A stretch of 64,000 bases of DNA from a virus. Its lineage: Duplodnaviria; Heunggongvirae; Uroviricota; Caudoviricetes. This document shows, piece after piece, positions 1 through 64,000 of the stretch. The position numbers were made by a program, and so were the translations under genes. The notes under the pieces are model-generated. The model saw nothing but the letters and a program-made list of their open reading frames with translations. It did not search any database and was not told where the DNA came from. The stretch lies in the IMG/VR virus record IMGVR_UViG_3300042484_002423. One strand, written 5' to 3'. How positions within the stretch are numbered: the stretch's first letter is position 1; the number at the start of each line of letters is the position of its first letter.

Positions 1-672
1 ATTGGGAAACATTGTTCTAGTGCTACACAAAAAATTCCAAGTCAACATGGCCATGTGCTCAACCTGGTCTAACTCCTGTACACTGGCAGTGAATGGCTGA
101 ACGTCTCTCCAGTCCGGCGCTGTATTGTAGTGATAGTAGTTGGTGTGTTGTGCAATCAACATACTGGTGGTGAATCCCCACCAGTCCTTGCGGTAGTTGA
201 GGTAAACATCGGGTCTGTTGGCTTGCAGCGTTTCGTATATTTTGAGATTTTTTGCATCATCTGCATCGGGGCCTGCATGCGGCAACACACGTTGATAACC
301 ACCGTGCGCTGACAAGATTGACTCCAAGAACACTGTACCAGATCGTGGAAAGTGCAGAACCCATGCTGTGGAACTTTTTGGCTGAGACTCAAAATTTAGT
401 TTACTCAGTATATGGTCACTGTGGCACCATCTTTTGTCTAAGAATTTATCGCTGGTAAAAACACTGCGGTAAGTCAAACCTTGCACCTGCTCGAGAGCAA
501 GCTCAGAGTCAGGCGGAATTTCCCAGATTAGTGATTGATTGCTTTCTGTGGGATAGGCACTGGGCCAGTTGCCCCCAAACTCAGTTTCTAAACTTGTGAA
601 CCCAGGAAACTGCTGCAACAGCCATTCTCGCTCCCCAGGTACGTCTTGGGAAAAAACAATTCGATCCGTCAT
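1..672 (-). CDS. Partial CDS whose C-terminus lies beyond the window start. It is a putative P-loop, sulfotransferase-like protein. The frame is open from ATG 672-670 down to position 1 and is absent from the ORF track.
   Basis: Manual translation of the minus strand from ATG at 672-670 gives more than 224 codons with no stop (MTDRIVFSQDVPGEREWLLQQFPGF...HFPRSGTVFLESILSAHGG...). The PRSGT motif resembles the PAPS-binding PRSGTT motif of Sulfotransfer_3-type sulfotransferases. The ORF starts 10 nt after the stop of the upstream minus-strand gene. Confidence 0.35.
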   Translation of the reverse strand, partial: MTDRIVFSQDVPGEREWLLQQFPGFTSLETEFGGNWPSAYPTESNQSLIWEIPPDSELALEQVQGLTYRSVFTSDKFLDKRWCHSDHILSKLNFESQPKSSTAWVLHFPRSGTVFLESILSAHGGYQRVLPHAGPDADDAKNLKIYETLQANRPDVYLNYRKDWWGFTTSMLIAQHTNYYHYNTAPDWRDVQPFTASVQELDQVEHMAMLTWNFLCSTRTMFPN

Positions 673-682
673 GGGCAATGCA

Positions 683-1582
683 TTACTCATCTAAACTAGA
701 GGTAACCGGACCGGACATGGCGGCCATGCTGTGTTTGCCAGAGTTCTGTCGAGTCCATGAAGGATTGAGACCATTCATTTCCAAAATGTCATCACGGATG
801 TTTTGATTTTTCTTCTCAATGTTCAGGATGCGAGTAAAGCTATTAGTGATAGCGGCAGTATAATACGCAAAAGGGTTCTGCGATTTGGACTCGTCAAATT
901 GCAGTCCAATTTGACTGAGTTGCAGCAGGGCTTGTCCCCGCATTTCTTCGTTGTAGGTGTATCCACGCCAGTTGCTCCTTGTTGCATAACGCTCGCAAAG
1001 TTTCATAAACATTGTGGCCAGCTTGCGAGTCATTTCGCCGTGCTCTCGGCAAAACTCCCCAGTTTCTAAATCACCTTTCCAGTGACTACGACCCACAATA
1101 TAGTGATTTTTGTCAGCATCAATTCGATAGTGTTCAAACGGTGGAAAGTTTAATCGAACATAGTTCATGTCTAGCACTGGTTCGTCAACAAGCCCTGCCA
1201 AGGGATCTTCCTCGGTGGCATCATCTAGATCCAAGATTTCTTCAAGTTTTTTACGTTTGGCTTCAGCCTTGGTAATTTTTTTAGGAGCCTTGGGAATATG
1301 ATCCCATGCGGTGATGCGAAAAACAACATCTGTGTTGGGAATTTTTGTGGGATCTACAATTTCGCCTGTTTCTCGTTTGATACGGTCAGCACGATTTCTG
1401 CGTGCTTCAGCCACAGTGCGCTGATTGATCTTGTCTGTGCTGGGTAAAATAATATCGTATTGATGATCAAGAACTCGATCACGATACCAGCAGTAGGTGT
1501 TTTTGCTGTGATGTATTTCTTTAAGAATGTCCCGGTTATTGAGATAGTTAACTCGAGGTGCTGATTTGGGGATTAGACTCAT
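683..1582 (-). CDS. Late-transcription sigma factor, T4 gp55-like, with a ~110-aa C-terminal extension.
   Basis: The N-terminus (VNYLNNRDILKEIHHSK) and the internal segment (NPFAYYTAAITNSFTRILNIEKK) match the conserved gp55 motifs YNYVNNKELL and [21 protein letters not shown]. The ORF is 299 aa with an ATG start. Confidence 0.65.
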   Translation of the reverse strand: MSLIPKSAPRVNYLNNRDILKEIHHSKNTYCWYRDRVLDHQYDIILPSTDKINQRTVAEARRNRADRIKRETGEIVDPTKIPNTDVVFRITAWDHIPKAPKKITKAEAKRKKLEEILDLDDATEEDPLAGLVDEPVLDMNYVRLNFPPFEHYRIDADKNHYIVGRSHWKGDLETGEFCREHGEMTRKLATMFMKLCERYATRSNWRGYTYNEEMRGQALLQLSQIGLQFDESKSQNPFAYYTAAITNSFTRILNIEKKNQNIRDDILEMNGLNPSWTRQNSGKHSMAAMSGPVTSSLDE

Positions 1583-1610
1583 GGTCGATTGTGTCTCCTA
1601 GTGTGTACTT

Positions 1611-1638
1611 ATTGTAACATTTTTACAACAGTTGTCAA
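1611..1638 (-). promoter_or_regulatory. Sigma70-type promoter (minus strand) for the gp55-like gene: -35 TTGACA, 16-nt spacer, -10 TACAAT.
   Basis: Minus-strand reading gives TTGACA (plus 1633-1638), then a 16-nt spacer, then TACAAT (plus 1611-1616). An AGGAG RBS follows about 12 nt before the ATG at 1582. Confidence 0.45.
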
Positions 1639-1696
1639 CCTTTTTGTTAAACTACGCCGAAAATTTTTTGGGTAAATAAGGTATAGGAACATCAAC

Positions 1697-4600
1697 ATGG
1701 CATATGATGCAGCAAAAGCAAACGAAGTTAATCAATTAATTGAGCAGGGTATTGACCCTAGCGAAGCTATTCAGATGGCCGGGATTCCTGCAGACCAGTT
1801 GGGCAACTATGATTATGATCCAACTACTAGTCAACTGGGGCAACAGTACGGCCCTCCTACAGAAGAGTCAGTTTTTGATCCAAGACAGGACGTGGCTGAA
1901 AGTGTGTTTGATCCAGGTGCAACATTTAACGGCCCTGCTACTCAAGAGTCAGTATTTGACCCACGTCAAGACGTAGCTGAAAGTGTTTTTGACCCAGGTG
2001 CAACATTTAACGGGCCTGCAGCAGAAGAATCAGTATTTGATCCACGCCAGGATATTGGCGAAAATGTATTTGATCCAGCTGGCGCGGTGCCCAGAGCAGA
2101 CATAACTGATGCAGCCGCTAGGATCAACGACCCCTATTATGGCTTAACGCCTGCACAGATTCAAGCCCTTGGCGGAGCCGATCCCACTGACCCGTATATT
2201 CGTGCTAGACTTGGAATACCGCAACTGGCTGGATCGACCTTGAACCCAGGCGGCTTTGCAGCGTACCGCCCAACAGGTGTGCCACTAATTGATAACGCAG
2301 TTTCAGCAATCAGCAGCTTTGCTGCTTCTCTTAGCAGCTTCTTTGGTCCACCAACCAAGCCAACTGTTACAACACAAGGTACAACAACTGGCGCGGTTAC
2401 TGAAAATGTATTCAACCCCAATGCAATAAGTGGACCAATCAATCAAGGCGATGAGAATGTTTTTGACCCACGTCAAGACGTAGGCGAAAATGTATTTGAT
2501 CCAGGCACAACCTATAGCGGACCAGCAACTGAAGAGTCTGTTTTTGACCCACGTCAAGACGTAGGTGAAAATGTATTCAACCCCAATGCAATAAGTGGAC
2601 CAATCAATCAAGGCGATGAGAATGTTTTTGACCCACGTCAAGACGTAGGCGAAAATGTATTCGACCCAGGCACAACCTACAATGGTCCAGCAACCGAAGA
2701 GTCAGTATTTGACCCACGTCAAGACGTAGGCGAAAATGTATTCGACCCAGACTCTGCAATACCAAATTCTGAAATTGCTGAGACTGCTGCTGCAATCAAT
2801 GATCCATATTATGGACTAACTGCCCAACAACTCCAAGACCTAGGGGGTGCTGATCCTACAGATCCGTATATTCGTGCTAGATTAGGGATTCCGCAATTGC
2901 CTGGTTCAACATTAAATCCTGGCGGCTTTGCTACATTTGCTCCAACTGGCGTTCCCTTGATTGACGGAGCAGTGTCTGCAATTAGTAGTTTTACATCAAG
3001 TTTATCTAACTTGTTCTCGCCACCTACCAAGCCAACAGTAACACAACAAGGTACAACTACTGGTGCGGCTGCACCAGCAGGCGTTGACACCAAAGCCGCA
3101 GCAGCAGATGCAGCCGCAGTCAAAGAACAAAATCCTGAACTGGCCACGGCTGCAAAAGAAAATCTTACCAACATCCAAGAAGCCAACGCCAATGTTGTTG
3201 CAGCAGAAGAAAATATAGCGATCAACAATCAAAGTATCCAGGCCAATGAACAAGCGCAAGCACAAGCTCTAGAGCAACAGCGTCAGGCTCAAGCAATTAT
3301 TGATCAAAACAATGCTGAACTAGCCGATGACAACTTGCCTGACGATCGTCGCGCTGAACTAGAAGCCAACAATGCTGCCCAACAGGCCAGTATTGCAGAG
3401 AATGCTGCAATCATTGATGAAGCACAAAACAACATTGATGCGTCTACTGCAAACAATGAACAACAAGTAGACAGTATTCTTGAAAATCAAGCTGTGGTTG
3501 CTGAAAACGCAGAAGCGTTCCAAATCAATAACGGTGACCTTGATGGGCCAGTGGATGCAGCACAAGATCCAGAAATTGCAGCAGCAGACGCAGCAGCCAA
3601 CGCTGAGCTTGTTGCTGATCCTGAAGCTACTATTCCTGAAGATGTGGATCCAGCAGATGATCCAGAAATTCCTGAGGCAACTCTTGAACCTGATCCTGAA
3701 GCTACCATTCCCGAAGATGTAGATCCTGATACTGATGCTGAACTTCAAGAGCCACCGGGTACAGAAGAGCCATTTACTGATCTAGCTGAAGACGTAGAAG
3801 ACCCGTTTGAAGCTCGACGACTTGAGCTTGAACAAGAACTTGACGACCCGCCACCTACACTTACAGCTGAAGATGTAGGCGAAGAAGATCCGTTTGAAGC
3901 TCGACGACTTGAGCTTGAACAAGAACTTGACGACCCGCCACCTACACTTACAGCTGAAGATGTAGGCGAAGAAGATCCGTTTGAAGCTCGACGACTTGAG
4001 CTTGAACAAGAATTAAATCGTGAAGAATTAGCAGCATCAAATTTTAATCCTGAGCCAGTAGATACAAATGGCGACCCAGGACTGTCTGATGAAGAAATAC
4101 TTGCACGACGAAACGCTGGTGGCCTGAGTGACGAAGAAATAATTGCTCGTCAACAAGCAGCAGAACAAGCAGCAGCTAAGGCCAATGCCATAAATCAAGC
4201 CACACTGCAAAGTCGATACAAGCAGGCCGGCAACAGCGACTGGCGAGTGCGTTTGCAACTGGGTCCCACCAGCGACTACCTTTACAACGTTGGGGGTAAC
4301 AATGCACAAGAAGCTGGCATCCTGGCACCGCTTCGGGCCACCAATGGTGTCATCTTTCCGTACACACCTACGGTTACTACAGCATATCGAGCCAACTATG
4401 AACAGTATGACCTGATTCACAGCAACTATCGAGGTATCTATTACAAGAACTCTCGAGTGGATGACATTAGCGTGCGTGGAATGTTCACGGCACAGGACAC
4501 TACTGAAGCCAACTATTTGTTGGCAGTGATACACTTTTTTAGAAGTGTGACCAAGATGTTTTATGGACAAGATACCAATCGTGGCGTGCCACCGCCCTTG

Positions 4601-5014
4601 GTGTTTTTGAATGGTTTTGGAAATTTTCAATTCAGCAAGCACCCCTGTGTTGTGACGTCGTTTAATTACACTCTGCCCAATGATGTTGACTACATAAGAG
4701 CAACTAGTCTCAACAACTATGGTGGAGACTTGTTTAATCGTAGGCAACCTATTGCAACTGCTCCGGGTGGTGTGCAATTTGCTGGTGCTATTAGATTGGC
4801 CAATGCTTTACTACCAAAAAACGCACAACCCAAGGTGCCAACACAAAATACTTTGAGCGCATCAGTAACCAACACAGATCTTGCAACTTATGTTCCAACC
4901 AAAATGGAAATTGATATTAGCTTGATACCGGTGCAAACAAGAGACCAAGTCAGTAATCAATTCAGCCTCAAAGAATTTGCCAATGGTAACCTAATCAAGA
5001 AAGGATTCTGGTAA
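1697..5014 (+). CDS. Tail tape-measure-like / tail structural repeat protein (1105 aa). It has nested tandem repeats, an Ala/Gln-rich helical middle and a globular C-terminal domain.
   Basis: The ORF is long with an ATG start and an AGGAAC RBS. It sits first in a baseplate module with P2/Mu-like gene order and is followed by a LysM-like tail protein X homologue. The central segment is low-complexity with coiled-coil character, and the repeats are in frame. Confidence 0.4.
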   Translation: MAYDAAKANEVNQLIEQGIDPSEAIQMAGIPADQLGNYDYDPTTSQLGQQYGPPTEESVFDPRQDVAESVFDPGATFNGPATQESVFDPRQDVAESVFDPGATFNGPAAEESVFDPRQDIGENVFDPAGAVPRADITDAAARINDPYYGLTPAQIQALGGADPTDPYIRARLGIPQLAGSTLNPGGFAAYRPTGVPLIDNAVSAISSFAASLSSFFGPPTKPTVTTQGTTTGAVTENVFNPNAISGPINQGDENVFDPRQDVGENVFDPGTTYSGPATEESVFDPRQDVGENVFNPNAISGPINQGDENVFDPRQDVGENVFDPGTTYNGPATEESVFDPRQDVGENVFDPDSAIPNSEIAETAAAINDPYYGLTAQQLQDLGGADPTDPYIRARLGIPQLPGSTLNPGGFATFAPTGVPLIDGAVSAISSFTSSLSNLFSPPTKPTVTQQGTTTGAAAPAGVDTKAAAADAAAVKEQNPELATAAKENLTNIQEANANVVAAEENIAINNQSIQANEQAQAQALEQQRQAQAIIDQNNAELADDNLPDDRRAELEANNAAQQASIAENAAIIDEAQNNIDASTANNEQQVDSILENQAVVAENAEAFQINNGDLDGPVDAAQDPEIAAADAAANAELVADPEATIPEDVDPADDPEIPEATLEPDPEATIPEDVDPDTDAELQEPPGTEEPFTDLAEDVEDPFEARRLELEQELDDPPPTLTAEDVGEEDPFEARRLELEQELDDPPPTLTAEDVGEEDPFEARRLELEQELNREELAASNFNPEPVDTNGDPGLSDEEILARRNAGGLSDEEIIARQQAAEQAAAKANAINQATLQSRYKQAGNSDWRVRLQLGPTSDYLYNVGGNNAQEAGILAPLRATNGVIFPYTPTVTTAYRANYEQYDLIHSNYRGIYYKNSRVDDISVRGMFTAQDTTEANYLLAVIHFFRSVTKMFYGQDTNRGVPPPLVFLNGFGNFQFSKHPCVVTSFNYTLPNDVDYIRATSLNNYGGDLFNRRQPIATAPGGVQFAGAIRLANALLPKNAQPKVPTQNTLSASVTNTDLATYVPTKMEIDISLIPVQTRDQVSNQFSLKEFANGNLIKKGFW
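1862..2080 (+). repeat. In-frame tandem repeat with a ~75-nt unit, about 3 copies (ESVFDPRQDVAESVFDPGATFNGPA).
   Basis: The peptide and nucleotide repeat is visible directly in the sequence. Confidence 0.85.
2398..2760 (+). repeat. In-frame tandem repeat with a ~165-nt unit, 2 copies plus a partial copy (ENVFNPNAISGPINQGDENVFDPRQDVGENVFDPGTTY.GPATEESVFDPRQDVG). The next ~300 nt (2790-3070) duplicate 2100-2400.
   Basis: Near-identical 95-nt blocks occur at 2401-2495 and 2566-2660. The INDPYYGL...TTTGA segment is duplicated at 2100-2400 and 2790-3065. Confidence 0.85.
3797..4012 (+). repeat. Near-perfect 87-nt tandem repeat, 2.5 copies, encoding EDPFEARRLELEQELDDPPPTLTAEDVGE.
   Basis: The copies are 3797-3883 (one mismatch), 3884-3970 and a partial copy 3971-4012. 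Confidence 0.9.
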
Positions 5015-5316
5015 TGGCTGGACAGTACACTTCAACAAGTCCTTATTTTGAAACAGGATACAGTCAGTTTTATCTTGATGTCATGGTCAACAGACCTATA
5101 CCCAAAGAGAACGACGATATCAGTTTTACAATAAACGCAACTTATCAGTACAGGCCTGATTTATTGGCCTTTGACTTATACGGAACTGGTAATCTGTGGT
5201 GGGTTTTTTATCAACGAAACCCCAACACACTGACAGCACCACCCTTGGACTTTACTGTGGGGAAACAGATATTTTTGCCCAAAGGTGATGTACTCAAACA
5301 AGTGCTGGGATACTAA
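5014..5316 (+). CDS. Tail protein X-like small protein with a LysM-like fold (100 aa).
   Basis: The YQYRPDLLAFDLYGTGNLWWVFYQRNPNTLTAPPLDFTVGKQIFLPK pattern resembles the LysM-like Phage_tail_X family. Its position after the tape-measure-like gene and before the hub-like gene matches P2 and R-type pyocin clusters. Confidence 0.4.
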   Translation: MAGQYTSTSPYFETGYSQFYLDVMVNRPIPKENDDISFTINATYQYRPDLLAFDLYGTGNLWWVFYQRNPNTLTAPPLDFTVGKQIFLPKGDVLKQVLGY

Positions 5317-5319
5317 CAC

Positions 5320-8300
5320 ATGGCTACTATACAAGAAATTGAGGCAGAATTAGAAAGAATTCGTCGCGAAAGATTTGCACTCAGAAGTCGGCTTTCTGAC
5401 CCAGATGCAAAACGATTTGATCAGCAGTTGGCTGAACAGCAAATATCACTAATTTCGCAAGTTGACAAATTAAAAAATGAGCAGCAAGTCACTAGTGCTA
5501 CTATAAAGGAGACTGGACTAGGTGTTTGGACAGTATTTGATCAGGCCGGGAGAACTATTGCTATTGGCCGTTCTCCTTCTGCTGCAATTGATAGTGCGGC
5601 CTCATCGGGTGTTAATGCAGTTATTTTAGAGAATCTGCGTTCGGTGACGCAACCAACTGCGCCACCACCACAACCAGAACCTCCACAAACTGCCAGCCAA
5701 ACAGTGCAGGATAATGCATCACAAGGTCCAGCTACACCCCCAGCACAACAAGTTACTGCTACTGGACAAACAGTAACCCCACCAGCAGTAACAACGCCAA
5801 CCAATGCTGATACTCCAGCAACCGCAGAAACTGGTGCTGGAGTAGATTCTAATATAGATCCACCTGTAAAAACACTTGAGCAGACACAAGCTACTGGACC
5901 ACAACCACCAGCAGCACCGTCATCAGATCCGCGTGCTGAACAAATTTCAACCCAGTTGACAACAACTCCAGGGGTTGGGTCAAACGACGAGAATCCGCCG
6001 CCTAATACTACCAGCAAGCAAGCCAATGTCAACGCTGAACAAAATACACCCCCGGTAAAGCCTCAGCCCAATGTACTGGACAAATATAGTAGCTATACCT
6101 ATTCAGCGTCAGTGTACTTGTGCACACAATCACAGTACAAAAAAATGCTTGCTGGAGTAGACAAAAAAATTGACGGCTATCAATTGTTGTTTCAAAGCGG
6201 CGGAGCACCTGTAAGTGATGGGGTAATTAGACCTGCCCAGATTCAAACTCAAGAAAATCCAAATGATCCTTCCAGTGCAAACAGCAGCTGGGACGGTTAC
6301 AGTACTGCAGGACGAAACCCGTTCTTTGATGCAGATTTTTATATTGACAATATTACTGTAGAAACAGTAACAACTGGAAAAGGTTCAGGTGCAGCACACA
6401 TGAATGCAACCCTGAAGTTCACTGTGGTTGAGCCCATGGGAATAACCTTGTTGAATAGACTGTACAAGGCTGTACAAAATTTTGCACCAATAGAGGGAAC
6501 AGGCAAAGTAAACTATACCAGTGCCATTTACCTGATGGTGATACGTTTTTACGGATATGATCAAAACGGAAACATTGTAATGCCCATCAAGGGAGGCCTA
6601 CAAACGCCTGGCGACACCAGTGACCCCAAGGCAGTGGTAGAAAAATTTATTCCGTTTCAGATCAATCGTATCAACTGGGGTGTGGGCTCTAAATTGGTAA
6701 GCTATGAATGGGAGTGTACCCCAGTTGGACAATTGTTGGGTGCATACTCAGCCCGTGGCACAATCCCGTATGATGTCCAACTAACAGATTCCACTGTAGG
6801 CGGCTTACTCAAAGGACCCACAAAATACAGCACAGCACAACCAACGGCTGCTAACCCAGGGGCATCAACAACTGCCACGGATTCGCGTGGTAGAGCAACT
6901 ACTGCATCAAATCCAAGAGTTGCAAGCAGCGCCGCTGCACCTCCAACTGCGGCTGGTGCACCAGCACCAAAGAAAACAGTAACACAGGGGCTAGTAGGGG
7001 CACTCAACGAGTATCAAGCTGATCTTGTTCAACGAGGCATCTATACTTTACCTGATGAATACGAAATTGAATTTTTAGGCAACAACGATGTTCCTGCGTC
7101 TGCTATTGAAAATGCAAAGCTACAATTGCCCAATCAAAAAGTTGACAAAGCTAAAACTGCAGGCGGTGAATCAAACACCACAAATCCCAATAATTTGCGT
7201 ACTGAAGCAAATCCTGTAAATATGGCCAGTCGCAGTTTTAGTATCACGGCCGGGCAACAGATTCTTCAAGCAATTGAATTGGCTATACGAAATTCCAGTT
7301 ATATAAGCAGCCAATCCATTGTGGTGGTCAATCCTGATGGATCACAGTCACCAAACTCCAACACTAAAGAAGCACCACTTCAGTGGTTCAACATTTCAAT
7401 GAGTGCTGAACCAACATCTACCACGCTGGACCCAAAAAGAAATGATCACGCCTACAAGATCAAATACACAGTAACACCATTCAGGCCTGCCAATGTGGCC
7501 AGCAAGTACTTTCCAGCTTCAAAATTCAAAGGCATTCACAAAAGCTATCCTTACTGGTTCACAGGAAAAAACACAGCCGTGCGAGAGTATCAAGAAACTC
7601 TCAATGCCTTGTACACTCTAACTGTTAGTGGCAATGCACCAACCAACAGTGCCGCGGCAATTCAAGCAGATCGATTTACCAGCAGCATGCAGGAAATTGT
7701 AAAGTACAATTATTCGCCAGCAAGCAATGCAAGTCGTGCCGGTGCTGATGGCAAAAGCCTTGAGGCCAATGCCAATGCTGCTGAAGTATTGTACAGTCCC
7801 GGTGACCTTGCAGCCGCAAAATTAAAAATTATTGGAGATCCAGCTTGGATCATGCAAGGCAGTATGTTCAAGCCGCTTACTGGAAAAGGTTTTACACAAG
7901 CATCTCAAACTGGATTTGAACCTGACGGCACAATCAGCTTTGACAGTCAAGATATTCTGTTTGAAATTGTCTGGCAGCGACCTGAAGATTATGACATCAA
8001 TACTGGCATAGCAGACCCTTACAAAAAAACCACAGCTAATGGTCAGTCACGACAACCGTTGCAGAGTCGAGTGTATATTTGTACCAAAGTTACCAGCGAA
8101 TTTAAAAACGGAGCCTTTGAGCAAACACTGGATGGATCGTTGTATTTGTTTCCCAAGCTTGACAAAAGCAATACTGCTAATCCAGCAGCCGCTGTATCAA
8201 ATGATGCCACTGATAGTTCAAGAAAAAATCGCACGGCGACCTCACCTGCAGCAGGCACACCTGGCACAAGCGATGCAGGTGCAGGTCGTGGTAGCTCACA

Positions 8301-8742
8301 GTTTACAGCAACTGATCCGCGCCGATCAGATGTTGGCGATGGCGGCAAAGCAGCCATACTAGGTGCGCAAAAATCATTGATCAGCGGAGCTAGAGAATTT
8401 CAAACCAATGGCGGTGGTGCAGCGTTTGGAAACCCCAACCTAACAAGACAAGGTGTAAACGCCCAAGCAAATACAGTATTGGAAAATGCACCACCGCCTC
8501 AAGCACCCACTAGTTCTACTGGGGGCTCTGAGCAAATAATAAGCCCAGAAGAGTCTAACACTGTACAATCAATTGTGCCGCCAAAATTGCCTGGCGGGTC
8601 AGGTACAACAGCACCTCAGTCAGCTAGACAAATACAGGTTGCGACTCAGATTGCTGAGTCGCAAGCCAGAGCCAGAGCCGCTGGCGGTTCGCCAAACAGC
8701 TCAACGATACCAAACAATCAAAACATAGCAAGAGAAAGATAA
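5320..8742 (+). CDS. Baseplate hub-like structural protein (1140 aa). The assignment is positional only. The N-terminus is a Pro/Thr/Gln-rich low-complexity linker.
   Basis: The ORF is long, coherent and ATG-initiated. It lies between the LysM-like tail protein X and the gp5/gpV-like spike. Confidence 0.35.
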   Translation: MATIQEIEAELERIRRERFALRSRLSDPDAKRFDQQLAEQQISLISQVDKLKNEQQVTSATIKETGLGVWTVFDQAGRTIAIGRSPSAAIDSAASSGVNAVILENLRSVTQPTAPPPQPEPPQTASQTVQDNASQGPATPPAQQVTATGQTVTPPAVTTPTNADTPATAETGAGVDSNIDPPVKTLEQTQATGPQPPAAPSSDPRAEQISTQLTTTPGVGSNDENPPPNTTSKQANVNAEQNTPPVKPQPNVLDKYSSYTYSASVYLCTQSQYKKMLAGVDKKIDGYQLLFQSGGAPVSDGVIRPAQIQTQENPNDPSSANSSWDGYSTAGRNPFFDADFYIDNITVETVTTGKGSGAAHMNATLKFTVVEPMGITLLNRLYKAVQNFAPIEGTGKVNYTSAIYLMVIRFYGYDQNGNIVMPIKGGLQTPGDTSDPKAVVEKFIPFQINRINWGVGSKLVSYEWECTPVGQLLGAYSARGTIPYDVQLTDSTVGGLLKGPTKYSTAQPTAANPGASTTATDSRGRATTASNPRVASSAAAPPTAAGAPAPKKTVTQGLVGALNEYQADLVQRGIYTLPDEYEIEFLGNNDVPASAIENAKLQLPNQKVDKAKTAGGESNTTNPNNLRTEANPVNMASRSFSITAGQQILQAIELAIRNSSYISSQSIVVVNPDGSQSPNSNTKEAPLQWFNISMSAEPTSTTLDPKRNDHAYKIKYTVTPFRPANVASKYFPASKFKGIHKSYPYWFTGKNTAVREYQETLNALYTLTVSGNAPTNSAAAIQADRFTSSMQEIVKYNYSPASNASRAGADGKSLEANANAAEVLYSPGDLAAAKLKIIGDPAWIMQGSMFKPLTGKGFTQASQTGFEPDGTISFDSQDILFEIVWQRPEDYDINTGIADPYKKTTANGQSRQPLQSRVYICTKVTSEFKNGAFEQTLDGSLYLFPKLDKSNTANPAAAVSNDATDSSRKNRTATSPAAGTPGTSDAGAGRGSSQFTATDPRRSDVGDGGKAAILGAQKSLISGAREFQTNGGGAAFGNPNLTRQGVNAQANTVLENAPPPQAPTSSTGGSEQIISPEESNTVQSIVPPKLPGGSGTTAPQSARQIQVATQIAESQARARAAGGSPNSSTIPNNQNIARER

Positions 8743-8751
8743 GGAACATAC

Positions 8752-10269
8752 ATGACAGAAAGTGTACAAAGAAGTCGCGGTCGTCCATCAAATTACAAGT
8801 TTGATCGTGGCGGAGTTCCTGCGGAGTTTGGGCCGTTTACTGGTGTTGTGATGAGCACCGTTGATCCCACAAGAGCTGGTCGCCTGCGTGTGTACATTGA
8901 AGCTTTTGCTGATGGCGGCGCTGCTGCTATGGAAGATGACTCCAAATGGACCACAGTCAGTTACATGCCACCGTTCTATGGCAACACGCCCTTTGATCCT
9001 ACTACAGGTGTAAATGATAAAATTGGCGCTTATCCTGGCAATCCCAACAGTTACGGAATGTGGTTTACACCGCCAGACATTGGCGTCACCGTGGTGTGTA
9101 TATTTTTAAACGGTGATCGTAGCCAAGGCTTTTATATTGGTGCTGTACCTGAACAAGGTCTGGGCAACATGTACCCAGCAATTGCGTCAAGCACCAAGTA
9201 CGATGTAGGTAACGAAAATCAAAAAGAATATTTTGCTGGGGCTACAAGACTGCCAGTAACTGAAATCAACATCAACAACGAAGAAGTTTTTAACGATCCA
9301 AGATTTTTTGACAAAACAAAACCAGTTCAAGGATTCTTGGCACAAGGATTGTTTCAACAAGGACTAATTGAAGATATTGAACGAGGAACAATTCAGAGTT
9401 CAAGTCAACGCGAAACACCCAGTTCAGTATTTGGTATTATCACTCCAGGGCCACCTATATTTCAAGGCGGCATGAAGCCCAATGATATTCGTGCCAAATT
9501 AGATGCAGGCGAGATCAAGCCCAAGGCGGCACGAGTAATTGGACGCACCGGCGGTCATAGTTTCTTAATGGATGATGGTGACCTGCAAGGCGACAATGCA
9601 ATGTTACGTTTGCGAACCACAAAAGGTCATCAAATCACCATGAGTGACACTGGTAACTTTTTCTACATTGTGCACGCCAATGGACAAACTTGGCTTGAGT
9701 TTGGCGTTGAAGGCACAGTAGACGTCTACAGCAGCAACAGTGTAAACATTCGTACCAAAGGCGATATAAATTTGCATGCTGACCGAGACATCAACATGTA
9801 TGCTGGTCGCAACATCAAAATGAAAAGCAACGAAGCAATACATGCAGAAGCAACCACTTCAATGACGTTGACTTCACAAGGTGCGTTCACGGCCTACAGC
9901 AAAAGCACAATTGGAGTAAAAGCCGACGGCACTCTGACACTGAACAGTGCTGGTGGATCATGGGGTGCAGGTGGCGAGTTGAAACTAAAAGCAGGCACCA
10001 TTGATTTAAACGGTCCTGCAGCAGATGTTGTGCCTGCTCCAAACCCCTTGACCAAGACACAACTAGACGACACTGAATTTGACAACAGCAAGGGTTGGCA
10101 AGTAACGCCAGCCAAACTAGAAAGCATTGTTAATCGTGCCCCCACACACGAACCTTATCCGTATCACAACAAAGGTGTGGACGTTCAGGTGGCATTTGAA
10201 GAAGGAACTCCTACTCCGCCACCTGGTGCAGTCCCAGTTCCTGCTGGCGTAGAAATTGTAGGAAGGTAA
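8752..10269 (+). CDS. Baseplate central spike, gp5/gpV-like: an N-terminal OB-fold followed by a C-terminal beta-helix.
   Basis: The N-terminus FTGVVMSTVDPTRAGRLRVYIEAF is typical of the spike OB domain. The C-terminal half alternates short beta-strand repeats (GDINLHADRDINMYAGRNIKMKS..., TLTLNSAGGSWGAGGELKLKAGTIDLNG) as in gp5/VgrG beta-helices. An ATG and an AGGAAC RBS are present. Confidence 0.55.
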   Translation: MTESVQRSRGRPSNYKFDRGGVPAEFGPFTGVVMSTVDPTRAGRLRVYIEAFADGGAAAMEDDSKWTTVSYMPPFYGNTPFDPTTGVNDKIGAYPGNPNSYGMWFTPPDIGVTVVCIFLNGDRSQGFYIGAVPEQGLGNMYPAIASSTKYDVGNENQKEYFAGATRLPVTEININNEEVFNDPRFFDKTKPVQGFLAQGLFQQGLIEDIERGTIQSSSQRETPSSVFGIITPGPPIFQGGMKPNDIRAKLDAGEIKPKAARVIGRTGGHSFLMDDGDLQGDNAMLRLRTTKGHQITMSDTGNFFYIVHANGQTWLEFGVEGTVDVYSSNSVNIRTKGDINLHADRDINMYAGRNIKMKSNEAIHAEATTSMTLTSQGAFTAYSKSTIGVKADGTLTLNSAGGSWGAGGELKLKAGTIDLNGPAADVVPAPNPLTKTQLDDTEFDNSKGWQVTPAKLESIVNRAPTHEPYPYHNKGVDVQVAFEEGTPTPPPGAVPVPAGVEIVGR

Positions 10270-10270
10270 C

Positions 10271-11812
10271 ATGGGTACATTTACATTTAATCTTCCAGGT
10301 GTAGCGGCTCCAGGTGCAGCAGTTAATCAAAACTTGTACTCCAAAACAAAAGATGAAGATTTAACATATACTGGCAGCGACACCATAGTCTGGGATCGAA
10401 TCAATTCTGAGCGTCTACGCCGCGGGTTACCAAGTTTGACTGATATTGGTTATCCAAGACCTCCAGAAGAAGCTGACACAAAACAATCGCTGCCGCCAAC
10501 ACAAAACGGATCTGCCCAAACATTTGATATCAAGGGACCGCCCGGCCTTACGTTTGAACAAGCCAAGGCTATTTTTGATCAACAGGTTAAAACTGGTTCC
10601 TTGGTAGGATACAAGCCTGGCGATGTTCTCAGTGCTGCTACACAAGCAGCAGCTGGCCTTCCTGGGGCACAAGCAGCTCTAGAACAAGCACTGAGTGGAG
10701 TAACTGGGGCCCTGGGCGCAGGAATCCCCGGAGCAGCGCAGGCCATTGGCAGTGTCAATCAAGTTGCTGGCACATTTAACATTGCTGGTGTCGCTGGCCC
10801 TGCAGTAGCTAATGCAGGCCAGTTAGTAGCAACTGTACAACAAGCTGGATCAACGGCAACTAAAACTGTTGAAACATTGAACAACGCTATAAGAACTACA
10901 GCGGTAACTGCACCAATTGATGTTGCTGATTTTGCTAAAACAACAACGGCTCTTACTGGCATTGGTGCCATGACAACATCAGCTGTTACTGCGGTTGTTG
11001 CACAAGCAAAAAATCTAGTCAATCAGCCTGCTGCCGCAGTTAGCAATGCCAAAGGAATTGGTTCAGTTGGACTTGACATTTCACAACTTGAATCTGCTGG
11101 ACTAGTAAAACCAGGTACTGCTTCATTGCTAACCGTGGCAGGAACAACCTTATCCAGTGTGTTAAAAAGCCCCACAGTATGGACCGGTAAAGATGGCATA
11201 ACCAACCTTGGTAGTTTGACTGCCAGTGGAGCCAAACAAGAAGCTGTACTACAAGGACTCATGGCCAAAGGAGTTAACGAGTTAGCTGCTGTTGGCATAC
11301 CAGTCAGCAGTTTGAGTGCCCAGGGACTTGCTGGCACTGCGTTAAACGCTGCCAAAAACCCAGCAGCAGCAGAAGCATTCTTGAAAGGATTGCCTATACC
11401 CGGCGATGCAACAGGAGAACTCAAAGCAGCGTTCGATACCAATGTCAGAGATGGTGCATTTGCTGTAAATCTAGCAGAAACAAAAATTCCTGCTGCATTT
11501 AAAGAAATTGACTTCCCTATTCCGGCTACAAACACCATCAACCGTGATACTCTAAATGCTGCGGTGGGACGAATTGTTGGTAATGACAAAGTGCCTATTC
11601 CCAACTATGGCCAAGTTGACCGATCATTATACTCTCGTACCGCTGATCAGGATCTTATCTATACTGGCAATGATATCGCAGTCTGGGACAGAATCAACGC
11701 TGAAAGACTGCGTCAAGGACTGCCCGGGCTGGCTGAAATTGGTTATCCAAGACCGCCTGAAGAAACAGCAGCTCAAGCCGCTGCACGCCAACAAGCCCAG
11801 CAGGGCGGCTGA
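10271..11812 (+). CDS. Baseplate-associated structural protein (513 aa) with a duplicated ~49-aa module at its N- and C-termini and an Ala-rich middle.
   Basis: The N-terminal module (10325-10471) and C-terminal module (11615-11763) both read LYS.T.D.DL.YTG.D..VWDRIN.ERLR.GLP.L..IGYPRPPEE. The gene lies within the baseplate gene block. Confidence 0.45.
   Translation: MGTFTFNLPGVAAPGAAVNQNLYSKTKDEDLTYTGSDTIVWDRINSERLRRGLPSLTDIGYPRPPEEADTKQSLPPTQNGSAQTFDIKGPPGLTFEQAKAIFDQQVKTGSLVGYKPGDVLSAATQAAAGLPGAQAALEQALSGVTGALGAGIPGAAQAIGSVNQVAGTFNIAGVAGPAVANAGQLVATVQQAGSTATKTVETLNNAIRTTAVTAPIDVADFAKTTTALTGIGAMTTSAVTAVVAQAKNLVNQPAAAVSNAKGIGSVGLDISQLESAGLVKPGTASLLTVAGTTLSSVLKSPTVWTGKDGITNLGSLTASGAKQEAVLQGLMAKGVNELAAVGIPVSSLSAQGLAGTALNAAKNPAAAEAFLKGLPIPGDATGELKAAFDTNVRDGAFAVNLAETKIPAAFKEIDFPIPATNTINRDTLNAAVGRIVGNDKVPIPNYGQVDRSLYSRTADQDLIYTGNDIAVWDRINAERLRQGLPGLAEIGYPRPPEETAAQAAARQQAQQGG
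10325..10471 (+). repeat. Intragenic duplicated module, copy 1. Copy 2 is at 11615-11763.
   Basis: Direct comparison of the two peptide segments. Confidence 0.8.
11615..11763 (+). repeat. Intragenic duplicated module, copy 2.
   Basis: Direct comparison of the two peptide segments. Confidence 0.8.
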
Positions 11813-11823
11813 TAAATATCAAC

Positions 11824-12201
11824 ATGGTACAACAATTCATTGGGTTCAACACGCAGGGGCAGTTTAAAAAGTTCACACTAACTGGATTTCCTTTGGTCAA
11901 AAGAGACTTGCTCAATGCCTTTAACATACGTCAAGGGCAGTTGCCCGGACGTCCAGAGTACGGCACTGTGTTGTGGGATTTCTTGTTTGAAAATCAAGTT
12001 GAAGAATTGCAGCAGGCCATTGAAGCCGAAATACAACGTGTGGCCGGAAACGATCCCAGAATTTATATTTCAGCCGTGCAAGTGTTCCCACAAGACAACG
12101 GGATTTTAATACAGCTAGAGCTTACAATTTTGCCCAGCACCGATGCTGAGCAGCTGGCCATATTTTTTGACCTTACACAGCGACAAGCCTCTTACGTATA
12201 A
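11824..12201 (+). CDS. Baseplate wedge protein, gp25/gpW-like (GPW_gp25 family).
   Basis: The motif GQLPGRPEYGTVLWDFLFEN...DPRIYISAV is characteristic of gp25/gpW. Its size (125 aa) and its position between spike and gpJ-like genes fit. Confidence 0.65.
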   Translation: MVQQFIGFNTQGQFKKFTLTGFPLVKRDLLNAFNIRQGQLPGRPEYGTVLWDFLFENQVEELQQAIEAEIQRVAGNDPRIYISAVQVFPQDNGILIQLELTILPSTDAEQLAIFFDLTQRQASYV

Positions 12202-12220
12202 AGACGCCGTTTTTTGCCTC

Positions 12221-12228
12221 GATAAATA
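12221..12228 (+). promoter_or_regulatory. T4-late-promoter-like box GATAAATA, 19 nt upstream of the 12248 ATG.
   Basis: This is a 7/8 match to TATAAATA. An AGAGG RBS follows, and a gp55-like sigma is encoded in the window. Confidence 0.3.
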
Positions 12229-12247
12229 AAACATAGAGGCTTATAGA

Positions 12248-15200
12248 ATGGCAACAACAACAAGACAAACAGCAATATTCGGTGTTGAAGACTGGAAACA
12301 GATCTATCAAACTTATCGCGAAGCCGACTTTCAAAGTTACGACTTTGAAACTCTTCGTAAAAGTTTTGTAGATTATTTGCGTTTGTATTACCCCGAAACA
12401 TTCAATGACTACATTGAATCAAGCGAATTTATTGCTTTACTGGACGTCATTGCGTTCATGGGACAAGCTTTATCTTTCCGTACTGATCTTAACACCCGTG
12501 AAAACTATATTGACACAGCAGAACGTCGAGATAGTGTAACACGACTTGCAAACCTTGTCAGCTATACAGCCAAGCGCAACACAGCAGCTGAAGGATTCCT
12601 CAAAGTATTCTCTGTAACAACTACAGAAAACGTTTATGATTATCAAGGAGTCAACCTCAGTAACGTTACAGTTGACTGGGCTGATCCTACAAATCCAGAT
12701 TGGCAAGAGCAATTTACAGCCATTATTAATTCTAGCCTGGTAGATACTCAACGTGTGGGTCGCCCCGGAAACCGTCAAACCATACTGGGTGTTCGCACTG
12801 ATGAATACGCTGTTAATCTGGTACCTGGCTTCTTGCCCGTGGTCCCATATACTGCCACAGTTGATGGTGTAAACATGCCTTTTGAAGCAGTAACATCTAC
12901 TTCACAAGGCGAAAACTATGTTTACGAGCCTAGCCCAAGACCCAATCAACCGTTTAATATTCTGTTTCGTAACGACAGTCTTGGATTCCAGTCGTCAAAT
13001 ACCGGTTACTTTTTCTTGTTCAAGCAAGGTGTATTGCAAAACCAAGACTTCAACCTGGCAGAACGCATTGCCAACCGCACAGTAAACGTCAACATTGAGG
13101 GCGTCAACAACACAGATCGCTGGCTGTTCCAGCTAGATGATGTTGGCAACATCAATCGAGAGTGGCAATACACTGAAAACATTTACGAAGCTGGTGCTGA
13201 ACAACTGGGCACTGATCTGCGACCCATTTACACAGTTACAAGTCGCACAAACGATCAAATCACCATGGTGTTTGGTGACGGCGTGTTCTCAGAAATTCCT
13301 GTGGGTACATACCGTGCATATGTTCGTGCATCAAACGGTTTGCAGTACATTATCAACCCCGAGGAGATGCAGGCTGTAAGCATTCCTATCAGTTATATCA
13401 GTCGTCAAGGCAACTTGGAGACCATGACTTTTGTGTGCGGCATCACCCAGCCAGTTAGCAATTCACAAAGCCGCGAAACCATTGATGCCATCAAGCAACG
13501 TGCCCCGGCTCGTTACTACACTCAGAATCGCATGGTCAACGGTGAAGACTATAATCTTTTCCCTTACACACAATACAACAGCATTGTCAAGAGCAAGGCC
13601 ATTAACCGTAGCAGCATTGGTACCAGTCGCTATCTTGACCTTGTGGACAACACTGGAAAATATTCCAGCACCAACACATTTGGCAGTGATGGTGGACTGT
13701 GGAGAGAAAACATACTGCCAACCATCTTGTTCTCATGGGCCACACGAAATGAAATTGCTGACGTAGTTACAAATCAAGTACAGCCCAAGTTAACTGAAAG
13801 TACAATGCAGCAGTTTTATTACGATAACTTTCCTCGTCAAACTGTTGACACTGGAGCAACTGCTGGTACAACCTGGAACCAAAGCACAACGCTTGCAAAC
13901 CAAACAACTGGCTACTTTAAAAATGCACTAGGAACTCCAATCCCTGTGGGAAACACAACATCAACAGTGTTCAAATACGTTGCAGTAAGTAGCTTGATCA
14001 AATTTGTTGCTCCAACAGGATACTATTTTGATCGAAACAATAGACTGCAAATTGGCACAGCAACTCGTGCTGACGAAAAAACAATTATCTGGGCAAGCCC
14101 CCAAGAGATCATTGGCAACGGAAACAATCAAGGTTTGGGCAACTTGACCTCAGGAGCCGGTCCAGTAACTCTCAACAACTTTGTGCCCACTGGCGCCATT
14201 GTTGACACCATCATTCCGCTGTTTGTTACAGACTTACCACTGAGTCTTGAGCAGGCCATGGCTGAACAGATTTTGTTGTATCGCAACTTTGGCATTGGCT
14301 ACGACAATGACGGAGCCATCACCGGCACACCGTATACCTGGTACCTGATCAACAGCACCAGCCTGGATGTAAATGCTCCTTTTGCTATTGTTCCTGGAAT
14401 ATCAGGACAGAACACTGGCACTGGTGAAGATGCCAGCTGGCTTGTGCAGTTTACTACTGAAAATCAAAGTTACACCATCACACTACGAGGCCTGGCCTAC
14501 AACTTTGGATCAGTGTTACAAACACGATTCTTCTACTATGACGGCGGCCAAGTGTATGACAGTCGTACTGGCACAGTGATACGCGACTTTATCAATATCT
14601 TGGCAGTGAACACACAACCAGATTCAACAGAACCTCTTCCAGGTGATATTCCAGTAACCATTACAGGACAGCCTGTTGAGAGCGACGGATATGTTGACGA
14701 CTTCCAGGTACTTGTTGGTTTCCGTGACAGCGACAACGACGGCGTTCCTGACGACCCAGACTTCTTTGACGAAGTGGTCGCTCCTGATGTCAACTCAAAT
14801 CAGAAGCTGATATTTTTGCAACAGACTGTGGACTTTGATAACTTGCAGCGTTACTTGTTGGTTGAGCAAGGTCGTGTAATATCTGATTATGCCACCTTTG
14901 ATGACATTGAACTGGCAAAATTTGAATGGAGTCCTGGGCAAGTGTTCTACGCTTACAGTGAAGAAGCGTTTTATGAACTAAGCATTAGTACCACTGGTGT
15001 CAGAACAATAGTGTCAGTAAGTGGCTGGATTGCCAGAACAGGCCGACAAGATTTGTACTATCAATATCGTCACAACAGCACACTGACTAACCGAATAGAT
15101 CCAGGAACAACAAACATTATTGATTTGTATGTGGTCACACAGGCCTACTACACCGCTTATCAAAACTGGATTCGTGATACCACAAACACTGTGCCTGAGC

Positions 15201-15685
15201 CAGCACAACCCACAATTGATGAGTTAAGTACAGCATATCAAGGACTGCAAGACTACAAAATGTTGAGTGACAACATTATTATTAATTCAGTTAACTTCAA
15301 ACCCTTGTTTGGAGAAAAAGCAGCCACTGAACTAAGAGCCACAATCAAGGTTATTAGAGCCAGTAACAGCACTGCATCTGTGAGTGAAATTAAATCATCA
15401 GTTGTAGCAGCCACGAACACTTATTTTAGCATTGACAAATGGAACTTTGGAGACACATTCTATTTCTCTGAGCTTGCAGCATATTTGCATCGCGAGCTTG
15501 GTACAATTATTTCTAGCGTGGTCTTGGTACCACTGAACACGCAAAAGTATTTTGGCGATTTGTACGAAGTACGTAGTCAACCCAATGAAATTTTTGTTAA
15601 CGGTGCAACAATCAACAATATTGAAGTGATTGAAGCATTGACCAGTACCAATTTGCGTACTGCCCCAGGTAGTGGAGTTATTTGA
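12248..15685 (+). CDS. Baseplate wedge protein, gp6/gpJ-like by position (1145 aa).
   Basis: The ORF is long and ATG-initiated with an AGAGG RBS. It immediately follows the gp25/gpW-like gene, as in the P2/Mu/T4 baseplate order. Confidence 0.45.
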   Translation: MATTTRQTAIFGVEDWKQIYQTYREADFQSYDFETLRKSFVDYLRLYYPETFNDYIESSEFIALLDVIAFMGQALSFRTDLNTRENYIDTAERRDSVTRLANLVSYTAKRNTAAEGFLKVFSVTTTENVYDYQGVNLSNVTVDWADPTNPDWQEQFTAIINSSLVDTQRVGRPGNRQTILGVRTDEYAVNLVPGFLPVVPYTATVDGVNMPFEAVTSTSQGENYVYEPSPRPNQPFNILFRNDSLGFQSSNTGYFFLFKQGVLQNQDFNLAERIANRTVNVNIEGVNNTDRWLFQLDDVGNINREWQYTENIYEAGAEQLGTDLRPIYTVTSRTNDQITMVFGDGVFSEIPVGTYRAYVRASNGLQYIINPEEMQAVSIPISYISRQGNLETMTFVCGITQPVSNSQSRETIDAIKQRAPARYYTQNRMVNGEDYNLFPYTQYNSIVKSKAINRSSIGTSRYLDLVDNTGKYSSTNTFGSDGGLWRENILPTILFSWATRNEIADVVTNQVQPKLTESTMQQFYYDNFPRQTVDTGATAGTTWNQSTTLANQTTGYFKNALGTPIPVGNTTSTVFKYVAVSSLIKFVAPTGYYFDRNNRLQIGTATRADEKTIIWASPQEIIGNGNNQGLGNLTSGAGPVTLNNFVPTGAIVDTIIPLFVTDLPLSLEQAMAEQILLYRNFGIGYDNDGAITGTPYTWYLINSTSLDVNAPFAIVPGISGQNTGTGEDASWLVQFTTENQSYTITLRGLAYNFGSVLQTRFFYYDGGQVYDSRTGTVIRDFINILAVNTQPDSTEPLPGDIPVTITGQPVESDGYVDDFQVLVGFRDSDNDGVPDDPDFFDEVVAPDVNSNQKLIFLQQTVDFDNLQRYLLVEQGRVISDYATFDDIELAKFEWSPGQVFYAYSEEAFYELSISTTGVRTIVSVSGWIARTGRQDLYYQYRHNSTLTNRIDPGTTNIIDLYVVTQAYYTAYQNWIRDTTNTVPEPAQPTIDELSTAYQGLQDYKMLSDNIIINSVNFKPLFGEKAATELRATIKVIRASNSTASVSEIKSSVVAATNTYFSIDKWNFGDTFYFSELAAYLHRELGTIISSVVLVPLNTQKYFGDLYEVRSQPNEIFVNGATINNIEVIEALTSTNLRTAPGSGVI

Positions 15686-18600
15686 TGGCAACAGTTCGTA
15701 GTGTAGATTTTCTCCCAGAGATTTTTCAAACTGATGCTAACAAACAGTTTTTAAGAGCAACTCTTGACCAGTTGGTACAAGAACCTAAGTATCAAAAAAC
15801 ACAAGGCTTTATTGGGCGTACCGTGGGACCTGGTGTCAACCCCAACGATCGCTATGTGGTTGAACCAAATGCCACTCGTGCAAATTATCAACTTGAGCCC
15901 GGAGTTGTAAGCCTTGAGCCTGGAACAAACAAAATCAAGGACACAATCACATATCCTGGAATCAATGATGCTGTTGCTTATCAAGGTGGCAACAGTGCTC
16001 GTCCAGATCGACTGTATTCAAGTGAGTACTATTCTTGGGATCCGTTTGTTGACTTTGATACATTTGTAAACTTCAGTCAGTATTTTTGGGTGCCCGATGG
16101 TCCTCCTGTAGTTGATGTTTCTAGCACTGGTATACCTGTTACTGACAATTTTACAGTGACTCGCCAAAATGGAGTTTATGCATTTTCTGGCGTATCGGGC
16201 ACTAACCCCATAATTGAACTAGTACGAGGCGGCAGTTACACGTTCCAAGTTGCACAAAACAACAAAGAAACAGTTAACTATCGAGTTCGTAACAACAGCA
16301 TCAATGCTTATATTGTTGACAATCAGTCAAATCCAACATTGACTTTGGTGCGTGGTAACACCTATGTGTTTAATCTAACACTTAACGGAGTATTTCCGTT
16401 CTGGATCAAGACACAACCAACGACTGGGATTGGCGATGTTTACAGTTCAGGAGTCACAAGAAACGGTTCAACTTCTGGACTAGTAACATTTACAGTGCCA
16501 CAAGATGCCCCTGACACACTGTACTATGCATCACAAAATCAGATCAACATGCAAGGACGTTTTGACATCGTTGACGGCGTTCCAGGCACAGGTCCAGGAT
16601 TCTGGATTCAAGCCGCCCCTGGTATTAACGGAACACTACCAGCCACACCCAACATCAGCAGTCGTGATGTTTATGGGGTTGAAAACAACGGCGAAGACCT
16701 TGGAACAATTGTATTCAATGTTCCTTACAAAACTGCTCAAAATTTCTATTACAACTTGCCATCCATTAGTCAAGTTGATTTGATCACTGGTTTGAATTTT
16801 GATCAAATCAACAACATGCCTGTGGCAGAATTTATTGCCAACTACGGTGGAATTGATGGGATCTCAAATCTTGAGGGAAGAACTCTTGTATTTGCAAAAA
16901 CATCACAAGAAACTGAAGCTGGTGGTTGGTCAAGAACCACGCTGTTTGATCCATTAGCACCAGGTGCAGCAAACAACGGATTGATTGGTAGCTACGACAC
17001 TGTGCCTTACAGTCAAGAAACTGAAATACCTCTTGTAGATAGATATCAAGTGTGGCAAATATCTTATGTGAATAATGGCGGTTTTGACTATATCTATCTC
17101 AGCAAGGTATTGACCGTTGATCCAAACACAAAATTCAACATTAGCTACGGCACAGTATACAGTAATACTCAATGGTACAAAGATGCAACTGGTGTTTTTA
17201 AACAAATTCCGTTGTTGTCTGCTGTACAAGATACACTGTACTATCAAGACGGAACTGATCCTGAAATTTTTGGTACAATCAAATTACTTGAACAAACAAC
17301 TTCAAGCACATTGTTTATCAATGACATAATTGGTAAAAAAACCTACACAAGTCCAAACGGTGTAACATTTACCAACGGACTTAAAGTTAGATTTACTGGC
17401 AGTGTAGATCCAGCTAGCTATGGGTCAGGCCAAAGCACAATTACCTACACGCAGACTGAGACTGGAACCAATTACATAAGTTCATTGTCTGCCAACGACT
17501 TGTATGTTGGACAGGAGATTGTGTTCGCTTCGCCAACACTTGGTGGTATTGAACCAGGTACTACCTATTTTGTAAGAAGTATTGCTGCCAACGGCTTGAA
17601 ATTTACCATAAGCGAAGTGCTAAACGGCACAGCAGTAATATTGCAAACTGGTACTGGTACCTCAACCGCCACCGCCATTAGCAACAAAGAATACTATGTG
17701 AATGGAGTAGGCAGTGCTATAGAATTATTGCCAGTTACAGATTTTGTTACACCTGAAAGTTACGTAACTGGCACTGATCCTACCGATCTTGACTACCTAA
17801 CAATCAGTCGTGCCAGCAAGGACCTAAATCCTTGGACTCGTAGTAATCGTTGGTTCCACATTGATGTTATCAATGCTGCTGCCGCATACAATAATACCAC
17901 CGCGGTTCTTGACAACACCTACAGAGCCAAGCGTCCTATTATTCAGTTCCGTCCAGGACTGCGCCTGTGGAACATGGGCACATCAGGAAAACAACCAGTT
18001 GATATCATCGACTTTGAAGAAACTGATGCTTTTACAAACATTGAAGGATCCACTGGGTATACCACTGACGGATATACCTTGGTTGAAGGATCTAGAGTAA
18101 TTTTTGCCGCAGACGAAGATGTTGCTGTACAAAACAAAATTTTTGTTGTTAGCTTTATTACACCAGATTCAACTCCACCAATTGGCCCTCCCTATACCGG
18201 GCAACCAATTATACATTTGACCTTGGCCGCAGATGGTGAAGTATTCACAGATCAAAACACTGTGGTGCTCTACGGAAATACCACCGCTGGCAACACGTAC
18301 TGGTATAATGGCACTGCCTGGGCTCAAGCACAACAAAAGACTTTGGTACAACAAGCGCCGTTGTACAACGTTTATGACCCTACAGGCATCAGTTTTGGTG
18401 ACAGCACCAAATATCAATCAACCACCTTTGCTGGTAGCAAGTTGTTCTCCTATGCAGTTGGTGACACCAGCATTATTGATCCTATTCTGCAATTTCCTTT
18501 GCAGTATCTAAACATCAACAACGTTGGCGATATTGTATTTTTAAACAACCTTTACAACGATACATTCTTGTACGTGGTAGACAACGTATCTGTTACCAGT

Positions 18601-21600
18601 GACATCAGTTCAGGATCAGTTAGAGAGTATGATAGTCGTAGTACTTTTGAAAAGTTGTTGGGATGGCAAACAGCCGCAGTTGACAGTCAAATATATCAAC
18701 AATTCAAGTTTACCTATTCAGGAGAAAATCTCAAACTTGATGTTGCAGTAAAAGATCAGGCCAGCATTGATGTACCAGTCATCAAAATTTATGTTGGAAC
18801 ACAGTTCCAACAACAGCAAAATTATACCTATTCTGTTGGTTCAAATAGTACGGTAATTACATTTGGATCAGATGTAGTAATTCCTCCAGGCGACATCATT
18901 GAAGTATTGGCCTTGAGTGACGAAACAAGTAGAGTAGGATTCTATCAAGTACCAATCAACCTTGAAAGCAACCCACTCAATGCTAACTCACCAAGATTTA
19001 CCCTTGGAACGATTCGCACTCATTATCAAAGCATTTGTGAGAACTTGACAGCACTTAGCGGTCCCATCAACGGTGCTAACAATTTACGAGATCTTGGAAA
19101 TGTAGTTCCTTATGGCTTGGTGATTCTGCAACAGAGCGCACCATTGACTCTGGCTGGATATTTCTTGCGCAGCAAAGACTACAACATTTTTGATTCAATT
19201 CGATACAACAGTCGCGAATATATCAAATACAAAGCTCAGTTAATGGATGCTGTGATAAAGCAAAACATTGGGTTTCAAACAACCGGGCAAATTTTAGATA
19301 CTGCAATTCAAGATGTGACCCTGGGCAAAGTTGACACACAGCCATTCTACTGGAGTGACATGTTGCCACAGGGAATTACAACCTATAGCAACACCTACAC
19401 AGTTAGTTTTATTACAACCAACATATTTGACACTGTACAAGTATACAACTACGAATCAGCAAACTATCTTGGATTACTGGTTTACTTGAATGAAGAACTA
19501 CTCACACGTGGGGTTGACTACGAAGTTGCAATTGACGGTCCTCGAGTAACTATTTTGACCACTCTTGTAGTGGGAGATAAAATTACCATCAATGAATACT
19601 CAACAACATATGGCAGTTTTGTTCCCAATACTCCTACAAAACTAGGACTATACCCTGCTTGGCAACCTAAAATTGTTGAACAAGAATCAAGTAATGGACT
19701 TGTTCAAGCCATCATTGGACACGACGGCAGTGTAACCAAGCTATTTGGAGACCTCCGTGATTCAGTGTTGTTAGAGTTTGAAACAAGAATTTACAACAAC
19801 CTCAAACTTGACGACAATCCTGTACCATTAACAGTGTATGATGTGCTGCCAGGCCAATTCCGAGACACTGGATACGCATTTAGCGAAATCAGCTCAATCC
19901 TGGGTACAGATTTGTTGAGCTACTGTGGCTGGAACAAAATTGATTACAAGTCACAAGATTTTAACTCAACCAACGAGTTTACTTGGAACTATAGTTCGTC
20001 ACAGAACAAACTCAACAATGAAAACTTGTTGGGCGCTTGGCGAGGAATTTATCGTTACTTCTATGATACTCAGCAACCAAGTTTGACTCCATGGGAGATG
20101 CTGGGATTCAGCATAGAGCCCACCTGGTGGCAAGATCGTTACGGACCAGCACCATACACGTCAGACAACCTGGTGTTATGGGACGACCTAGAAGCCGGCT
20201 ATGTTGCAGACCCAGTTGTGCCATATTACTTGCCAGAATTTGCAAGACCCGGACTAACAACAGTGTTGCCAACAGGCACCCAAGGCGAATTAGTGAGCCC
20301 GCTAAATTCAGTAGTTGGCGGATTTGATAACTTACAAATTCAAAAATCATGGGCCGTAGGCGATGGTGGACCCGTTGAAGCTTCTTGGTGGAACAGCTCA
20401 GGCTATGCTTTTGCAGTGATGCAGGTGTTGGCCGTTACTCGACCAGCAAAGTTTTTTGCATTGTTTGCAGACCGAGACCTGTATCGTTACAACAACGAGT
20501 ATCAACAATATCTATACAACAACCGATATAGACTGGATGCCAATGGCATTGAAGTATACGGTAACGGAGTCAGCAAAGCCAGTTATATAAATTGGATCGT
20601 TGACTACAACAGAATCACTGGGATTGACTCAACCAACACGCTATCTGCTGATCTTAAAAACTTAGATGTGCGGTTGTGCTACCGCATGGCCAGTTTCAGT
20701 GACAAACAGTACATCAAGTTGTACACAGAAAAGTCCAGTCCCAACTCAACAAACACTGCGCTGTTGATTCCAGACGAAAGTTACGACTTGATATTGTACA
20801 AGAACCAAATTTTTGATCGTATTACCTACAGTTCAGTAGCAATTCAAAAAACAGCAAGTGGAGGATATGCTGTGTTTGGTTACGGTACTACCCAGCCATA
20901 TTTTAATATTGTTGCCAGCAAGTCTGTGGGTCGTTTACAAACTTACAGTTCAGGCGGAGTTACAATAAAAGTACCAACGTTTTATACTGACAATATTGTT
21001 CAAGTTCCGTATGGGTTTGTGTTTGAAAGTGTAACTAGTGTTGCAGACTTTTTGCTGAGCTACGGAAAATACCTTGATAAACAAGGGCTGAGTTTTACCA
21101 ACGTTGCAAATGGTTATGTGCTTGACTGGCCTCGCATGGTCAATGAGTTCCTGTACTGGAGCCAACAGGGCTGGAGTGACGATGCAATTATTAATTTGAA
21201 TCCCTTGGCCGATGGATTAACCATTACCAAGCTGTTGTCTGTGGTTGATAACATACGAGCTCAAACAACTGAGAACTCAGTGCTTGATCAAAACAGTCGA
21301 GAATTCCCAGCTCGCAATCTAAACATTGTACGAGTCGGAAATACCTTTGCACTTCAGTCACTGAATGATCAATCAATAAGTTTTGTTGATTTAAACTTTA
21401 CAAATTATGAACACATTATTGTTTTAAACAATCAAAGTGTTTTTGGTGACTTAATTTATGATCCAACAACCGGCGCACGCCAGAGCCGACTCAATCTCAT
21501 AGCATTGACCAGTGATGATTGGGACGGAACTGTTAACGCACCAGGTTTTATCTTGAATCAAGACAACGTTCAAGAATGGACTGGTCTACGCACCTACAGC

Positions 21601-24600
21601 AAAGGTGAAATTGTCAAATACAAAAATGTGTATTGGAGTGCGCTAAAGATTGTTCAACCTGGTGCTACATTCAATTTCAACGACTGGGCACAAAGTGACT
21701 ACAATCAAATTGAACTTGGCTTGTTACCCAACATTGCCAACAAAGCAGATCAACTGGTAACCACATACGACATCAACTCAGCCAACATTGAGACTGACAC
21801 TGACCTATTGAGTTATGGCTTGATTGGATTCCGTCCTCGTCAGTATCTGGCTGCATTGAACCTAAGTGATGTTAGCCAAGTCAACGTGTATCGACAGTTT
21901 TTGGGCAACAAGGGCACAATTCTCAGTGCTGAATTGTTCAAGGGTGCAAACTTTGGCAAAGAAGCTGCTGACTATGATGTTTATGAAAACTGGGCAGTAC
22001 AACGTGCAGTATATGGTGCCAATGCCAACAGAAGTTTCTTTGAACTACGATTAAATCGTGCGCTGTTGAATGCTAACCCAAGCTTGATTCAAGTGGTGTA
22101 CCCACAGCAGACTAGCCAGGCTGATCAAGCTATATTGCTCAGTAATGTTTGGAGACAAAGTTATAAACTTACCAGCACAGATATTCTGCCAACAACCACA
22201 GAGCTGCCAACTGACATTGGACTTCCAACCGCTGGTTATGTGAGCTTGAATGATGTTGATCTCACAGTGTTCAATATCAACGACACAGCAAGTCTAGACG
22301 AAAATCTTGACAGTATCAAAGTTGGAACAAGTATCTGGGTTGCCAAAATCAACGACTATGACTGGAACATTTATCGAGCTGAGTCGGTCCCTGGTATCAT
22401 TGAACACGTTTGTGATAACTTAGATGGCACCAGCCGTGTGATCTTTAACAAACAGCACGGCTTATCTGCTGGTGACAAACTAATTATTAAATTCTTTGAC
22501 ACTGAAGTCAATGGTGTTTACACAGTTCTTAGTGTGGTAAATCTTAACACAGTGAACATTAGATTTAGATTTACTGGTGACCGTGCAGTTGCAAATGGCC
22601 AAGGACTTGGATTTACACTGCAAACCATGCGTGTTGCACAAGCTAGCGATGTGTTGAATTTGCCTTATGCCAATACGCTTGTGCCTGGAGCCAAGGTATG
22701 GGTTGACAATGATAGCAATGGTCTTTGGGAAGTACTTGAAAAACAAGAAGTATTCTCAAGCAATACCGTGCTGTCTCCCAAACTATTGGACAAAGACGAG
22801 CAATATGGATCAAGTATTGCACAAGCGCGAAATAGATTAGCAGTGTTTGTTGGCTCACCAAGATACAACTTTGGCTCAGGTATTGCCAAAGGTGCGCTTT
22901 ATGTGTACGTTAAAAATTCTGAAGGCAATTACACACCAGTTAGTCCCTTGGGCGAAGATGATGCTATCTTGACCTTGGATAGCACTGGAGTTCGCGGCTA
23001 CGGTAATGCAGTGGCGTTTGGTGACCAAACTTGGGCAGTTGCAGGGGCAAGTGCAAGTTTAGGAACAGGCAGCCTGCCCAATGTTGGCTACGTCAGCGTG
23101 ATTTATCGTGACCCGGCACTGGGACAGCCTGGTGTTATCCCTTATGCTCAATGGCAACTATTGACCCCGCACTCATCTGGAGATCGTGCACTGGCTGGTG
23201 AGTTTGGTTATGCAGTTACCATGAGTCAAGACGAGCGTTGGATGTATGTAGGTGCTCCGGGCATCAACAAAGTTTATGCTTATGGTCGTGTGGACTATCA
23301 AGATCAATTTGTTCGCACACGTGGCAATGGTGTAACAACACAAGTGTACATTACAAATACAATTCAAATTGATCAAGCCACACAGCTAAAAGTCATTGTG
23401 GACAATCGTGTGTTGACCCTTGGCGTTGACTACACCGTACACTCTCAGAGTGGTGTATTTGATTACGTTGAATTTACAACTGCGCCTGCTGTTGATGTAT
23501 TGATTGATATTCAACGAATCTATGTGCAACCATTTAGCTCAGTAACAAACACAATTTCACTCAACGAGAACTTGTTTACTGCTGACAACATTTATTCATT
23601 TTCAATTAGTGTTAACAACATTCTGCTACGACCATTCATTGATTACACTTTTGATGAAATCACCAAAGACGTAACTTTTACGCCTGCGTTAAGCAGCGCC
23701 AGTGTGTTGGTCAATTCTCAAAGTTATTTTGAATATGTTGCAACCCTTGATACCACCAGCCTTGGATTGATCTCAGGTGCTCGTTTTGGTCAGTCAGTAA
23801 GTTGCAGCACCGACGGGCGACAGGTCATGATTGGTGCTTCGTATCAAACTGTCACTGGCAAAGTTGAAGCTGGTGCAGTATATGTGTTTGATCGCAACGT
23901 GCAACGCTTTATCTACGGTACCGACGCCAGCAGCACCAGCTTTACCTTGCTTGGTACTGTGACTGCCCCAATGAGCGTGATTGTCAACAATGTGTTCTAT
24001 CTCAATCAAGATGCAGCAGCAGTTAATGCTACAAATACATTTGTGTGGGATGGAGCAAACACAGTAACAATCAATGGCAATTTGCAAATTGGTGATGTGG
24101 TCGAAATTGAAACCAATCAATTCCGATTAATACAAGCAATTCCGCAAAATCAAGTAGCGGAGTTTTCTAACTACGGTGCCGCAGTTGATCTTTGCAGTTA
24201 CAATTGCAGTCTTTACACTGGTGCGCCGCAGAGCAGCCTCCAGGCATACAAGACTGGAACAGTTGAACGTCGTGTGAATCAAAGCCGTGTGTATGGCACA
24301 ACCACAAGTTTAGCTGCCAACGCAACTTTGACCACTGGTAATACTATTAGAGTCAACAATCAAGACGTTGCGGTTCCTGGCGCTTGGAGCTCATTGTCAT
24401 CGTACAACAAAGATACTGTGGTTTACAACACCAGCGGCTCAGTCACAACAATTTACCGTGCTCTACAGCAGGTGTCACCAGGAATTGCAATTACAAACAC
24501 CTCCTACTGGAGCACAGTTTCTAGCACTACATCACTGGCACGAATTTATGTGCAAGCTCTAGCAGCACAAATTGTTGCGTCTGTGCCAAACGTGTTGGCC

Positions 24601-27600
24601 ACAGTTAATACCAATGGGTACCTTACTGTTTCTGTCAAGAACAACAATGCTGCTCCAGAATTTAACAAAGTGCAAGTAGCACCAGGCAGTGTCGGAACAG
24701 CATTTGACACCTTGAACTTTGTGACCTATGCATGGACACAAAACATTCAAAGTCCGTATCCTGTGGAGTTTGGCGGTTTTGGCTCAAGCCTTGAAATTGA
24801 CGACTCTGCGCTGAACCTGGTTGTAGGTGCACCCAAGGGAACATTGTATATTGTACAAGAGTTTGACGACGGTACAACAATTTTTGATGTTGGTGCTACA
24901 GAATTTTTTGCAATAATTGTGCAAAGCGGGGCAGTTTACACATTTGACTATTTGCCAAGTGCTACACAGAGCATTACAAATCCAGGAAAGTTTGTTTTTG
25001 GATCACAAATATCATCTAATGATTTATACTCTTACGATTTGTTTGGAACTGCGGTAAGTTATAATTCAGGAGTGCTCATGGTTGGTTCACCAGGAACTGA
25101 TATTGGTGACTCAAGTTCATCTAACTTTGGTGGAGTTTTTGTTTACGAAAACCCAAGCCGTCAACCAGCTTGGACTATAGTAACAAAACAACAGCCAGTA
25201 GTAGATATCAGACTGTTGAATTCTGTATTCCTGTATGATCGAATCACCAGCGCAACTACTGAGTTTTTGGATTTTATCAATCCGTTGCAAGGTAAAATTC
25301 TAGGTGCTGCCCGACAAAACATTGACTACATTGGTGCTGTAGATCCTGCAGCCTACAACGCTGGTCCAGTGAATATTCGCGGCACTACCTGGAGAGAAAA
25401 TCACATTGGCGAAATTTGGTGGGACACCAGCACTGCAAGATTTATTGATCCTAACCAAGACAACATAACATATGCAAGTCGACGTTGGAGCCAGCTATTC
25501 ACAGGTTCAAGTGTAGATGTGTATCAATGGATTGCCAGTCCGCTACCACCAGCACTGTACAACAGCGAAGGTGTGCCAAAAGACACTGTCAGTTACACTA
25601 TTAATTCAAGACTGTCTAAAGATGGTACTATTGTAACTGAATACTATTTCTGGGTACGTGGTATCACAGTTACTGCAACCAAGACTGGTAAGACTTTGCC
25701 TGCAAGCACCGTGGCAAATTATATTGAAAGCCCACGTGCAAGTGGCATTCCTTATATTGCACCAATCAATGCCAACACAATTGCAATATACAATGCCAAC
25801 GAGTATATTGAAGCAGAAGACACAATTATCAACATTGAATTTGATCGTGAACTCACAACCAGCAATGTTCACGTTGAATACGAATTAATTGCACAGGATC
25901 GCGCTGATGGCTTCTTGAGCACAAACTTGTATAGAAAACTTCAAGACAGTTTCTGTGGAGTTGACAGTTTTGGTAATTTGGTTCCTGACGTCAACTTAAA
26001 TCCAGCTGAACGCTATGGCGTACAGTTCCGTCCACGTCAGTCAATGTTTGTGGATCGTTTTGCTGCATTAAAGAACTATCTCACAAGAGCCAATGCTGTA
26101 CTAGCACAGTTCCCTGTTAGTGAGAACCGCTCGTTTAATCTGTTGAATTCTGCTGAACCTGAACCAAGTGCAAGTTCTAGTAAATGGAATCTTCGAGTTG
26201 CAAACTTAGAAATCTTGGGATTCCAGAATATCAATTCAGTGCCGTTGGGATATCGTTATCTTGTTGTAACAGACAGCAACAACCGAGGCTTATGGACAAT
26301 CTACACTGTAGAAGCAAGCGACAGTGTTGTTGGACAACGTGAGCTAGTTCTCACCAGCGTTCAAGGTTACAACACACAGGATTACTGGAGTTACATCAAC
26401 TGGTATCGCCCAGGATACAATTCAAGCACTCGCGTAATTACTGAAGTCAACACATTCAGCAGTCTTAGCACACTATCTGTGCCTGTGGGCAGCAGCGTCA
26501 AGGTCACAGCCAACGCACAAGGTAAATGGGAAATTTATTTGTTGACTGAGCTTGCCTGGGAAAGAGTTGGCTTACAGGATGGAACTATTGCATTCAGTGC
26601 TGAGTTGTGGGACTATGCACTGGGCCGCTTTGGCTTTGACGTTGAGGTATTTGACGCACAGTACTTTGATCAAGAGCCTGTGATTGAAACTAGAAAAATC
26701 ATCCAAGCTATCAATGAAGAACTGTTTGTTGATGACCTAGCAATTGAACGCAATCGTGCCTTGGTACTGATGTTTAACTTTGTGTTGAGCGAATTCTCTG
26801 CGCCTGAGTGGCTTGTAAAAACCAGCTTGATCGACGTTGATCATAGAATTCGTGAGCTAATACCGTACCAAAACTATATTCGTGACAATCAGGAATTTGT
26901 TGAACAGTACATCAAAGAAGTCAAACCATATCACGTTCAAATTCGCGAGTTCAATCTTAAATACAGCGGCTTTGATAGATATCTTGGTGATGCCACTGAC
27001 TTTGACGTTCCTGCATACTACGACACAAGTCTAGAGATACCGCAATATATCAGTCCCATACTATTGCCATATACTGCTGGCACGGCTTTCAACAGCGAAA
27101 GCAATGTTCTAAGCAATACTCCAGCATCAAGTACACTATGGCAGACCTGGCCCTACAGTCAGTGGTACTCTAACTACCTGTTGGAGCTAGTAACCATTGA
27201 AGTAATTGACGGCGGTGTTGGATACACTGAGGCTCCTAGTATTGAAGTATCAGGGTATGCTGCTGTTCCAGCACAGGCTGTTGCAGTGCTCAATAGTTTT
27301 GGACAGATTACTGCAATTAACATAACTTCTCCAGGGTCTGGATACACTGCTGCACCAGAAATTATTTTCAACGGCGGCAACGGCACAGGTGTTCGCGCAT
27401 ATCCTATAATGAGTGGCCAAGGCCTGGGCCAGAACTACAATTCAAGCACAGTGCCTGAAACTGTCAACAACTACACACTGGCGCGAAGCTTCCGTACAGT
27501 GATCAAGTATGATCGATTCCAGTATCAGAGCAGTGTTGTAGATTGGGAATCAAATGCAACTTACCAAGACGGCACTTTGGTGCGTTATGATGATCGCGTA

Positions 27601-30432
27601 TGGCAAGCTGCAAGCCCAGATTCAACTGCGGTTTCAAGTCCAACATTTGACCTTGAAGACTGGACTCTGGTCAACGCAGGAACCTACAACGGCGGCCTAG
27701 GATTATCTGGTGTTGATCGTACCATGGGTCTTTATGTGCCTGGTGTTAATCAGCCCGGACTTGAATTACCACTATTGATTGACGGCGTAGAATACCCCGG
27801 GGTTCAAGTTTATGGCGATTACTTCTTGGGAAATCCTGCAAACACCGACGTCACGTATGAGAGTGAATTTACTGACGTTGCCCTTGGCGACAGATTCACA
27901 GACATCAATGTTGTAGGCGGCGAATTTATTGGCCCTTATGAAGGACATGCACCTGAAGAGTTAGTGAATGGTGCTGAATTTGATACCTTGGACATGCGTG
28001 TGTACACACGACCAGGCGCTGATTGGAATCGTGACGGTCACGGATTCCAAATTGGAACAGTTCGTTATACATATGAACCTGCAATCTCACCAACATACAG
28101 TTGGGCTGGAGTGGTGGATCATCCGGTGCAAGTCTTGGTCAGTAACTTAACAACTGGACTTGATCTTCATCTAGCAACAGATTTTACCATTGACTGGGAC
28201 AATCAAAACATAACCATATTAACCGGAGTAACCACTGGACAAATTATCAACATCAGTGTTTACGAACTTGGCGGCGGCAGTCAGTTGTACCGAGCCAACT
28301 ACATTGGAGCCGAAGTTGGTCAGACCGTTACTATCCCGGTAAACAACGCTGAAATTTACAGCATTGCAGTGTTTGTAAACGGTGAAGCAACAACTGGTAT
28401 AACCTGGGAAGCATATACTGAAAATCAGCCTTGGAACATTTTGCAAACTTGGCAAAAGTTTGACATTGTTACTCAAACTGGCCAGTACTATCGAGCCTTG
28501 CAAGAAGTTCCCCCAAGAACCGCAATAACCAATGTTTTGTACTGGTTGGCATTTGTGCCCACATTAGAAACACAAGTAGACTTTGGTACCACATATGGCG
28601 TAGATGATGGCATTGCTCTTGTGGCATTTGGCTATACGACTCCACAGCAGTATGAATGGAGTACCCCGCAGGCACAGTACGTGGTTGCAGATCCGCAGCT
28701 GGTAAACACCAAGACTATTCAATTAACCAACAGCATGCAAGGTACAAACCCTGCAAACTTGGTAGTAACACAAAACGGTCGACGTTTACGACCTGCCGAC
28801 GGCATTGAATGGTTTGGCGACGATTCCAGTGTGAGTTTTGGACTGCCACAGCGTGGTGGATACAGTCAAAGCATTATCAATGCCCCAATTGATGTACAAG
28901 TGTGGGTGGACAATGAGCTACAACAACAAAGCTTTGGTATAACCACTGGTGTCTACAGTGTAACAAACTGGACTGGATCAAATACACCCGGGCGCCAAGT
29001 GGTGTTTAACACTCCGCCAGCAGCAGGCGCACGTATTCTGATATCAGTTGATACTCAAGCAGGGTACACATTGTCAGGCAGTCAGTTGCAAATTATTGTA
29101 CCAATTAACCTCAATGACGAAATTACAATAACTTCTTGGAATGACACTGCACAGCAAAACTTGTTGACCTTGGTGTTCCAGGGCCCTGTGGTTACTGGAA
29201 CTGTAGTGCAACAGGGATTTAGCGAAGTTGACTATGATCCGCTGTGGGTCAATGCGGTTACCACTGGTACAATACCTGCAACTGCTCTTGCAACAGGTGA
29301 AGTATACACCATTGTTTTGGCTGGAACCACAGACTTTACTCTATATGGCGCTGCAAACAACACTCCAGGCACAGTGTTTACCAGCACTGCGACCACTGGC
29401 CCCGGCGCTGGCACAGGTACTGTTACAGGTAACATATATTCACGCAGTGGAGCCACTAATGCGTTCAATGGTGATCCAGGTGCATATGATTACTCTCAAG
29501 GTGTGGTTAATATCAACAATGATTTCTATTTGCAGCGAGAAGATATTGTGGCCAGCAGATTGTGGGTCACGCTTGATGGCGATAGACTATTTGAAGGTAT
29601 TGACTATACCGTGCAAGATGGGTATTTGATCTTGGCTTCGGGCGCAATCAGTTCTTTGCAAGTTCTTGCAGTTACTGAGTGCACAAGTTCTGTGGTACCA
29701 GAAGCCATGGCATTCCGCATTTTCCAAGACATGCGTGGTGTGCAGGCAACTTATAGAATTACCGTAGCGTCAACTACTGCCTTGAGTCAACCACTTGGTG
29801 CACTTGATAATGTGATTTATTTTACAAATGCAAGTGCACTAACTGAACCCAATTTGGAAATTGGAGCTTTTGGTGTAATAACCATTGACGGCGAACGAAT
29901 CATGTATCGTGAAATTGATCTAGCAACCAATTCTGTCAGCAGCTTGTTAAGAGGCACAGCAGGCACAGCAGCCGCAAGCCATGCTGTTGGTGCAATTGTG
30001 TATGACATAGGCCGTGGCAATTTGTTGGCACAACCATACCAAGATTATGTGGTCAAAGATACCAGTATTGGTGACGGCACAACCAGCGTGTTCTATGCCC
30101 CAAGCATTTCTATTGGACAGGATCAAGACAGCAGCAGCGAACGTCAAGCAATAGAAGTTTATGTGGGTGGAGTGAGACAATATGCCTACAGCGACACAAC
30201 AGCTGAAAGTCAATATCGATGGTTTGTAACTGATTTTGATCCTGTTGCAATTGATTTTGTGGTAGATTCTGAGGTTTATCCACCACTTGCTGCGCCTCCA
30301 GCAGGGCAAGAAGTTACTATTTTGGTGCGCCGAGGTGTAACTTGGTATGCCCCGGGTATAAACGAGCCCAGCGACGGGGTTGCATTGCAAGATACCAACA
30401 CAGTTCCTGCAAGGTTCTTGAGAGGGCTGTAA
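15682..30432 (+). CDS. Giant (4916 aa) tail fibre / baseplate protein containing a seven-blade FG-GAP-type beta-propeller and other repeat domains.
   Basis: The ORF is uninterrupted over 14.7 kb with an ATG start overlapping the upstream stop (ATGA). It lies in the fibre position after the gpJ-like gene. FG-GAP-like blades occur at about 22801-25160. Tandem GxGYTxAP motifs occur at about 27220-27400. Confidence 0.8.
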   Translation: MMATVRSVDFLPEIFQTDANKQFLRATLDQLVQEPKYQKTQGFIGRTVGPGVNPNDRYVVEPNATRANYQLEPGVVSLEPGTNKIKDTITYPGINDAVAYQGGNSARPDRLYSSEYYSWDPFVDFDTFVNFSQYFWVPDGPPVVDVSSTGIPVTDNFTVTRQNGVYAFSGVSGTNPIIELVRGGSYTFQVAQNNKETVNYRVRNNSINAYIVDNQSNPTLTLVRGNTYVFNLTLNGVFPFWIKTQPTTGIGDVYSSGVTRNGSTSGLVTFTVPQDAPDTLYYASQNQINMQGRFDIVDGVPGTGPGFWIQAAPGINGTLPATPNISSRDVYGVENNGEDLGTIVFNVPYKTAQNFYYNLPSISQVDLITGLNFDQINNMPVAEFIANYGGIDGISNLEGRTLVFAKTSQETEAGGWSRTTLFDPLAPGAANNGLIGSYDTVPYSQETEIPLVDRYQVWQISYVNNGGFDYIYLSKVLTVDPNTKFNISYGTVYSNTQWYKDATGVFKQIPLLSAVQDTLYYQDGTDPEIFGTIKLLEQTTSSTLFINDIIGKKTYTSPNGVTFTNGLKVRFTGSVDPASYGSGQSTITYTQTETGTNYISSLSANDLYVGQEIVFASPTLGGIEPGTTYFVRSIAANGLKFTISEVLNGTAVILQTGTGTSTATAISNKEYYVNGVGSAIELLPVTDFVTPESYVTGTDPTDLDYLTISRASKDLNPWTRSNRWFHIDVINAAAAYNNTTAVLDNTYRAKRPIIQFRPGLRLWNMGTSGKQPVDIIDFEETDAFTNIEGSTGYTTDGYTLVEGSRVIFAADEDVAVQNKIFVVSFITPDSTPPIGPPYTGQPIIHLTLAADGEVFTDQNTVVLYGNTTAGNTYWYNGTAWAQAQQKTLVQQAPLYNVYDPTGISFGDSTKYQSTTFAGSKLFSYAVGDTSIIDPILQFPLQYLNINNVGDIVFLNNLYNDTFLYVVDNVSVTSDISSGSVREYDSRSTFEKLLGWQTAAVDSQIYQQFKFTYSGENLKLDVAVKDQASIDVPVIKIYVGTQFQQQQNYTYSVGSNSTVITFGSDVVIPPGDIIEVLALSDETSRVGFYQVPINLESNPLNANSPRFTLGTIRTHYQSICENLTALSGPINGANNLRDLGNVVPYGLVILQQSAPLTLAGYFLRSKDYNIFDSIRYNSREYIKYKAQLMDAVIKQNIGFQTTGQILDTAIQDVTLGKVDTQPFYWSDMLPQGITTYSNTYTVSFITTNIFDTVQVYNYESANYLGLLVYLNEELLTRGVDYEVAIDGPRVTILTTLVVGDKITINEYSTTYGSFVPNTPTKLGLYPAWQPKIVEQESSNGLVQAIIGHDGSVTKLFGDLRDSVLLEFETRIYNNLKLDDNPVPLTVYDVLPGQFRDTGYAFSEISSILGTDLLSYCGWNKIDYKSQDFNSTNEFTWNYSSSQNKLNNENLLGAWRGIYRYFYDTQQPSLTPWEMLGFSIEPTWWQDRYGPAPYTSDNLVLWDDLEAGYVADPVVPYYLPEFARPGLTTVLPTGTQGELVSPLNSVVGGFDNLQIQKSWAVGDGGPVEASWWNSSGYAFAVMQVLAVTRPAKFFALFADRDLYRYNNEYQQYLYNNRYRLDANGIEVYGNGVSKASYINWIVDYNRITGIDSTNTLSADLKNLDVRLCYRMASFSDKQYIKLYTEKSSPNSTNTALLIPDESYDLILYKNQIFDRITYSSVAIQKTASGGYAVFGYGTTQPYFNIVASKSVGRLQTYSSGGVTIKVPTFYTDNIVQVPYGFVFESVTSVADFLLSYGKYLDKQGLSFTNVANGYVLDWPRMVNEFLYWSQQGWSDDAIINLNPLADGLTITKLLSVVDNIRAQTTENSVLDQNSREFPARNLNIVRVGNTFALQSLNDQSISFVDLNFTNYEHIIVLNNQSVFGDLIYDPTTGARQSRLNLIALTSDDWDGTVNAPGFILNQDNVQEWTGLRTYSKGEIVKYKNVYWSALKIVQPGATFNFNDWAQSDYNQIELGLLPNIANKADQLVTTYDINSANIETDTDLLSYGLIGFRPRQYLAALNLSDVSQVNVYRQFLGNKGTILSAELFKGANFGKEAADYDVYENWAVQRAVYGANANRSFFELRLNRALLNANPSLIQVVYPQQTSQADQAILLSNVWRQSYKLTSTDILPTTTELPTDIGLPTAGYVSLNDVDLTVFNINDTASLDENLDSIKVGTSIWVAKINDYDWNIYRAESVPGIIEHVCDNLDGTSRVIFNKQHGLSAGDKLIIKFFDTEVNGVYTVLSVVNLNTVNIRFRFTGDRAVANGQGLGFTLQTMRVAQASDVLNLPYANTLVPGAKVWVDNDSNGLWEVLEKQEVFSSNTVLSPKLLDKDEQYGSSIAQARNRLAVFVGSPRYNFGSGIAKGALYVYVKNSEGNYTPVSPLGEDDAILTLDSTGVRGYGNAVAFGDQTWAVAGASASLGTGSLPNVGYVSVIYRDPALGQPGVIPYAQWQLLTPHSSGDRALAGEFGYAVTMSQDERWMYVGAPGINKVYAYGRVDYQDQFVRTRGNGVTTQVYITNTIQIDQATQLKVIVDNRVLTLGVDYTVHSQSGVFDYVEFTTAPAVDVLIDIQRIYVQPFSSVTNTISLNENLFTADNIYSFSISVNNILLRPFIDYTFDEITKDVTFTPALSSASVLVNSQSYFEYVATLDTTSLGLISGARFGQSVSCSTDGRQVMIGASYQTVTGKVEAGAVYVFDRNVQRFIYGTDASSTSFTLLGTVTAPMSVIVNNVFYLNQDAAAVNATNTFVWDGANTVTINGNLQIGDVVEIETNQFRLIQAIPQNQVAEFSNYGAAVDLCSYNCSLYTGAPQSSLQAYKTGTVERRVNQSRVYGTTTSLAANATLTTGNTIRVNNQDVAVPGAWSSLSSYNKDTVVYNTSGSVTTIYRALQQVSPGIAITNTSYWSTVSSTTSLARIYVQALAAQIVASVPNVLATVNTNGYLTVSVKNNNAAPEFNKVQVAPGSVGTAFDTLNFVTYAWTQNIQSPYPVEFGGFGSSLEIDDSALNLVVGAPKGTLYIVQEFDDGTTIFDVGATEFFAIIVQSGAVYTFDYLPSATQSITNPGKFVFGSQISSNDLYSYDLFGTAVSYNSGVLMVGSPGTDIGDSSSSNFGGVFVYENPSRQPAWTIVTKQQPVVDIRLLNSVFLYDRITSATTEFLDFINPLQGKILGAARQNIDYIGAVDPAAYNAGPVNIRGTTWRENHIGEIWWDTSTARFIDPNQDNITYASRRWSQLFTGSSVDVYQWIASPLPPALYNSEGVPKDTVSYTINSRLSKDGTIVTEYYFWVRGITVTATKTGKTLPASTVANYIESPRASGIPYIAPINANTIAIYNANEYIEAEDTIINIEFDRELTTSNVHVEYELIAQDRADGFLSTNLYRKLQDSFCGVDSFGNLVPDVNLNPAERYGVQFRPRQSMFVDRFAALKNYLTRANAVLAQFPVSENRSFNLLNSAEPEPSASSSKWNLRVANLEILGFQNINSVPLGYRYLVVTDSNNRGLWTIYTVEASDSVVGQRELVLTSVQGYNTQDYWSYINWYRPGYNSSTRVITEVNTFSSLSTLSVPVGSSVKVTANAQGKWEIYLLTELAWERVGLQDGTIAFSAELWDYALGRFGFDVEVFDAQYFDQEPVIETRKIIQAINEELFVDDLAIERNRALVLMFNFVLSEFSAPEWLVKTSLIDVDHRIRELIPYQNYIRDNQEFVEQYIKEVKPYHVQIREFNLKYSGFDRYLGDATDFDVPAYYDTSLEIPQYISPILLPYTAGTAFNSESNVLSNTPASSTLWQTWPYSQWYSNYLLELVTIEVIDGGVGYTEAPSIEVSGYAAVPAQAVAVLNSFGQITAINITSPGSGYTAAPEIIFNGGNGTGVRAYPIMSGQGLGQNYNSSTVPETVNNYTLARSFRTVIKYDRFQYQSSVVDWESNATYQDGTLVRYDDRVWQAASPDSTAVSSPTFDLEDWTLVNAGTYNGGLGLSGVDRTMGLYVPGVNQPGLELPLLIDGVEYPGVQVYGDYFLGNPANTDVTYESEFTDVALGDRFTDINVVGGEFIGPYEGHAPEELVNGAEFDTLDMRVYTRPGADWNRDGHGFQIGTVRYTYEPAISPTYSWAGVVDHPVQVLVSNLTTGLDLHLATDFTIDWDNQNITILTGVTTGQIINISVYELGGGSQLYRANYIGAEVGQTVTIPVNNAEIYSIAVFVNGEATTGITWEAYTENQPWNILQTWQKFDIVTQTGQYYRALQEVPPRTAITNVLYWLAFVPTLETQVDFGTTYGVDDGIALVAFGYTTPQQYEWSTPQAQYVVADPQLVNTKTIQLTNSMQGTNPANLVVTQNGRRLRPADGIEWFGDDSSVSFGLPQRGGYSQSIINAPIDVQVWVDNELQQQSFGITTGVYSVTNWTGSNTPGRQVVFNTPPAAGARILISVDTQAGYTLSGSQLQIIVPINLNDEITITSWNDTAQQNLLTLVFQGPVVTGTVVQQGFSEVDYDPLWVNAVTTGTIPATALATGEVYTIVLAGTTDFTLYGAANNTPGTVFTSTATTGPGAGTGTVTGNIYSRSGATNAFNGDPGAYDYSQGVVNINNDFYLQREDIVASRLWVTLDGDRLFEGIDYTVQDGYLILASGAISSLQVLAVTECTSSVVPEAMAFRIFQDMRGVQATYRITVASTTALSQPLGALDNVIYFTNASALTEPNLEIGAFGVITIDGERIMYREIDLATNSVSSLLRGTAGTAAASHAVGAIVYDIGRGNLLAQPYQDYVVKDTSIGDGTTSVFYAPSISIGQDQDSSSERQAIEVYVGGVRQYAYSDTTAESQYRWFVTDFDPVAIDFVVDSEVYPPLAAPPAGQEVTILVRRGVTWYAPGINEPSDGVALQDTNTVPARFLRGL
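22801..25160 (+). other. Seven FG-GAP / integrin-alpha-like beta-propeller blades within the giant ORF, with a ~150-aa insertion between blades 3 and 4.
   Basis: Blades identified by eye include YGSSIAQARNRLAVFVGSP...GALYVYV, AFGDQTWAVAGAS...GYVSVIY, FGYAVTMSQDERWMYVGAPGINKVYAY, FGQSVSCSTDGRQVMIGAS...GAVYVFD, YGAAVDLCSYNCSLYTGAP, FGSSLEIDDSALNLVVGAPKGTLYIV and FGTAVSYNSGVLMVGSPG...GGVFVYE. Confidence 0.5.
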
Positions 30433-30446
30433 AACAAGGTAAATAA

Positions 30447-30602
30447 ATGACCATGGCAAATATACCGCAAAAATCACAAGTTGAGCAGCACAAGCAAGCG
30501 CAACCACGAAAACCAAACGAAACTGGATCTATTTCAGTGCAAGCACACATGCGCATCTTTGATCCCAAAACACAAAAAACTTATGTGGAGGGACGAGCAT
30601 GA
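30447..30602 (+). CDS. Small basic/Gln-rich ORF (51 aa) translationally coupled (ATGA) to the next gene. It is below the ORF-track size cut-off.
   Basis: An ATG at 30447 is preceded by AAGGT. The frame is open to TGA at 30600-30602, which overlaps the ATG at 30599. It is embedded in the intergenic region after the giant gene. Confidence 0.3.
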   Translation: MTMANIPQKSQVEQHKQAQPRKPNETGSISVQAHMRIFDPKTQKTYVEGRA

Positions 30603-31204
30603 TTGATCCTGGACTGGCCAAAATAACAGGACATGTAAAAGTACATGACCCCAAAAGCGGTGAAATCTTTTATGATGATCACAATGCTATCCATTACGAA
30701 AATATTTCTGTGGCCATGGCACAAACTCTAAGCGACAGAAACATTGGATACATCTATCAAATGGCATTTGGCAACGGCGGTAGCAGTGTAGACCCCACAG
30801 GAGTCATTACATATTTGCCCCCAAATACCACAGGTCAGAACGCAGATTTGTACAATCAAACCTATGCCAAAGTTGTCAACGACAACTCAGCAGCTGATAC
30901 TGATCCTGACAATAACAAAATGACTGTGCTGCACACCGCAGGAAACGTTTATACAGATATTTTAGTAACATGTTTGCTGGATTATGGTGAACCACCTGAA
31001 CAGCAAGCATTTGATAACAGCACAAACTTCAATGGTGAATTTGTGTTCGATGAACTAGGACTTAAAGTTTGGAACGGTGCAGCAGATAATCTACGCTTGA
31101 TTACTCATGTAATTTTTCACCCAGTACAAAAGAGCTTGAACCGTCAAATACAAATTGACTACACTCTGCGAATCCAAACACTCAGCAACATAAATGCTGT
31201 ATAA
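30599..31204 (+). CDS. Hypothetical structural protein (201 aa).
   Basis: ATG-initiated ORF in the fibre module between the giant gene and the tail-fibre gene. Confidence 0.5.
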   Translation: MIDPGLAKITGHVKVHDPKSGEIFYDDHNAIHYENISVAMAQTLSDRNIGYIYQMAFGNGGSSVDPTGVITYLPPNTTGQNADLYNQTYAKVVNDNSAADTDPDNNKMTVLHTAGNVYTDILVTCLLDYGEPPEQQAFDNSTNFNGEFVFDELGLKVWNGAADNLRLITHVIFHPVQKSLNRQIQIDYTLRIQTLSNINAV

Positions 31205-31207
31205 ATA
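31200..31207 (+). promoter_or_regulatory. Perfect T4-type late promoter box TATAAATA, 25 nt upstream of the tail-fibre ATG.
   Basis: An exact TATAAATA is followed by a leader containing an AGGAACAGG RBS. A gp55-like late sigma factor is encoded at 683-1582. Confidence 0.5.
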
Positions 31208-31232
31208 TTGAAAATAGGAACAGGTAACTGAC

Positions 31233-33050
31233 ATGGCATATACAATCAACCTAACTGATGGTACAGTTTTTGCAACAATTAACGACGGTACCGTTAACAC
31301 TTCAAGCAGTCTTACGCTTGTGGGCAAGAACTACGCTGGATACGGTGAGTTTTTAGACGAAAACTTTATTCAAATACTAGAAAACTTTTCTAGTGATTCC
31401 AGCGGCGGAAACCCCACTGTTGGTCAACTGGCATCACCACTGACTGGTCAGTTGTGGTGGGACAAGACCAATGCTCTGCTCAAAGTATACAACGGTACTA
31501 TTTGGAAAACCATTAGTGCAGCCACTGCCAGTGCAACAGCGCCCACTTCAAACGTCACCGGTGACTTGTGGTATGACACAGTCAACCAGCAGGTCAAGGT
31601 ATACACTGGCACAGGATTTATTGTTGTAGGCCCAGCATTTACTTCTACACAAGGCACAACTGGCGCTATTCCTGAAACCATTACTGATTCTGGTGCCACA
31701 TCACACTTTGTCACAAGCTTATACGTCAACAACGTTCGCGTGGCCATTGTAAGCCAAGACGCCAACTTTACACCTGCTGCCCCTATTGTTACAAACTTTC
31801 CTGTAGTGTACACTGGTATCACATTGGCCAGTGCTGGTCTAGCAGGAAGCCCAGCTCTATTTGCAGGATCTGCAACCAATGCTCAATTGTTAGACAGCCT
31901 GGATTCTACAGACTTCATGCGAGCCACAGCCAACACAGCTACTACTGGCCGTTTGCAGGTCAACAACGCCAACGGTATCTACATTGGTACTGGCAACGCT
32001 GTTCAAATCAGTCAAAGCACAAATGATGGTTTGATCACTGGCGGCATCAGTGGCGGTAATGTTGTTATTCAAGCCAACGTTGGTGGAACTGCACAAACAG
32101 TTGCAACAGCCTTGGGCACTGGAATATTTTCAGTTGCAAACTCAGCAACAGTGGGGACAACATTAAGTGCTGCTGGTAACATTACTGGCGGCAATATTAA
32201 CACAGGCGGAGTAGTCAGTGCAACTGGTAACATTCGTGGAGGAAACGTAGTTTCAGTTGCAGCCGTTTCAGGAGTAAGCATAGTTGCCAGCGGCAACGTG
32301 GATTCTGGAAATCTTCGTACTAGTGGTCTAATCAGCGCCACTGGCAACATTTCCAGTGCTGCCAACATTGCTGGCACATTCTTTATTGGTAACGGTAGTC
32401 AGCTTACTGGGTTAAGTGCTGCTGTCAGCGTGACCAAGATTGTAAACGGAACATCAAACGTTGATATCAACGCAAGTGGTGGCAACGTAAGTTTTACAGT
32501 TGGGGGCACAGCCAACGTTGTGGTAATTGATACTTCAACCGTGTATGCCAACGTTGTCAGCGTAAACAGTATTGCCAAAACAGGAACAAACGCTGTGGGC
32601 AATATTGGTTCAAGCTCTAACTACTTTAACCAAGTGTTTGCCACAGCAACCACAGCACTATATGCTGACGTTGCAGAACGCTTTGCAGCAGACGAAGTAC
32701 TAGAGCCTGGCACAGTTGTTGAACTAGGTGGTGTCAATGAAATCACACGAGCCAAAGCTGATCTGAGCGAAAACGTGTTTGGCGTGATAAGTACAAGGCC
32801 TGCTTACACCATGAACGGTGGTGCTGGTGACGATGCTACACACCCCAAGGTTGCTATGACCGGACGTGTGCCTGTAAAGGTTATTGGTTGTGTACGCAAG
32901 GGTGATCGTTTGGTATCAGCTGGAAGCGGTATTGCACGAGCTGCACAAGCTGGCGAAATCACAGCCTTTAACGTGATTGGACGAAGCTTGGTTGACAAAC
33001 TCACCACAGAATCAGGTACAATTGAAGCAATTGTTACAATTAAGAATTAA
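31233..33050 (+). CDS. Tail fibre protein (605 aa) with Gly/Asn-rich GNIxGGN repeat shaft and a conserved-looking C-terminal domain.
   Basis: The N-terminus MAYTINLTDGTVFATINDGTVNTSSSLTLVGKNYAGYG is fibre-like. Repeats of the form TGNIRGGNVVS / SGNVDSGNLRTSG are present. A late-promoter box lies upstream. Confidence 0.6.
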   Translation: MAYTINLTDGTVFATINDGTVNTSSSLTLVGKNYAGYGEFLDENFIQILENFSSDSSGGNPTVGQLASPLTGQLWWDKTNALLKVYNGTIWKTISAATASATAPTSNVTGDLWYDTVNQQVKVYTGTGFIVVGPAFTSTQGTTGAIPETITDSGATSHFVTSLYVNNVRVAIVSQDANFTPAAPIVTNFPVVYTGITLASAGLAGSPALFAGSATNAQLLDSLDSTDFMRATANTATTGRLQVNNANGIYIGTGNAVQISQSTNDGLITGGISGGNVVIQANVGGTAQTVATALGTGIFSVANSATVGTTLSAAGNITGGNINTGGVVSATGNIRGGNVVSVAAVSGVSIVASGNVDSGNLRTSGLISATGNISSAANIAGTFFIGNGSQLTGLSAAVSVTKIVNGTSNVDINASGGNVSFTVGGTANVVVIDTSTVYANVVSVNSIAKTGTNAVGNIGSSSNYFNQVFATATTALYADVAERFAADEVLEPGTVVELGGVNEITRAKADLSENVFGVISTRPAYTMNGGAGDDATHPKVAMTGRVPVKVIGCVRKGDRLVSAGSGIARAAQAGEITAFNVIGRSLVDKLTTESGTIEAIVTIKN

Positions 33051-33064
33051 ATAGGAATATCACA

Positions 33065-34027
33065 ATGACTTATTCAGCTGGCGGACTAATCCAGGCCACA
33101 GACTACAACGGTTTTGCAAGCACCAACTCAAATGCAAACGTTAACGATGTATGGTCAACTGGCTCAGCTGACAAAGGCTGGGGACAGACTGCTCTAGCCA
33201 CTGTTAGTGCTGCTGGAACAGTAACGGCAACACAGTGGGCAGACCTTGTAAACAGAATATCAAGCATGGGCAGCCAAACTAGTACGTCTATTACAGCAAG
33301 AACTGCGCCCACAACTGGTAGCACAATTAGTATTTTAGCTGCTCTAAATACTGATCTAACCAACATCACCACCAACCGAAACAACGCAGCAGCAGTGGGT
33401 ACACAATTTACAGGATGGACCGGAACCAACAGTAAAACTGCTGCCACCAGCGGTGCAACCTGGACCATTACCTTTACCAACACTATCACATTTGCAAGTG
33501 CTGCTGCTGCAAGATATTTCTTTAATGGTGGCGGCCTTGTCAAGATTGATGTGAGCAAAACAGCTACAGGCGCCCTTGGTGACCCAGAATGGAACGACTT
33601 GGCCACCACCTTGTGCGGAGACATTTATATTTCAGGTGTGGCTGCGTCACACACAATTTCAGGTACAGCTTATACCGGTGTTACCAAAACTGGTGGGACT
33701 GGCACACCCAACACTCTTGCTACTACTCTAGGCTGGTACAACTTGACCACAAGTAACCAGATCATATACAAACAGTTTGCTGACACTGCACCATACACTG
33801 CCAACTTTATTCAGCATTCGGCTCGAACTGCTGGCACCGGCACACAGTTAATTATTGACACTGTTTGGAGTGCCAGTGATGGTGACTCAATTTCTGGTGG
33901 AACAGCCGCTTCGGGAGCCACGCCGGGCACAGCACCTTGTACTATTGTTACATATTTTCCACCATCATCAACATACTTGACCACTGCTAGTTGGGGAACA
34001 CCCACTGTTGCAGCTACAACAACTTAA
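33065..34027 (+). CDS. Tail-fibre-associated / distal fibre protein (320 aa), Thr/Ala/Gly-rich.
   Basis: ATG-initiated ORF directly after the tail-fibre gene. Its composition is typical of fibre tip proteins. A terminator hairpin follows. Confidence 0.45.
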   Translation: MTYSAGGLIQATDYNGFASTNSNANVNDVWSTGSADKGWGQTALATVSAAGTVTATQWADLVNRISSMGSQTSTSITARTAPTTGSTISILAALNTDLTNITTNRNNAAAVGTQFTGWTGTNSKTAATSGATWTITFTNTITFASAAAARYFFNGGGLVKIDVSKTATGALGDPEWNDLATTLCGDIYISGVAASHTISGTAYTGVTKTGGTGTPNTLATTLGWYNLTTSNQIIYKQFADTAPYTANFIQHSARTAGTGTQLIIDTVWSASDGDSISGGTAASGATPGTAPCTIVTYFPPSSTYLTTASWGTPTVAATTT

Positions 34028-34030
34028 CCT

Positions 34031-34050
34031 AAAGGCTCTTTGGAGCCTTT
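34031..34050 (+). terminator. Stem-loop AAAGGCTC-tttg-GAGCCTTT followed by a U-rich tract (acCTTT), sitting 3 nt after the fibre-gene stop. Putative weak intrinsic terminator.
   Basis: A perfect 8-bp inverted repeat with a 4-nt loop is seen in the sequence. It is positioned at the end of the structural operon. Confidence 0.4.
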
Positions 34051-34054
34051 ACCT

Positions 34055-34076
34055 TTGACAATTTTTCCTGTATAAT
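34055..34076 (+). promoter_or_regulatory. Sigma70-like promoter elements upstream of the modification island: TTGACA at 34055-34060 and TGTATAAT/TATAAT at 34069-34076. The spacing is non-canonical. The -10 box ends 6 nt before the ATG at 34083, so the transcript may be leaderless.
   Basis: The hexamers are seen directly. The spacer is only 10 nt, so -35 usage is uncertain. Confidence 0.3.
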
Positions 34077-34082
34077 AGCAAC

Positions 34083-34388
34083 ATGGATACTGATGCGTTA
34101 ATGGCTCATTCGCGAGCACGTTTTGATCATGCTGTGGCAAAACGGTTGTTGAAAGAAAAATACCAAGCTCGAATGTTGTTCGCCTATCACGGCGGTATGT
34201 TTAGGGCTGGCCCAGAACTACAAACCACACTGCTAACATGCCCGGATGCAACCGCAGTGATTCTGGACCTGTACGAAAACCCTGTTCAGGTTGACACCAA
34301 AGAGCTGTACGCCCAAAGCCAACAACGCTGGCAAGAGCAAATGAACGCTTGGCTGGTAGAATATGAAGCAAACAATCAAAAGCGATGA
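34083..34388 (+). CDS. Hypothetical protein (101 aa), first gene of the plus-strand modification operon.
   Basis: ATG start. The stop overlaps the next ATG (ATGA). Confidence 0.5.
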   Translation: MDTDALMAHSRARFDHAVAKRLLKEKYQARMLFAYHGGMFRAGPELQTTLLTCPDATAVILDLYENPVQVDTKELYAQSQQRWQEQMNAWLVEYEANNQKR

Positions 34389-35188
34389 CCACAGGCGCAC
34401 TAATTTTTGCGTTCAACAATGAACAAACCGACTATGTTGCTATGGCTGCGTGGAGTGCTCAAAACATTCGTAGGCACCTCAACATTCCAGTTGCAGTGGT
34501 CACAGACTGTGTGGACCATGAAAGAAATAGAGCGTTTGATCGAGTCATTAACGTGGCACCGCAAACAGGAGGCACACGTTGGTTTGAGGATTATGCAGCA
34601 ACTGTGTCTTGGCACAACGCAGGTAGAGTTGATGCATATGCACTAACACCCTGGGATCGTACTCTAGTGTTGGATGCTGACTATGTGGTATGTTCTGATC
34701 GTTTGAAAGCAATTGCAAACGCTGATCAAGACTTCATGTGCCATAGATGGGCTGTTGACATGAGCACCGGGGACGAGCTTGACGGATTGAACTATTTTGG
34801 CCGTGCACGAATGCCCATGTGGTGGGCCACTGTAATGATGTTTAGACGTTCAAACACTGCACAGTATATTTTTGACAGCATGAACATGATCCGGGATAAC
34901 TGGCAACACTATCGTGATCTTTATGGTATTGATCGCAGCACATACCGCAACGATTTTGCACTCAGTATTGCGCTGGGTATTGTAAATGGACATACCACAC
35001 ATGCTGCCAACATCCCTTGGCCCTTGATGAATGTGATGCCTGAAGATACCCTTGAGCAAATTGGACAAGACTGTTTCTCAATAACATATCGTAGCAGTGA
35101 AAACAAGCCACAAACAGTTGGCTGGACCGGCTTTGACTTTCATGCCATGGGCAAGCGTCATTTGGAGAACGCAATTGCGGCCAGTTGA
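34385..35188 (+). CDS. Putative nucleotide-sugar glycosyltransferase (GT-A-like, DxD) paralog 1.
   Basis: An N-terminal Rossmann-like strand (ALIFAFNNEQTDYV...IPVAVVTD) and a LVLDADYVV DxD motif are present. The protein is paralogous to the next ORF. Confidence 0.35.
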   Translation: MTTGALIFAFNNEQTDYVAMAAWSAQNIRRHLNIPVAVVTDCVDHERNRAFDRVINVAPQTGGTRWFEDYAATVSWHNAGRVDAYALTPWDRTLVLDADYVVCSDRLKAIANADQDFMCHRWAVDMSTGDELDGLNYFGRARMPMWWATVMMFRRSNTAQYIFDSMNMIRDNWQHYRDLYGIDRSTYRNDFALSIALGIVNGHTTHAANIPWPLMNVMPEDTLEQIGQDCFSITYRSSENKPQTVGWTGFDFHAMGKRHLENAIAAS

Positions 35189-35939
35189 ATCACAAGGCTA
35201 CATTATTCCTGCATGGAATGTGGGCAGCGTTGACTATGTTGACTGTGCCAGGAGCTTGGCCAAAACTATACTAATGCAGCATCCCAAGGCCCGCATTTGT
35301 TTGCTTACCAACGAACCTTATGCTGCTGAGCCTGCACTGTTTGCTTACACACATGTGGTAGAAGATATCAACACCGACAATCCCTGGGCCAATGACTGGA
35401 TGGTGTTTAGCAAAACTCCGTTTCGTGAAACCATCAAGCTAGAAGCTGACATGGTAATTGCTACCCCAATTGATCACTGGTGGGATCTGTTTAGGCATCG
35501 TGATGTTGTGGTCAGCACTGGATGCAGATCCTGGCAAGGACATGTTAGTACAGCACGTAACTACAGACAATGCTTTGATGCAAATCATTTGCCTGATGTT
35601 TACAATGCTATCACATACTGGCGTTTGAGCCCCACAGCCAAGGAGTTCTTTGATCTTGTGCGTGACATATTTGTGAACTGGATTGAATTCCGCAAGCTGA
35701 TTCGATTCCCTGAAGAAGTGCCCAGCACTGATCTAGTGTATGCCATGGCAGCTGAAATCATGGGACGGGAACGTGTAACACTGCCTTTTGTGACCTATCC
35801 GCAAATTGTGCACATGAAGCGACATCATGCTGGTACCGAAACTGAAGACTGGATGCACGAACTCACCTGGGAAGGTGATCCTTATCGCATCAACACTGTG
35901 GCACAGTGGGGTGCTGTGCACTACAGGGCCAAAAGATGA
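35097..35939 (+). CDS. Putative nucleotide-sugar glycosyltransferase (GT-A-like) paralog 2. The 35097 start is GTG. The true start is probably the in-frame ATG at 35142.
   Basis: It aligns to paralog 1 ([14 protein letters not shown]...ARICLLTNE and LEADMVIAT). The overlap with the upstream gene shrinks if a later start is used. Confidence 0.35.
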
Positions 35940-36274
35940 CTGAACAAGAGTTTTGGGATATATTGCACTCAGCACCTGAACCACATCCAGTGTTTTACAG
36001 GCTGTACCATGACGATGCTGGAATGCCATTATCCTACAGCATGGAAGATTTACCTGGTACATATATAGAACTTGATCAGGAAACATTTGCTCGCGGTGCA
36101 TCCAACATACGAGTGCGTGATGGAAAGATAGTAGAACTCACTTGGAAAACCACTGCTTGCCTAGAGCCCAACGATCATCAAGGAACACCTTGTGATCCTA
36201 GAGATGTAGCGGTCGTAGTATCACCAGATCAACCATGCCAGCGATGGAGCAAACAAACATATGAAACAAATTGA
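35936..36274 (+). CDS. Hypothetical protein (~112 aa). The track ORF at 35906 uses GTG. The ATG at 35936 overlaps the upstream stop (ATGA).
   Basis: An in-frame ATG precedes [10 protein letters not shown]. Confidence 0.4.
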
Positions 36275-37184
36275 CATTGCAGATCTAGACTGCATTTACT
36301 TGAGTTATGACGAACCACAAAAAGAAGAACATTGGGCAAAGATTCGCAATATGGTGCCTTGGGCCAAAAGGGTGGATGGCGTTAAGGGCAGCGATGCTGC
36401 TCACAAAGCGGCGGCACAGGCCAGTGACAGTGATAGATTCATTCTCATTGATGGCGACAATATCCCCAACCCAGCGTTTTTTAATCAAACGCTTGTTCTT
36501 CCTACAGAAGAATATGAGAACGCTGTGTTCCGTTGGCGTGCTAGAAATAAAATCAATGGATTGATGTATGGCAATGGTGGGTTAAGTTCGTGGACCAAGG
36601 AGTTTGTTGCTGCTATGCAAACACACGAAGCCACAGACGGCCGCACCGAAACACAAGTTGAGTTTTGCTTTGATCCGCTTTACTGGGCCATGCATGATTG
36701 TTACAGTACCACATACCCCAATGGATCTGCGTTCCAGGCCTGGCGAGCGGGTTTTAGAGAAGGTGTCAAGATGTGTTTGCAGCGTGGTCGCAAACCCACT
36801 ATTGACGAATTCAAGAATCAAGTGCTGCGCAACATAGACAACTTGACCATATGGCACAACATTGGCACTGATGCAGAGTATGGTGAGTGGGCTATTGCTG
36901 GTGCACGTCAAGGCACCTACATGACCATGCTTACTGGCTGGGATCATACTCTGGTACAGAACTTTGATGCGCTTGAAGATCTATGGCTCACAGTAAAAGA
37001 CAGTGAACCCCGATTGCTCAGTAACCAACTAGGCCCTGAACTGGGCACACAGCTGGACTTGCCCATGGCCATTTTGGAAGCAGAACAATCAGCTTTCTTC
37101 AAGCACCACTATCGCAGCAACTGGCACAATCAAGGCGTCATGGTTAGAGAAATTGATGTAATTCGCAAAACAGAAGGTTGGTAA
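36261..37184 (+). CDS. Hypothetical protein (307 aa) carrying an ILIDGDN DxD-like motif. It may be a transferase.
   Basis: ATG start with tight coupling to neighbours. Confidence 0.45.
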
Positions 37185-38563
37185 TGAGCACTGGTGAACA
37201 AAGCCATTTCATGAACAGTGCTGAACAAATGAAGCAGGACCTGGGTCCTGCTTTATGTCTAGCCAAATGGAAACAAGTTAGCCTGCACCTGCCCACAGGA
37301 CTCAACAACTCGTGCTATCATCCGCCCTTGCATAGAATTCCCATAGAAGAAATTGGTCGCAGCCCAGGTGCACTGCACAATACAGAACACAAAAAACAGC
37401 AAAGAAAAATGATGCTGGCAGGCGAACGCCCTGCAGAATGTCAGTACTGCTGGAACATGGAAGACCTAGGTGAGCTCAGTGATAGACACTATCGTTCTGG
37501 CGAGCCGTGGGCAGCAGCAGACTTTGAGCAGATCAAGAACTCTACAGGACTAGAAGATGATGTCATTCCCAGTTACGTTGAAGTTAACTTTAACAATGCT
37601 TGTAACCTTAAGTGCAGTTATTGCAGTCCCCAGTTTAGCTCTAGCTGGGCCGACGAAGCTAACCGTGATGGCGCTTATGCTACTTCCACACCACATAATG
37701 CTCCTGAACACTTTACAGGGCCTAGACGTGTTATTCCCGCTAGGGAAAACAATCCCTATGTTGAAGCATTTTGGGCGTGGTGGCCCACGCTGTATCCTCA
37801 GCTGAAACATTTCCGCATGACTGGTGGAGAACCACTCATGGATCGAAACACTTACAGAGTGTTTGACTATGTGTTGGCCCTGCCCAAGCCAGACTTGCAC
37901 TTAAACGTAACATCAAACTTCAGTGTAGAAGATGCCTTGTTTGAAAAGTATCTGGACTATGTAAAACGGCTGTGCAACACACAAATTGAGCACTTTATGC
38001 AGTATGTGAGCCTGGACTCGGGCCGCGGATTCCAAGCTGAATACATACGCCACGGCATGGACTCACAACGTGTGGTCACCAATGTAAACCGTTATTTGCA
38101 CGAAGCACCCAGCCGCAACAGTTTGACGTTTATTATAACCATGAACAACTTGTCAGTGTCAGGATTCCGTGAGTACATGGAATGGATCCTGCACCTGCGC
38201 CAAAGCTACAGCAAAACATATCAACGTGTATGGTTTGATACTCCGGTACTGCGACAACCTGCATGGCAAAGCCTGCAAATCCTGCCTGAAAGTTATGCTG
38301 CAAAACTGGAACAGTGTGCTGACTGGATGGACTCACAGGTTACCACAGGCTTGCATGGATTTAAAGATTACGAAGTGCAGCGCCTGCGCAGAGATATTGC
38401 CTGGATGCGTGAAGGGCAGAAACAAGACAACACCGTGGCCAAAGCTGACTTCCATCGTTTCTTTGGTGAACATGATCGTCGAAGAGGCACAGACTTTTTA
38501 CGCACATTTCCTGAAATGAAGTCGTGGTGGGAGGAGTGTGCATATCATGCTAGGCAAGCATAA
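37184..38563 (+). CDS. Radical SAM enzyme, paralog 1 of 5. It has an N-terminal 4-Cys domain, a CNLKCSYC cluster motif and a GGEPLM motif.
   Basis: CX3CX2C with the aromatic residue before the third Cys. A GGEPL SAM-binding motif is present. N-terminal motifs C..KW....LP.G...SCYHPP.H and GERPAEC.YCW are shared with paralog 2. The C-terminal motif F..F...D.RRG.DF is shared. The track start is TTG at 37178. The ATG at 37184 overlaps the upstream TAA. Confidence 0.7.
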   Translation: MSTGEQSHFMNSAEQMKQDLGPALCLAKWKQVSLHLPTGLNNSCYHPPLHRIPIEEIGRSPGALHNTEHKKQQRKMMLAGERPAECQYCWNMEDLGELSDRHYRSGEPWAAADFEQIKNSTGLEDDVIPSYVEVNFNNACNLKCSYCSPQFSSSWADEANRDGAYATSTPHNAPEHFTGPRRVIPARENNPYVEAFWAWWPTLYPQLKHFRMTGGEPLMDRNTYRVFDYVLALPKPDLHLNVTSNFSVEDALFEKYLDYVKRLCNTQIEHFMQYVSLDSGRGFQAEYIRHGMDSQRVVTNVNRYLHEAPSRNSLTFIITMNNLSVSGFREYMEWILHLRQSYSKTYQRVWFDTPVLRQPAWQSLQILPESYAAKLEQCADWMDSQVTTGLHGFKDYEVQRLRRDIAWMREGQKQDNTVAKADFHRFFGEHDRRRGTDFLRTFPEMKSWWEECAYHARQA

Positions 38564-39659
38564 AATCATTGTAGATGAATGGGCTGAAACCTGGGACTTG
38601 TTACAGCCCTATGCTGATGGCAGCTTTTGGCAATGGCCCGACACATTTGATCCTGACGCACGTTATATTGTGGGCAGAGTTATTCTCAAAGATAATTGGC
38701 AAATCATTACTGAGTTGGCCACACAGTATCCGGGCCGCATCATCTTCTCCAATCCGGCAGAAGGGTCAGAAACAATACTACTACAGTTACAGCGTTTGCG
38801 TATTACTGAATTGGTGCAAGACGGGCGTATGGGATTGCTAACTAGTGGCGACCTAGAGCCTGGTATTCGCTACTGCAAGACCGACTGTTACTTTTCAAAC
38901 ATTGTAGAATACACCGAAAACAAAGCAGCACAGTTACAAGCCGCACTGGACTACCGAACACATCGCCCGTATGAGTTTCTTTTTTTAAATGGTCGTTTAC
39001 GCCCGCATCGCAAGTATCTAATGGATCATTTAAGAGTACAAGGCTTGTTGGATGATGCACTGTGGACCAATTTGAGCAGCCAAGTAGAAATGGCATTTAC
39101 CAGCAAGTTACCAACACTCAAAACTGAACCAATAAGATTGCTGCCGCCTGAATATGAAATAGACCGTGCTAAAGAACGCTTAACACCTGATCTTTACACC
39201 GACGGGGGGTTTGTCAAGCACAAGTTATTCAACAACACCTGGGGCGATGCTATTGTTAACCCACGCTGCTACACAGACACTTGGTTTAGCCTAGTAACAG
39301 AAACCATTTATGATTACCCGCACACATTTCGCACAGAAAAGATCTGGAAGCCTATATTAATGGCACACCCTTTTGTGGTTGCTGCTAATCGGGGTTACTT
39401 AAAAGACTTGCGCAACGCAGGATTTCAAACGTTTCATTCATTAATAGACGAAAGCTACGATCAAATTGATTGTCCGCGAGCTAGAATTGAGCGTATAATA
39501 GATACAGTGCATGGCATAAGTTTATCTGGCGCTAGTGATTTCTGGGCGGCCAGCCGCGACATCTGTAAATACAATCAGCAACACTTGGTGGAATACAATC
39601 AGCAGCAACGGGCTGCATTGCCCACTCTACTTGAACAATATCTAAATGAACGATCTTGA
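38547..39659 (+). CDS. GT10-like (alpha-1,3-fucosyltransferase-like) glycosyltransferase, paralog 1 of 4. Track start GTG 38538.
   Basis: The C-terminal motif LVTETIYDYPHTFRTEKIWKPILMAHPFVVAANRG resembles the FucT signature FENS...Y(V/I)TEK(I/F)W...(V/I)P(I/V)(V/Y). The downstream motif GFQTFHSLIDESYD is shared by all four paralogs. Confidence 0.45.
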   Translation: MLGKHKIIVDEWAETWDLLQPYADGSFWQWPDTFDPDARYIVGRVILKDNWQIITELATQYPGRIIFSNPAEGSETILLQLQRLRITELVQDGRMGLLTSGDLEPGIRYCKTDCYFSNIVEYTENKAAQLQAALDYRTHRPYEFLFLNGRLRPHRKYLMDHLRVQGLLDDALWTNLSSQVEMAFTSKLPTLKTEPIRLLPPEYEIDRAKERLTPDLYTDGGFVKHKLFNNTWGDAIVNPRCYTDTWFSLVTETIYDYPHTFRTEKIWKPILMAHPFVVAANRGYLKDLRNAGFQTFHSLIDESYDQIDCPRARIERIIDTVHGISLSGASDFWAASRDICKYNQQHLVEYNQQQRAALPTLLEQYLNERS

Positions 39660-40980
39660 ATTCCGACAACAGGTGCTGGACACCTTGAGTCCCAGTTTTT
39701 GTGCAGCGAAATGGTACAATGCTACCATTTGGTTAGGTAGCGGCATGACCACCAGCTGCCACCACCCGCCAGCCCATTTGGTGAACAAAGATAAAGTCAC
39801 AACCAACCCTAGGCTGCTGCACAATACTCCAGAAAAGAAAGCAGATCGTGAGAAAATGATTGGGGGCGAACGCCCTGCAGGCTGTGAATACTGCTGGAAA
39901 ATAGAAGACATGGGCCGTGACGCTGTGAGCGACCGTGTGTACAAGAGCAAGATCTATCCCATTGCTGCGCTAAAGGAAGCACATGAAACGCCCGTGGACA
40001 CTGATGTTAACCTCCGCACTCTCGAAATTGCTTTTGATCGTACTTGTCAGTTTGCTTGCAGCTACTGCAATCCTGCATTCAGTACAACTTGGGTTAATGA
40101 CATTCGGCGTAATGGCACCTATACAGGGCTGGTATCTGACGGCCGCAACCACTTTACTCACACTCATGATAGTGCTCAACCCTATAGGATTACCGAAAGC
40201 AATCCGTATGTTGAAGCATTTTTTGCTTGGTGGGAGAGTGATCTACATCACACACTACAAGAGCTCCGCATCACAGGAGGAGAGCCCCTCATGTCCGGAC
40301 ACACCTGGAGACTTATTGACTGGTTCAAATCCAATGCTGGCAAGAGCAGTACACGCCTTGCTATCAACAGTAACCTGGGTGCAGAAGTAGATGTAGATAG
40401 ACTGCTGGATTCTATAAAGGGCATGAATGTAGAAATCTATACCAGTATGGAAGCCACAGGAGTCGCTGCTGAATACATTCGTGATGGCTTGGACTACCCA
40501 GCATGGCAAGCCAATGTGCGAAAATTGCTAGACGCTGGAATCACTGTGCATTGCATGTGTACCATTAATGGCCTGTGCTTGACTACTCTCAAAGATCATT
40601 TGTTGTACCTGCATGAGCTAAAGAAGCTATACGGGCGTGATCGAGTGAATTTTACCTTGAATATTCTGCGGTTCCCCAGCTTTCAGAGTCCCTTGGTACT
40701 GCCTGACCATTTGCGAACTCGTTACGCTGCGGAACTGAGTGAGTTATTGTACCAATATCAAAACAATCCTTTTTGGCACCAGCACGAACACAATCATTTG
40801 CAACGCTTGATCGATTATCTTGACGTGGTCAAAACACCGCACTCGGACGCATTTGAACTGCCCAAGTTGCTAAATGACTTCAAACAATTCTACACACAGT
40901 ACGATCAGCGCAGAGGCTTGGATTTTGCAAACGCATTTAAACACAACAAAGACTTATTAAACTGGTATAATTCATTATGA
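39646..40980 (+). CDS. Radical SAM enzyme, paralog 2 of 5 (CQFACSYC, GGEPLM).
   Basis: CX3CX2C, GGEPL, the N-terminal Cys domain and the C-terminal D.RRGLDF motif are all present. ATG start. Confidence 0.7.
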   Translation: MNDLEFRQQVLDTLSPSFCAAKWYNATIWLGSGMTTSCHHPPAHLVNKDKVTTNPRLLHNTPEKKADREKMIGGERPAGCEYCWKIEDMGRDAVSDRVYKSKIYPIAALKEAHETPVDTDVNLRTLEIAFDRTCQFACSYCNPAFSTTWVNDIRRNGTYTGLVSDGRNHFTHTHDSAQPYRITESNPYVEAFFAWWESDLHHTLQELRITGGEPLMSGHTWRLIDWFKSNAGKSSTRLAINSNLGAEVDVDRLLDSIKGMNVEIYTSMEATGVAAEYIRDGLDYPAWQANVRKLLDAGITVHCMCTINGLCLTTLKDHLLYLHELKKLYGRDRVNFTLNILRFPSFQSPLVLPDHLRTRYAAELSELLYQYQNNPFWHQHEHNHLQRLIDYLDVVKTPHSDAFELPKLLNDFKQFYTQYDQRRGLDFANAFKHNKDLLNWYNSL

Positions 40981-42641
40981 CTCTGATAGGAACTATAGAT
41001 CTGTTGCAATTTGATTGCAACAATTATGATCAAAGCAAAGCATGGCTCCGCCAACAAATAAGAAGCTTACACAAAGACTACTATAAACCAGACGAAAGAA
41101 TAGTAGTACTGCACAATCGAGACTTCTACGTTCAAGACTCCGGAGCAGGGGTGGTATTAAAGAATTTGCAGTTAATACTAGATGAAGAAGACATTTCTAA
41201 ATGTTTTGTGCAACTGCACACTACCAATCTAGACATTAACGCCGAGCTAGCAGCGATCCAACAGTTGAGCACTGATTCCAATCAAATTGAATACACACTG
41301 TTGCCAGGAACTTACACCCGATTAAATCTTGAACGACTACACTACAGTAAGGAGGAACAGTATCAATACGGGTCAGCTAACCCTATCAAGGTATCTCTCA
41401 ACAACCTGAGCGATAAACATAGATCTCTATTGAGCGAAAGCAGCACGTTTTGCATGTATCCTTGGATTCATTTACATGCTTGGCCCACTGGCCAAGCATT
41501 TCCCTGCTGCCATGCTGAATCGCCTGCTGGGCAGCTGGGAAACACACGAACACAAACACTAGAAGAGATTTGGAATAGTCCAAAACAACGTGGTCTAAGA
41601 AAAGACATGCTCGAAGGCACATCAAACTCAGCGTGTGTGCGGTGCTACGAGCAAGAGCAGTCAGGATTCTTTTCAGGCCGACAAAGTGCCAACAAGCATC
41701 ACGGGCATCATATTGCTCGAGTTGATGCTACCCAAAGCACAGGGTATTTGAATCAATTTGAAATGACTTACTGGGATATTCGTTTCAGTAATCTTTGCAA
41801 CTTGAAGTGTCGTAGCTGCGGGCATATCTTTAGCTCACAGTGGTATCAAGATCAAGCCAAACTAGCAGGCGGTGACTGGAAAGAGCGCAACACTGTGTTG
41901 AACTATGCAGGGCGTACAGAAACAGACATGTGGTCACAACTAGAGCCCCATTTAGACTATGTAGAACAGATTTACTTTGCTGGCGGCGAACCGCTGTTGA
42001 TGGAAGAACACTACAACATTTTAGAGGAACTGTTAACCCGTGGCCGCACAGATGTGCGCTTGATCTACAACACAAACTTCACACACACTGATTTAAAAGG
42101 TCGATCAGTATTTGAATATTGGAAACAGTTTGATTCAGTGGCAGTGGGTGCGTCATTGGACGATATGGGTGCTCGTGGAGAATATATTAGAAAAGGAACT
42201 GACTGGGCTGTGGTAGAACAAAATCGCAGAGATATGCAGCAAATATGTCCAGAAGTAGACTTCTACATAAGCCCCACACTCAGCATCATGAATGCACGCC
42301 ATTTACCAGAATTTCATCGTGACTGGGTCGAAAAAGGACTTATTCGAGCACAAGATCTGAACGTTAACATACTACAAGACCCTGCACACTATAGAATAGA
42401 TATTGCCCCTGCTGAATACAAAGCAGAACTAACTGAAATATACCGTGACCATATCAACTGGTTACGTGATAAAGATCCACTAAACCGTGCTAGTCAAGGG
42501 TTTGAATCAGCTGTTGTGTTTATGAACTCAACAGACAACACACATCTAATAGATACATTCTGGCGCAAAACACATGAGCTTGATAGCATTAGAAAAGAAT
42601 CTTGCCTAACAGTAATTCCTGAATTAAAGGCCTTGAAATGA
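40977..42641 (+). CDS. Radical SAM enzyme, paralog 3 of 5 (CNLKCRSC, GGEPLL), with a ~150-aa N-terminal extension.
   Basis: CX3CX2C, GGEPL and an N-terminal CxxPW...P.G...PCC...C.RC motif are present. ATGA overlap with the upstream gene. Confidence 0.7.
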   Translation: MTLIGTIDLLQFDCNNYDQSKAWLRQQIRSLHKDYYKPDERIVVLHNRDFYVQDSGAGVVLKNLQLILDEEDISKCFVQLHTTNLDINAELAAIQQLSTDSNQIEYTLLPGTYTRLNLERLHYSKEEQYQYGSANPIKVSLNNLSDKHRSLLSESSTFCMYPWIHLHAWPTGQAFPCCHAESPAGQLGNTRTQTLEEIWNSPKQRGLRKDMLEGTSNSACVRCYEQEQSGFFSGRQSANKHHGHHIARVDATQSTGYLNQFEMTYWDIRFSNLCNLKCRSCGHIFSSQWYQDQAKLAGGDWKERNTVLNYAGRTETDMWSQLEPHLDYVEQIYFAGGEPLLMEEHYNILEELLTRGRTDVRLIYNTNFTHTDLKGRSVFEYWKQFDSVAVGASLDDMGARGEYIRKGTDWAVVEQNRRDMQQICPEVDFYISPTLSIMNARHLPEFHRDWVEKGLIRAQDLNVNILQDPAHYRIDIAPAEYKAELTEIYRDHINWLRDKDPLNRASQGFESAVVFMNSTDNTHLIDTFWRKTHELDSIRKESCLTVIPELKALK

Positions 42642-43849
42642 ACTTGCCCCACGATAAATTTTGTGTGTTACCCTGGGTCAGCCTAGAAGCCAGTCCAATT
42701 GGCACAGTGCGTCCTTGTTGCCTGGCCGACGATGAACTGACTGACAACACAGGACAAAAATTCTCGTTGCTCACAGCAAACTTTGCAGATATACAAAACT
42801 CCAATGCCATGCGTGATCTGCGTGAGCAGTTTTTACAAGGCAAAAAGCCGCAGACCTGTCGCAAATGCTGGAATGAAGAACGTGCTGGTCGTACATCAAA
42901 ACGCATGCACACCCTGGACAGACTCAAGCACATAGTAGGTGAACAAGCCTGGACTGTGGACGCCAAGCCACTAATGTTCCTGGATCTCAAGCTGGGCAAC
43001 ATCTGCAACCTCAAATGCCGCATATGTGGTTCATGGAGTTCAAGTCAATTTGCCTCAGAAGAAATTGCTTTCTTGCCACGTGAAGAACAAAAAAAGTCAC
43101 ATGCATATACTATGCTACGGGCCGGTGCCTGGCCCAAGGAAAATGAACAATTCTGGCAAGAAATTGACCGTCATTTAAATGACATACGCTATATTGAATT
43201 CACTGGCGGCGAACCATTCATGATTGAACAGCACTTTGACATGCTGCAGGGCATGGTGGACCGCGGTATTGCGTCACAAGTAGAAATACACTACAACACA
43301 AATGGTACCCATTATCCTGAAAAGGCCAAGGCCATTTGGAAGCACTTTAAAACTGTGGAAATTGCATTCAGTATAGACGATGTGGGCGAGCGTTTTGAAT
43401 ATCAAAGATCAAACGCTGTATGGGCTGAAGTATGCAAAAACCTGGAGCGTTTTAGAGATCTTAAAGAAATACACAGCAACATTCGCTTGCAGATCTGCAC
43501 CACAGTGAATGTGTTTAATGTGCACTACCTGGGCGAAGTGGCCGAGTGGCTGGAGCACAACTGCAATAGCTTTGACTTTGTGTACTGGAACATCATGCAC
43601 GATGCCTGGTACTTCTCTATAGCCACCTTGCCCGACACTGTTAAGGCTCAGATCAAACAGTACCTACGGGGCATCAACACCATTTATCGCAGCGAAATTG
43701 ATCACATCATTGACTTCATGATGCGCGGTGCTTCAACAGATGGCTTTATGCTACGCATGAAGATTAAAGATCTAGATCAAAAGCGCAATCAGGACTTTGC
43801 GCAAGTGGCACCTGAAATGGCTCGTGCAATAGGATATCAACGTGGCTGA
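42638..43849 (+). CDS. Radical SAM enzyme, paralog 4 of 5 (CNLKCRIC, GGEPFM).
   Basis: CX3CX2C, GGEPF and the N-terminal CVLPW...PCC...CRKCW motif are present. ATGA overlap. Confidence 0.7.
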   Translation: MNLPHDKFCVLPWVSLEASPIGTVRPCCLADDELTDNTGQKFSLLTANFADIQNSNAMRDLREQFLQGKKPQTCRKCWNEERAGRTSKRMHTLDRLKHIVGEQAWTVDAKPLMFLDLKLGNICNLKCRICGSWSSSQFASEEIAFLPREEQKKSHAYTMLRAGAWPKENEQFWQEIDRHLNDIRYIEFTGGEPFMIEQHFDMLQGMVDRGIASQVEIHYNTNGTHYPEKAKAIWKHFKTVEIAFSIDDVGERFEYQRSNAVWAEVCKNLERFRDLKEIHSNIRLQICTTVNVFNVHYLGEVAEWLEHNCNSFDFVYWNIMHDAWYFSIATLPDTVKAQIKQYLRGINTIYRSEIDHIIDFMMRGASTDGFMLRMKIKDLDQKRNQDFAQVAPEMARAIGYQRG

Positions 43850-44855
43850 TGTTGTTTTTATGTGGACCTTGGACTCTGTTCCCCGGCACAAACTGCGCAT
43901 GATCTTGCCCGACAATTACCCCATTGAACTGTTTGATCCCAATAGAATATATCCCAACAGCACAGTGTTCTACTATGACATGTATGGCGACTTTCATGAC
44001 CAGATTCCTGACCAGCTTGGTCGTGGACATCGAATTGTATTTGATGCCAAAAATGAACACTATTTACACAGTCATTTGCACTGGGTATTATATAAATTCT
44101 TGCAGCATCCCGGTCAAGGCTGTTTTATCATTTCGGGACATGAGCCCGACCCTTTACCTGGTGTTGAAATCATTGCTACTCCTTACTGGTATTGGATCCT
44201 GGACCAATCCAATTTCAAAGTAACAGGGCTGGCGCAGCAGGTGCGTGATTTTGACATCACACACCGTTTTTTCATGACCATTAGCCTGCCCAGACCCGAG
44301 CGTGATTTTTTGTATGACGAACTGGGTCCAGAACTACGTGCACAAAGCATACACAGTTATCGACACCGTGACATACACTTGCCAGATGATCGTACAGATC
44401 TTGTACTTTGGCAACGCTATGTGAATCCCACGTGGATCAACAGCACTGCATTCAGTCTAGTGGTAGAAACATATATTGATACCATGGCACTGACAGGCCT
44501 CAGTCTCACTAGACACAACAATTGGTTCCTGTGCGAAAAGAGCTACAAGCCCTGTGCAGCACAACATCCATTCATAATGGCCTCTACTCAGGGCAATCTT
44601 GCGTACCTGCGCAGCCAGGGTTTTGAAACATTTCCTGAGCTGTTTGATGAAAGCTATGACAATATCCCAGACTGGCAAGCACGGGTACGCTGCATAGTGC
44701 AACAGGTGCGTGAGTTTGATATTCGCGCAGTCGATCAGCCCAGTGTACGAGAAAAGACTCGCCACAATCATGCTCTTTTCTTTGACCAAGCGGTCACACG
44801 CACACATGCTGAGTCTAGCATACAGCAGCCATTAATGAGATTTGTCAATGCATAA
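43842..44855 (+). CDS. GT10-like glycosyltransferase, paralog 2 of 4. GTG start at 43842. An alternative ATG is at 43860.
   Basis: Motifs LVVETYID...FLCEKSYKPCAAQHPFIMASTQGNLAYLRSQGFETFPELFDESYD. Confidence 0.45.
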   Translation: MADVVFMWTLDSVPRHKLRMILPDNYPIELFDPNRIYPNSTVFYYDMYGDFHDQIPDQLGRGHRIVFDAKNEHYLHSHLHWVLYKFLQHPGQGCFIISGHEPDPLPGVEIIATPYWYWILDQSNFKVTGLAQQVRDFDITHRFFMTISLPRPERDFLYDELGPELRAQSIHSYRHRDIHLPDDRTDLVLWQRYVNPTWINSTAFSLVVETYIDTMALTGLSLTRHNNWFLCEKSYKPCAAQHPFIMASTQGNLAYLRSQGFETFPELFDESYDNIPDWQARVRCIVQQVREFDIRAVDQPSVREKTRHNHALFFDQAVTRTHAESSIQQPLMRFVNA

Positions 44856-46140
44856 GCCCGCCACCATGTGTCTGGCTCCGTGGACACACACGTATCTTTC
44901 GCCGCAGACTGAGCGACGATTGTGCTGTGCTTCTAGAGAACCTGCACAGAACTTTGAACAGTACATTGACACCTCAGCAGGTACTGGTCGGTATATACCT
45001 GTTACCCTGGAACAACACTGGAATTCAGAACACATGCAGAGTGTGCGTCGCAGAATGATGGCAGGAGAAACACTGCCCGAATGTGAAGTCTGCAATGATC
45101 AACTGTTAAATACTTCAGTATATAGAACCTATTTTGATCATTTGTTTGCACACAAACTAGAGGAAATATATGCAAGTACAGATGCTGAGGGTGCCACAAG
45201 CATGACTCCTGTGTCGTGGGATTACCGCTTTAGTAACCTTTGCAACTTCAAATGTAGAACCTGTGGCGACATGCTATCCTCGGCGTGGGAGTCTGAACAA
45301 AAGACTCACAACATGGTTGATCTGGCAAATAGCAAAAACAATTGGATGGTGCCCGGTATTCGACAACAAATTAGTCAATTTCAAGACACGCAAATTGAAG
45401 CCGAATTTGCTAGTGCTGTAGAACAGCACAGAGTAGAAGAAATATACTGGGTAGGTGGCGAACCACTCATGTATGAACAGCACTGGCGTTATATGCAACG
45501 CATTGTGGAATTAGGAGATGGAAACAAGTTATATGCAAGATACAATACTAATCTTAGTAGGATTAATTATCGCAACTGCAATCTATTTAGGGATTTGCTG
45601 GTACATGTTCGTGACTGGCAAATTTGCGCCAGCATCGACGGAACAGGAACAATTGGCGAGTATATACGCACTGGCCTGGATTATCCCACCTTTTTAAACA
45701 ACTTTGAAGCTGGACTTGAAATACAGCAAAATCGTCGCCAAATGCGCTTGGACTTTACCTTGACCCTACCTGGAATGTTTGAAGTTGACAACATACAACG
45801 TCTTGCACAGCAGTACGGGGTGGAGTTGTTAAGCAAGGTGATATTCAGCTTTGATCCCGGTATTGTAATGAGCCCGCTTGTGTTGCCCAGACATTTGTTG
45901 GAGCCTTGGCTAGACGAACTAATTGATAGCTGTACAGCAGCTAGCATGCGAGAAGTACTAACACAATTAAAGACACGCCCCACATTTCAAGAACAATGGC
46001 CAGATACCTATCAGCAGGCCATTGCAAATGGTCGTGCTCGTGTGTTAAAATTGGAAAGCATACGCACACAGCCAACAACAATGGCGGAAATACTTGCAGC
46101 TAGACCTGACGTAAAGAAATGGTGGGATTCAATTGCTTGA
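44848..46140 (+). CDS. Radical SAM enzyme, paralog 5 of 5 (CNFKCRTC, GGEPLM). Track start TTG 44842.
   Basis: CX3CX2C, GGEPL and the N-terminal CLAPW...CC...CEVC motif are present. Confidence 0.7.
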   Translation: MHKPATMCLAPWTHTYLSPQTERRLCCASREPAQNFEQYIDTSAGTGRYIPVTLEQHWNSEHMQSVRRRMMAGETLPECEVCNDQLLNTSVYRTYFDHLFAHKLEEIYASTDAEGATSMTPVSWDYRFSNLCNFKCRTCGDMLSSAWESEQKTHNMVDLANSKNNWMVPGIRQQISQFQDTQIEAEFASAVEQHRVEEIYWVGGEPLMYEQHWRYMQRIVELGDGNKLYARYNTNLSRINYRNCNLFRDLLVHVRDWQICASIDGTGTIGEYIRTGLDYPTFLNNFEAGLEIQQNRRQMRLDFTLTLPGMFEVDNIQRLAQQYGVELLSKVIFSFDPGIVMSPLVLPRHLLEPWLDELIDSCTAASMREVLTQLKTRPTFQEQWPDTYQQAIANGRARVLKLESIRTQPTTMAEILAARPDVKKWWDSIA

Positions 46141-47170
46141 ACATATAGAAATAGACTTACGCGGAACAGACAACAGCGTTTTAACTGTGCATATTGATGT
46201 TGCAGATAACAGTCTCAGCCGTAAATGGCTGGCGGCATTAAATGATATCCTGCAGCGAGATCTGCATTTGGAAAAGAACTACTGTTGGCTGGGCTGGCCC
46301 GACGGTGATAGAAATCTTGAATACCTGTGTGTGCAGATAAATCGCAGCATACATGCCATCAACGCAGCTGATATTGGTTATAGAATTGCTGATTTTTATT
46401 CACCTGCAAACACTGTGCAAAGTGACTTGGATGTCGGTCATGAGCACATGAATCAGTTACACAGATACTTTGAAGACCTGCAAGGTCACGCCGGGGCAAT
46501 TAGCCCGTACTACGCCACCGCAACTGCTGAAACTCGCTGGCACATTAGACAGCTGAATCTCTTGTGCCACGAAGTTGAAAGCCTTGTGCTCAGTATGCGT
46601 AAAAAGATACAGGCGCCAGAGTGGCGTAGGCCCAGTCAGCTGATGTGTTGGCTAAATGCCCCGCGTTTTGAACTAGACGCTAAGGATTTTGAACTGTTTG
46701 GTATTGAAACCATAAATCGCAATCTGGGTGGTGTTTATGTGGGTGTAAATAAAGCAGTGGGCAAACATCACTGGGAGGTGTTCAATGATGAAGGGCGTGA
46801 TTCAAGAGTGGCAGAACTTACAACAAGTGCTCTACGTGCGCAGACTCAAGCAGCTGGTGACTTTGATATTGAGTGGGCAAACAATCCAGGTGCGTATCAC
46901 TGGCAAATCACAAAACTGGCAGAATTCCGTACCTGGCTTGAGTGCAACGGATTTGATCCAGATGACAAGACACTCACAATTGGCCATCCGCAGGTCGGGC
47001 AAGTTGATCTACAAAGGTCGTTTGGCACCACAGATTATGATCAAATATGGCAGCAGCTATCCGCTAAGTTGAATGTGTATAAAATACGCACAAGTACTGC
47101 TGAAGCTACATATGAGTATCGCTGGAGCGACTCGGACTACGCTGCACAGCAAATAAAGGAATTGAAATGA
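46133..47170 (+). CDS. Hypothetical protein (345 aa). The start is uncertain because the track uses TTG.
   Basis: Long coherent ORF coupled to rSAM5. No recognisable motifs. Confidence 0.5.
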   Translation: MLEHIEIDLRGTDNSVLTVHIDVADNSLSRKWLAALNDILQRDLHLEKNYCWLGWPDGDRNLEYLCVQINRSIHAINAADIGYRIADFYSPANTVQSDLDVGHEHMNQLHRYFEDLQGHAGAISPYYATATAETRWHIRQLNLLCHEVESLVLSMRKKIQAPEWRRPSQLMCWLNAPRFELDAKDFELFGIETINRNLGGVYVGVNKAVGKHHWEVFNDEGRDSRVAELTTSALRAQTQAAGDFDIEWANNPGAYHWQITKLAEFRTWLECNGFDPDDKTLTIGHPQVGQVDLQRSFGTTDYDQIWQQLSAKLNVYKIRTSTAEATYEYRWSDSDYAAQQIKELK

Positions 47171-47242
47171 CACTGGAGCAAGTGCAAGATCAGGACTATG
47201 AGATCAGTGCAGATTTTACCCTTAAATTTAGAAAGACATAAC

Positions 47243-47344
47243 ATGAACTGGATTCGACAACTATGGGCACGAATTACCCTGGAAATTCGTTATCGCAAGA
47301 AACTCAAAGAGCTTCGTAAAAGAGACCCATTCATTTACAAATGA
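47243..47344 (+). CDS. Possible small basic ORF (33 aa, MNWIRQLWARITLEIRYRKKLKELRKRDPFIYK) coupled (ATGA) to the carbamoyltransferase gene.
   Basis: The ATG at 47243 is in frame through to a TGA that overlaps the ATG at 47341. Below the ORF-track size cut-off. Speculative. Confidence 0.2.
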   Translation: MNWIRQLWARITLEIRYRKKLKELRKRDPFIYK

Positions 47345-48828
47345 AATACATCTTGGGAGTCAGTGCAGGATATCATGACGCTGCGGTAACACTGTTGGAT
47401 CGGCACGGCGACATTGAATTTGCATCTAGTAGTGAACGCTACAGCAAGATCAAAAATGATCCTGATATTTGTAGTGCCTTGATACATGAAATATACGGAT
47501 ATGATATTGATCATATTGCATACTACGAACGTCCCTGGGCCAAGCAGTTAAGACAGCTTTACTCGGGACAAGGTATAGAGTGGTCAAGACTCACTGTGGC
47601 ACAAAATTTGCGTGAGCAATTTGGCAACAGCTACAGCTTGTGCGGCACCAAATTGAGTTCGTTTAATCATCACTTGAGTCATGCAGCCGCTGGTTTTCAA
47701 ACCAGCAGTTTCGATCGTGCCACAGTGGTGGTAATTGATGCCATAGGCGAATGGGACACAGTGACAATATGGGCAGCACAATATGATTCAACAGGTGCTG
47801 CAACTTATCAAAAGCTTTGGACTCAGCGTTACCCGCACAGTATCGGACTCTTTTATAGTGCAGTTACTGGCCGTGTGGGTCTGCGGCCACTAGACGAAGA
47901 ATACATTCTCATGGGTATGGCAGCTTATGGCGAGCGTGGCTTCAGTGAACTCATGCGCAAAGACTTGGTTGCCGATGAGTGGAAGCTAGAATTCCAACAA
48001 AATCTACACACGGGCCTGGACCAAAAGTATTTGAGTCACATCAGCGACATGGATCTAGCAGCCGGAGCACAGGATCTAGTGGAAGATCTCATAATGAATG
48101 TGATGCATCGTGCTAGAGGTTTTGGCTGGAGCAAGAATCTTGTATACATGGGAGGGGTTGCACTGAATTGCAGTGCCAATCGTAGATTAGGTGAACTATT
48201 TGACAACATATGGATTATGCCTTGCCCTGGTGATGCTGGCTCTAGCTTGGGTGCCGCTGCCTTGGCTCATGGTGGTAGGATCAATTGGCGTGATGCTTTT
48301 CTGGGCCATGATATTGGCGGTGCTTACCCAGTACATGCCATTTTGGATGAGCTTGTGTCTCATCGTATCGTTGGTGTCGCTAGCGGCCGGGCTGAGTTTG
48401 GTCCGCGAGCGCTAGGCAATAGAAGTTTACTAGCGGACCCCAGAGGTCCAGAAATCAAGGACCGTGTAAATGAAATCAAACGCAGACAACAATTTAGACC
48501 CTTTGCGCCAGTTATATTGGAGGAATTGGCTGATACTTACTTTGATATGCCTAGGGGTTTCAGTAACAGTAGGTATATGCAGTCAGTCGCTCGTTGCAGG
48601 GTTCCTGAGCTATTTCCTGCTATTGTGCATCATGATGGTACCAGTCGTGTACAGACAGTACCTAAAGATGGATCCGGTATTCGAGAACTATTAGAGAAAT
48701 GGTACGTGATGACTGGCTGCCCTATGTTGCTTAATACATCATTAAACATACGTGGAGAGCCCATGGTCAATGATAGAGCAGATGCAGATAGATTTGAACG
48801 TGAATACGGTGTAAGAGTTTGCAGTTAA
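47341..48828 (+). CDS. Carbamoyltransferase, NodU/CmcH/TobZ family.
   Basis: The N-terminus MKYILGVSAGYHDAAVTLLDRHGDIEFASSSERYSKIKND matches the carbamoyltransferase N-terminal domain consensus (MKILGIS..HDSAAAL..DG....A..EER..R.K). Length 495 aa. Confidence 0.7.
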   Translation: MKYILGVSAGYHDAAVTLLDRHGDIEFASSSERYSKIKNDPDICSALIHEIYGYDIDHIAYYERPWAKQLRQLYSGQGIEWSRLTVAQNLREQFGNSYSLCGTKLSSFNHHLSHAAAGFQTSSFDRATVVVIDAIGEWDTVTIWAAQYDSTGAATYQKLWTQRYPHSIGLFYSAVTGRVGLRPLDEEYILMGMAAYGERGFSELMRKDLVADEWKLEFQQNLHTGLDQKYLSHISDMDLAAGAQDLVEDLIMNVMHRARGFGWSKNLVYMGGVALNCSANRRLGELFDNIWIMPCPGDAGSSLGAAALAHGGRINWRDAFLGHDIGGAYPVHAILDELVSHRIVGVASGRAEFGPRALGNRSLLADPRGPEIKDRVNEIKRRQQFRPFAPVILEELADTYFDMPRGFSNSRYMQSVARCRVPELFPAIVHHDGTSRVQTVPKDGSGIRELLEKWYVMTGCPMLLNTSLNIRGEPMVNDRADADRFEREYGVRVCS

Positions 48829-49862
48829 AGATAAGTCTCTAAACCACCGCGACGACGGATGTCTTGTGTACAGCAACTGATACCACCATCCCAGAAGTAA
48901 CTGTGACGCAGCTCAGAGATAATGGGGTTGATCCGATGCTGCCGACAGTAATCAAACACCTGCTTGTTGTAGGCGCTGAAGATTACATTCTCTTCGTCAA
49001 GCACAAGACAGTTTACATCAAACACTGTCTCGGCTACAAATCCTGTCCATTTGGTTAGATACGTGTTCACAAAGTCTGTGAACTCAGGTGTGGGAGTTTG
49101 TCCCTGTACATACCATGCTCCAGGGCTTTGTTCATACTTGAACTTGCCCACTTCCATTGCAGCCCAAATACTACTGTCCCAGATCTTGCACACATCCCAG
49201 CCCGGGAAGTCTTTGGCTAGATCCAAGTTAACATCGTGCTTGCTGCTGAGTAGCACACCAGGCTTTAGGATAGCAAACACAGCATCTCCGTGACCGTCTG
49301 TGATGGCTTCGTGTACCCGGTACTCAGGACCCAGTACATTGTCCACAATCCAACGTGTTTGATCCGGACGCAAGAAGTCTGAGTTGTCAAAGAACACATC
49401 GCGACCCACACGCACAATACAGCTGGCTGACGCACCGTTTAGAATACAGTTCTTGTCCCAGCCAGTGGGCCCATGTGGGTTGATCACAACACCACCCTGT
49501 GACTCATAGTCTTGGCATACTGAATCTAGTTCTTGCATGGCCAACACACGCAGCAGCTTGTTGCCCAGGGTGATTTGCCAGTCTCTTGGGGTTAGTGGGG
49601 GTAAAGGGGCACCTTGACCACTGATTTGTCCTTGCTGGAATTGGTGGATGTCGGGGAGATCGGGCCTACGCACGCGAGCACCATACTGTTCAATGGTACG
49701 TTGCAGGTTTGCAAGATCTTCTTCAGTTTCATGTAATATTTGTTGTAGTTGTGCACGAACCTGAGCATTCTCAATAAAGTCAAAGTACTTGGGAGCATAG
49801 GCTCTACCCACGATGACTTCTTCCAATGGCTGCCAGGATGTGTATGAATTAATAACTGTCAT
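48825..49862 (-). CDS. Amidinotransferase, glycine/inosamine amidinotransferase (AGAT/StrB1)-like. The track start at 49880 is GTG. The ATG at 49862 overlaps the upstream stop.
   Basis: The N-terminus SWQPLEEVIVGRAYAP resembles AGAT (EWDPLEEVIVGRAENA). The C-terminus GGISCCTQDIRRRGGLETYL resembles the AGAT catalytic-Cys motif GGFHCWTCDVRRRG. Confidence 0.65.
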   Translation of the reverse strand: MTVINSYTSWQPLEEVIVGRAYAPKYFDFIENAQVRAQLQQILHETEEDLANLQRTIEQYGARVRRPDLPDIHQFQQGQISGQGAPLPPLTPRDWQITLGNKLLRVLAMQELDSVCQDYESQGGVVINPHGPTGWDKNCILNGASASCIVRVGRDVFFDNSDFLRPDQTRWIVDNVLGPEYRVHEAITDGHGDAVFAILKPGVLLSSKHDVNLDLAKDFPGWDVCKIWDSSIWAAMEVGKFKYEQSPGAWYVQGQTPTPEFTDFVNTYLTKWTGFVAETVFDVNCLVLDEENVIFSAYNKQVFDYCRQHRINPIISELRHSYFWDGGISCCTQDIRRRGGLETYL

Positions 49863-51039
49863 TGATTTCTCGCACAACACTATTTAAACGTTGTGTCTTG
49901 ACCTTACAAAATAACTGCTGATTGTGCACAATGTCATCGTGTGCCTGTGCAAACAGTTCAAGCAAGCGCGGTTTGGCCGCCGCCACAGCGCCACGCAAGG
50001 CCAGCCAACGTTGAGTATTGTCAACGATAGTATCGTAACTGTTGTCCAGCACTGAATCAAATGTGCGATAGCCCAATTTGCGCAGCAGTTCAAGACTGCC
50101 AGCAGGGCCCACTATAAAGAACATTTGTCCGTGTTTGATAGGCTTGAATGTTTTTTCTGTAAGAAATGTACCACCACTTTGATCAGCATCAAAGTGTGTT
50201 TCCAGTACAATGTTGCAGTAGCTGTTGACATGGTACTTGGGTTCCAGCACACTGTGATTGTTGCGTTGATGGTTGTCAAGCTCATCACTCACATAGGGAG
50301 TGTATGCTAGAAACTTGGCAGTTTCTGTGCGCAACTTACGCACAGCATCCACTTGAATTGGGCTGTCGTTTGGATCCATGTCAGCTGGATCCACAGTTTC
50401 ACAATAGCTCCAGTAGCTGTTGGTCAAGATGTTTTGGCGATGTAGGTCAGCCATGCACATGGCCCGCCAGGGTTTGTGCAATCGCACCAGTGCAGTAAAG
50501 TCACGTTCTCGGGGCAGTTGATGCACGGGCAATGCAGGATTGTTATGATTGCGCTGCCAGTACCATAGTTCAAAATCTGTGAAATAAACAAATCCTGGAA
50601 TATCGCGGGCAGCAGTGTTTGCACTCACAAATACATAACTGTTCAAGGGCAATTGATGCTGTATCAGCAGCGCATCCAGTCGTTGTTTGATACGCAAAGG
50701 ATTGTCACCTTCGTGATAGTAAAACAACACTTTCAATGCAGACTGACGCAGTCGATCAGTCACTGGCCCGGGCAGTAGTGCAAAATAATCTATGTCAAAG
50801 TCAAAGAATCCCAGGCCAATAGGATAGAATGTCTTGGCTGGCAATTGATCTGCAATGCTGAATATATTGATCTTGACAGCATGATGATCGCAGTATTCTT
50901 GCAAACGAACTGGCACAGTATGAGGAAAGTGAGACCCAAACTCGCGCCATGCTGGGGTATAAGGCCTGGCCCCCCACTGTGCCAGTGCAGGATAGATGCG
51001 TCCTTTGACCACACGGTCAGCTACCAGATTCAATTGCAT
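49849..51039 (-). CDS. GT10-like glycosyltransferase, paralog 3 of 4.
   Basis: Motif IVLETHFDADQSGGTFLTEKTFKPIKHGQMFFIVGPAGSLELLRKLGYRTFDSVLDNSYD. ATG start. Confidence 0.45.
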   Translation of the reverse strand: MQLNLVADRVVKGRIYPALAQWGARPYTPAWREFGSHFPHTVPVRLQEYCDHHAVKINIFSIADQLPAKTFYPIGLGFFDFDIDYFALLPGPVTDRLRQSALKVLFYYHEGDNPLRIKQRLDALLIQHQLPLNSYVFVSANTAARDIPGFVYFTDFELWYWQRNHNNPALPVHQLPRERDFTALVRLHKPWRAMCMADLHRQNILTNSYWSYCETVDPADMDPNDSPIQVDAVRKLRTETAKFLAYTPYVSDELDNHQRNNHSVLEPKYHVNSYCNIVLETHFDADQSGGTFLTEKTFKPIKHGQMFFIVGPAGSLELLRKLGYRTFDSVLDNSYDTIVDNTQRWLALRGAVAAAKPRLLELFAQAHDDIVHNQQLFCKVKTQRLNSVVREINDSY

Positions 51040-52177
51040 TCAACATCTCCTGCAGCTCTTGCCACAACACAGTTTCAAATCCGCCCCCATAAAAATGATT
51101 CCAGTTGTGTTCTACCACTTCCTGGGCCATGTCGAACAGGTCCTGCTTGCCCTCTGGGCCCAGTTCATCTAGGCTACGCAGCAGGCTGGCAATGCGCTCA
51201 ATGCGATCTTGGTCATCAGCAAGGTCATAGCTCTCGTCCCAAATACCTTCAAATGTACGGAACCCATAACTGCGCAAATACTCTAAACTGCCCTGAGTTC
51301 CCACAATAATAAACGGCATGCCCATGGCAATGGGTTTGAATGTTTTTTCAGTCAAATGATGTCTGCGTCCTGTGGCCACAGTTTCAGTCACAAGATACAG
51401 CAGGCTTTCAGCACATTGATCAAACAGGCTAAGCCAGCATGAGTGCATGGGATGATCAGTCTCTCCCTCAAAGTTCATGGGCAGTGTTTGTGCTGCAAAC
51501 ACCGACTCTATGTCAGGATACTTTGTGGCCAATGGCTTGACAGCATCCAGTATGCTGATATTCTCTGCAGGACATATTGCTGGACAGCTGATGTGATTGT
51601 CCAGCATGTTGTTACGGAATATATGGTACAGCATTTCCAAACGATGTCGTCGTTCTCCTGCCACAATACGATTGGGTGCAATAAACGTTCGGGTTATGGT
51701 GCGCTGGTCTATTGGCTTGATCAAGAAAGTTCGATCATATCCGCGATACCAATCCAGTGCAGCCCAGCCATGAAAGAAATAGTACAGTGGTATCCAATCA
51801 AATTGCTTGCACACAGCTTCAACGTTCTCACTATTTTGCTCGCTTGTGACAATGTATCCTGGCGATCTTTGACGCAACGATTTAGGTATGTGTCCAATAA
51901 TCTTTGTTCTAGTCTCGTCTGCATAGTGTCCGTTGTGTATATCTTCGTTGAGCTTTTTTACACGATCAAATGTTGGAATGTGTATGTTCAAATGAATTGG
52001 CTCTTGGTCAAAAAAGAATATATAATTGTGTTCACGGGCATCATCTCTGCCGTAATTCATGACACTATCTGGATCACTTCTACCAAAAGGTTCGCAAAAA
52101 AATTCTCTAAATCCGGGGCGATGCTGCTTCATCCAATGCCAAAATGTATTACTATAAATTTCGTCGATTCTAATCAT
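51017..52177 (-). CDS. GT10-like glycosyltransferase, paralog 4 of 4.
   Basis: Motif YLVTETVATGRRHHLTEKTFKPIAMGMPFIIVGTQGSLEYLRSYGFRTFEGIWDESYD. Its ATG at 52177-52175 overlaps the divergent ATG at 52176. Confidence 0.45.
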   Translation of the reverse strand: MIRIDEIYSNTFWHWMKQHRPGFREFFCEPFGRSDPDSVMNYGRDDAREHNYIFFFDQEPIHLNIHIPTFDRVKKLNEDIHNGHYADETRTKIIGHIPKSLRQRSPGYIVTSEQNSENVEAVCKQFDWIPLYYFFHGWAALDWYRGYDRTFLIKPIDQRTITRTFIAPNRIVAGERRHRLEMLYHIFRNNMLDNHISCPAICPAENISILDAVKPLATKYPDIESVFAAQTLPMNFEGETDHPMHSCWLSLFDQCAESLLYLVTETVATGRRHHLTEKTFKPIAMGMPFIIVGTQGSLEYLRSYGFRTFEGIWDESYDLADDQDRIERIASLLRSLDELGPEGKQDLFDMAQEVVEHNWNHFYGGGFETVLWQELQEMLNAIESGS

Positions 52178-54389
52178 GTTTGATGTATTCTATTTGAAAA
52201 GTGAAAAAAAGCCTGGCATCTTTGCGCATGAGATGCCAGCAATGTCGTTGCAGGATGCGCAGTCTCAGAGTCGCACAAGATACTTTTGGTGGATCACATA
52301 CTTATGTGATTATAGCAGCTTTGACTTTGATTATCAACCACTGCCATGGCAAAGTGAGTTTACACATGCATGGCCCAGCCATCACCATGAGTACTCGGGC
52401 ACGTATCTTGTGCCCCGGAGTGGTGATATACAGTATCACTTTCACAGCACAGTAGTGCCCAATTGTTATCGCCTGGGAGAGTTTGACACCTTGACCAATC
52501 ATGTGAACTTTGACTACACCTGGGCACCACATCCACATGATCCACCTTATATCTATGTGTTTGGCAACCAGTGGTGGCCAGCAGAGAAAATGCCCACTGT
52601 GGAGTATCATGTGCCTGGCGCGACAGAACGCAAGTACATGACTGAGCCGCAAGCACAGTTGCCTGAACGTCATTGCAATCGCTGGCATACCGTAGTAGAC
52701 TGCAACTGGGATTACTCTTGGGTACCTGATCCTGGCGATCCACCTTATATCTATGTGTTTGGCAACCAGTGGTGGCCAGCAGAGAAAATGCCCACTGTGG
52801 AGTATCACTCACCAGGCGCAACAGAACGCAAGTATGTTTCATGGCCACGTGCTAAACTACTACAGGATCGCACACACTGGCAAGCACCTGACGACATCGA
52901 TACTGACAGCGTAGACTATTCGTGGGTACCCGATCCTGGAGACCCGCCCTACATCTATCAGTTTGCTACCCAGCACCAAAAGACCGGGGGTCCACAATAC
53001 ACAGTGCCTGGAGCTATTGAAGTAAAATATCTTGCTGAACTACGAGTACGCACAGCAGGTAGAGCCACTGCTGTAGTGGAAATTGATCACTTAGACGGCA
53101 CAGCAGGTGCTATACCTAACACTACACGCAAGGTGCGCTACTTTGACAACTATCGCGATACGCTTGTACGCATTGCCAAGAGCATGACAGATCAACACGA
53201 ATACATCTGGGTGTGCAGCAGCATTTGTGATTACACAGACTTTGATTTCTCATGGCACCCAGAAGATTGGCAAGCCACAATGCTACATGTATTTGCCAGC
53301 GACGGGGAGAAGTTTGGCGACACATTCTTCATGCATGTTCCTACATTTGCAGAGTACGGGGACAAGAAAGCACTGTTGGAATGGTATGATGTAAACTTTG
53401 TAGATGTTAGTGTGCGCCGCAAACCCATGCCTATAATTGAACACAGTTACGACAGTCAAGCAGAAGCAGTTCAAGCATTGCCATTTGATGGCCCGCTGGC
53501 GCTGTATACAAACACAAACTATGTGCGAGACAATCTAGCAACAGTTCCGCTATGGCGTACAGAAACCAAAACCATTGTGCCACTTAGTGCAGGTGCAACA
53601 TCAGTGATAGTACCCCGAACCGCAGTGGCTCATATTCGCACACAGTTGTATGATTATGCCTACATAGACAAGACACGTCGTATGTTAAAAGATAAGCCCC
53701 TGGACATTGTGTTCATTAGCAACGGAGAAAAAAATTCTGATCAAAATTACCAGCGTCTAAAGGACAGTACCTACAATCAAAACAATCTGATACATCGCGT
53801 GGACGGGGTAAACGGTCGTGTGGCAGCATATCATGCAGCAGCCCAAAAGTCTACTACATCTTGGTTCTTTGCTGTGTTTGCCAAGCTCAGTGTTGCCAAC
53901 AATTTTGATTGGACCTGGCAACCAGATCGTATGCAGCAGCCCAAGCATTATATTTTTCATGCTGGTAATCCTGTGAATGGCTTGGTATACGGCCACCAAG
54001 CCATGATTGCCTACAACCAAGAATTAGTGTTGGCCAATGCTGGACAAGGTCTTGACTTTACATTGGACAGTGCACACGAAGTTGTGCCCATTCTCAGCGG
54101 CACAGCCAACTATGCTGAAACACCTTGGATGGCCTGGCGCACCGCATTTAGAGAATGTATTAAACTTAAAGCGAGCTTGCCCGATGTAGAAAATGAATAT
54201 CGATTGAGCAAGTGGCTTGATATCAACAGTGATGAAGCAGACCCACAGTGGAGTCGATTTGGTGCAGAAGATGCTATTGAATACTACAATGCTGTTGCGG
54301 GAGATTTTGTTGAGCTTAAGAAAAGCTACGATTGGGCTTGGTTGGCTAGTTATGCGTTTGTCAAACGTTCTTTAACACCTGATCAGTAA
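52176..54389 (+). CDS. Trp-rich repeat protein (737 aa) with ~66-aa tandem repeats (DY.W.P.P.DPPYIYVFGNQWWPAEKMPTVEYH.PGATERKY) and a possible GT2-like C-terminal region. The start may be M20/M23.
   Basis: Repeats are seen at 52480-53010. The C-terminal IVFISNGEKNSDQNY resembles the GT2 N-terminal strand (IIPTYNE). An ATG is at 52176 and alternative in-frame ATGs at 52233 and 52242. Confidence 0.5.
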   Translation: MFDVFYLKSEKKPGIFAHEMPAMSLQDAQSQSRTRYFWWITYLCDYSSFDFDYQPLPWQSEFTHAWPSHHHEYSGTYLVPRSGDIQYHFHSTVVPNCYRLGEFDTLTNHVNFDYTWAPHPHDPPYIYVFGNQWWPAEKMPTVEYHVPGATERKYMTEPQAQLPERHCNRWHTVVDCNWDYSWVPDPGDPPYIYVFGNQWWPAEKMPTVEYHSPGATERKYVSWPRAKLLQDRTHWQAPDDIDTDSVDYSWVPDPGDPPYIYQFATQHQKTGGPQYTVPGAIEVKYLAELRVRTAGRATAVVEIDHLDGTAGAIPNTTRKVRYFDNYRDTLVRIAKSMTDQHEYIWVCSSICDYTDFDFSWHPEDWQATMLHVFASDGEKFGDTFFMHVPTFAEYGDKKALLEWYDVNFVDVSVRRKPMPIIEHSYDSQAEAVQALPFDGPLALYTNTNYVRDNLATVPLWRTETKTIVPLSAGATSVIVPRTAVAHIRTQLYDYAYIDKTRRMLKDKPLDIVFISNGEKNSDQNYQRLKDSTYNQNNLIHRVDGVNGRVAAYHAAAQKSTTSWFFAVFAKLSVANNFDWTWQPDRMQQPKHYIFHAGNPVNGLVYGHQAMIAYNQELVLANAGQGLDFTLDSAHEVVPILSGTANYAETPWMAWRTAFRECIKLKASLPDVENEYRLSKWLDINSDEADPQWSRFGAEDAIEYYNAVAGDFVELKKSYDWAWLASYAFVKRSLTPDQ
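52480..53010 (+). repeat. In-frame ~198-nt tandem repeat, 2 copies plus a degenerate third. A 71-nt core is identical at 52539-52609 and 52737-52807.
   Basis: Exact nucleotide identity of the cores is seen in the sequence. Confidence 0.85.
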
Positions 54390-55473
54390 CGTATTCCACG
54401 TCTAGGTCAGACAGCTCAGGATATATGGGCAAGCTCAGCACCCGCTGGCAGAGTGCAGAAGCAACACTCAGCATGTTGGGTCCAGGGAATTGCCTTAACA
54501 CAGGATCATCGTGCAAGGGTTGAGCATAATGTATTCGTGTGTCAATACTGGCATTCCATAGTTTTTCTTGCAGCCGATTGCGATGATCAACATCAATCAC
54601 AAACTTGTGAAACGCATGGTGGTGTTCGTTGTGTTCGTTGATCAAGCAGCGTATGCCAGTATTCTCAAAACGCTCGCACATGTAGGCAGCAATCCGGCGA
54701 CGACGACCTTGCCACTGATCAATGTACTGTGTTTTGACCATCATGTGTGCACAATCCAGTTCGCTCATGCGACTGTTGCTGCCGCCGCGCTCGGGCTTGT
54801 AGTTGCCTTTGTTGTGATTACCCCAGGCTCGTGCAAAGTCTGCTAGATCCAAGTTGTCTGTGACCACTGCACCGCCGTTGCCATAACAGGCCAAGTTCTT
54901 CATAGGGTCAAAGCTGATGGCACTTCCGTCACCAATTCGTAAACTGTTGTTGCCCAACCAGTGTTGTGCAGCATCTTCGATCACAGTGATATTATTGTGC
55001 AACCAATGTGTCCAGGCTTTTACTGAGTGAGCATGAGAAATAGCAGCACCGTACAACCCAACCAACACTACGGCCTGATAATCCAGGCCCTGGGGAATTT
55101 TATCAGGATCAAGCAAACCGTTGACATCCACATCAACAAAATGTAAGTCCCAGCCAGCTCGCAAAAATGCATTGGCAGTGGCCACAAACGTCAAGCTGGG
55201 AATCAACACTCGTGGGGGTTTGTTGTTTAGTTCCAATCCACGCCAGTACTCGGCAATAATTTCCAGAGCTTGAGTGCCCGAGTGACAAGTTACTGCATTT
55301 TTGCCCCCGTTCCTGACAGCCAGCCAGTTTTCAAATTTCTGAGTCCAAGGGCCGTTCATGAGCTGACCAGATCGCAGCACCTGATCAGTTGAGTCCAGAA
55401 TCTCCTCACGGAGTTGGTTATACTGTCTTGGGAGACCAGTAAACGGAATTCGCCAACCAGGTATAGTATTCAC
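54361..55473 (-). CDS. PLP-dependent sugar aminotransferase, DegT/DnrJ/EryC1/StrS family. GTG start.
   Basis: The N-terminus IPFTGLPRQYNQLREEILDSTDQVLRSGQLMNGPWTQKFENWLA...AVTCHSGTQALE matches the DegT family consensus. Length 370 aa. Confidence 0.7.
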   Translation of the reverse strand: MNTIPGWRIPFTGLPRQYNQLREEILDSTDQVLRSGQLMNGPWTQKFENWLAVRNGGKNAVTCHSGTQALEIIAEYWRGLELNNKPPRVLIPSLTFVATANAFLRAGWDLHFVDVDVNGLLDPDKIPQGLDYQAVVLVGLYGAAISHAHSVKAWTHWLHNNITVIEDAAQHWLGNNSLRIGDGSAISFDPMKNLACYGNGGAVVTDNLDLADFARAWGNHNKGNYKPERGGSNSRMSELDCAHMMVKTQYIDQWQGRRRRIAAYMCERFENTGIRCLINEHNEHHHAFHKFVIDVDHRNRLQEKLWNASIDTRIHYAQPLHDDPVLRQFPGPNMLSVASALCQRVLSLPIYPELSDLDVEYVTDQVLKNV

Positions 55474-56386
55474 GGAATCCTTGTTCTACGTCAACTTTGG
55501 GATCAAAACCAAGAATGGTTCTGGCCCGATCAATATTCAACGCACCGCGACTGGGAAAGTCTGCATCCTTGTCGCGTACTTCAATGGTGCCCTTGCCCAC
55601 AATTTCCACAATCATTTCTGCGGCTTCGAGTAGTGAAACTGAATGTGATTTGGTAATGTTGTAAGTATTGTTTCGCGCCATGATGCGAGTCGCAGCCGCA
55701 ACAATGCCATCTGCAGCGTCATCCACATACGTAAAGTCCAGCGTTTCCGACGCCCCGTTGACTCGTAGTACGCCGCCACGCATGGCCTGGAGCATAAACT
55801 TTGCAACAACCCTATCTTCCACGTCCAACGGTCCATACACAGCTGACGGACGGATGATAACATACTCCATGCCTGTTCTTCTTGCATAATCTTTAACAAG
55901 CCACTCTCCTGCCAGTTTCATGATGCCGTATTGTCCTTGTGGCGAACACGGATCATCTTCCAACACTTGATCTTCAAAGTCTCCGTACACCATGCTTGAA
56001 CTTATGTATACAAATCGCTCAACACCGTGCTTTTTGGCACTCTCAAGAAGATTGGTCAAGCCCTCCATCATGACACGAGCACCGTAAGCAGGGTTAGCAT
56101 TGACAACTTTTTGTCGGGGGAAGCTGGCCATGTGCACAATTACGTTAGGCTTCTCGTTCCCAACAATTGCATTCATACGATCTGCATCTTCGATATAGTC
56201 GTGATAGATTGGACATGGTGCAATCTTCTTCAGCCGTTCGCCTACAAGATAATCAACTTCTGCTCTTGGAATAATACCATATGTGGTTTGATTGTCTACG
56301 ACAACAACTTCTTCGTTGCGTTGTTGCAGACGCTGTACTACGTTGTGACCGATCAGACCCAGGCCACCAGTAACTAAAATTTTCAT
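55418..56386 (-). CDS. NAD-dependent nucleotide-sugar epimerase/dehydratase (extended SDR).
   Basis: MKILVTGGLGLIGHNVV carries a GxxGxxG Rossmann motif. A YGIMK YxxxK catalytic motif is present. Length 322 aa. Confidence 0.7.
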   Translation of the reverse strand: MKILVTGGLGLIGHNVVQRLQQRNEEVVVVDNQTTYGIIPRAEVDYLVGERLKKIAPCPIYHDYIEDADRMNAIVGNEKPNVIVHMASFPRQKVVNANPAYGARVMMEGLTNLLESAKKHGVERFVYISSSMVYGDFEDQVLEDDPCSPQGQYGIMKLAGEWLVKDYARRTGMEYVIIRPSAVYGPLDVEDRVVAKFMLQAMRGGVLRVNGASETLDFTYVDDAADGIVAAATRIMARNNTYNITKSHSVSLLEAAEMIVEIVGKGTIEVRDKDADFPSRGALNIDRARTILGFDPKVDVEQGFREYYTWLANSVYWSPKTV

Positions 56387-56754
56387 TGTTTACCCCATTT
56401 CATTTGAAACCATACATATACTTTCTCGTCCATCACAGTAAAGTCGCCAGCTCTACTGTAATCCCAATACCTTCCGTCTTTGTAAGTTCCTGGATGCCCA
56501 AAACTTTTAAGCAACCAGTTTTCTGCTTCCATGCCTGGCCAACCTTTGGTTTTATACAACGTCATTGGCACAAACTTTTCACCGTCCCATACTTGTTTTT
56601 TGACCGGAGGCTGAAGAACAATTTCTGCATCAACATACTCTATTTGTTGAGTCCACCCCATTTGAGTCTCCAAAACGTTTCGTCCTTGTCGCTGAGCCTG
56701 GCTATGATGCGGTATACATGACCGTATGTAGAAAAATCCATGTTCCTGGACCAA
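56383..56754 (-). CDS. Hypothetical protein. The track start is TTG and overlaps the upstream gene. A more likely start is the internal ATG at about 56661.
   Basis: Its C-terminus ends with a W/KWG motif like its upstream neighbour. Confidence 0.35.
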   Translation of the reverse strand: MVQEHGFFYIRSCIPHHSQAQRQGRNVLETQMGWTQQIEYVDAEIVLQPPVKKQVWDGEKFVPMTLYKTKGWPGMEAENWLLKSFGHPGTYKDGRYWDYSRAGDFTVMDEKVYVWFQMKWGKQ

Positions 56755-56975
56755 TAAGGTTTCTCCACAGCGTGTTCCATGATCCAGGATCCTGCGTCAC
56801 TTTGTTGCCAGGCCCAGATAGGCTCACCAGCCATGATATCGGGATCTTCCACATCGCCTAGTCTAAATTCGTGTACACAAACGTCGCGAAATCGCACTGG
56901 GAAGCCGTTTATAATTTTTGTCTCATCGGCTTGCCAGTGCAGGTACTCAAGTTGTTGGTTGGGTGTTATTGCCAT
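56640..56975 (-). CDS. Hypothetical protein (111 aa).
   Basis: ATG start. It ends in RLKWGGLNK, similar to the downstream ORF's C-terminus. Confidence 0.45.
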   Translation of the reverse strand: MAITPNQQLEYLHWQADETKIINGFPVRFRDVCVHEFRLGDVEDPDIMAGEPIWAWQQSDAGSWIMEHAVEKPYWSRNMDFSTYGHVYRIIARLSDKDETFWRLKWGGLNK

Positions 56976-56989
56976 AACACATTATAACA

Positions 56990-57679
56990 TTATTTTGCTA
57001 CAAGGTCACTGGCCATTGGAAAAATTTTGCTAATAGCATCGGCACAGGCCAGAGCAATTTGCTGGTGTTCTTTTTGTGTACCGTTACCCGAACGCAATTC
57101 GATAAAGTGAATCCATGAGCGCAAGGTACCGTTCATGTACATACGGCTTACAGTAAGACCTTCTGGCAACACAGCACGAGCTTGCTCTTTGGCAATGCCG
57201 TTCTTGATAGCCCAAGAATATTCTTGTTTAGCTGAGAACAACACACGCTTCTGAGCACGTTCCCATTCGATGGCCAGCAGACGTTGTGCTTCATTGTCCA
57301 TGTCTAGCTCTACGCTGTTCTGTCTATTCTTGGTGTCTTGGAATCGTGCCTCACGTAACACAAACGCTTGGTCGAGTTCAGCTGTAGGATCAGCATATCG
57401 CTGGGAGAATTCTTGGAAGCTGAAACTTCTGTGACGTAGAATCTGTCTTGCAATGTCGCGGGTGGTGACGATTTCGCAACAGGCGGAGACCATTTCAAGT
57501 GGGCTCCAGTGCTGGTGCTTGACCAAGTATCGGATGAGTCGCTCAGAGGTTTCAGTGTTAAATTGGTTGGCAGGATTGGACACACGGGCACAATAGGCAA
57601 TGAGTTCTTGTGCATCGTCGACTCCAAGCTCTGCAAACTCTGCTGTGGGCTGACTGTAGGATACCAATTTAACATTCAT
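56990..57679 (-). CDS. thyX: Flavin-dependent thymidylate synthase ThyX.
   Basis: The ThyX signature RHRSFSFQEFSQRY (RHR-x7-S) is present. Length 229 aa. ATG start. Confidence 0.8.
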   Translation of the reverse strand: MNVKLVSYSQPTAEFAELGVDDAQELIAYCARVSNPANQFNTETSERLIRYLVKHQHWSPLEMVSACCEIVTTRDIARQILRHRSFSFQEFSQRYADPTAELDQAFVLREARFQDTKNRQNSVELDMDNEAQRLLAIEWERAQKRVLFSAKQEYSWAIKNGIAKEQARAVLPEGLTVSRMYMNGTLRSWIHFIELRSGNGTQKEHQQIALACADAISKIFPMASDLVAK

Positions 57680-57981
57680 CTTAGTTTTTCTAAAAGTTTA
57701 TCAGTTTCAGGTTGAACAATTTCAGCAACTGCCGCAGCATCGACAATAAAGTCAATGTCGCGAACCTCGTTGCCTAGTTCAGTTAGTGTTCGGGTCAAGA
57801 TTATTTCGATTTGCTCAATATCAAGCCCTTGTCGGCGCAGCGTATTCAAATTGATAGTACGCTGTCGTTTGCCGTTTAATCTGACTACAATTTTTTTAAT
57901 ACACTCGAGTGGTACTTCAGTCTTTGTTACTTCAGCAATGATGTGTTCCCACTTTTCGAGGAACTCATTACTGAACTGCAT
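57676..57981 (-). CDS. Hypothetical protein (~101 aa). ATG at 57981. The track start TTG is at 57984.
   Basis: ATGA overlap with thyX. Confidence 0.45.
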   Translation of the reverse strand: MQFSNEFLEKWEHIIAEVTKTEVPLECIKKIVVRLNGKRQRTINLNTLRRQGLDIEQIEIILTRTLTELGNEVRDIDFIVDAAAVAEIVQPETDKLLEKLR

Positions 57982-58705
57982 CAACGTTTACTGCCTTGAC
58001 CTTGGGAGGACGACCACGACGCGGTGACTCAGACTCGCTACTGGCTTGAGTTGATGTGACCAGCGCCGGGGCAGTCATGTCAACTCTGACACCAGGATGC
58101 ATGCGTTGAGCGTCCTTTTTCATTCTAGCAGCTTCAGAAATAAGACCCTTGGCTTCGGTCTCCATGCGTTTGGCCTGTGCCAGCATGTTCACTGCAATAC
58201 TCTTGTCATCAAGTGCGATGTTGGCAGGTGCTTGAATTGGGGGAGAGTTTTTGTCCTGCTGTTTACGCTTGTATTCAGCCTCGGCCTTGCGTTTGGTGTA
58301 AGGATCTACCATGCCTTGGCTGGCATCAAGTTCTTTGAGACGATCAACTGCTTGTTGACCAGTTTCCATCTCGCGGATGATCTTGTTGAGTTCTTCCAAC
58401 TTTACAGAGCTCTGTGCATTGGGAGTAACAATCACTTGGTTTGTGGGAATCTTCTTGATCATACCTTCACGGTGCAGAGCCTCTAGTTGAGGGCGACCGT
58501 CTGGCAACAGATTGCGGTGCAGTGCATCAGCAAGGTTAGTGGCTTGCTGTCCAACTTCACTTTCTAGAGTTTTCATGATTGAGTCATGAATGTGTGTGGG
58601 CAATGTTTCAGGATAGATAACAAGGCACATGTGATCCTCGTTGGGAACTTCTCTGAACAAGATAGCAACCTTGCGGTCCCCGTGTCTACCGATATGTTTA
58701 AGCAT
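57968..58705 (-). CDS. Hypothetical protein (245 aa) with a coiled-coil middle and a basic AT-hook-like C-terminus (RRGRPPK).
   Basis: ATG start. Coherent ORF. Confidence 0.5.
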   Translation of the reverse strand: MLKHIGRHGDRKVAILFREVPNEDHMCLVIYPETLPTHIHDSIMKTLESEVGQQATNLADALHRNLLPDGRPQLEALHREGMIKKIPTNQVIVTPNAQSSVKLEELNKIIREMETGQQAVDRLKELDASQGMVDPYTKRKAEAEYKRKQQDKNSPPIQAPANIALDDKSIAVNMLAQAKRMETEAKGLISEAARMKKDAQRMHPGVRVDMTAPALVTSTQASSESESPRRGRPPKVKAVNVDAVQ

Positions 58706-58895
58706 TTTGATCTCCTTGTGCTTGTTGTTGTGCGGCCAAGTGCGCCGCAGTTTGCTCTAAAAATTTTGACAGCTTGTCGTAAACTACACCCACGCCTGAC
58801 ATTTCATGAGCTTTGAATGCCCCGCGATTACAGGCCGCTTCAAGCAAGGATTTTATCGACGCCATGTCAGCTACTGTTAATTGTATATCTTCCAT
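58698..58895 (-). CDS. Small hypothetical protein (65 aa).
   Basis: ATG start. Part of a densely packed small-gene run. Confidence 0.4.
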   Translation of the reverse strand: MEDIQLTVADMASIKSLLEAACNRGAFKAHEMSGVGVVYDKLSKFLEQTAAHLAAQQQAQGDQNA

Positions 58896-58958
58896 GTAGA
58901 TATTTAATGTCTACGTTGACTGGAAAAATTATTTTACGTATGGTTTTGGCAAAATTGA

Positions 58959-59198
58959 CTAGCGATATGGCTTAATGTCTTTGTGCTTGACTATCAAGAA
59001 CGTATATACCCGATCTTGATATTTTAATGGTAGATCCAGGTGGACAGTTACTTCAGGACCAGTGGTGTGATTAATCAGTCGATCATTGCCCACACTGCCC
59101 ACAAACGGAATCCGATTCCAATACCCAAACACTCTATCACCAATGTCATAAACATGTTTATAGCCTATGCGGTTGAAGTAATCAGTTTGGGTGCCCAT
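58959..59198 (-). CDS. Small hypothetical protein (79 aa).
   Basis: ATG start. Confidence 0.4.
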   Translation of the reverse strand: MGTQTDYFNRIGYKHVYDIGDRVFGYWNRIPFVGSVGNDRLINHTTGPEVTVHLDLPLKYQDRVYTFLIVKHKDIKPYR

Positions 59199-59199
59199 G

Positions 59200-59376
59200 T
59201 TAGGTCAGCTGTACTCGACGCAGGCCATAGTTCATATAGGCAATCACAAAAGAAATGCCAGCCCAGACATAATCGCCCGTTGCAAGCTCGTAGATTCCTT
59301 GCGCGGTAAAAAAGCCAATCATAAACCATGTAATAGCATCTTGATTGGTTACATACCATTGTTTGAATTTGTTCAT
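59200..59376 (-). CDS. Small membrane protein (58 aa, MNKFKQWYVTNQDAITWFMIGFFTAQGIYELATGDYVWAGISFVIAYMNYGLRRVQLT). Absent from the ORF track. It replaces the track ORF 59165-59359.
   Basis: Manual translation. ATGA overlap with the upstream gene stop at 59373-59375. Its stop abuts the next ATG. It contains hydrophobic helices. Confidence 0.45.
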   Translation of the reverse strand: MNKFKQWYVTNQDAITWFMIGFFTAQGIYELATGDYVWAGISFVIAYMNYGLRRVQLT

Positions 59377-59582
59377 GCTATTTTCCTTTCGTGTACACCG
59401 TTTTCAAACTGTGCAAACAGCTCTTCGAACTTGTGTTGATACAGTCGAGCCACGCCTTCAAAGTCCGCTGGATCGGCTCCACGTTTGACCAAGAGGTTGA
59501 CATCATCTATCATGTTCCAGCATTGCATAATGCCTTGCTCAAAATCAAATCGATCAAATTTTTTATCTTTACTCATTACCAT
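59373..59582 (-). CDS. Small hypothetical protein (69 aa).
   Basis: ATG start. Coupled to neighbours. Confidence 0.4.
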   Translation of the reverse strand: MVMSKDKKFDRFDFEQGIMQCWNMIDDVNLLVKRGADPADFEGVARLYQHKFEELFAQFENGVHERKIA

Positions 59583-59704
59583 TCCTCTCGTGCTTTTTTA
59601 GCTTCAGTCCAAATCTTTTTTAACAATTCCCAAATAGGAAACGCAAAGTATCCTAGGGCAAATCCATACACAAACGGCCCTACGGCTGCAAAGAAGTCAT
59701 TCAT
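59576..59704 (-). CDS. Small membrane peptide (~42 aa, MNDFFAAVGPFVYGFALGYFAFPIW...). The track ORF extends to 59782, but the ATG at 59704 gives an ATGA overlap with the upstream stop.
   Basis: A hydrophobic helix is present. ATGA coupling is seen at 59701-59704. Confidence 0.35.
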   Translation of the reverse strand: MNDFFAAVGPFVYGFALGYFAFPIWELLKKIWTEAKKAREEW

Positions 59705-59931
59705 ACAACTTTTCCAATACCGTACCAGATCAACTGATCCAATTCGCGTTGATAGTCTCGACCTTCTCTGCGTTTGATCCAAACTTGTGTTAACAACTCA
59801 CGCATCTGATCACCGTCAATGTATTTGCTGTTGAGATCCAGCCCACGGCGTTCCATTTCATCCATAAGATCGTCGTCGTCAAAACTGTCGAGATCAACGT
59901 CTACTTCAACTTCAGTGTAAACTGTGGGCAT
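59701..59931 (-). CDS. Small acidic protein (76 aa).
   Basis: ATG start. Asp/Glu-rich. Confidence 0.4.
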   Translation of the reverse strand: MPTVYTEVEVDVDLDSFDDDDLMDEMERRGLDLNSKYIDGDQMRELLTQVWIKRREGRDYQRELDQLIWYGIGKVV

Positions 59932-59940
59932 GGTTGCTCC

Positions 59941-60738
59941 TTACTTGGGCATCATGAGTGCGTTGAAGTTGCTGGGCACCACAATGGTCTGTACTTGGCC
60001 GTTCTTGATACCTTCGGAGATGTTCAACATGGCCTGCGCCTGCATAAATGCAATACTTGCACCTGAGTTGTTGGCCAATGCTGCCATACGACGCGATTCA
60101 GCTTCGGCAGTCTTAACTTCAACTTCCTTCTGTTTCAATTCGTTTTTACTACGAACCAATGCGTTGGCACTCTCAACAACAGTATCACTTGGCACAACAT
60201 TGCGAATCATAACCTGACTGATTACGATGGAACCGTCCAACTTTTCTTCAGCAAGGTTGCGAACAATTTCTTCCTTGATGTAGTTTTCCATGTCAGTGCG
60301 ATTGTCTGCCATGTCCAATGCTTCGTATTTTCGTGCAGCCTTGTAGATAGCATTACGAGCATTTTGAACCACATAGTTGTACATCACATAGGTATCGCCT
60401 TTGAACTCGGCATGAAAGCTCTTGTTCTTGGTTGAGTACAATTCGGCAACATTCTGTGAGTTGATGTTGTAAACAACCACAGCATCAAAGTCTTTCATTG
60501 TGCTGTTATCTTTGGCCACGGGAGTCATATTCTCCAAGACCACATTAACATCCTTGACAGGGAATGTAAGCACATCACCGATCAAAGTTTGATTAAAAGA
60601 GCCTGGCAGCAACTCGCCGCTCTGTACCTGTTTGTCAAAGCCCACACGCACACCAACCTCGCCAGTCTCAATACGAGTACAGGCACTTGTCAAAGCCACG
60701 GCCGCAGCCACGATAGAAAGTTTAATAACACGATTCAT
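59941..60738 (-). CDS. SPFH/band-7 (prohibitin/HflC-like) lipoprotein.
   Basis: A lipoprotein signal is present (LSIVAAAVALTSAC). A band-7 domain-like region and a C-terminal coiled coil (KNELKQKEVEVKTAEAESRRMAAL) are present. Confidence 0.5.
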   Translation of the reverse strand: MNRVIKLSIVAAAVALTSACTRIETGEVGVRVGFDKQVQSGELLPGSFNQTLIGDVLTFPVKDVNVVLENMTPVAKDNSTMKDFDAVVVYNINSQNVAELYSTKNKSFHAEFKGDTYVMYNYVVQNARNAIYKAARKYEALDMADNRTDMENYIKEEIVRNLAEEKLDGSIVISQVMIRNVVPSDTVVESANALVRSKNELKQKEVEVKTAEAESRRMAALANNSGASIAFMQAQAMLNISEGIKNGQVQTIVVPSNFNALMMPK

Positions 60739-60834
60739 TCAGATAACTCCAGTAGAAAAAAGATAAAAACACACAGCAAAACCCAGGGCAAAGTACAAGG
60801 GCCTGAGCCAACGATCATTGATCATAAGATTCCT

Positions 60835-61011
60835 TTAAAAAACAACCACAAACCCAGCCAGTAGCACAACTGCCGCCAGTGAACACATTGTAGCATAGAC
60901 AACTAATTTTGTCAACTGCCATTGCTCTTTGCCGCTCATTTGGCGCACAGCCATGATACCAAAGCCAACTGCGGCACTCAGTATCAACCACATTGTAAAC
61001 ATTTTAACCAT
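60835..61011 (-). CDS. Small two-TM membrane protein (58 aa). The start is trimmed from the GTG at 61191 to the ATG at 61011.
   Basis: The GTG start would overlap the VWA gene by 164 nt. An in-frame ATG at 61011 begins the hydrophobic part MVKMFTMWLILSAAVGFGIMAV... Confidence 0.4.
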   Translation of the reverse strand: MVKMFTMWLILSAAVGFGIMAVRQMSGKEQWQLTKLVVYATMCSLAAVVLLAGFVVVF

Positions 61012-61027
61012 TTTTGGCACTCCTGTA

Positions 61028-62338
61028 TCAGTTGGATTCTTCTTCGTAGTAGGCGTGTTGACCCCAGGGTGGAACAATTGTGGTAGTACCATGCAAGATC
61101 CACACAGTGTCAGTGTAGTTTTCATCGCCCCATGAACCAAACGGATAACCGTCAGTGAAAACCACAAGGCGCTTGGGTTCAATCTCTTCACGCTTCAAGT
61201 AATCAAAGATGCAAGTAAAATCAGTACCACCGCCACCTGACACTTCATAATCGCAGATACTATCCAAGTTGTCTGAATTGTACTGTGCTGGATTGTAAGC
61301 TTCAGTGTCAAAAGTAAACACATGGATCTTGTACGCAGGGAACGAGTCCATGATGCCTTGAATTTCACCAAGGAAGTCTTTGAGCATGTCGCCGCTGATA
61401 CTACCAGATGCATCCAACGCCACAGCAATATCAATCATGGGCTCAACTTGCATGCCGGGCATTACAGCATCCATGTGCCAACCGCGTCGGCTGGCTCGCA
61501 TCCAGGTGTAGTCACTCTTGATAGTGCTTTCCAGTTGCATACGCAACAGCTCACGCCAGTTCAGTTTAGGCTCAGTGAGCTCTTGAATCAGGCGCTTGAC
61601 ACCAGCAGGGATGTTGCCGGCACCGTCAACAGTTTGAGCAGCAGCCAACATGGCTTCTTTGATCTCATCCTTGATGGCCTGGCGATCAGCATCACTTAGC
61701 TTGGGACGACCCTTGCCTTTACCGTTGCCGTCGATTTCTTCTCCATCACCATCGCCTTCACCGTCCAAGTGCTCATCGATCAACTTGTCCAGCAAGTCGC
61801 TCATGGAAATCTTTTGTGCATTTTCCATCAGCTTGTCGTAGATCTCTTCTGAACTCAAGCCATCATACTTGGTATCATGCAAGCAGGGCACAGTGGTAAT
61901 CTTTTCACCAACACGGTGCTTGACTAGGTCGGCGTTAACACAGAAGTCGTTTGCAATATTCCAGATCTGCGGATCACGCGAACCACGACGACCAAAGTGA
62001 TCATAAACACAGTGCAACACCTCGTGTCCAAACAAGAACTCAATCTCTTTGGGTCGCAGCATCTGAATGAAGCGGCTATTGTAGTAAAAGTGACGACCGT
62101 CTGTGGCAGCAGTACCGCACCATTCGTCTGCGTTCACCAACTTGAGACGAGTAGCAAGATTACCAAAGAAGCTGGCTTTCAGCAACAGACCCACACGAGC
62201 AGTAATCAGTTTTTCGCGCACCTCGCGATCAACTTTGGGATCCATTTTGCCCAGCAGGTTGGCAAACTTCTTTTTATCTTCTTTGGTTGCAGTAGTGCCA
62301 GCAGTGGCATGCAGAACATCAGGGTTAAAATATTGCAT
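61028..62338 (-). CDS. VWA-domain protein with an N-terminal putative metallopeptidase domain (HExxH), the CoxE/DUF2201-like partner of MoxR ATPases.
   Basis: HEVLHCVYDHFGRRGSRD carries a HExxH motif. The VWA MIDAS motif is IDIAVALDASGSISG...VFTFDTE. An acidic Gly/Asp/Glu linker is present. Confidence 0.6.
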   Translation of the reverse strand: MQYFNPDVLHATAGTTATKEDKKKFANLLGKMDPKVDREVREKLITARVGLLLKASFFGNLATRLKLVNADEWCGTAATDGRHFYYNSRFIQMLRPKEIEFLFGHEVLHCVYDHFGRRGSRDPQIWNIANDFCVNADLVKHRVGEKITTVPCLHDTKYDGLSSEEIYDKLMENAQKISMSDLLDKLIDEHLDGEGDGDGEEIDGNGKGKGRPKLSDADRQAIKDEIKEAMLAAAQTVDGAGNIPAGVKRLIQELTEPKLNWRELLRMQLESTIKSDYTWMRASRRGWHMDAVMPGMQVEPMIDIAVALDASGSISGDMLKDFLGEIQGIMDSFPAYKIHVFTFDTEAYNPAQYNSDNLDSICDYEVSGGGGTDFTCIFDYLKREEIEPKRLVVFTDGYPFGSWGDENYTDTVWILHGTTTIVPPWGQHAYYEEESN

Positions 62339-62364
62339 GTGGGTCCTTTGTTGTTTATATGTAT

Positions 62365-62393
62365 ATTATAGCAGATCGGGAATTATTGGCCAA
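62365..62393 (-). promoter_or_regulatory. Sigma70-like promoter (minus strand): -35 TTGGCC, 17-nt spacer, extended -10 TGCTATAAT, upstream of the VWA gene. It contains the 16-nt element GATCTGCTATAATATA, which is duplicated at 62685-62700.
   Basis: The hexamers and spacing are seen directly. An AAAGGA RBS follows, then the ATG at 62338. Confidence 0.45.
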
Positions 62394-62664
62394 GTGTTTC
62401 GTTACGCAGTGCATGCCACACTTTGGGATCTGTGCCCAAGTAGATGCGATACTTGAAATAGTCACGCCAGCGAGTGATGCGTTTGACAGCCCGTTCAATC
62501 TGGTCAAACATTGATGAACGGAACCAAAAAGGATTCACAATGCCCACGATCAACATCAATATCACAGGCAAGATTGTAACTGAAACAAATACCCAATGAA
62601 AGGTCATTGCACGAACATAGTTTCCACCATTGCGTGTGAGTGTGATCTGATCAACCTTCTTCAT
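62383..62664 (-). CDS. Small membrane protein (93 aa).
   Basis: ATG start. One hydrophobic helix (VFVSVTILPVILMLIVGIV). Its own copy of the promoter element lies upstream. Confidence 0.45.
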   Translation of the reverse strand: MKKVDQITLTRNGGNYVRAMTFHWVFVSVTILPVILMLIVGIVNPFWFRSSMFDQIERAVKRITRWRDYFKYRIYLGTDPKVWHALRNETLGQ

Positions 62665-62687
62665 TGGATTTCCTTTGCTGTACCTAT

Positions 62688-62716
62688 ATTATAGCAGATC
62701 TTGAATATTCCACCAA
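62688..62716 (-). promoter_or_regulatory. Second copy of the sigma70-like promoter: -35 TTGGTG, 17-nt spacer, TGCTATAAT.
   Basis: The identical 16-nt core GATCTGCTATAATATA is present. AAAGGAAA RBS. ATG at 62664. Confidence 0.45.
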
Positions 62717-62719
62717 GAA

Positions 62720-63022
62720 TTAATTTTGTACTACTTGAGTATTACCTTTTATGTAACGCAAAATGAACCAACTTTGCGCGGCCTCGCTATAGAAATCCAA
62801 GTGCACCTGGTCCTCACAATATTTGCGTTCACGATCTCCAGACCGATCAAACACAATCCACTCCTGATGGAATCGGTATGTAAAACCTAGCTCTCTTCGC
62901 AGTCGAGTACGCACAGCCATGCCCATGCCATAGTCCTTGAGAATAAGAGCATAGATGTCACTCCACTCACCGGGCTTATGGAAGATTATTAAATTCTTTT
63001 TTATTGTGACTTTGGATGACAT
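62720..63022 (-). CDS. Hypothetical protein (~100 aa). ATG at 63022. Track start TTG at 63034.
   Basis: An in-frame ATG precedes MSSKVTIKK. Confidence 0.4.
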   Translation of the reverse strand: MSSKVTIKKNLIIFHKPGEWSDIYALILKDYGMGMAVRTRLRRELGFTYRFHQEWIVFDRSGDRERKYCEDQVHLDFYSEAAQSWFILRYIKGNTQVVQN

Positions 63023-63330
63023 AGCATGAACCAACTTAGTGTTTTGTCGTCAACAACATATATTCGATAGTCACCGTATTTGACACAGTACGCCCACACA
63101 GGATTGATGTCATTGTCTTGGTAGAGTTTGTTGTTGATTCGTTTGTTTTGCAACATACGATCACGAGTCTCAACGTCTTGACTCCACCCAAACTGAGCAT
63201 TAAACCAACGTCGACAACGATCAAAGTCCAACACGCCAGTGCCAGATTGGGCGCTTTTTGAAAACTGAATCAGATACTTGTAGCCGTAATCGGTGTATCG
63301 GCCATCCATCTGGATTGTCTTGTAATGCAT
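63001..63330 (-). CDS. Hypothetical protein (~109 aa). ATG at 63330. The track TTG start at 63348 lies inside the terminator hairpin.
   Basis: An in-frame ATG precedes MHYKTIQMDGRY. Confidence 0.4.
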   Translation of the reverse strand: MHYKTIQMDGRYTDYGYKYLIQFSKSAQSGTGVLDFDRCRRWFNAQFGWSQDVETRDRMLQNKRINNKLYQDNDINPVWAYCVKYGDYRIYVVDDKTLSWFMLCHPKSQ

Positions 63331-63337
63331 AGTTGAA

Positions 63338-63357
63338 AAGGGGGCCAAAGCCCCCTT
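63338..63357 (-). terminator. Intrinsic terminator on the minus strand: GC-rich stem AAGGGGGC / GCCCCCTT with a 4-nt loop, followed by TTTT.
   Basis: A perfect 8-bp GC-rich inverted repeat. The minus-strand reading gives the stem followed by UUUUCAACU. It lies between the MoxR-like gene stop (63370) and the next gene. Confidence 0.6.
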
Positions 63358-63369
63358 GTCATTTACTTA

Positions 63370-64000
63370 TCAGGTACTGGCCTGCAGGATGTACTTGCCA
63401 AAGCGTTGGTGGAACTCGTCAAAGTTCTTGAGCTTGGTAGGCATAAAGGGCAGATCGTACGTGGTTAGCGCAATTCGTGCACCCATAACCGTAAGCTCAG
63501 TCTCAAAGTTCTTCATCATGTAGCCCAGGAAGTTGTCAGCCATTTCATGGAACTTGCTGTCTGCCGCTTTGTTTTCAACAGCAGCCTTGAGCTCGTAGCA
63601 CATGGAGATCACCAAGCTGTACATGGCACTGACTTCTTTGACGTTGAGATCCTTGACTTTGCCAGAAAGAATGTCAGCAGGGTTAGGCATTCTGCTGGCA
63701 ATTTTGCGGTGTGCCATGAACTTCACAGCAAGGCCCTCGCCCACAGTACCTGCAATCAAGTTGGTCAGGGTGTCATCATCTACAGCTTCGTCACCAACCA
63801 GCTCGCTCACAAAGCTCCACGAACGCGGAGTAGCGAACGCACGGCTTGCACTCTTGGCATCAAAGTCGTACAGATCCTGCTTGGCAAAGCTTAAGTAACC
63901 TACAACGTCCTTGTGGATCTTGTTGTTAACTGCCCACTCTTGCCAAGATGCAAAGTCCACCTTCATCTCTTGGTGCAGGAAACGATTTGCCAGTGGAGTA
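63370..64000 (-). CDS. MoxR-like AAA+ ATPase, C-terminal part only. The ORF is open through the window end, so the N-terminus lies outside the window.
   Basis: The frame continues in-frame upstream of the M at 63966 to position 64000 with no stop. The segment ATPRSWSFVSELVGDEAVDDDTLTNLIAGTVGEGLAVKFMAHR resembles the MoxR/AAA_3 C-terminal lid (SPRA...GRDYV.PDDV...L.HR). It is a neighbour of the VWA protein. Confidence 0.4.
   Translation of the reverse strand, partial: TPLANRFLHQEMKVDFASWQEWAVNNKIHKDVVGYLSFAKQDLYDFDAKSASRAFATPRSWSFVSELVGDEAVDDDTLTNLIAGTVGEGLAVKFMAHRKIASRMPNPADILSGKVKDLNVKEVSAMYSLVISMCYELKAAVENKAADSKFHEMADNFLGYMMKNFETELTVMGARIALTTYDLPFMPTKLKNFDEFHQRFGKYILQAST

Follow-up and report, generated by a model that had tools for sequence, protein, structure and literature searches.

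A giant baseplate-module protein of an uncultured jumbo phage with a predicted seven-bladed FG-GAP propeller similar to that of integrin alpha

The window analyzed here, a 64,000-nucleotide stretch of viral DNA (IMGVR_UViG_3300042484_002423), harbors a giant ORF whose residues ~2362-3167 are predicted to fold as a closed seven-bladed FG-GAP_2 beta-propeller, structurally nearest to the propellers of integrin alpha. An AF2 model of residues 2354-3173, which relied on a shallow 25-sequence alignment, was globular (pLDDT 81.9, pTM 0.86) and revealed the closed seven-bladed propeller that an earlier note on this DNA had anticipated. The term 'integrin-alpha-like' used in that note was borne out by a Foldseek search with the model, as the closest structures were FG-GAP seven-bladed propellers of integrin alpha, for example alpha-M (7usm_A), alpha-5 (4wjk_A) and alpha-V (8vs6_A). 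The components of the domain and its genetic surroundings are compiled in Table 1.

Table 1. Location of the propeller, its blades and inserts and the surrounding ORFs in the window. Residues refer to the giant ORF with TTG as residue 1 (4,916 residues).
Feature	Nucleotides	Strand	Residues	Remarks
gp6-like wedge ORF	12248-15685			directly upstream of the giant ORF, whose start overlaps its stop codon (TGATG); phrog_10646, E 7e-280
Giant ORF, baseplate module	15682 (TTG)/15685 (ATG)-30432	+	4,915 counted from ATG	
Lineage-specific cassette holding the propeller	22105-25173	+	2142-3164	between two scaffold blocks common to PA5oct/Atu_ph07
Whole predicted seven-bladed FG-GAP_2 beta-propeller including inserts	22765-25182	+	2362-3167	
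Blade 1	22795-22956	+	2372-2425	YGSSIAQ..AVFVGSP..GALYVYV; hhalign to blade 4 96%
Blade 2	22987-23175	+	2436-2498	YGNAVAF..WAVAGAS..GYVSVIYR
Blade 3, strands 1-3	23191-23322	+	2504-2547	FGYAVTMSQDERWMYVGAPGINKVYAYGRV
Insert A	23323-23724	+	2548-2681	tandem pair of ~70-residue all-beta modules with 'DYT' motif
Blade 3 returning strand 4, then blade 4 strands 1-3	23725-23919	+	2682-2746	FGQSVSCSTDGRQVMIGAS..GAVYVFD
Insert B	23920-24096	+	2747-2805	small all-beta module on the long blade 4 strand 3/4 hairpin
Blade 4 returning strand 4, then blade 5 strands 1-3	24097-24291	+	2806-2870	YGAAVDLCSYNCSLYTGAP..GTVERRV
Insert C	24292-24726	+	2871-3015	alpha+beta module with long helix (model residues 596-614)
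Sub-insert within insert C	24385-24540	+	2902-2953	CBM5/12-like motif, judged by eye only
Blade 5 returning strand 4, then blade 6	24727-24960	+	3016-3093	
Blade 6 strand 4 and linker, then blade 7	24961-25182	+	3094-3167	FGTAVSYNSGVLMVGSPG..GGVFVYE

The sequence motifs agree with this fold. All strings quoted earlier for the segment 22801-25160, which corresponds to residues 2374-3160 of the ORF, are present (VFVGSP...GALYVYV, WMYVGAPGINKVYAY, VMIGAS...GAVYVFD, NLVVGAPKGTLYIV and LMVGSPG...GGVFVYE). A regular expression for the FG...GAP core, composed after the data had been seen, matched the 4,916 residues exactly seven times (at 2375, 2440, 2508, 2702, 2831, 3033 and 3121), always inside this segment, which confirms the seven spaced repeats, while 2,000 residue shuffles gave a mean of 0.12 matches and a maximum of three. 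In Pfam, FG-GAP_2 (PF14312) exceeded its gathering cut-off of 23 with the segment (E 1.7e-9, 38.2 bits) and with the whole protein (29.2 bits), and reached 39-61 bits in relatives; PF01839, by contrast, did not match the protein of the window. When the blades were scored singly, blade 4 gave the best PF14312 match (28.9 bits), followed by blades 7 (18.6 bits) and 3 (14.1 bits); blades 1, 2, 5 and 6 were undetected. Profile-profile comparisons (hhalign) interlinked blades 1, 3, 4, 6 and 7 with up to 97% probability, the value obtained for blades 6 and 4, and related blade 5 to the other blades with 53-86%, except to blades 2 and 7. The most diverged blade, number 2, is only weakly linked to the others by sequence and was therefore assigned through its motif and the model. 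DNA-level repeats among the blades were not found; the blades are therefore old, diverged repeats.

One might argue that the propeller is unreal, the motif spacing having arisen by chance or through low-complexity similarity in a beta-rich protein. This is hardly credible, even though Pfam individually misses four of the seven blades, blade 2 is poorly linked and the model is a prediction from few sequences. The number of motif matches far exceeds the random expectation, and scores above the curated Pfam threshold were obtained for the window and, more strongly (61 bits), for a relative. Moreover, a phmmer search with blades 1-3 retrieved canonical FG-GAP_2 proteins containing fn3 or PKD domains (E 5e-26 to 2e-12), which themselves score 218-925 bits for PF14312. 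Together, Pfam score, AF2 model, structural matches and phmmer effectively refute this objection.

The phage propeller differs from integrin alpha in several respects. In integrins, the optional alpha-I (vWFA) domain is located between blades 2 and 3, whereas these blades are contiguous in the phage propeller. Here, as inferred from the strand order (DSSP of the AF2 model), three inserts occupy the strand 3-4 hairpins of the adjacent blades 3, 4 and 5. The earlier note had described a single insert of ~150 residues between blades 3 and 4 and likened it to the I-domain. An insert of ~135-160 residues does follow repeat 3, but it is not the only one: repeat 4 is followed by an insert of ~60-85 residues and repeat 5 by one of ~145-165 residues. 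The analogy to the I-domain fails on account of the number and position of the inserts, their all-beta or alpha+beta structure and the lack of a VWA match in Pfam scans of the protein and the inserts. Another feature of integrin alpha is that Ca2+-binding DxDxDGxxD hairpins are formed by the 1-2 loops of blades 4/5-7. In the phage propeller these loops comprise no more than 2-5 residues and no D-x-[DN]-x-[DN]-G loop exists within residues 2362-3167, so that the calcium loops which the earlier note had recommended to look for are missing from all blades. A single DNDSNGLWE is present at residue 2342, upstream of the blades. While integrin alpha possesses legs, a transmembrane helix and a beta-subunit with which it forms a heterodimer, the phage propeller is part of a virion protein and has no known beta-subunit partner; a Pfam scan of the whole protein (E up to 1) did not detect thigh/calf or other leg domains.

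The inserts are diverse. The two halves of insert A match each other (hhalign 95%, E 3.6e-8), the copy in the window has no Pfam match, and 12 of 14 relatives are longer by about 70-95 residues behind position 2619, making this insert an indel hotspot. Insert B, flanked by long strands (model residues 378-391 and 453-468, DSSP), is weakly related to the insert A module. For insert C no Pfam match was obtained; three relatives contain 66 additional residues after residue 2977, and its sub-insert, which was modelled at low confidence (pLDDT below 50), is absent from most relatives (alignment gap in at least 30% of relatives). A mini-module of ~45 residues with the motif GTTDFT lies in insert A of the relatives L007, L010 and L016; in L003 and in the window, however, it is located close to the C-terminus.

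That the propeller is embedded in a giant protein, as claimed earlier, holds true. The same propeller recurs on at least 18 IMG/VR contigs, in 15 cases at an identical offset inside giant ORFs, and complete orthologues of 4,383-5,027 residues were found on 10 contigs. The designation as a fibre protein, on the other hand, is not established. The giant ORF matched phrog_10938, 'virion structural protein' (E 1.4e-293), and belongs to a module in the order gp5-like hub, gp6-like wedge, giant ORF and proteins similar to gp357 and gp359/gp358 of phage PA5oct. Downstream lie ORFs resembling PA5oct gp357 and gp359, with a weaker match to the gp10-like gp358. Thus, the giant ORF lies between gp6-like and gp10-like genes, the position of the T4 gp7-type wedge protein, in the same order as PA5oct gp355. 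BLASTP and NCBIfam gave no match to T4 gp7, and a profile of 12 giant proteins compared with T4 gp5-gp12 reached only E 0.55 for gp7. As the protein does not resemble T4 gp7 in sequence, it is from synteny alone that we infer a gp7-position baseplate component with a gp7-like role.

PA5oct gp355 (3,857 residues), detected in virions by ESI-MS/MS according to its record, and the 4,449-residue structural protein of Atu_ph07 share the phrog_10938 scaffold with the protein of the window in collinear blocks of 25-37% identity, and the gene order behind the gp6-like wedge gene is likewise the same. The blocks, delimited by BLASTP HSPs covering residues 847-2141 and 3165-3522, flank the cassette that contains the propeller. 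At this position, PA5oct has 317 residues and Atu_ph07 about 1,530 unrelated residues; FG-GAP repeats were found in neither of the two giant proteins.

A comparison of related uncultured jumbo phages showed conservation of the blade cores and of some 1-2 loops. Greater variability, including the gain or loss of whole mini-domains, is seen in the inserts and in the loops inferred to lie on the top face. Identity to the window averages 0.67 in strands, 0.66 in 1-2 loops, 0.51 in 2-3 loops, 0.43 in 4-1 loops and 0.41-0.46 in inserts, and domain-scale indels are confined to inserts and loops. The loops were assigned to the top and bottom face by the known integrin topology and the strand order. 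In blade 6, the 2-3 loop is extended by a hairpin excursion of ~30 residues with the conserved sequence FDDGTTxFD. The variation is consistent with an exposed, adaptable module, but as loops are normally less conserved than strands, the face-specific pattern discriminates weakly.

The best explanation as a whole, which we hold with moderate confidence, is that the propeller serves as an adhesion or host-recognition platform at the baseplate, its most likely role. The giant protein would be present in several copies per virion as a gp7-position baseplate component, and the propeller would form a rigid platform exposed on the baseplate. Its variable face and interchangeable small beta-domains, including the CBM5/12-like mini-domain, would be presented to the cell envelope, where the propeller may bind polysaccharide or protein and assist or tune adsorption, without being a catalytic unit or an integrin-type heterodimer. 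The receptor- or glycan-binding role put forward in the earlier note is plausible. Several observations count against adhesion. In their degree of conservation, the blades resemble the structural core of the protein (0.59 versus 0.61 protein-wide), and the SQDER loop of blade 3, invariant in 14 relatives, suggests a fixed protein-protein contact. Within the clade, the giant protein is most variable not in the propeller but at residues ~4200-4600 near the C-terminus, the more usual site for a receptor-binding tip, with the peak of variability at residues 4501-4600. In addition, no ligand-site motif was identified in the propeller.

An alternative is a structural docking hub, in which the propeller and its small beta-modules would bind other phage proteins, such as side fibres, tailspikes or neighboring wedges, and organize an elaborate, branched baseplate periphery without contacting the host. 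The highly conserved blade cores and several 1-2 loops, the SQDER loop and the internal position of the propeller, about 1,750 residues from the C-terminus, point in this direction, as does the fact that integrin alpha propellers are themselves protein-protein interfaces. Insert A modules of relatives match the N-terminal (tail-docking) domain of the T7 fibre (Phage_T7_tail), and the insert A1 profile of the window aligns to residues 38-69 of T7 gp17 with iE 2e-4 in a two-sequence search, but the Pfam matches remain below the cut-off (19-21 bits versus 25.2). Foldseek returned partial matches to the N-terminal region of CBA120 TSP4 (7rej_A, probability 1.0, 247 columns) and to the PhiM1 fibre complex, though its output does not tell which part of the model matched TSP4. 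Furthermore, conservation is lowest and indels are most frequent in the inserts, an uncommon pattern for fixed assembly interfaces whose partners do not co-vary, and PA5oct and Atu_ph07 lack the cassette despite the common scaffold. We regard a docking function as possible but less likely than adhesion.

An enzymatic function, in which the propeller would break down capsule or cell-wall polymer, for example as a polysaccharide lyase or hydrolase, in the manner of the K1F-type tailspike endosialidases, appears improbable. Beta-propellers are common scaffolds of carbohydrate-active enzymes, propeller endosialidases occur in phages (PMC4901313) and CBM5/12-like motifs are nearby. However, the best structural matches, integrin alpha propellers, are non-enzymes, the sequence relatives with fn3/PKD have typical adhesin-like architectures, and Pfam, NCBIfam and PHROGs gave no match to an enzyme family. 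A conserved acidic or catalytic constellation was not identified, the only conserved acidic loop being FDDGTTxFD, which was modelled at low confidence.

Returning to the adhesion platform, it is conceivable, though this is a tentative and rather unlikely extension, that the propeller is a modular display scaffold whose hairpin 'sockets' on three neighboring blades take up small binding domains swapped between lineages. Candidates for such domains are the T7-fibre-N-terminal-like beta modules, the CBM5/12-like mini-domain and the GTTDFT mini-module. In this uncultured jumbo-phage clade, it would then be indels of entire domains in an integrin-like head on the baseplate, and not a conventional C-terminal fibre tip, that adjust the host range.

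FG-GAP proteins are widely regarded as adhesion modules (PMC11467894; preprint 10.1101/2025.10.05.680483). The FG-GAP_2 multi-repeat proteins with fn3/PKD domains (P0030, P0044, P0052 and P0056) share PF14312 and about 29-34% identity with blades 1-3, but their repeats are contiguous, lack nested domains and are not part of virion proteins. Their architectures look like those of extracellular adhesins, and the location of some of them on contigs of 200-830 kb suggests an origin from cellular genomes. In phages, baseplate beta-propellers proposed to bind receptors or carbohydrate are the seven-bladed C-terminal domain of phiKZ gp131 (PDB 4GBF) at the baseplate periphery and the five-bladed platform of the phi11 receptor-binding protein Gp45 (PMC4901313). 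Stand-alone FG-GAP-type proteins of about 400 residues, separate from a giant baseplate protein, are encoded by large myoviruses (Vibrio phage nt-1 ORF127, 'FG-GAP repeat protein', whose gene sits among non-structural genes, Atu_ph07 'hemagglutinin' A0A2L0UZX4 and A0A6J5S3H5 of an uncultured member of the Caudovirales). There is also precedent for FG-GAP_2 in a few phage structural proteins. The 'gp8 baseplate wedge protein' of Synechococcus phage S-MbCM6 (AFD02696.1, 7,022 residues), encoded immediately upstream of gp10 and grouped with related cyanomyovirus structural proteins (S-MbCM25; S-TIM5-like), contains an embedded FG-GAP_2 region (134 bits). Its contiguous repeats adjoin Laminin_G_3 lectin-like domains, and beyond small shared modules its scaffold is not homologous to that of the protein in the window. 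The two propeller insertions were probably acquired independently.

Jumbo-phage baseplate modules conserve giant proteins of 3,000-7,000 residues which bear generic names such as 'virion structural protein' in the records examined. The protein studied here consists of a conserved scaffold and a replaceable cassette, occupied by the propeller in this lineage and by other sequence in PA5oct and Atu_ph07. The recruitment of FG-GAP repeats into phage baseplate proteins is recurrent and apparently independent. Its documentation is useful, albeit not paradigm-changing, because FG-GAP-like sequence is rare in sequenced phages (19 of 50,697 records, three of which match only a short stretch of ~100 residues). 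With the confidently modelled integrin-like propeller, the giant protein offers a concrete domain to express, to solve and to test for host binding.

The seven-bladed propeller encoded by the giant ORF, a gene of the baseplate module, and its membership of the FG-GAP_2 family are secure. All repeat strings quoted in the earlier note were found in this ORF. A regular expression for FG...GAP, composed after the data had been seen, matched seven times in 4,916 residues, always within the proposed propeller region; shuffled controls averaged 0.12 matches and never had more than three. A chance artefact as the source of the repeats was excluded. The FG-GAP_2 profile (PF14312) scored 38.2 bits on the region (cut-off 23); scanned singly, blades 4, 7 and 3 reached 28.9, 18.6 and 14.1 bits and blades 1, 2, 5 and 6 were not detected. 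Profile comparisons of blade against blade (11-18 homologues per blade) gave links of up to 97% among blades 1, 3, 4, 6 and 7. Links of blade 5 to blades other than 2 and 7 scored 53-86%, and those of blade 2 were only weak. Repeats at the DNA level were absent from the propeller region. An AlphaFold2 model of residues 2354-3173, based on a 25-sequence alignment, had a mean pLDDT of 81.9 and a pTM of 0.86, and its top Foldseek match was the integrin alpha-V propeller (8vs6_A, E 1.3e-7, target-normalised TM 0.62). The PDB, searched by sequence with insert A, the alignment profile and the whole protein, yielded nothing significant. Since a propeller was modelled and the HMM score is significant, the proposed fold survived the two outcomes that would have spoken against it.

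Positions of the features discussed, in the window and in the giant protein (residue 1 = TTG codon)
Feature	Window	Strand	Residues	Remarks
gp5-like hub/lysozyme ORF	8752-10269			family matches
Baseplate wedge ORF	12248-15685			phrog_10646, E 7e-280; also phrog_219
Giant ORF	15682 (TTG)/15685 (ATG)-30432	+		4,915 residues from ATG; single open reading frame
CBM5/12-like motif 1	21595-21693		1972-2004	by eye
DNDSNGLWE	22705-22731		2342-2350
Propeller region	22801-25160		2374-3160
Insert A			2548-2681	blade 3, between strand 3 and returning strand 4; model strand order
Insert B			2747-2805	blade 4, strand 3 to strand 4, on long two-stranded stalk; model strand order
Minus-strand ORF	23794-24120	-		108 residues, TTG start
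CSYNC	24193-24207		2838-2842	blade 5, 1-2 loop
Insert C			2871-3015	blade 5, strand 3 to strand 4, with long helix; model strand order
CBM5/12-like motif 2	24403-24519		2908-2946	by eye; within insert C
GGxGYTxAP domain	27184-27444		3835-3921	tandem
CBM5/12-like motif 3	27562-27672		3961-3997	by eye; Pfam E 0.032
CBM5/12-like motif 4	28450-28557		4257-4292	by eye
Variability peak	29182-29481		4501-4600
Radical-SAM ORFs	37178-38563, 39646-40980, 40977-42641, 42638-43849, 44842-46140	+		PHROG families
Nol/NodU-like carbamoyltransferase	47341-48828	+		phrog_1601, E 5e-89

A single insertion resembling the integrin I-domain had also been proposed. An insertion is indeed present, but the model revealed three small domain modules, inserts A, B and C, nested in blades 3, 4 and 5 and devoid of a VWA signal. 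The arrangement thus differs from that of integrin alpha, where the alpha-I (vWFA) domain sits between blades 2 and 3. Strand 3 of the insert-bearing blades reads GxVYVF, and the 2-3 loop of blade 6 makes a hairpin excursion of about 30 residues with a conserved FDDGTTxFD. No credible family emerged from Pfam scans of four insert pieces and both flanks, extended to E 10. Insert A consists of two tandem copies of a beta module of about 70 residues (hhalign 95%), and weak copies of this module occur at other places in the giant protein. In three relatives it matched the T7 tail-fibre N-terminal domain below threshold (19-21 bits, cut-off 25.2), and the insert profile gave a weak hmmsearch result with T7 gp17. 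These hints agree with Foldseek, which gave partial matches to a T7-like fibre complex and to the N-terminus of CBA120 TSP4; all this constitutes a lead, not a result.

The anticipated Ca-binding loops were not encountered, as a regular expression for D-x-[DN]-x-[DN]-G found none in any blade. The sole integrin-type motif (D-x-D-x-[DN]-G-x-x-E) of the region, DNDSNGLWE, lies outside the blades, about 20 residues before the first modelled strand. It is kept in homologues as WVDNNGSGLWEV and might bind a metal as part of the preceding domain. Blade 5 contains a C-x-x-x-C motif (CSYNC). Its two cysteines are conserved to a large extent among relatives (loop identity 0.66) and could be disulfide-bonded or bind a metal. 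The minus-strand ORF was treated as spurious because it lies wholly within the conserved giant gene. Four short motifs resembling CBM5/12 (chitin-binding type 3), 'Y.KG..V.Y....Y.AL..V.P........W', are scattered along the giant protein, the third of which was the only one detected by Pfam, weakly. CBM5/12-type scores of 22.1 and 19.4 bits were obtained for the giant proteins of Atu_ph07 and PA5oct, respectively, and in a PA5oct-like record the giant protein is titled 'chitin-binding type-3 domain-containing'.

The ATG of the giant ORF overlaps by one base with the preceding gene's stop codon (TGATG). Residues 1044-1959 match phrog_10938 'virion structural protein' (E 1.4e-293), and residues ~1007-1973 matched 91 jumbo-phage records by tblastn at 23-28% identity, among them PA5oct-like phages, Atu_ph07, SCTP-2 and large E. 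coli phages of 350-380 kb. Neither the propeller region (tblastn) nor the whole ORF (megablast) matched any of 50,697 phage records, and NCBIfam gave no match to the ORF. In PA5oct, the hub is followed by a small wedge subunit, a 1,319-residue wedge protein, gp355 (3,857 residues, marked as detected by ESI-MS/MS), gp357, the gp10-like gp358 and gp359; these genes pair one-to-one with the neighbours of the giant ORF. Due to this gene order, the giant ORF occupies the place of T4 gp7. The assignment is positional only, since a profile search against T4 gp5-gp12 detected no gp7 homology, and the label 'fibre protein' used in the earlier note is accordingly not established. The tandem GGxGYTxAP domain matches PHROG families of baseplate hub/tail lysozyme and head closure Hc2 (E about 2e-8) as well as repeated modules in the giant proteins of Atu_ph07 (residues 2536-2670) and S-MbCM6, and is apparently a decoration module with a wide distribution. 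Straight 3' of the baseplate module, on the plus strand at 37178-48828, eight ORFs form a run in which five match radical-SAM families and three are without match, and the carbamoyltransferase comes after this run. Such a multi-radical-SAM cluster is unusual for a phage.

Close homologues of the propeller are rare and all metagenomic (24 protein clusters, mainly fragments). The propeller is encoded on 18 IMG/VR contigs of up to 349 kb, in 15 of them at an ORF offset of ~2,240-2,415; ten of these ORFs are complete (4,383-5,027 residues), and the other five extend past the contig end. The remaining three contigs comprise two with a shorter ORF and one that is itself cut at the start. Two contigs, L008 and L014, have an interrupted giant ORF (at 1,956 and 1,219 residues). 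A phmmer search of 1.84 billion representative proteins with contiguous blades 1-3 gave 177 matches at E <= 1e-3; about 30 of the 150 proteins listed exceed 3,000 residues, and in most of these the match lies at residue ~1,850-2,550. The giant proteins of PA5oct and Atu_ph07 have the scaffold on both sides in common with the window's protein but contain no FG-GAP repeats; opposite residues 2142-3164 they possess 317 and about 1,530 residues, respectively. Hence, the propeller is a clade-specific cassette within a conserved scaffold. The Atu_ph07 genome paper is silent on the giant protein and on FG-GAP. One contig of 36 kb (L002, JGI sample 3300075516) encodes blades 1-3 and insert A alone, as a stand-alone ORF of 492 residues (P0021, 10001-11479) amid small ORFs and outside any giant gene, which could be due to gene splitting, rearrangement or misassembly.

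Among members of the clade, identity to the window's protein averages 0.61 over the whole protein and 0.59 over the blade segments taken together. Blade strands (0.67) and 1-2 loops (0.66, SQDER invariant) are followed by 2-3 loops (0.51), 4-1 loops (0.43) and inserts (0.41-0.46). Large indels are confined to inserts or loops: 12 of 14 relatives have about 70-95 additional residues after residue 2619, one has 49 after residue 2589 and three have 66 after residue 2977, while residues 2902-2953 are absent from most. At the variability peak of the giant protein, identity falls to 0.15 and, on average, 67% of relatives have gaps; the peak holds a GTTDFT mini-module of about 45 residues, 'YTIV.AGTTDFT.YGA...GTGT'. 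Besides the window's protein, L003 has this module near the C-terminus (residue ~4800), and three other relatives (L007, L010 and L016) have it within insert A (residue ~2626-2631). It apparently changes position among orthologous giant proteins.

On balance, we infer that the propeller probably serves as a platform for adhesion or display that is exposed on the baseplate. This reading is favoured by the cassette-like swap between lineages, by the variable inferred top face and the modular inserts, by the adhesin-like architecture of the nearest sequence relatives outside giant proteins and by precedents in other phages. Among the phmmer matches are proteins that reach 218-925 bits for FG-GAP_2 and contain fn3 or PKD domains as well; some of them are encoded on contigs of 200-830 kb. 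On the other hand, the invariant loops, the internal position of the propeller and the T7-fibre-N-terminal-like hints would suit an internal docking hub for other fibre proteins, which is possible but less probable. An enzymatic role lacks positive support and is improbable. As to precedents for an adhesion or display platform, phiKZ gp131 bears a C-terminal propeller and the phi11 receptor-binding protein also contains one (PMC4901313). A 7,022-residue S-MbCM6 protein, annotated as baseplate wedge and encoded just upstream of gp10, combines FG-GAP_2 with lectin-like Laminin_G_3 domains.

FG-GAP-type propellers are already on record in the proteomes of phages and giant viruses. Among the BFVD matches are 'FG-GAP repeat [uncultured Caudovirales phage]', a virion protein of S-TIM5 and the Atu_ph07 'hemagglutinin'. 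In GenBank, a protein of Vibrio phage nt-1 bears the name 'FG-GAP repeat protein', and FG-GAP proteins of marine myoviruses are discussed in a 2025 preprint (10.1101/2025.10.05.680483). They are rare in phages, as 19 of 50,697 records match, three of them over a short stretch only. No description of an FG-GAP-type propeller in a phage baseplate protein was found in the literature. What has no counterpart among the relatives examined is a propeller with three inserts in consecutive blades, nested in a baseplate protein of 4,915 residues.

What the first reader, a model, noticed from the sequence alone, without database searches (positions are those of the whole stretch)
34083..56386. A ~22-kb glycan / aminoglycoside-like modification island inserted immediately after the tail-fibre genes
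Between the last fibre gene and thyX the phage encodes at least 2 GT-A-like (DxD) transferases, 4 GT10-like GTs, a GT2-like repeat protein, 5 rSAMs, a NodU/TobZ-type carbamoyltransferase, an AGAT/StrB1-like amidinotransferase, a DegT/StrS aminotransferase and an SDR nucleotide-sugar dehydratase/epimerase. That is about 20 genes, or roughly a third of the window, devoted to building and decorating sugars. The module starts after a terminator-like hairpin and a sigma70-like promoter rather than a late promoter, so it may be expressed early. Its placement next to the fibres, including the giant FG-GAP propeller fibre, suggests either heavy glycosylation of virion proteins, modification of host surface polysaccharide, or glycosyl-type hypermodification of phage DNA. 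The last option fits the presence of thyX and the absence of a visible hmC/hmU pathway in this window, so it cannot be excluded.
Basis: inference. Interest (0 to 1): 0.8.

Follow-up and report, generated by a model that had tools for sequence, protein, structure and literature searches.

The report
Phage glycan-tailoring gene block beside fibres
An uncultured jumbo phage devotes about 22 kb, just after its tail-fibre genes, to soluble enzymes that build and decorate sugars, including five radical-SAM enzymes of an unstudied family and two large unannotated glycosyltransferase families; a core of this block sits at the same place in several distant jumbo phages, but what it glycosylates is not known.

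Summary
The gene inventory is real. Profile searches confirm five radical SAM enzymes (all NCBIfam NF033640, with an N-terminal twitch domain), a NodU/TobZ-type carbamoyltransferase, a DegT aminotransferase, an extended SDR and an AGAT/StrB1-type amidinotransferase. The claimed glycosyltransferases get no Pfam or NCBIfam hit. Structure prediction and family evidence still support them at fold level: the four "GT10-like" proteins are GT-B, g05 and the C-terminus of the repeat protein are GT-A/GT2-like, and g02/g03 weakly resemble GT8. The hairpin plus sigma70-like promoter in front of the block is conserved, with compensatory stem changes, in 36 related loci. It is not an insertion. Its GC content matches the rest of the window, and it is syntenic in at least 137 metagenomic relatives. 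The core (g01-g05 plus radical SAM) follows the fibre genes in three other jumbo-phage lineages. All products are soluble and acidic to neutral, and no flippase, polymerase or hydroxymethylase is present. Best reading: a separately transcribed cytoplasmic pathway that assembles a heavily tailored amino/guanidino/carbamoyl glycan, most likely on fibre proteins. The target is inferred, not shown. DNA hypermodification is weakened but not excluded. This is a new variant of virus-encoded glycosylation, with uncharacterised enzyme families.

The parts
34031..34076 (+). Boundary element. Hairpin AAAGGCTC-TTTG-GAGCCTTT followed by T-rich tract, then TTTACC-N17-TATAAT, 7 nt before the g01 ATG.
   Evidence: In 36 related loci the stem is kept through compensatory changes, and the -35-like TTTAC and the -10 box are kept.
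34083..34388 (+). g01, 101 aa, unknown. First gene of the conserved core.
   Evidence: No family hit. Homologues sit at the same position in RsoM2USA (1.9e-09) and L166 (6.7e-05).
34385..35188 (+). g02, 267 aa, GT-A/GT8-like transferase (DxD = LDADYV; C-terminal H..K).
   Evidence: No Pfam hit. The g02/g03 profile hits only glycogenin in PDB, E 0.02-0.45, through the DxD. Orthologues in RsoM2USA, L166 and L167.
35097..35939 (+). g03, about 240-280 aa (start uncertain), paralogue of g02 (LEADMV).
   Evidence: phrog_1903 4e-08. Aligns with g02 with invariant D99, H253 and K257. Orthologues in RsoM2USA, L166 and L167.
35906..36274 (+). g04, 122 aa, acidic, unknown.
   Evidence: No hit. Fast-evolving, median 54% identity in the clade. 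A small ORF occupies this position in the other lineages.
36261..37184 (+). g05, 307 aa, GT-A-fold (GT2-like) transferase, DxD = IDGDN.
37178..38563 (+). rSAM1, 461 aa, radical SAM with N-terminal twitch domain.
   Evidence: NF033640 3.7e-93, 313 bits against cut-off 170. Pfam Radical_SAM 7e-09. CX3CX2C and four N-terminal Cys invariant.
38538..39659 (+). TEK1, 373 aa, GT-B glycosyltransferase of an unannotated family ('TEK' motif).
   Evidence: Paralogue of TEK4. The family profile finds 12,956 50%-identity clusters. No Pfam, NCBIfam or PDB sequence hit.
39646..40980 (+). rSAM2, 444 aa, N-terminal-twitch radical SAM.
   Evidence: NF033640 2.6e-83.
40977..42641 (+). rSAM3, 554 aa, N-terminal-twitch radical SAM with a 150-aa N-terminal extension.
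   Evidence: NF033640 9.7e-122. SPASM 3.6e-10 at residues 159-224, ahead of the radical SAM core at 269-399.
42638..43849 (+). rSAM4, 403 aa, N-terminal-twitch radical SAM.
   Evidence: NF033640 6.4e-104. SPASM at residues 9-78 and Radical_SAM at 119-276.
43842..44855 (+). TEK2, 337 aa, GT-B family member. A variable slot in the clade.
   Evidence: Present in only some relatives, at a median 33% identity.
44842..46140 (+). rSAM5, 432 aa (or 361 aa from a later ATG), N-terminal-twitch radical SAM.
   Evidence: NF033640 1.2e-84.
46133..47170 (+). g13, 345 aa, unknown, conserved in the clade.
   Evidence: No Pfam, PHROG, NCBIfam or PDB hit, even with an ortholog profile. Median 70% identity.
47341..48828 (+). 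Carbamoyltransferase, NodU/CmcH/TobZ type, 495 aa.
   Evidence: Carbam_trans_C 1.3e-47 and Carbam_trans_N 2.3e-34. NodU model 2.4e-39, far below the equivalog cut-off.
48825..49880 (-). Amidinotransferase, AGAT/StrB1 type, about 345-351 aa.
   Evidence: phmmer against PDB: AGAT 1.7e-15, StrB1 1.9e-12, HsvA, SxtG. Cys407 and His303 equivalents align. It is the most conserved island protein, median 87% identity.
49849..51039 (-). TEK3, 396 aa, GT-B family member.
51017..52177 (-). TEK4, 386 aa, GT-B glycosyltransferase (the modelled member).
52176..54389 (+). g18, 737 aa: N-terminal W-x-P...Y-I-F repeats plus a C-terminal g05-like GT-A domain that lacks the DxD.
   Evidence: The C-terminus aligns with the g05 family, with 'VFAKL' in place of 'IDGDN'. 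The repeats match a sub-segment of that domain. A 131-nt direct repeat lies at 52506-52636 and 52704-52834. No Pfam hit.
54361..55473 (-). DegT/DnrJ/EryC1/StrS sugar aminotransferase (370 aa, or 332 aa from a later ATG).
   Evidence: PF01041 3.4e-64. The nearest NCBIfam models are PseC, WecE and ArnB, which are 4-aminotransferases. All score below their cut-offs.
55418..56386 (-). Extended SDR, a nucleotide-sugar dehydratase/epimerase, 322 aa.
   Evidence: Epimerase 8.6e-47 and GDP_Man_Dehyd 3e-36. dTDP-glucose 4,6-dehydratase model 4.5e-37 and GalE 2.3e-30, both below cut-off. Ortholog at 6e-117 in L166.
33065..34027 (+). u3, the last fibre-like protein before the block. It is a candidate acceptor (inference only).
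   Evidence: 30% Ser+Thr, 21% Thr. The C-terminal ...SWGTPTVAATTT is conserved in relatives. The protein upstream of the module is 20-25% Ser+Thr in the other lineages.

Best explanation
The block is a conserved, separately transcribed, entirely soluble pathway. It makes unusual activated sugars and assembles them into a multi-residue, heavily tailored glycan inside the infected cell.

Shown:
- Up to eight transferase-like proteins: g02 and g03 (GT8-like), g05 (GT-A/GT2-like), four members of a new GT-B family, and g18, which has a DxD-less g05-like domain.
- A nucleotide-sugar SDR plus a DegT aminotransferase. This is the classic pair that yields NDP-amino-deoxyhexoses.
- An arginine-dependent amidinotransferase, a carbamoyl-phosphate-dependent carbamoyltransferase, and five divergent radical SAM enzymes carrying an N-terminal auxiliary-cluster (twitch) domain.

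Inferred:
- The radical SAM enzymes abstract hydrogen from sugar carbons, giving BtrN-like dehydrogenation or epimerisation with the twitch cluster as electron sink. This would create keto or epimeric positions.
- The keto positions are then aminated by DegT.
- The amines and hydroxyls are capped as guanidino and carbamoyl groups.
- The transferases string the products together.

Inferred, with lower confidence:
- The acceptor is a virion protein. The most likely candidates are the Thr/Ser-rich fibre proteins encoded immediately upstream.
- The block would be switched on from a host-type promoter before late genes, so the sugar pools and enzymes are ready when fibres are made.
For: Enzyme identities: profiles; folds; family links to GT2 and GT8.

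Catalytic motifs are intact:
- CX3CX2C, GGEP and four N-terminal Cys are invariant in all five rSAMs.
- R179, E265, E277, K278 and K281 are invariant across 84 diverse TEK members.
- The DxD is nearly invariant in the g05 family.

No product has a transmembrane segment, and all have pI 4.7-7.0.

Separate transcription unit:
- The conserved terminator hairpin and the TTTAC-N17-TATAAT promoter are found in 36 loci.
- Structural genes upstream carry TAAATA late-type motifs instead.

Link to the fibres:
- The order fibre genes -> g01-g02-g03-small ORF-g05 -> N-twitch rSAM(s) recurs in this clade, in Ralstonia phage RsoM2USA, in a 351-kb contig L166 and in a 303-kb contig L167. In L167 it follows a 5186-aa giant protein and three u2-like fibre genes.
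- The protein just upstream is 20-30% Ser+Thr in all four lineages.

Carbohydrate context for the rSAM family in bacteria:
- Neighbours include carbamoyltransferase (14-16 of 78 loci), GT2, a GT4-UbiA fusion, sulfotransferase with CysD/CysN, an ABC ATPase, SDR and g05-like proteins.
- One TEK relative is fused to a UDP-glucose/GDP-mannose dehydrogenase domain.
Against: - No acceptor is identified, and nothing in the sequence shows that a protein is glycosylated.
- The terminator and promoter between the fibre gene and g01 uncouple the block from late fibre expression.
- Tail fibres are Ser/Thr-rich in general, so that observation is weak.
- The radical SAM family has no characterised member. 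Its nearest solved sequences include a peptide-modifying enzyme (TigE, 8vpo) as well as viperin, BlsE and MoaA, so a sugar substrate is an inference.
- The SDR and DegT score below every NCBIfam equivalog cut-off, so the sugar cannot be named.
- g01, g04 and g13 are unexplained.
Confidence: 0.45

Rival explanations
1. Host envelope remodelling. The enzymes alter host surface polysaccharide or lipid-linked glycan during infection, for example to block superinfection or stop progeny readsorbing to debris.
For: A host-type promoter, suggesting early expression, fits this role. In bacteria the N-twitch rSAMs sit in loci with an ABC transporter ATPase, a GT4-UbiA fusion, a sulfotransferase and a carbamoyltransferase. 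These look like surface-glycan or glycolipid loci.
Against: The block encodes no membrane protein, initiating phosphoglycosyltransferase, flippase, polymerase or transporter. Every product is soluble. The conserved position inside the virion structural region in four lineages is not explained.
Confidence: 0.15
2. A soluble small molecule. The block makes an aminoglycoside-like pseudo-oligosaccharide, or another guanidino/carbamoyl sugar metabolite, that acts on the host or on competitors.
For: The enzyme set mirrors aminoglycoside logic from established pathway knowledge. It includes a twitch-type rSAM (like BtrN), a DegT/StrS aminotransferase, a StrB1-type amidinotransferase (1.9e-12 to StrB1), a TobZ-type carbamoyltransferase and several soluble GTs. 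No acceptor protein or carrier is evident.
Against: There is no cyclitol synthase, exporter or self-resistance gene within 34083-56386. The number of transferases (up to eight) and the fixed position after the fibre genes in four lineages fit a polymer on a structure better.
Confidence: 0.12
3. DNA hypermodification. The transferases glycosylate a modified base in phage DNA, and the other enzymes tailor the attached sugar.
Confidence: 0.08
4. Radical protein maturation. The rSAM enzymes cross-link or otherwise modify fibre or other virion proteins (anSME/RiPP-like chemistry), and the transferases act independently of them.
For: SPASM/twitch rSAMs are mostly peptide or protein modifiers. The closest solved sequence is TigE, a RiPP cyclopropyl synthase, at 7e-07. 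The genes sit next to the fibre genes.
Against: No RiPP recognition element or precursor-like small gene with conserved core was found. The rSAMs interleave with GTs here. In bacteria they sit with carbohydrate-tailoring genes. Viperin, BlsE and MoaA, which act on nucleotide or sugar substrates, match almost as well.
Confidence: 0.08

Closest known systems
Virus-encoded autonomous glycosylation machinery of giant viruses (chlorovirus PBCV-1 capsid glycans made by A064R, A075L and others; Mimivirus fibril glycans with a 4,6-dehydratase + DegT-type aminotransferase route to UDP-viosamine). The pathway details are from established knowledge.
   Same: A virus carries its own soluble GT-A and GT-B transferases plus an SDR/aminotransferase pair and works in the cytoplasm without the host's membrane-bound pathway. 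PBCV-1 A64R, PBCV-1 A075L and Mimivirus R699 appear among the structural matches.
   Different: This is a bacteriophage. It has five radical SAM enzymes, an amidinotransferase and a carbamoyltransferase, none of which I know from the giant-virus glycosylation systems (established knowledge, not tested here). Its transferase families are unannotated. No glycan or acceptor has been demonstrated.
Mycobacteriophage virion glycosylation (Freeman et al. 2023, cited in PMC12619734).
   Same: Phage-encoded glycosyltransferases decorate virion proteins.
   Different: Those phages carry one to a few ordinary GTs. This block has about 20 genes, with radical and guanidino/carbamoyl tailoring. The evidence here is positional only.
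Aminoglycoside/aminocyclitol biosynthesis enzymes (BtrN, StrS/BtrS, StrB1, TobZ).
   Same: The same four enzyme types occur together: a twitch-domain radical SAM, a DegT-family aminotransferase, an amidinotransferase (StrB1 1.9e-12) and a carbamoyltransferase.
   Different: There is no cyclitol-forming enzyme, exporter or resistance gene. The rSAMs have the twitch domain at the N-terminus and belong to NF033640, not to the BtrN family. There are many more transferases here.
T4 alpha- and beta-glucosyltransferases and newer phage DNA-glycan pathways (bioRxiv 10.1101/2023.12.21.572611).
   Different: No hmC/hmU-forming enzyme is nearby. The proteins are acidic rather than having a basic DNA groove. 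There is no sequence similarity.
Bacterial N_Twi_rSAM (NF033640) loci, mostly in Bdellovibrionota MAGs.
   Same: The same rSAM family occurs in multi-paralogue arrays, averaging 2.7 per locus and reaching at least 14 within 38 kb. The arrays often sit with a carbamoyltransferase, an SDR and g05-like GT-A proteins.
   Different: The bacterial loci lack the TEK GT-B family, which appears in 3 of 80 loci, all phage-like contigs. They carry PhyH/WelO5 dioxygenases, sulfotransferase and ABC transporter parts that the phage lacks. Function is unknown there too.

Membership tests
NF033640 N_Twi_rSAM (twitch domain-containing radical SAM) | Score above the curated NCBIfam cut-off (170 bits) over the full model. 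| tested here: met
   All five proteins score 280-407 bits and cover model positions 1-3 to 386-397 of 398.
NF033640 N_Twi_rSAM (twitch domain-containing radical SAM) | CX3CX2C radical SAM cluster motif, plus a Cys-rich SPASM/twitch segment N-terminal to it. | tested here: met
   C142/C146/C149 and C27/C46/C88/C91 (rSAM1 numbering) are invariant in the five paralogues. The Pfam SPASM hit lies upstream of the Radical_SAM hit.
CAZy GT10 (alpha1,3/4-fucosyltransferases), for TEK1-4 | Match to the family profile (Pfam Glyco_transf_10). | tested here: not met
   No Pfam hit at E<=10 for the four proteins, nor at E<=0.01 for any of 84 diverse family members. No PDB sequence hit with the 84-sequence profile.
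CAZy GT10 (alpha1,3/4-fucosyltransferases), for TEK1-4 | GT-B fold with closest structural neighbours in GT10. | tested here: inconclusive
CAZy GT10 (alpha1,3/4-fucosyltransferases), for TEK1-4 | C-terminal nucleotide-sugar motif (…E-N-S…Y-x-T-E-K…) with Arg/Glu/Lys ligands of GDP-fucose. | tested here: inconclusive
   An invariant E265-T266…E277-K278…K281 and R179 exist in the family. Equivalence to the GT10 motif rests on memory of the H. pylori FucT structure and was not aligned here.
CAZy GT8 (retaining GT-A; glycogenin, LgtC), for g02/g03 | Match to a family profile or to solved members. | tested here: inconclusive
   No Pfam hit. The 16-sequence profile hits 19 PDB sequences, all glycogenin, but only at E 0.022-0.45.
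CAZy GT8 (retaining GT-A; glycogenin, LgtC), for g02/g03 | DxD after beta4, and a C-terminal His…Lys metal/phosphate motif. | tested here: met
   The D/E-A/S-D is aligned to glycogenin's DAD. D99, H253 and K257 are invariant in 16 sequences.
GT2-like GT-A transferases, for g05 and the C-terminus of g18 | GT-A fold. | tested here: met
GT2-like GT-A transferases, for g05 and the C-terminus of g18 | Match to Pfam GT2 models. | tested here: inconclusive
   g05 itself has none. 7 of the 120 listed relatives carry precomputed PF00535 or PF13641 hits, and one is marked 'faint' in its contig record.
GT2-like GT-A transferases, for g05 and the C-terminus of g18 | DxD metal-binding motif. | tested here: met
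   Met for g05, with D64/D66 in at least 90% of the family. Not met for the g18 C-terminal domain, which has VFAKL, so that domain may be non-catalytic.
NodU/CmcH/TobZ carbamoyltransferases | Both Pfam domains above gathering score. | tested here: met
   Carbam_trans_N 119.8 bits (GA 24) and Carbam_trans_C 161.9 bits (GA 27). It is not a NodU equivalog, at 136 against 1000 bits.
Amidinotransferases (AGAT/StrB1; guanidino-group-modifying superfamily) | Sequence homology to solved members, and the Cys-His-Asp catalytic triad. | tested here: met
   AGAT 1.7e-15, StrB1 1.9e-12, HsvA 4.5e-12 and SxtG 1.4e-10. The Cys407 and His303 equivalents are aligned. The Asp equivalent lies just outside the aligned blocks and was not resolved. 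There is no Pfam hit.
DegT/DnrJ/EryC1/StrS aminotransferases | Pfam PF01041 above gathering score over the full length. | tested here: met
   217.8 bits (GA 19.8), residues 20-366. No NCBIfam equivalog cut-off is reached, so the substrate is undefined.
Extended SDR nucleotide-sugar epimerase/dehydratase | Pfam Epimerase/GDP_Man_Dehyd above gathering score. | tested here: met
   160 and 126 bits. Whether it is a dehydratase or an epimerase is not resolved, because both models score below cut-off.
Phage DNA glycosylation systems (hmC/hmU + GT) | A base-hydroxymethylating or oxidising enzyme (ThyA-like hydroxymethylase, or a 5mYOX/TET) associated with the GT. | tested here: not met
   None in the 64-kb window. 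The neighbour is ThyX (Thy1, 3.7e-42). In L166 the neighbours are ThyA + DHFR. The rest of the roughly 360-kb genome was not available.
Und-P-dependent surface polysaccharide loci (Wzx/Wzy or ABC type) | An initiating phosphoglycosyltransferase, flippase/polymerase or ABC transporter; membrane proteins. | tested here: not met
   No such Pfam hit. The maximum 19-residue hydropathy is below 1.5 for every product.

The most novel reading that the evidence does not exclude
A widespread but undescribed viral glycosylation system. A fibre-adjacent core (g01-g05 plus N-terminal-twitch radical SAM enzymes) is shared by several jumbo-phage lineages. In this clade it is expanded with a new GT-B family, an amidinotransferase and a carbamoyltransferase. 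The expanded system uses radical chemistry on sugars to build a guanidino/carbamoyl amino-glycan on virion fibres. This would give the first function for the NF033640 radical SAM family and for two very large unannotated glycosyltransferase families.
Probability: 0.3. Interest if true: 0.8.

Novelty: new variant of a known kind. Interest (0 to 1): 0.65.

Why it matters
Virus-encoded glycosylation is well documented for giant viruses and a few mycobacteriophages, but not for jumbo phages, and not with radical SAM tailoring.

- The block is common in metagenomes. There are more than 4000 and more than 8000 close homologues for two of its proteins, and at least 137 syntenic viral contigs.
- It contains three enzyme families with no characterised member. 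These are the NF033640 radical SAMs, a GT-B family with about 13,000 clusters at 50% identity and no Pfam model, and a GT-A family found in phages and Bdellovibrionota.
- A cultured phage, Ralstonia phage RsoM2USA, carries the minimal core. That makes the question experimentally tractable.

If the product decorates fibres, it bears on host recognition, on resistance to proteases or grazers, and on phage engineering. If it decorates DNA or is a free aminoglycoside-like compound, it would be a new anti-defence or warfare chemistry.

Tried and rejected
- Near-identity DNA search of the block against 50,697 phage records found no match.
- Pfam at E<=10, PHROGs and NCBIfam gave nothing useful for g01-g05, TEK1-4, g13 and g18. 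The only hits were two function-unknown PHROGs.
- PDB sequence searches with profiles of the TEK family (4 and 84 sequences), the g05 family and g13 gave no meaningful hit.
- A Pfam scan of 84 diverse TEK members found no glycosyltransferase family.
- A tblastn of TEK4 against phage genomes found no match. A tblastn of g05 found only RsoM2USA.
- The first genome scan with the 5-sequence rSAM alignment failed for lack of conserved stretches.
The afdb50 fold library was unavailable.
- Literature searches for the rSAM family name and for jumbo phage + radical SAM + glycosyltransferase returned nothing relevant. The RsoM2USA paper has no data on these genes. The 'moraphage' paper concerns another lineage.
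- The palindrome-avoidance test for unmodified DNA showed only mild depletion of ACGT, GCGC, GTAC and CTGCAG. It is uninformative.
- Rfam and tRNA scans of the window found nothing.
- The idea of a horizontally inserted island was rejected on composition and synteny.
- The T4 late consensus TATAAATA occurs once, which is no more than chance. The shorter TAAATA motif upstream of structural genes was seen by eye only.

Full report
CONTEXT

The window comes from an uncultured jumbo myovirus.
- Its baseplate wedge protein (12248-15685) is about 34% identical to those of Agrobacterium phage Atu_ph07, Sinorhizobium phage Phosso and the PBECO4/Rak2-type phages.
- It encodes a gp55-like late sigma factor and baseplate proteins. 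It also has a 4916-aa protein with an FG-GAP repeat.
- The 23 kb in question has no near-identical DNA in 50,697 phage records.
- Relatives abound in metagenomes. One island protein has 4082 homologues and another more than 8000, mostly at 75-90% identity, on contigs up to about 360 kb.

THE OBSERVATION

Twenty co-linear ORFs fill 34083-56386. They form four strand blocks: 34083-48828 (+), 48825-52177 (-), 52176-54389 (+), and 54361-56386 (-). The last block continues into the minus-strand thyX operon.

- Five radical SAM proteins all belong to NCBIfam NF033640, 'twitch domain-containing radical SAM protein'. They score 280-407 bits against a cut-off of 170, and the SPASM/twitch segment lies unusually upstream of the radical SAM core.
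- A carbamoyltransferase has both Pfam domains.
- There is a DegT-family aminotransferase and an extended SDR.
- The amidinotransferase has no Pfam hit. It matches human AGAT (1.7e-15), StrB1 (1.9e-12), HsvA and SxtG in the PDB, with the catalytic Cys and His aligned.

THE TRANSFERASES

None of the claimed glycosyltransferases matches Pfam, NCBIfam or, usefully, PHROGs, even at E<=10. Deeper tests rescue them at fold level.

(i) The four 'GT10-like' paralogues
- They are 21-28% identical to one another.
- They belong to a very large family. A profile finds 12,956 clusters at 50% identity.
- Eighty-four diverse members still give no Pfam or PDB sequence hit.
- An AlphaFold model built on that alignment is confident, with pLDDT 85 and pTM 0.88. 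It is a GT-B fold.
- So 'GT-B glycosyltransferase' is supported. 'GT10' is a resemblance, not membership.
- In the viral structure library the family occurs in uncultured phages. One member is fused to a UDP-glucose/GDP-mannose dehydrogenase domain.

(ii) g05
- Its model (pLDDT 86) is a GT-A fold, matching B4GALNT1, chondroitin polymerase, STIV A197, SunS, Mimivirus R699 and PBCV-1 A64R.
- Its DxD is nearly invariant.
- A few two-domain relatives carry precomputed Pfam GT2 hits.

(iii) The 737-aa 'repeat protein'
- It ends in a g05-like domain that has lost the DxD.
- It begins with repeats derived from a sub-segment of that domain.

(iv) g02 and g03
- They are paralogues.
- Their joint profile hits only glycogenin (GT8) in the PDB, weakly (E 0.02-0.45), and through the DxD. 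A C-terminal His…Lys pair is invariant.

g01, g04 and g13 remain unknown.

THE BOUNDARY

Between the last fibre-like gene (stop at 34027) and g01 lies a perfect 8-bp hairpin with a T-rich tail, followed by TTTACC-17-TATAAT. As a bare consensus match this means little, because the region has fewer such matches than shuffles do. However, in 36 related loci three things are retained: the stem, through compensatory changes, the TTTAC and the -10 box.

Structural genes upstream instead carry TAAATA-type motifs 15-25 nt before their start codons. The minus-strand early genes carry TGcTATAAT(A). The block is therefore its own transcription unit with a host-type promoter. Early expression is plausible but inferred.

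NOT AN INSERTION

- GC content is uniform across the window.
- In 46 full-length viral loci the order u3-g01…g10-g12-g13-g14-(g15)-g16-g17-g18-g19 is kept. There are variable slots: TEK2, the amidinotransferase g15 (missing from several of the 46 layouts), and extra rSAM or SDR copies.
- Median identities run from 87% (amidinotransferase) through 71-76% (rSAMs, g05) to 33% (TEK2).
- The core recurs directly after the fibre genes in three other lineages. The core is g01-g02-g03-small ORF-g05, followed by one or more N-twitch rSAMs.
  - Ralstonia phage RsoM2USA.
  - A 351-kb contig, L166.
  - A 303-kb contig, L167. Here the core follows a 5186-aa giant protein, a u1 homologue and three u2-like fibre genes.
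- Other Rak2-type phages lack it.

THE RADICAL SAM FAMILY ELSEWHERE

- A scan of one genome per species finds NF033640 mostly in Bdellovibrionota MAGs. It also occurs in some Bacteroidota and in two cultured bacteria.
- It forms multi-paralogue arrays, averaging 2.7 per locus. One Bdellovibrionia contig has at least 14 within 38 kb.
- Recurrent neighbours are carbamoyltransferases, further rSAMs, g05-like GT-A proteins, PhyH and WelO5-type dioxygenases, an ABC ATPase, GT2, SDR, a GT4-UbiA fusion and a sulfotransferase with CysD/CysN. These are carbohydrate or glycolipid-decorating contexts.
- I found no paper on the family.
- The nearest solved sequences are TigE (a peptide cyclopropyl synthase), viperin, BlsE and MoaA. 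The substrate class is therefore not settled by homology.

MECHANISM

Shown: a set of soluble enzymes with intact catalytic motifs. None has a membrane segment, and all are acidic to neutral.

From established pathway knowledge:
- An SDR plus a DegT enzyme yield NDP-amino-deoxyhexoses.
- AGAT/StrB1 enzymes convert an amine to a guanidine using arginine.
- NodU/TobZ enzymes carbamoylate sugar hydroxyls.
- Twitch/SPASM auxiliary clusters accompany radical dehydrogenations such as BtrN and anSME.

Inferred:
- The five rSAMs activate sugar C-H bonds to create keto or epimeric centres.
- DegT, the amidinotransferase and the carbamoyltransferase cap these positions.
- Up to eight transferases assemble a multi-residue glycan.

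THE ACCEPTOR

- The absence of any lipid-carrier machinery argues against a surface-polysaccharide pathway of its own.
- Three things argue against DNA: the acidic transferases, the lack of any hydroxymethylase or TET enzyme in the window, and the canonical thymidylate genes next door. Those are ThyX here and ThyA + DHFR in L166. The fold match to the T4 enzymes and the unseen 300 kb of genome keep the DNA option alive. DNA-glycosylating GTs described recently sit beside 5mYOX or ThyA-like genes and have basic grooves.
- The fixed position after the fibre genes in four lineages favours a virion protein. So do the Thr/Ser-rich proteins just upstream, at 30% in u3 and 20-25% elsewhere. This is positional inference only.
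- A free aminoglycoside-like product is also compatible with the enzyme set.

COMPARISON AND VERDICT

The closest analogues are the self-contained glycosylation systems of chloroviruses and mimiviruses, and the simpler virion glycosylation of mycobacteriophages. The enzyme logic resembles aminoglycoside tailoring. It differs from all of these in three ways:
- the five N-terminal-twitch radical SAM enzymes;
- the combined guanidino and carbamoyl tailoring;
- the use of two large, unannotated transferase families.

I rate it a new variant of a known kind, with interest 0.65. The 'island' framing is wrong. The choice of target remains open, with virion fibres the leading candidate at about 0.45.

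Noticed in passing
window 15682-30432 (+): A single 4916-aa ORF with only one Pfam hit (FG-GAP_2, residues 2698-2736). A 5186-aa counterpart precedes the same fibre/glycan region in contig L167.
   Followed up: partly
window upstream of 1697, 11824, 12248, 31233, 33065 (+); upstream of 56975, 62338, 62664 (-): Structural genes carry a TAAATA-type motif 15-25 nt before the ATG, which fits the gp55-like sigma factor at 683-1582. Minus-strand genes carry TGcTATAAT(A). The exact T4 consensus TATAAATA occurs once (31200), no more than chance.
   Followed up: partly
window 33065-34027 (+): The last fibre-like protein is 30% Ser+Thr (21% Thr) and ends in ...SWGTPTVAATTT, a tail conserved in relatives. 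It may be a glycan acceptor, or simply typical fibre composition.
   Followed up: partly
window 38538-39659, 43842-44855, 49849-51039, 51017-52177: These four proteins belong to a GT-B family with about 12,956 clusters at 50% identity (9411 at E<=1e-10). It has no Pfam, NCBIfam or PDB sequence relative. Many members are 750-850-aa tandem duplications.
   Followed up: partly
L103 + L112 (JAUICP010000002.1, 746742-784874); also L121/L134: Bdellovibrionia MAG chromosomes carry arrays of at least 14 N-terminal-twitch radical SAM paralogues within about 38 kb. An unannotated 300-aa protein family ('cl4') is interleaved with them.
   Followed up: partly
L086, L087 (Haliscomenobacter MAG EUL_031); L088 (Legionellales SP228); L090 (Pacearchaeota ARS103); L104 (Neisseriaceae); L110 (Rickettsiales MED657): Contigs filed under bacterial or archaeal MAGs carry phage-specific island genes. 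L086 and L087 carry the TEK proteins and L110 one TEK hit, while L088, L090 and L104 carry the g05/g18-like proteins. They are probably jumbo-phage contigs binned by mistake. The Haliscomenobacter case could instead hint at the host, but the conserved TTGACA/TATAAT-type promoters look proteobacterial rather than Bacteroidota-like.
   Followed up: no
window 52506-52636 and 52704-52834: A 131-nt direct repeat (86% identical) inside g18 encodes two nearly identical units (…DPPYIYVFGNQWWPAEKMPTVEYH…). It also produces duplicated spurious ORFs on the opposite strand.
   Followed up: partly
L166 (ERZ19026863 scaffold_9, 351 kb) 15664-21635 and 1665-3076: A related jumbo phage carries three fatty-acid desaturase genes and a ketoacyl synthase next to the module. 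It also has a weak QueC-like gene, and DHFR + ThyA where this window has thyX.
   Followed up: no
L001 (Vibrio phage K566) 14998-21734: Four to five N-twitch radical SAM genes lie in a row among hypothetical genes. A PagP-like gene and nicotinamide phosphoribosyltransferase are nearby. None of the other island families is detectable.
   Followed up: partly
whole window: GATC is over-represented (339 observed against 270 expected, z about 4.2). ACGT, GCGC, GTAC and CTGCAG are mildly depleted.
   Followed up: no
window 59941-60738 and 61028-62338 (-): A Band 7/SPFH protein and a DUF2201 metallopeptidase-VWA protein (PHROG label 'HNH endonuclease') lie downstream of thyX. The arrangement is conserved in close relatives (L003, L004).
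   Followed up: no

Follow-up and report, generated by a model that had tools for sequence, protein, structure and literature searches.

A carbamoyltransferase and an amidinotransferase-like enzyme at the centre of a conserved, putative glycan-tailoring island in a jumbo T4-like myovirus

The window analysed here, 64,000 nucleotides of IMG/VR record IMGVR_UViG_3300042484_002423, comes from an abundant jumbo T4-like myovirus related to Rak2 and Atu_ph07, and its genes for a late sigma factor, a baseplate wedge and a baseplate hub bear out the phage origin given in the initial annotation. After the baseplate and giant-fibre module lies an island of ~22 kb (~34.4-56.4 kb), at whose centre a carbamoyltransferase gene (CT, 47341-48828, + strand) and an amidinotransferase-like gene (AmT, 48825-49862, - strand) converge. 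The island also encodes six predicted glycosyltransferases (four of GT-B and two of GT-A-like type), five radical SAM paralogs of the N-terminal-twitch type, an aminotransferase of the DegT family and a short-chain dehydrogenase/reductase (SDR). No hydrophobic segment was found in any island protein; no membrane protein is encoded, and all products are soluble.

The 495-aa CT product belongs to the TobZ/NovN/GdmN/NodU family, as proposed earlier from its N-terminus. Both of its Pfam domains (PF02543, Carbam_trans_N, E=2.3e-34; PF16861, Carbam_trans_C, E=1.3e-47) exceed the gathering score, the sequence matches the solved structures of NovN (4.9e-55), GdmN (2e-47) and TobZ (3e-37), and it falls into PHROG 1601, "Nol-like carbamoyltransferase" (5e-89). 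The Kae1-like N-domain followed by a YrdC-like C-domain is the architecture common to TobZ, NovN, GdmN, NodU and CmcH, and the comparison with TobZ that had been suggested, extended to NovN and GdmN, aligned all hallmark motifs: HHLSH (110-114), D133, GDAGSS (D298), GPRALGNRS, FRPFAP and NTS. In 66 orthologous loci, these residues are invariant and internal stops are absent. The phage protein is shorter than TobZ (576 aa), scores far below the NodU equivalog cut-off of NCBIfam (135.6 versus 1000 bits), has its nearest isolate-phage homologs at only 45-49% identity and, unlike the characterised members, follows a 33-aa ORF to which it is translationally coupled. Judged by its sequence, it is a complete O-carbamoyltransferase of the TobZ/NovN/NodU type.

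For AmT, the mechanical ORF call spans 48825-49880 with a GTG start, but the ATG at 49862 is favoured, in line with the length of 345-347 aa found in more than 100 close homologs. The terminal motifs on which the initial annotation had relied are present, FWDGGISCCTQDIRRRGGLETYL at the C-terminus and SWQPLEEVIVGRA in the N-terminal region, and its family assignment held: the sequence matches AGAT (1.7e-15), StrB1, HsvA and SxtG of the pentein/guanidino-group-modifying superfamily over its full length, and a family profile of 40 sequences matches the solved structures at 7.6e-35 to 1.8e-30, while no Pfam model was matched even at E=10. The expected Cys-His-Asp triad is only partly retained. The nucleophilic Cys (C330, AGAT C407), the catalytic His (H191, H303) and both guanidinium-binding Asp (D94, D170; D193, D305) are common to AGAT, StrB1, HsvA and SxtG and show little or no variation across 40 diverse homologs and 78 viral loci, whereas the AGAT triad Asp D254 (motif FDAADF) is replaced by Ser in the window protein (GASASC) and is Ser or variable across the family. 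Instead, residue 278, at a position close to AGAT Ser355, is always Glu or Asp. Pseudogenes are absent among the 78 AmT loci and the 66 CT loci, and the possibility raised earlier that the two ORFs are degenerate or truncated copies does not hold. The ORF is a full-length relative of arginine amidinotransferases, although the lack of the canonical triad Asp and of a Pfam match makes a hydrolase, or the use of a different donor, possible. The clade is restricted almost wholly to viral contigs, of which at least 578 carry it; a search of 185,579 species genomes returned 15 loci, every one on a MAG contig.

The stop codons of CT and AmT share the TTAA at 48825-48828, giving the 4-nt tail-to-tail overlap described before, and no terminator-like site was found at this junction. 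The two genes are convergent in all 66 related loci, with a gap of -4 nt in 13 of them and -5 nt in one; in the remaining loci, they are separated by 25 nt to 4 kb of extra genes, the inserts including FkbM-type and class I methyltransferases and additional radical SAM genes. With an overlap in only 14 of the 66 loci, the tight junction is not conserved, and CT and AmT do not form a fixed pair: they adjoin where two convergent operons meet, at a hotspot of gene insertion.

Immediately upstream of CT, we read from the sequence an unannotated 33-codon ORF, MNWIRQLWARITLEIRYRKKLKELRKRDPFIYK (47243-47344, + strand), whose stop overlaps the CT start codon (ATGA). It was found in 65 of the 80 viral loci searched, at a position where related contigs have a called 33-aa gene, and the ATGA overlap is kept in 60 of the 66 sequences compared (the 65 loci and the window). 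Synonymous codons are free to vary, yet residues 13-33 hardly change, and the peptide is the most conserved element of the island, far more so than the enzymes. In Ralstonia phage RsoM2USA and Marine virus AG-345-D19, too, its C-terminal motif adjoins genes of the CT and radical SAM types; the combination of peptide, CT and N-twitch radical SAM thereby recurs in three phage lineages with CTs only 45-49% identical, the peptide stop overlapping or abutting the next start codon in each. The peptide was not found in AmT plus radical SAM loci that lack CT (L013, L020-L022), nor in cyanophage or pelagiphage CT loci. Upstream of both genes, ORF 46133-47170 (+ strand) encodes a conserved protein with no Pfam, PHROG or NCBIfam match, present in every related locus of sufficient length.

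The radical SAM paralogs all lie on the + strand: paralog 1, of the N-terminal twitch type (37178-38563; Radical_SAM 7e-09, and paralogy with the other four); paralog 2 (39646-40980; Pfam match), which is 49% identical to RsoM2USA_202, a neighbour of CT in the Ralstonia phage; paralog 3, with a SPASM/twitch domain (40977-42641; SPASM 3.6e-10, paralogy); paralog 4 (42638-43849; Radical_SAM 1.4e-11 plus SPASM); and paralog 5 (44842-46140; CNFKCRTC motif), which reaches 284.7 bits against a cut-off of 170 for NF033640, "twitch domain-containing radical SAM protein". Four GT-B-type predicted glycosyltransferases are paralogous by BLASTP and alignment, with the common motif LTEKTFKPI...G.L.YLRS.GF.TF..DESYD. 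Two are on the + strand (38538-39659 and 43842-44855) and two on the - strand (49849-51039, the next gene after AmT in its operon, and 51017-52177, whose structure was modelled). The 737-aa product of 52176-54389 (+ strand) has N-terminal repeats (W.PDPGDPPYIYVFGNQWW...) and a GT-A-like C-terminal domain (aa 470-737), of which a second copy is encoded at 36261-37184 (+ strand; BLASTP match to residues 509-700). On the - strand, ORF 54361-55473 is a DegT/DnrJ/EryC1/StrS PLP-dependent sugar aminotransferase, as first annotated (Pfam 3.4e-64; PLP lysine in SFDPMK), scoring below every NCBIfam equivalog cut-off. Its neighbour (55418-56386, - strand) is an extended SDR predicted to act on nucleotide sugars (Pfam Epimerase 8.6e-47; GGLGLIG and YGIMK motifs), previously called a dehydratase. 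However, it has ISSSMVYGD where RmlB-type dehydratases have Thr-Asp-Glu, lacks the dehydratase Asp-Glu pair and reaches only 127.8 bits against the TIGR01181 cut-off of 365.1; it looks like an epimerase or oxidoreductase, a dehydratase role not being demonstrable. At the upstream edge, two + strand ORFs without family matches (34385-35188 and 35097-35939) are of uncertain membership; the +/-10-kb flanks of related loci, in which neither was seen, are too short to reach them.

Synteny of the island extends to ~70 related viral contigs (from genomes of ~340-364 kb), in which AmT, CT and ORF 46133 are accompanied by 3-6 radical SAM, 1-5 GT-B, 1-3 GT-A, DegT and SDR genes, the glycosyltransferase repertoire differing between close relatives. 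In more distant phages (L020-L022), members of the AmT clade accompany radical SAM arrays but no recognisable glycosyltransferases, and in some others they stand in unrelated contexts; thus, a sugar substrate is not a necessary inference.

The initial annotation knew of no such pathway in a tailed phage, yet similar clusters have been annotated before, and at that level the island is not unprecedented. Carbamoyltransferases are common in cyanomyoviruses (PMC3037559) and occur in 139 phage records, a radical SAM and "glycine amidinotransferase" cluster was noted in 2010 in Campylobacter phages CP220/CPt10 (PMC2853527), and amidinotransferases were described in 2025 in cyanophage S-SCSM2R (PMC12801897). 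As in the window, the CP220 cluster (five radical SAMs, one AmT and two GT-A genes) directly follows the baseplate genes of a T4-like myovirus; however, its AmT is only 22% identical to ours, its radical SAMs are of a different subtype, and it has a PAP2 phosphatase but no CT, DegT/SDR or small ORF. The cyanomyovirus, pelagiphage and S-SCSM2R islands likewise place CT and/or AmT amid glycosyltransferases, sugar-nucleotide enzymes, radical SAM and DegT-like genes (e.g., the S-CAM1 CT, found beside a tail fibre gene together with heptose genes and an epimerase, or the HTVC008M CT with a glycosyltransferase, a methyltransferase and UDP-glucose dehydrogenase), but 2OG-Fe(II) oxygenases abound in them, and neither the radical SAM array nor the peptide is present. 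Identities are 27-34% for CT and 29% for the S-SCSM2R AmT.

Our preferred reading, held with moderate confidence, is that CT and AmT, the 3'-terminal genes of two convergent operons, encode functional enzymes, and that both operons belong to one conserved and wholly cytoplasmic island for glycan assembly and tailoring. By homology, the YrdC-like domain of CT would convert carbamoyl phosphate and ATP to carbamoyl-AMP, from which a hydroxyl or amine on the acceptor would be carbamoylated at the metal site of the Kae1-like domain. In AmT, Cys330 would attack the guanidinium carbon of L-arginine gripped by Asp94 and Asp193, ornithine would be released, and an acceptor amine would resolve the S-amidino intermediate to a guanidino group; His191 would serve as general base, its absent partner Asp perhaps replaced by the family-specific acidic residue 278. 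The acceptor amine would most plausibly come from the DegT aminotransferase acting on a keto-sugar supplied by the SDR or by one of the five twitch-type radical SAMs (with a precedent in BtrN-like dehydrogenation), and the sugars would be assembled or attached by the four GT-B and two GT-A-like proteins. Given that the SDR lacks proof of dehydratase activity, the keto-sugar source is undefined, which counts against this glycan-tailoring reading, and the 4-amino-deoxyhexose product proposed in the initial annotation has no demonstrated route.

The enzyme families, intact motifs, invariant catalytic residues, conserved and syntenic island composition, glycosyltransferase folds and solubility are established directly; that CT and AmT act on sugars, in which order the steps run and what the final acceptor is, we infer. 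The reading also draws on the junction inserts of relatives, which are further tailoring enzymes, on the sugar-nucleotide genes around CT in other phages, on the S-SCSM2R AmT lying among glycosyltransferases beside KdsA/KdsB, and on the position of the CP220 cluster after baseplate genes. That a sugar-type substrate is decorated with amino, guanidino and carbamoyl groups, as the initial annotation had broadly put forward, fits an island with six predicted glycosyltransferases. As acceptor, a phage-made macromolecule (a virion fibre or baseplate protein) ranks, by a narrow margin, before host envelope glycan and DNA, considering that the island follows the baseplate/giant-fibre module and that the virion proteome of S-SCSM2R includes AmT ORF266 (PMC12801897).

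Soluble viral glycosyltransferases and sugar-nucleotide tailoring sets that work without host membrane machinery also build the virion glycans of chloroviruses and mimiviruses; to our knowledge, carbamoyl, amidino, aminotransferase and radical SAM partners are absent there. Phage DNA glycosylation clusters are organised alike, some with several glycosyltransferases and epimerases (10.1101/2023.12.21.572611; PMC13326640), and the sugars could be placed on a hydroxylated or hydroxymethylated pyrimidine and tailored by CT, AmT, DegT and the radical SAMs into a bulky, cationic glycan on the DNA, shielding it from host nucleases. The solubility of every island enzyme, a glycosyltransferase set that varies as expected in an arms race, and a ThyX gene 600 nt from the island and again near AmT and CT in the divergent locus L027 speak for this. 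We nevertheless consider it unlikely, as the island-adjacent ThyX has the canonical RHRSFSFQEFSQR motif, no base-hydroxymethylating enzyme was found (no ThyA-like hydroxymethylase/hydroxylase, 5mYOX/TET, dCTPase or dNMP kinase in the window and ~5.5 kb past its right end), and carbamoyl, amidino, aminotransferase and radical SAM partners go unmentioned in the two cited studies. Remodelling of the host envelope, the usual assumption for cyanophage "LPS" islands, would make the island an auxiliary metabolic module altering LPS or capsule sugars, e.g., to block superinfection. CT is a recurrent auxiliary gene among LPS-type sugar genes of cyanomyoviruses and pelagiphages (PMC3037559), ORF266 of S-SCSM2R adjoins KdsA/KdsB, ORF309 lies among GT25 and GT2 genes, and the CP220 phosphatase is of a lipid type. 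This too seems improbable, given that the island encodes no initiating phosphoglycosyltransferase, flippase, polymerase or ligase, that no sequence relation between its glycosyltransferases and characterised LPS glycosyltransferases could be detected, and that strictly conserved genes spanning ~22 kb would be costly for a lytic jumbo phage to carry.

The far stronger purifying selection on the CT-coupled 33-aa peptide means that the true substrate could be a peptide. It may be a precursor or carrier modified by the radical SAMs, CT, the glycosyltransferases and possibly AmT, or a metabolite-sensing ribosome-arrest leader gating CT translation, its conserved C-terminal ~21 residues approximating the ribosome exit tunnel length and its stop overlapping the CT start codon. 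HypF, which carbamoylates the C-terminus of HypE, is a precedent for a carbamoyltransferase acting on a peptide, as mycofactocin and glycocins are for peptides with radical SAM enzymes and glycosyltransferases. Besides the recurrence in three lineages, the peptide S-glycosyltransferase SunS is among the GT-A fold matches, and radical SAM ORF 44842 weakly matches the peptide maturases AmcB and DynA, albeit far below cut-offs. Family scans of the island detected no RiPP recognition element, leader peptidase or exporter, DegT and SDR indicate nucleotide-sugar chemistry, and the loci without the peptide add to our doubts about this explanation. We regard a free aminoglycoside-like or guanidino metabolite as very improbable. 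The streptomycin, bluensomycin, butirosin and tobramycin pathways do draw on these enzyme classes (twitch radical SAM, DegT/StrS aminotransferase, amidinotransferase, carbamoyltransferase and glycosyltransferases), and small molecules are what HsvA, SxtG and StrB1, the nearest AmT relatives of solved structure, produce; the S-SCSM2R authors read their genes as "antibiotic synthesis genes" (PMC12801897). The streptomycin/tobramycin analogy drawn earlier stands for the enzyme classes only: Pfam and NCBIfam scans of all island ORFs revealed no cyclitol-forming or other aminoglycoside-specific enzyme, nor a resistance gene or exporter, the AmT clade is about equidistant from all characterised amidinotransferases, and the benefit of a diffusible antibiotic to a lytic phage is hard to see.

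As far as our searches show, three features of the island are new: an AmT clade almost exclusive to viral contigs, its co-travelling with radical SAM arrays, and a highly conserved 33-codon ORF that overlaps the CT start and is also found in two distant phages.

The 495-aa ORF at 47341-48828 (+) encodes an O-carbamoyltransferase (CT) of the NodU/CmcH/TobZ family, as the initial annotation had proposed. Both of its Pfam domains scored over the gathering threshold (PF02543, N-terminal, 119.8 bits versus a cut-off of 24; PF16861, C-terminal, 161.9 versus 27), and the protein matched PHROG 1601 ("Nol-like carbamoyltransferase") at 5e-89. In alignments with the best solved relatives, NovN (4.9e-55), GdmN (2e-47), and TobZ (3e-37), the hallmark motifs HHLSH, VIDAIGE, GDAGSS, GPRALGNRS, FRPFAP, and NTS are all kept, and the metal-binding H-x-x-x-H with two Asp of the Kae1-like domain, as well as the motifs of the YrdC-like domain, are present. 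Across 66 orthologous viral loci, H110, H114, D133, D298, R356, R361, R386, T466, and S467 are invariant and no internal stop occurs. Since the protein reaches only 135.6 bits against the NodU equivalog NF041651 (cut-off 1000), it is a member of the family and not a NodU ortholog. The family is found in 139 phage records, mainly cyanomyoviruses and pelagiphages, and the nearest isolate homologs belong to the Ralstonia jumbo phage RsoM2USA (45% identity) and Marine virus AG-345-D19 (49%). Carbamoyltransferases have been listed among cyanophage genes since 2010 (PMC3037559).

The convergent gene encodes an amidinotransferase-like enzyme (AmT). Its mechanical ORF spans 48825-49880 (-); since more than 100 close homologs are 345-347 aa long, the ATG at 49862, chosen in the initial annotation, is the likely start. 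No family was reported by Pfam, PF02274 (amidinotransferase/ADI) included, even at E=10. The kinship to arginine amidinotransferases rests instead on significant full-length homology to characterized members: phmmer searches against the solved structures of AGAT, StrB1, HsvA, and SxtG gave E-values of 1.7e-15 to 1.4e-10, and a family profile built from 40 diverse homologs gave 7.6e-35 to 1.8e-30, with both halves of the protein covered. A Cys/His/Asp triad had been set as the point to verify, and the alignment upheld two of the three residues. The nucleophile C407 of AGAT corresponds to C330 and the catalytic H303 to H191, both present in 78/78 viral loci. The guanidinium-binding residues D305 and D170 correspond to D193 (78/78) and to D94 of a PRD motif (77/78), and R93 is likewise found in all 78. 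The third triad residue, D254 (FDAADF), is replaced by Ser145 (GASASC), a position which is S, N, D, V, A, or G over the 78 loci and also varies among the 40 diverse homologs. Loss of D254 is what most sets the protein apart from canonical members. Counting along the chain, which extrapolates outside the aligned block, would place E278, which lies six residues before the invariant Asn284 and is Glu in 72 of the 78 loci and Asp in the other six, at the position of AGAT Ser355. We think that the missing Asp would not abolish function, because the remaining four residues are invariant, every locus has intact genes, and E278 is always acidic. The possibility that either gene is a pseudogene, or a degenerate or truncated copy, was rejected, as no stops were found and the catalytic residues are invariant in all of the 66-78 loci compared.

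Within 1.84 billion representative proteins, the AmT clade is small, comprising 681 clusters at 50% identity, and relatives were found on at least 578 IMG/VR contigs and, with more than 3,400 homologs, on metagenomic contigs of up to 364 kb. In 185,579 species genomes, only 15 loci were recovered, all of them on contigs of metagenome-assembled genomes (MAGs) and several evidently phage, including one of the window's own phage lineage that was assigned to a Haliscomenobacter MAG; a bacterial origin of the clade was discarded on these grounds. The clade is thus confined almost entirely to viral contigs. The contig of the window's lineage (NZ_JBBAKG010000003.1, 148 kb) carries an AmT 88% identical to that of the window, and two more AmT-bearing contigs lie in the same Haliscomenobacter sp. 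MAG, which reflects either mis-binning or a clue to the host. Other AmT matches in lake MAGs suggest a freshwater origin.

The tail-to-tail arrangement described for the two genes was reproduced, with stop codons sharing TTAA at 48825-48828 and no terminator-like site at the junction. Around 70 IMG/VR loci carry an AmT 61-90% identical to that of the window and, where the flank is long enough, all of them hold the AmT, the CT, a conserved protein (46133-47170, +, in the window), three to six radical SAM genes, a DegT aminotransferase, and a short-chain dehydrogenase/reductase (SDR), with copy numbers varying for GT-B (1-5) and GT-A (1-3) glycosyltransferases. CT and AmT are convergent in 66/66 loci, and their ends overlap in 14 of these (by 4 nt in 13 and 5 nt in one). 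The remaining loci have 25 nt to 4 kb of additional sequence between the two genes (L031-L099), and the inserts include methyltransferases of the FkbM type and of class I, further radical SAM genes, and a D-Ala-D-Ala carboxypeptidase. Given these inserts, the junction is a hotspot for accessory tailoring genes and not a fixed gene pair.

The remainder of the island (window ~34.4-56.4 kb) consists of soluble proteins: no membrane protein was found, nor any hydrophobic segment in its proteins (highest 19-residue Kyte-Doolittle mean, 1.49). Five paralogous radical SAM proteins start at 37178, 39646, 40977, 42638, and 44842. The last one matches NF033640 ("twitch domain-containing radical SAM protein") with 284.7 bits (cut-off 170) and has CNFKCRTC as its CxxxCxxC cluster motif, and the other four are tied to it by BLASTP. 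The DegT/DnrJ/EryC1/StrS aminotransferase (54361-55473, -; PF01041, 217.8 bits; PLP lysine motif SFDPMKNL) stays below all substrate-specific NCBIfam equivalog cut-offs. Public gene calls give it 332 aa; the 370-aa form, with a 56-nt overlap with the 3' end of the SDR gene, is probably correct, since the Pfam domain starts at residue 20 and relatives align from residue 3 of the longer ORF.

RmlB-type 4,6-dehydratases carry a catalytic Thr/Ser-Asp-Glu set together with Y-x-x-x-K. The extended SDR at 55418-56386 (-) has the GxxGxxG and YxxxK (YGIMK) motifs, with ISSSMVYGD in place of Thr-Asp-Glu and 127.8 bits against TIGR01181 (cut-off 365.1), and its assignment as a dehydratase was not borne out. 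Likewise, neither Pfam nor NCBIfam detected a cyclitol-forming enzyme among the island ORFs (2-deoxy-scyllo-inosose synthase, myo-inositol-phosphate synthase or dehydrogenase) or any gene for resistance or export, and the aminocyclitol pathway of the streptomycin/tobramycin type was therefore dropped. What stands of the tailoring interpretation are the CT, AmT, and DegT enzyme classes; the dehydratase, the aminocyclitol pathway, and the AmT triad Asp do not.

Nine further ORFs (34385, 35097, 36261, 38538, 43842, 46133, 49849, 51017, and 52176) gave nothing in Pfam (to E=10), PHROGs, or NCBIfam, and no PDB sequence was found in profile searches with the GT-B family, the GT-A-like domain, or the radical SAM protein at 44842. 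The 737-aa ORF 52176-54389 (+) contains about three tandem repeats DY.W.PDPGDPPYIYVFGNQWWPAEKMPTVEYH.PGATERKY in its N-terminal half (52176-53580, +), and the repeat number varies between relatives, as the orthologs in L003-L006 are 853-1520 aa long. Its start codon overlaps divergently by 2 nt (window 52175-52177) with that of ORF 51017-52177 (-), leaving no room for an intergenic promoter, and its 3' end overlaps that of DegT by 29 nt (window 54361-54389).

The apparent 170-nt gap 5' of the CT contains an unannotated 33-codon ORF, 47243-47344 (+), encoding MNWIRQLWARITLEIRYRKKLKELRKRDPFIYK, whose TGA stop overlaps the CT start codon (ATGA). It was found in 65 related loci; the N-terminal 12 residues vary, and residues 13-33 are nearly invariant while their codons vary freely (six codons for Leu21, six for Arg25, and four for Pro29). 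Because near-invariant residues are combined with free synonymous variation, selection acts on the peptide itself, and much more strongly than on the AmT or the CT, the latter being 58-78% identical. The motif RK.DP[FY]IY also adjoins CT and radical SAM genes in RsoM2USA (...IRKQDPFIYK*), within the unannotated interval that separates two DUF6071 genes, and in AG-345-D19 (...LRKSDPYIYEE*), again with an ATGA overlap onto the CT start; small peptide ORF copies outside the window lie at 17892-18002 (-) of the RsoM2USA locus (L007) and 2134-2220 (-) of L001, with the stop overlapping or abutting the next start. In RsoM2USA (L007, 17036-21044), three DUF6071 paralogs (genes 200, 201, and 203) flank the radical SAM gene, the peptide ORF, and the CT; in its record, the DUF6071 genes are all "hypothetical" and the CT itself is unannotated. 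A DPFIY peptide was absent beside the cyanophage, pelagiphage, C48C1, CP220, and S-SCSM2R loci, and no RiPP-type recognition element or protease was detected with Pfam and NCBIfam near the peptide and radical SAM genes. The peptide may serve as substrate or carrier, as a leader that arrests the ribosome, or as a small subunit, and the conserved micro-ORF offers a directly testable handle.

The window is part of a T4-like jumbo myovirus, with a gp55-type late sigma factor (683-1582), a baseplate hub (8752-10269), and a baseplate wedge (12248-15685) that shares ~34% identity with its counterparts in Sinorhizobium phage Phosso, Agrobacterium phage Atu_ph07, and the PBECO4 group. The related contigs are up to 340-364 kb long. 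Megablast of the CT-AmT gene pair against 50,697 phage records gave no match, and the phage has no close cultured relative. Directly 3' of the wedge gene, a TTG-initiated ORF of 4916 aa (15682-30432, +), rich in Thr, Val, Gly, Ser, and Asn and nearly without Cys, His, and Met, presumably encodes a giant fiber or baseplate protein and is a candidate glycosylation target. A recent foreign insertion was rejected, as GC content is uniform (0.44-0.48). A single copy of the T4 late-promoter motif TATAAATA was found in the 64 kb, as expected by chance, and sigma-70 and terminator scans of the window performed no better than chance. To the right, window 59941-62338 (-) and ~5.5 kb past the right end (L029) encode proteins of the Band_7, DUF2201/VWA, and MoxR-like AAA ATPase types and, after these, solute-binding proteins of the DctP and TctC types, which are phage-carried transporter components; a search for DNA-modification partners past the right end returned just these genes.

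Related gene associations extend beyond this lineage. AmT homologs at 25-36% identity on MAG contigs lie beside arrays of the same radical SAM family (five in L020, four in L021, and at least ten in L022), and Radical_SAM is the commonest Pfam family, with 24 matches, among the 143 ORFs neighboring distant homologs on such contigs. The GT-B family is found near distant homologs in L018 and L025, and ThyX together with a CT in L027. A Pfam census of neighbors for IMG/VR loci with AmT at 33-37% identity revealed no common partner. The 21-kb locus L022 (Pseudobdellovibrionaceae MAG contig JAYVPG010000050.1) is an extreme array, with its radical SAM genes, all paralogous and of the N-twitch type, around one AmT homolog and no recognizable glycosyltransferase in it. 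Among known systems, a cluster in Campylobacter phages CP220 and CPt10 combines a "glycine amidinotransferase" with five radical SAM genes (PMC2853527); in CP220 it lies directly 3' of the baseplate genes, and a PAP2 phosphatase and two GT-A genes belong to it as well. Two amidinotransferases are known from cyanophage S-SCSM2R, whose authors speak of "antibiotic synthesis genes" (PMC12801897). One of them, beside KdsA/KdsB, was found in the virion proteome; the island that holds the other also contains glycosyltransferases, 2OG oxygenases, one radical SAM gene, and a DegT-like fragment. Another paper (PMC5332604) mentions T4-like marine viral genomes with 12 radical SAM genes. None of these clusters is characterized. 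Since the enzyme classes are already annotated in tailed phages, cyanophage CTs included, the finding is not categorically new, contrary to the earlier impression. Literature searches returned nothing on DUF6071, N-twitch radical SAM proteins in phages, or carbamoyltransferases in jumbo phages. As far as our searches show, three features have been undescribed so far, namely a near-exclusively viral AmT clade whose catalytic triad is altered, the linkage of this clade to N-twitch radical SAM arrays and new glycosyltransferase families, and an ultra-conserved micro-ORF coupled to a CT.

What is documented here are enzyme families and their motifs, synteny, solubility, and folds; the order in which the steps follow, the acceptor, and a sugar as substrate of the CT and AmT are inferred. 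Either the SDR or a twitch-type radical SAM enzyme, the latter with BtrN as a precedent, would supply a keto-sugar, onto which DegT would place an amine. By homology, the AmT would take an amidino group from arginine through an S-amidino-Cys330 intermediate and pass it to an amine, while the CT would form carbamoyl-AMP and transfer the carbamoyl group to the acceptor. The six predicted glycosyltransferases (GT-B ORFs 38538, 43842, 49849, and 51017; GT-A-like domains in ORF 36261 and the C-terminal part of ORF 52176) may assemble or attach the sugar.

As the acceptor, a virion protein is our tentative suggestion, because the island follows the fiber/baseplate module here and in CP220, an AmT is found in a virion proteome and giant viruses provide a precedent; even so, we hold it doubtful. 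A host envelope glycan, for which cyanophages offer precedents, seems unlikely, given that no membrane components are encoded. Both likelihoods fall inside that of our best explanation, which we regard as evenly balanced, and the remaining ones are those of its rivals. It is rather improbable that the 33-aa peptide is itself the acceptor or product: its near-invariance and its place beside CT and radical SAM genes are compatible with such a role, and the loci without a DPFIY peptide and the lack of a detected RiPP-type element or protease have to be set beside them. A free small molecule, which the DegT, AmT, and CT classes might recall, is very improbable, with no cyclitol-forming enzyme in the island. 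Broader, and somewhat unlikely in our view, is an undescribed, self-contained viral pathway to a multiply radical-SAM-tailored, guanidinylated, and carbamoylated glycan on phage DNA or virion proteins or on the 33-aa peptide, the latter serving as scaffold for a new glycosylated, peptide-derived product or, alternatively, as an arrest leader that senses a metabolite and controls the CT.

The island is strictly conserved save for its glycosyltransferase and methyltransferase content, which is the pattern expected of an arms-race molecule. T4-like phages, jumbo phages, and cyanophages repeatedly carry islands of sugar, radical SAM, and amidinotransferase genes, which have been annotated since 2010 with no known product, and the lineage of the window is abundant in metagenomes. 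The identity of the product would assign functions to the viral AmT clade, the N-terminal-twitch radical SAM family, and the new GT-B family, would settle whether the label "antibiotic synthesis genes" is correct for such phage genes, and might bring to light glycans on virions or DNA that bear guanidino or carbamoyl groups.
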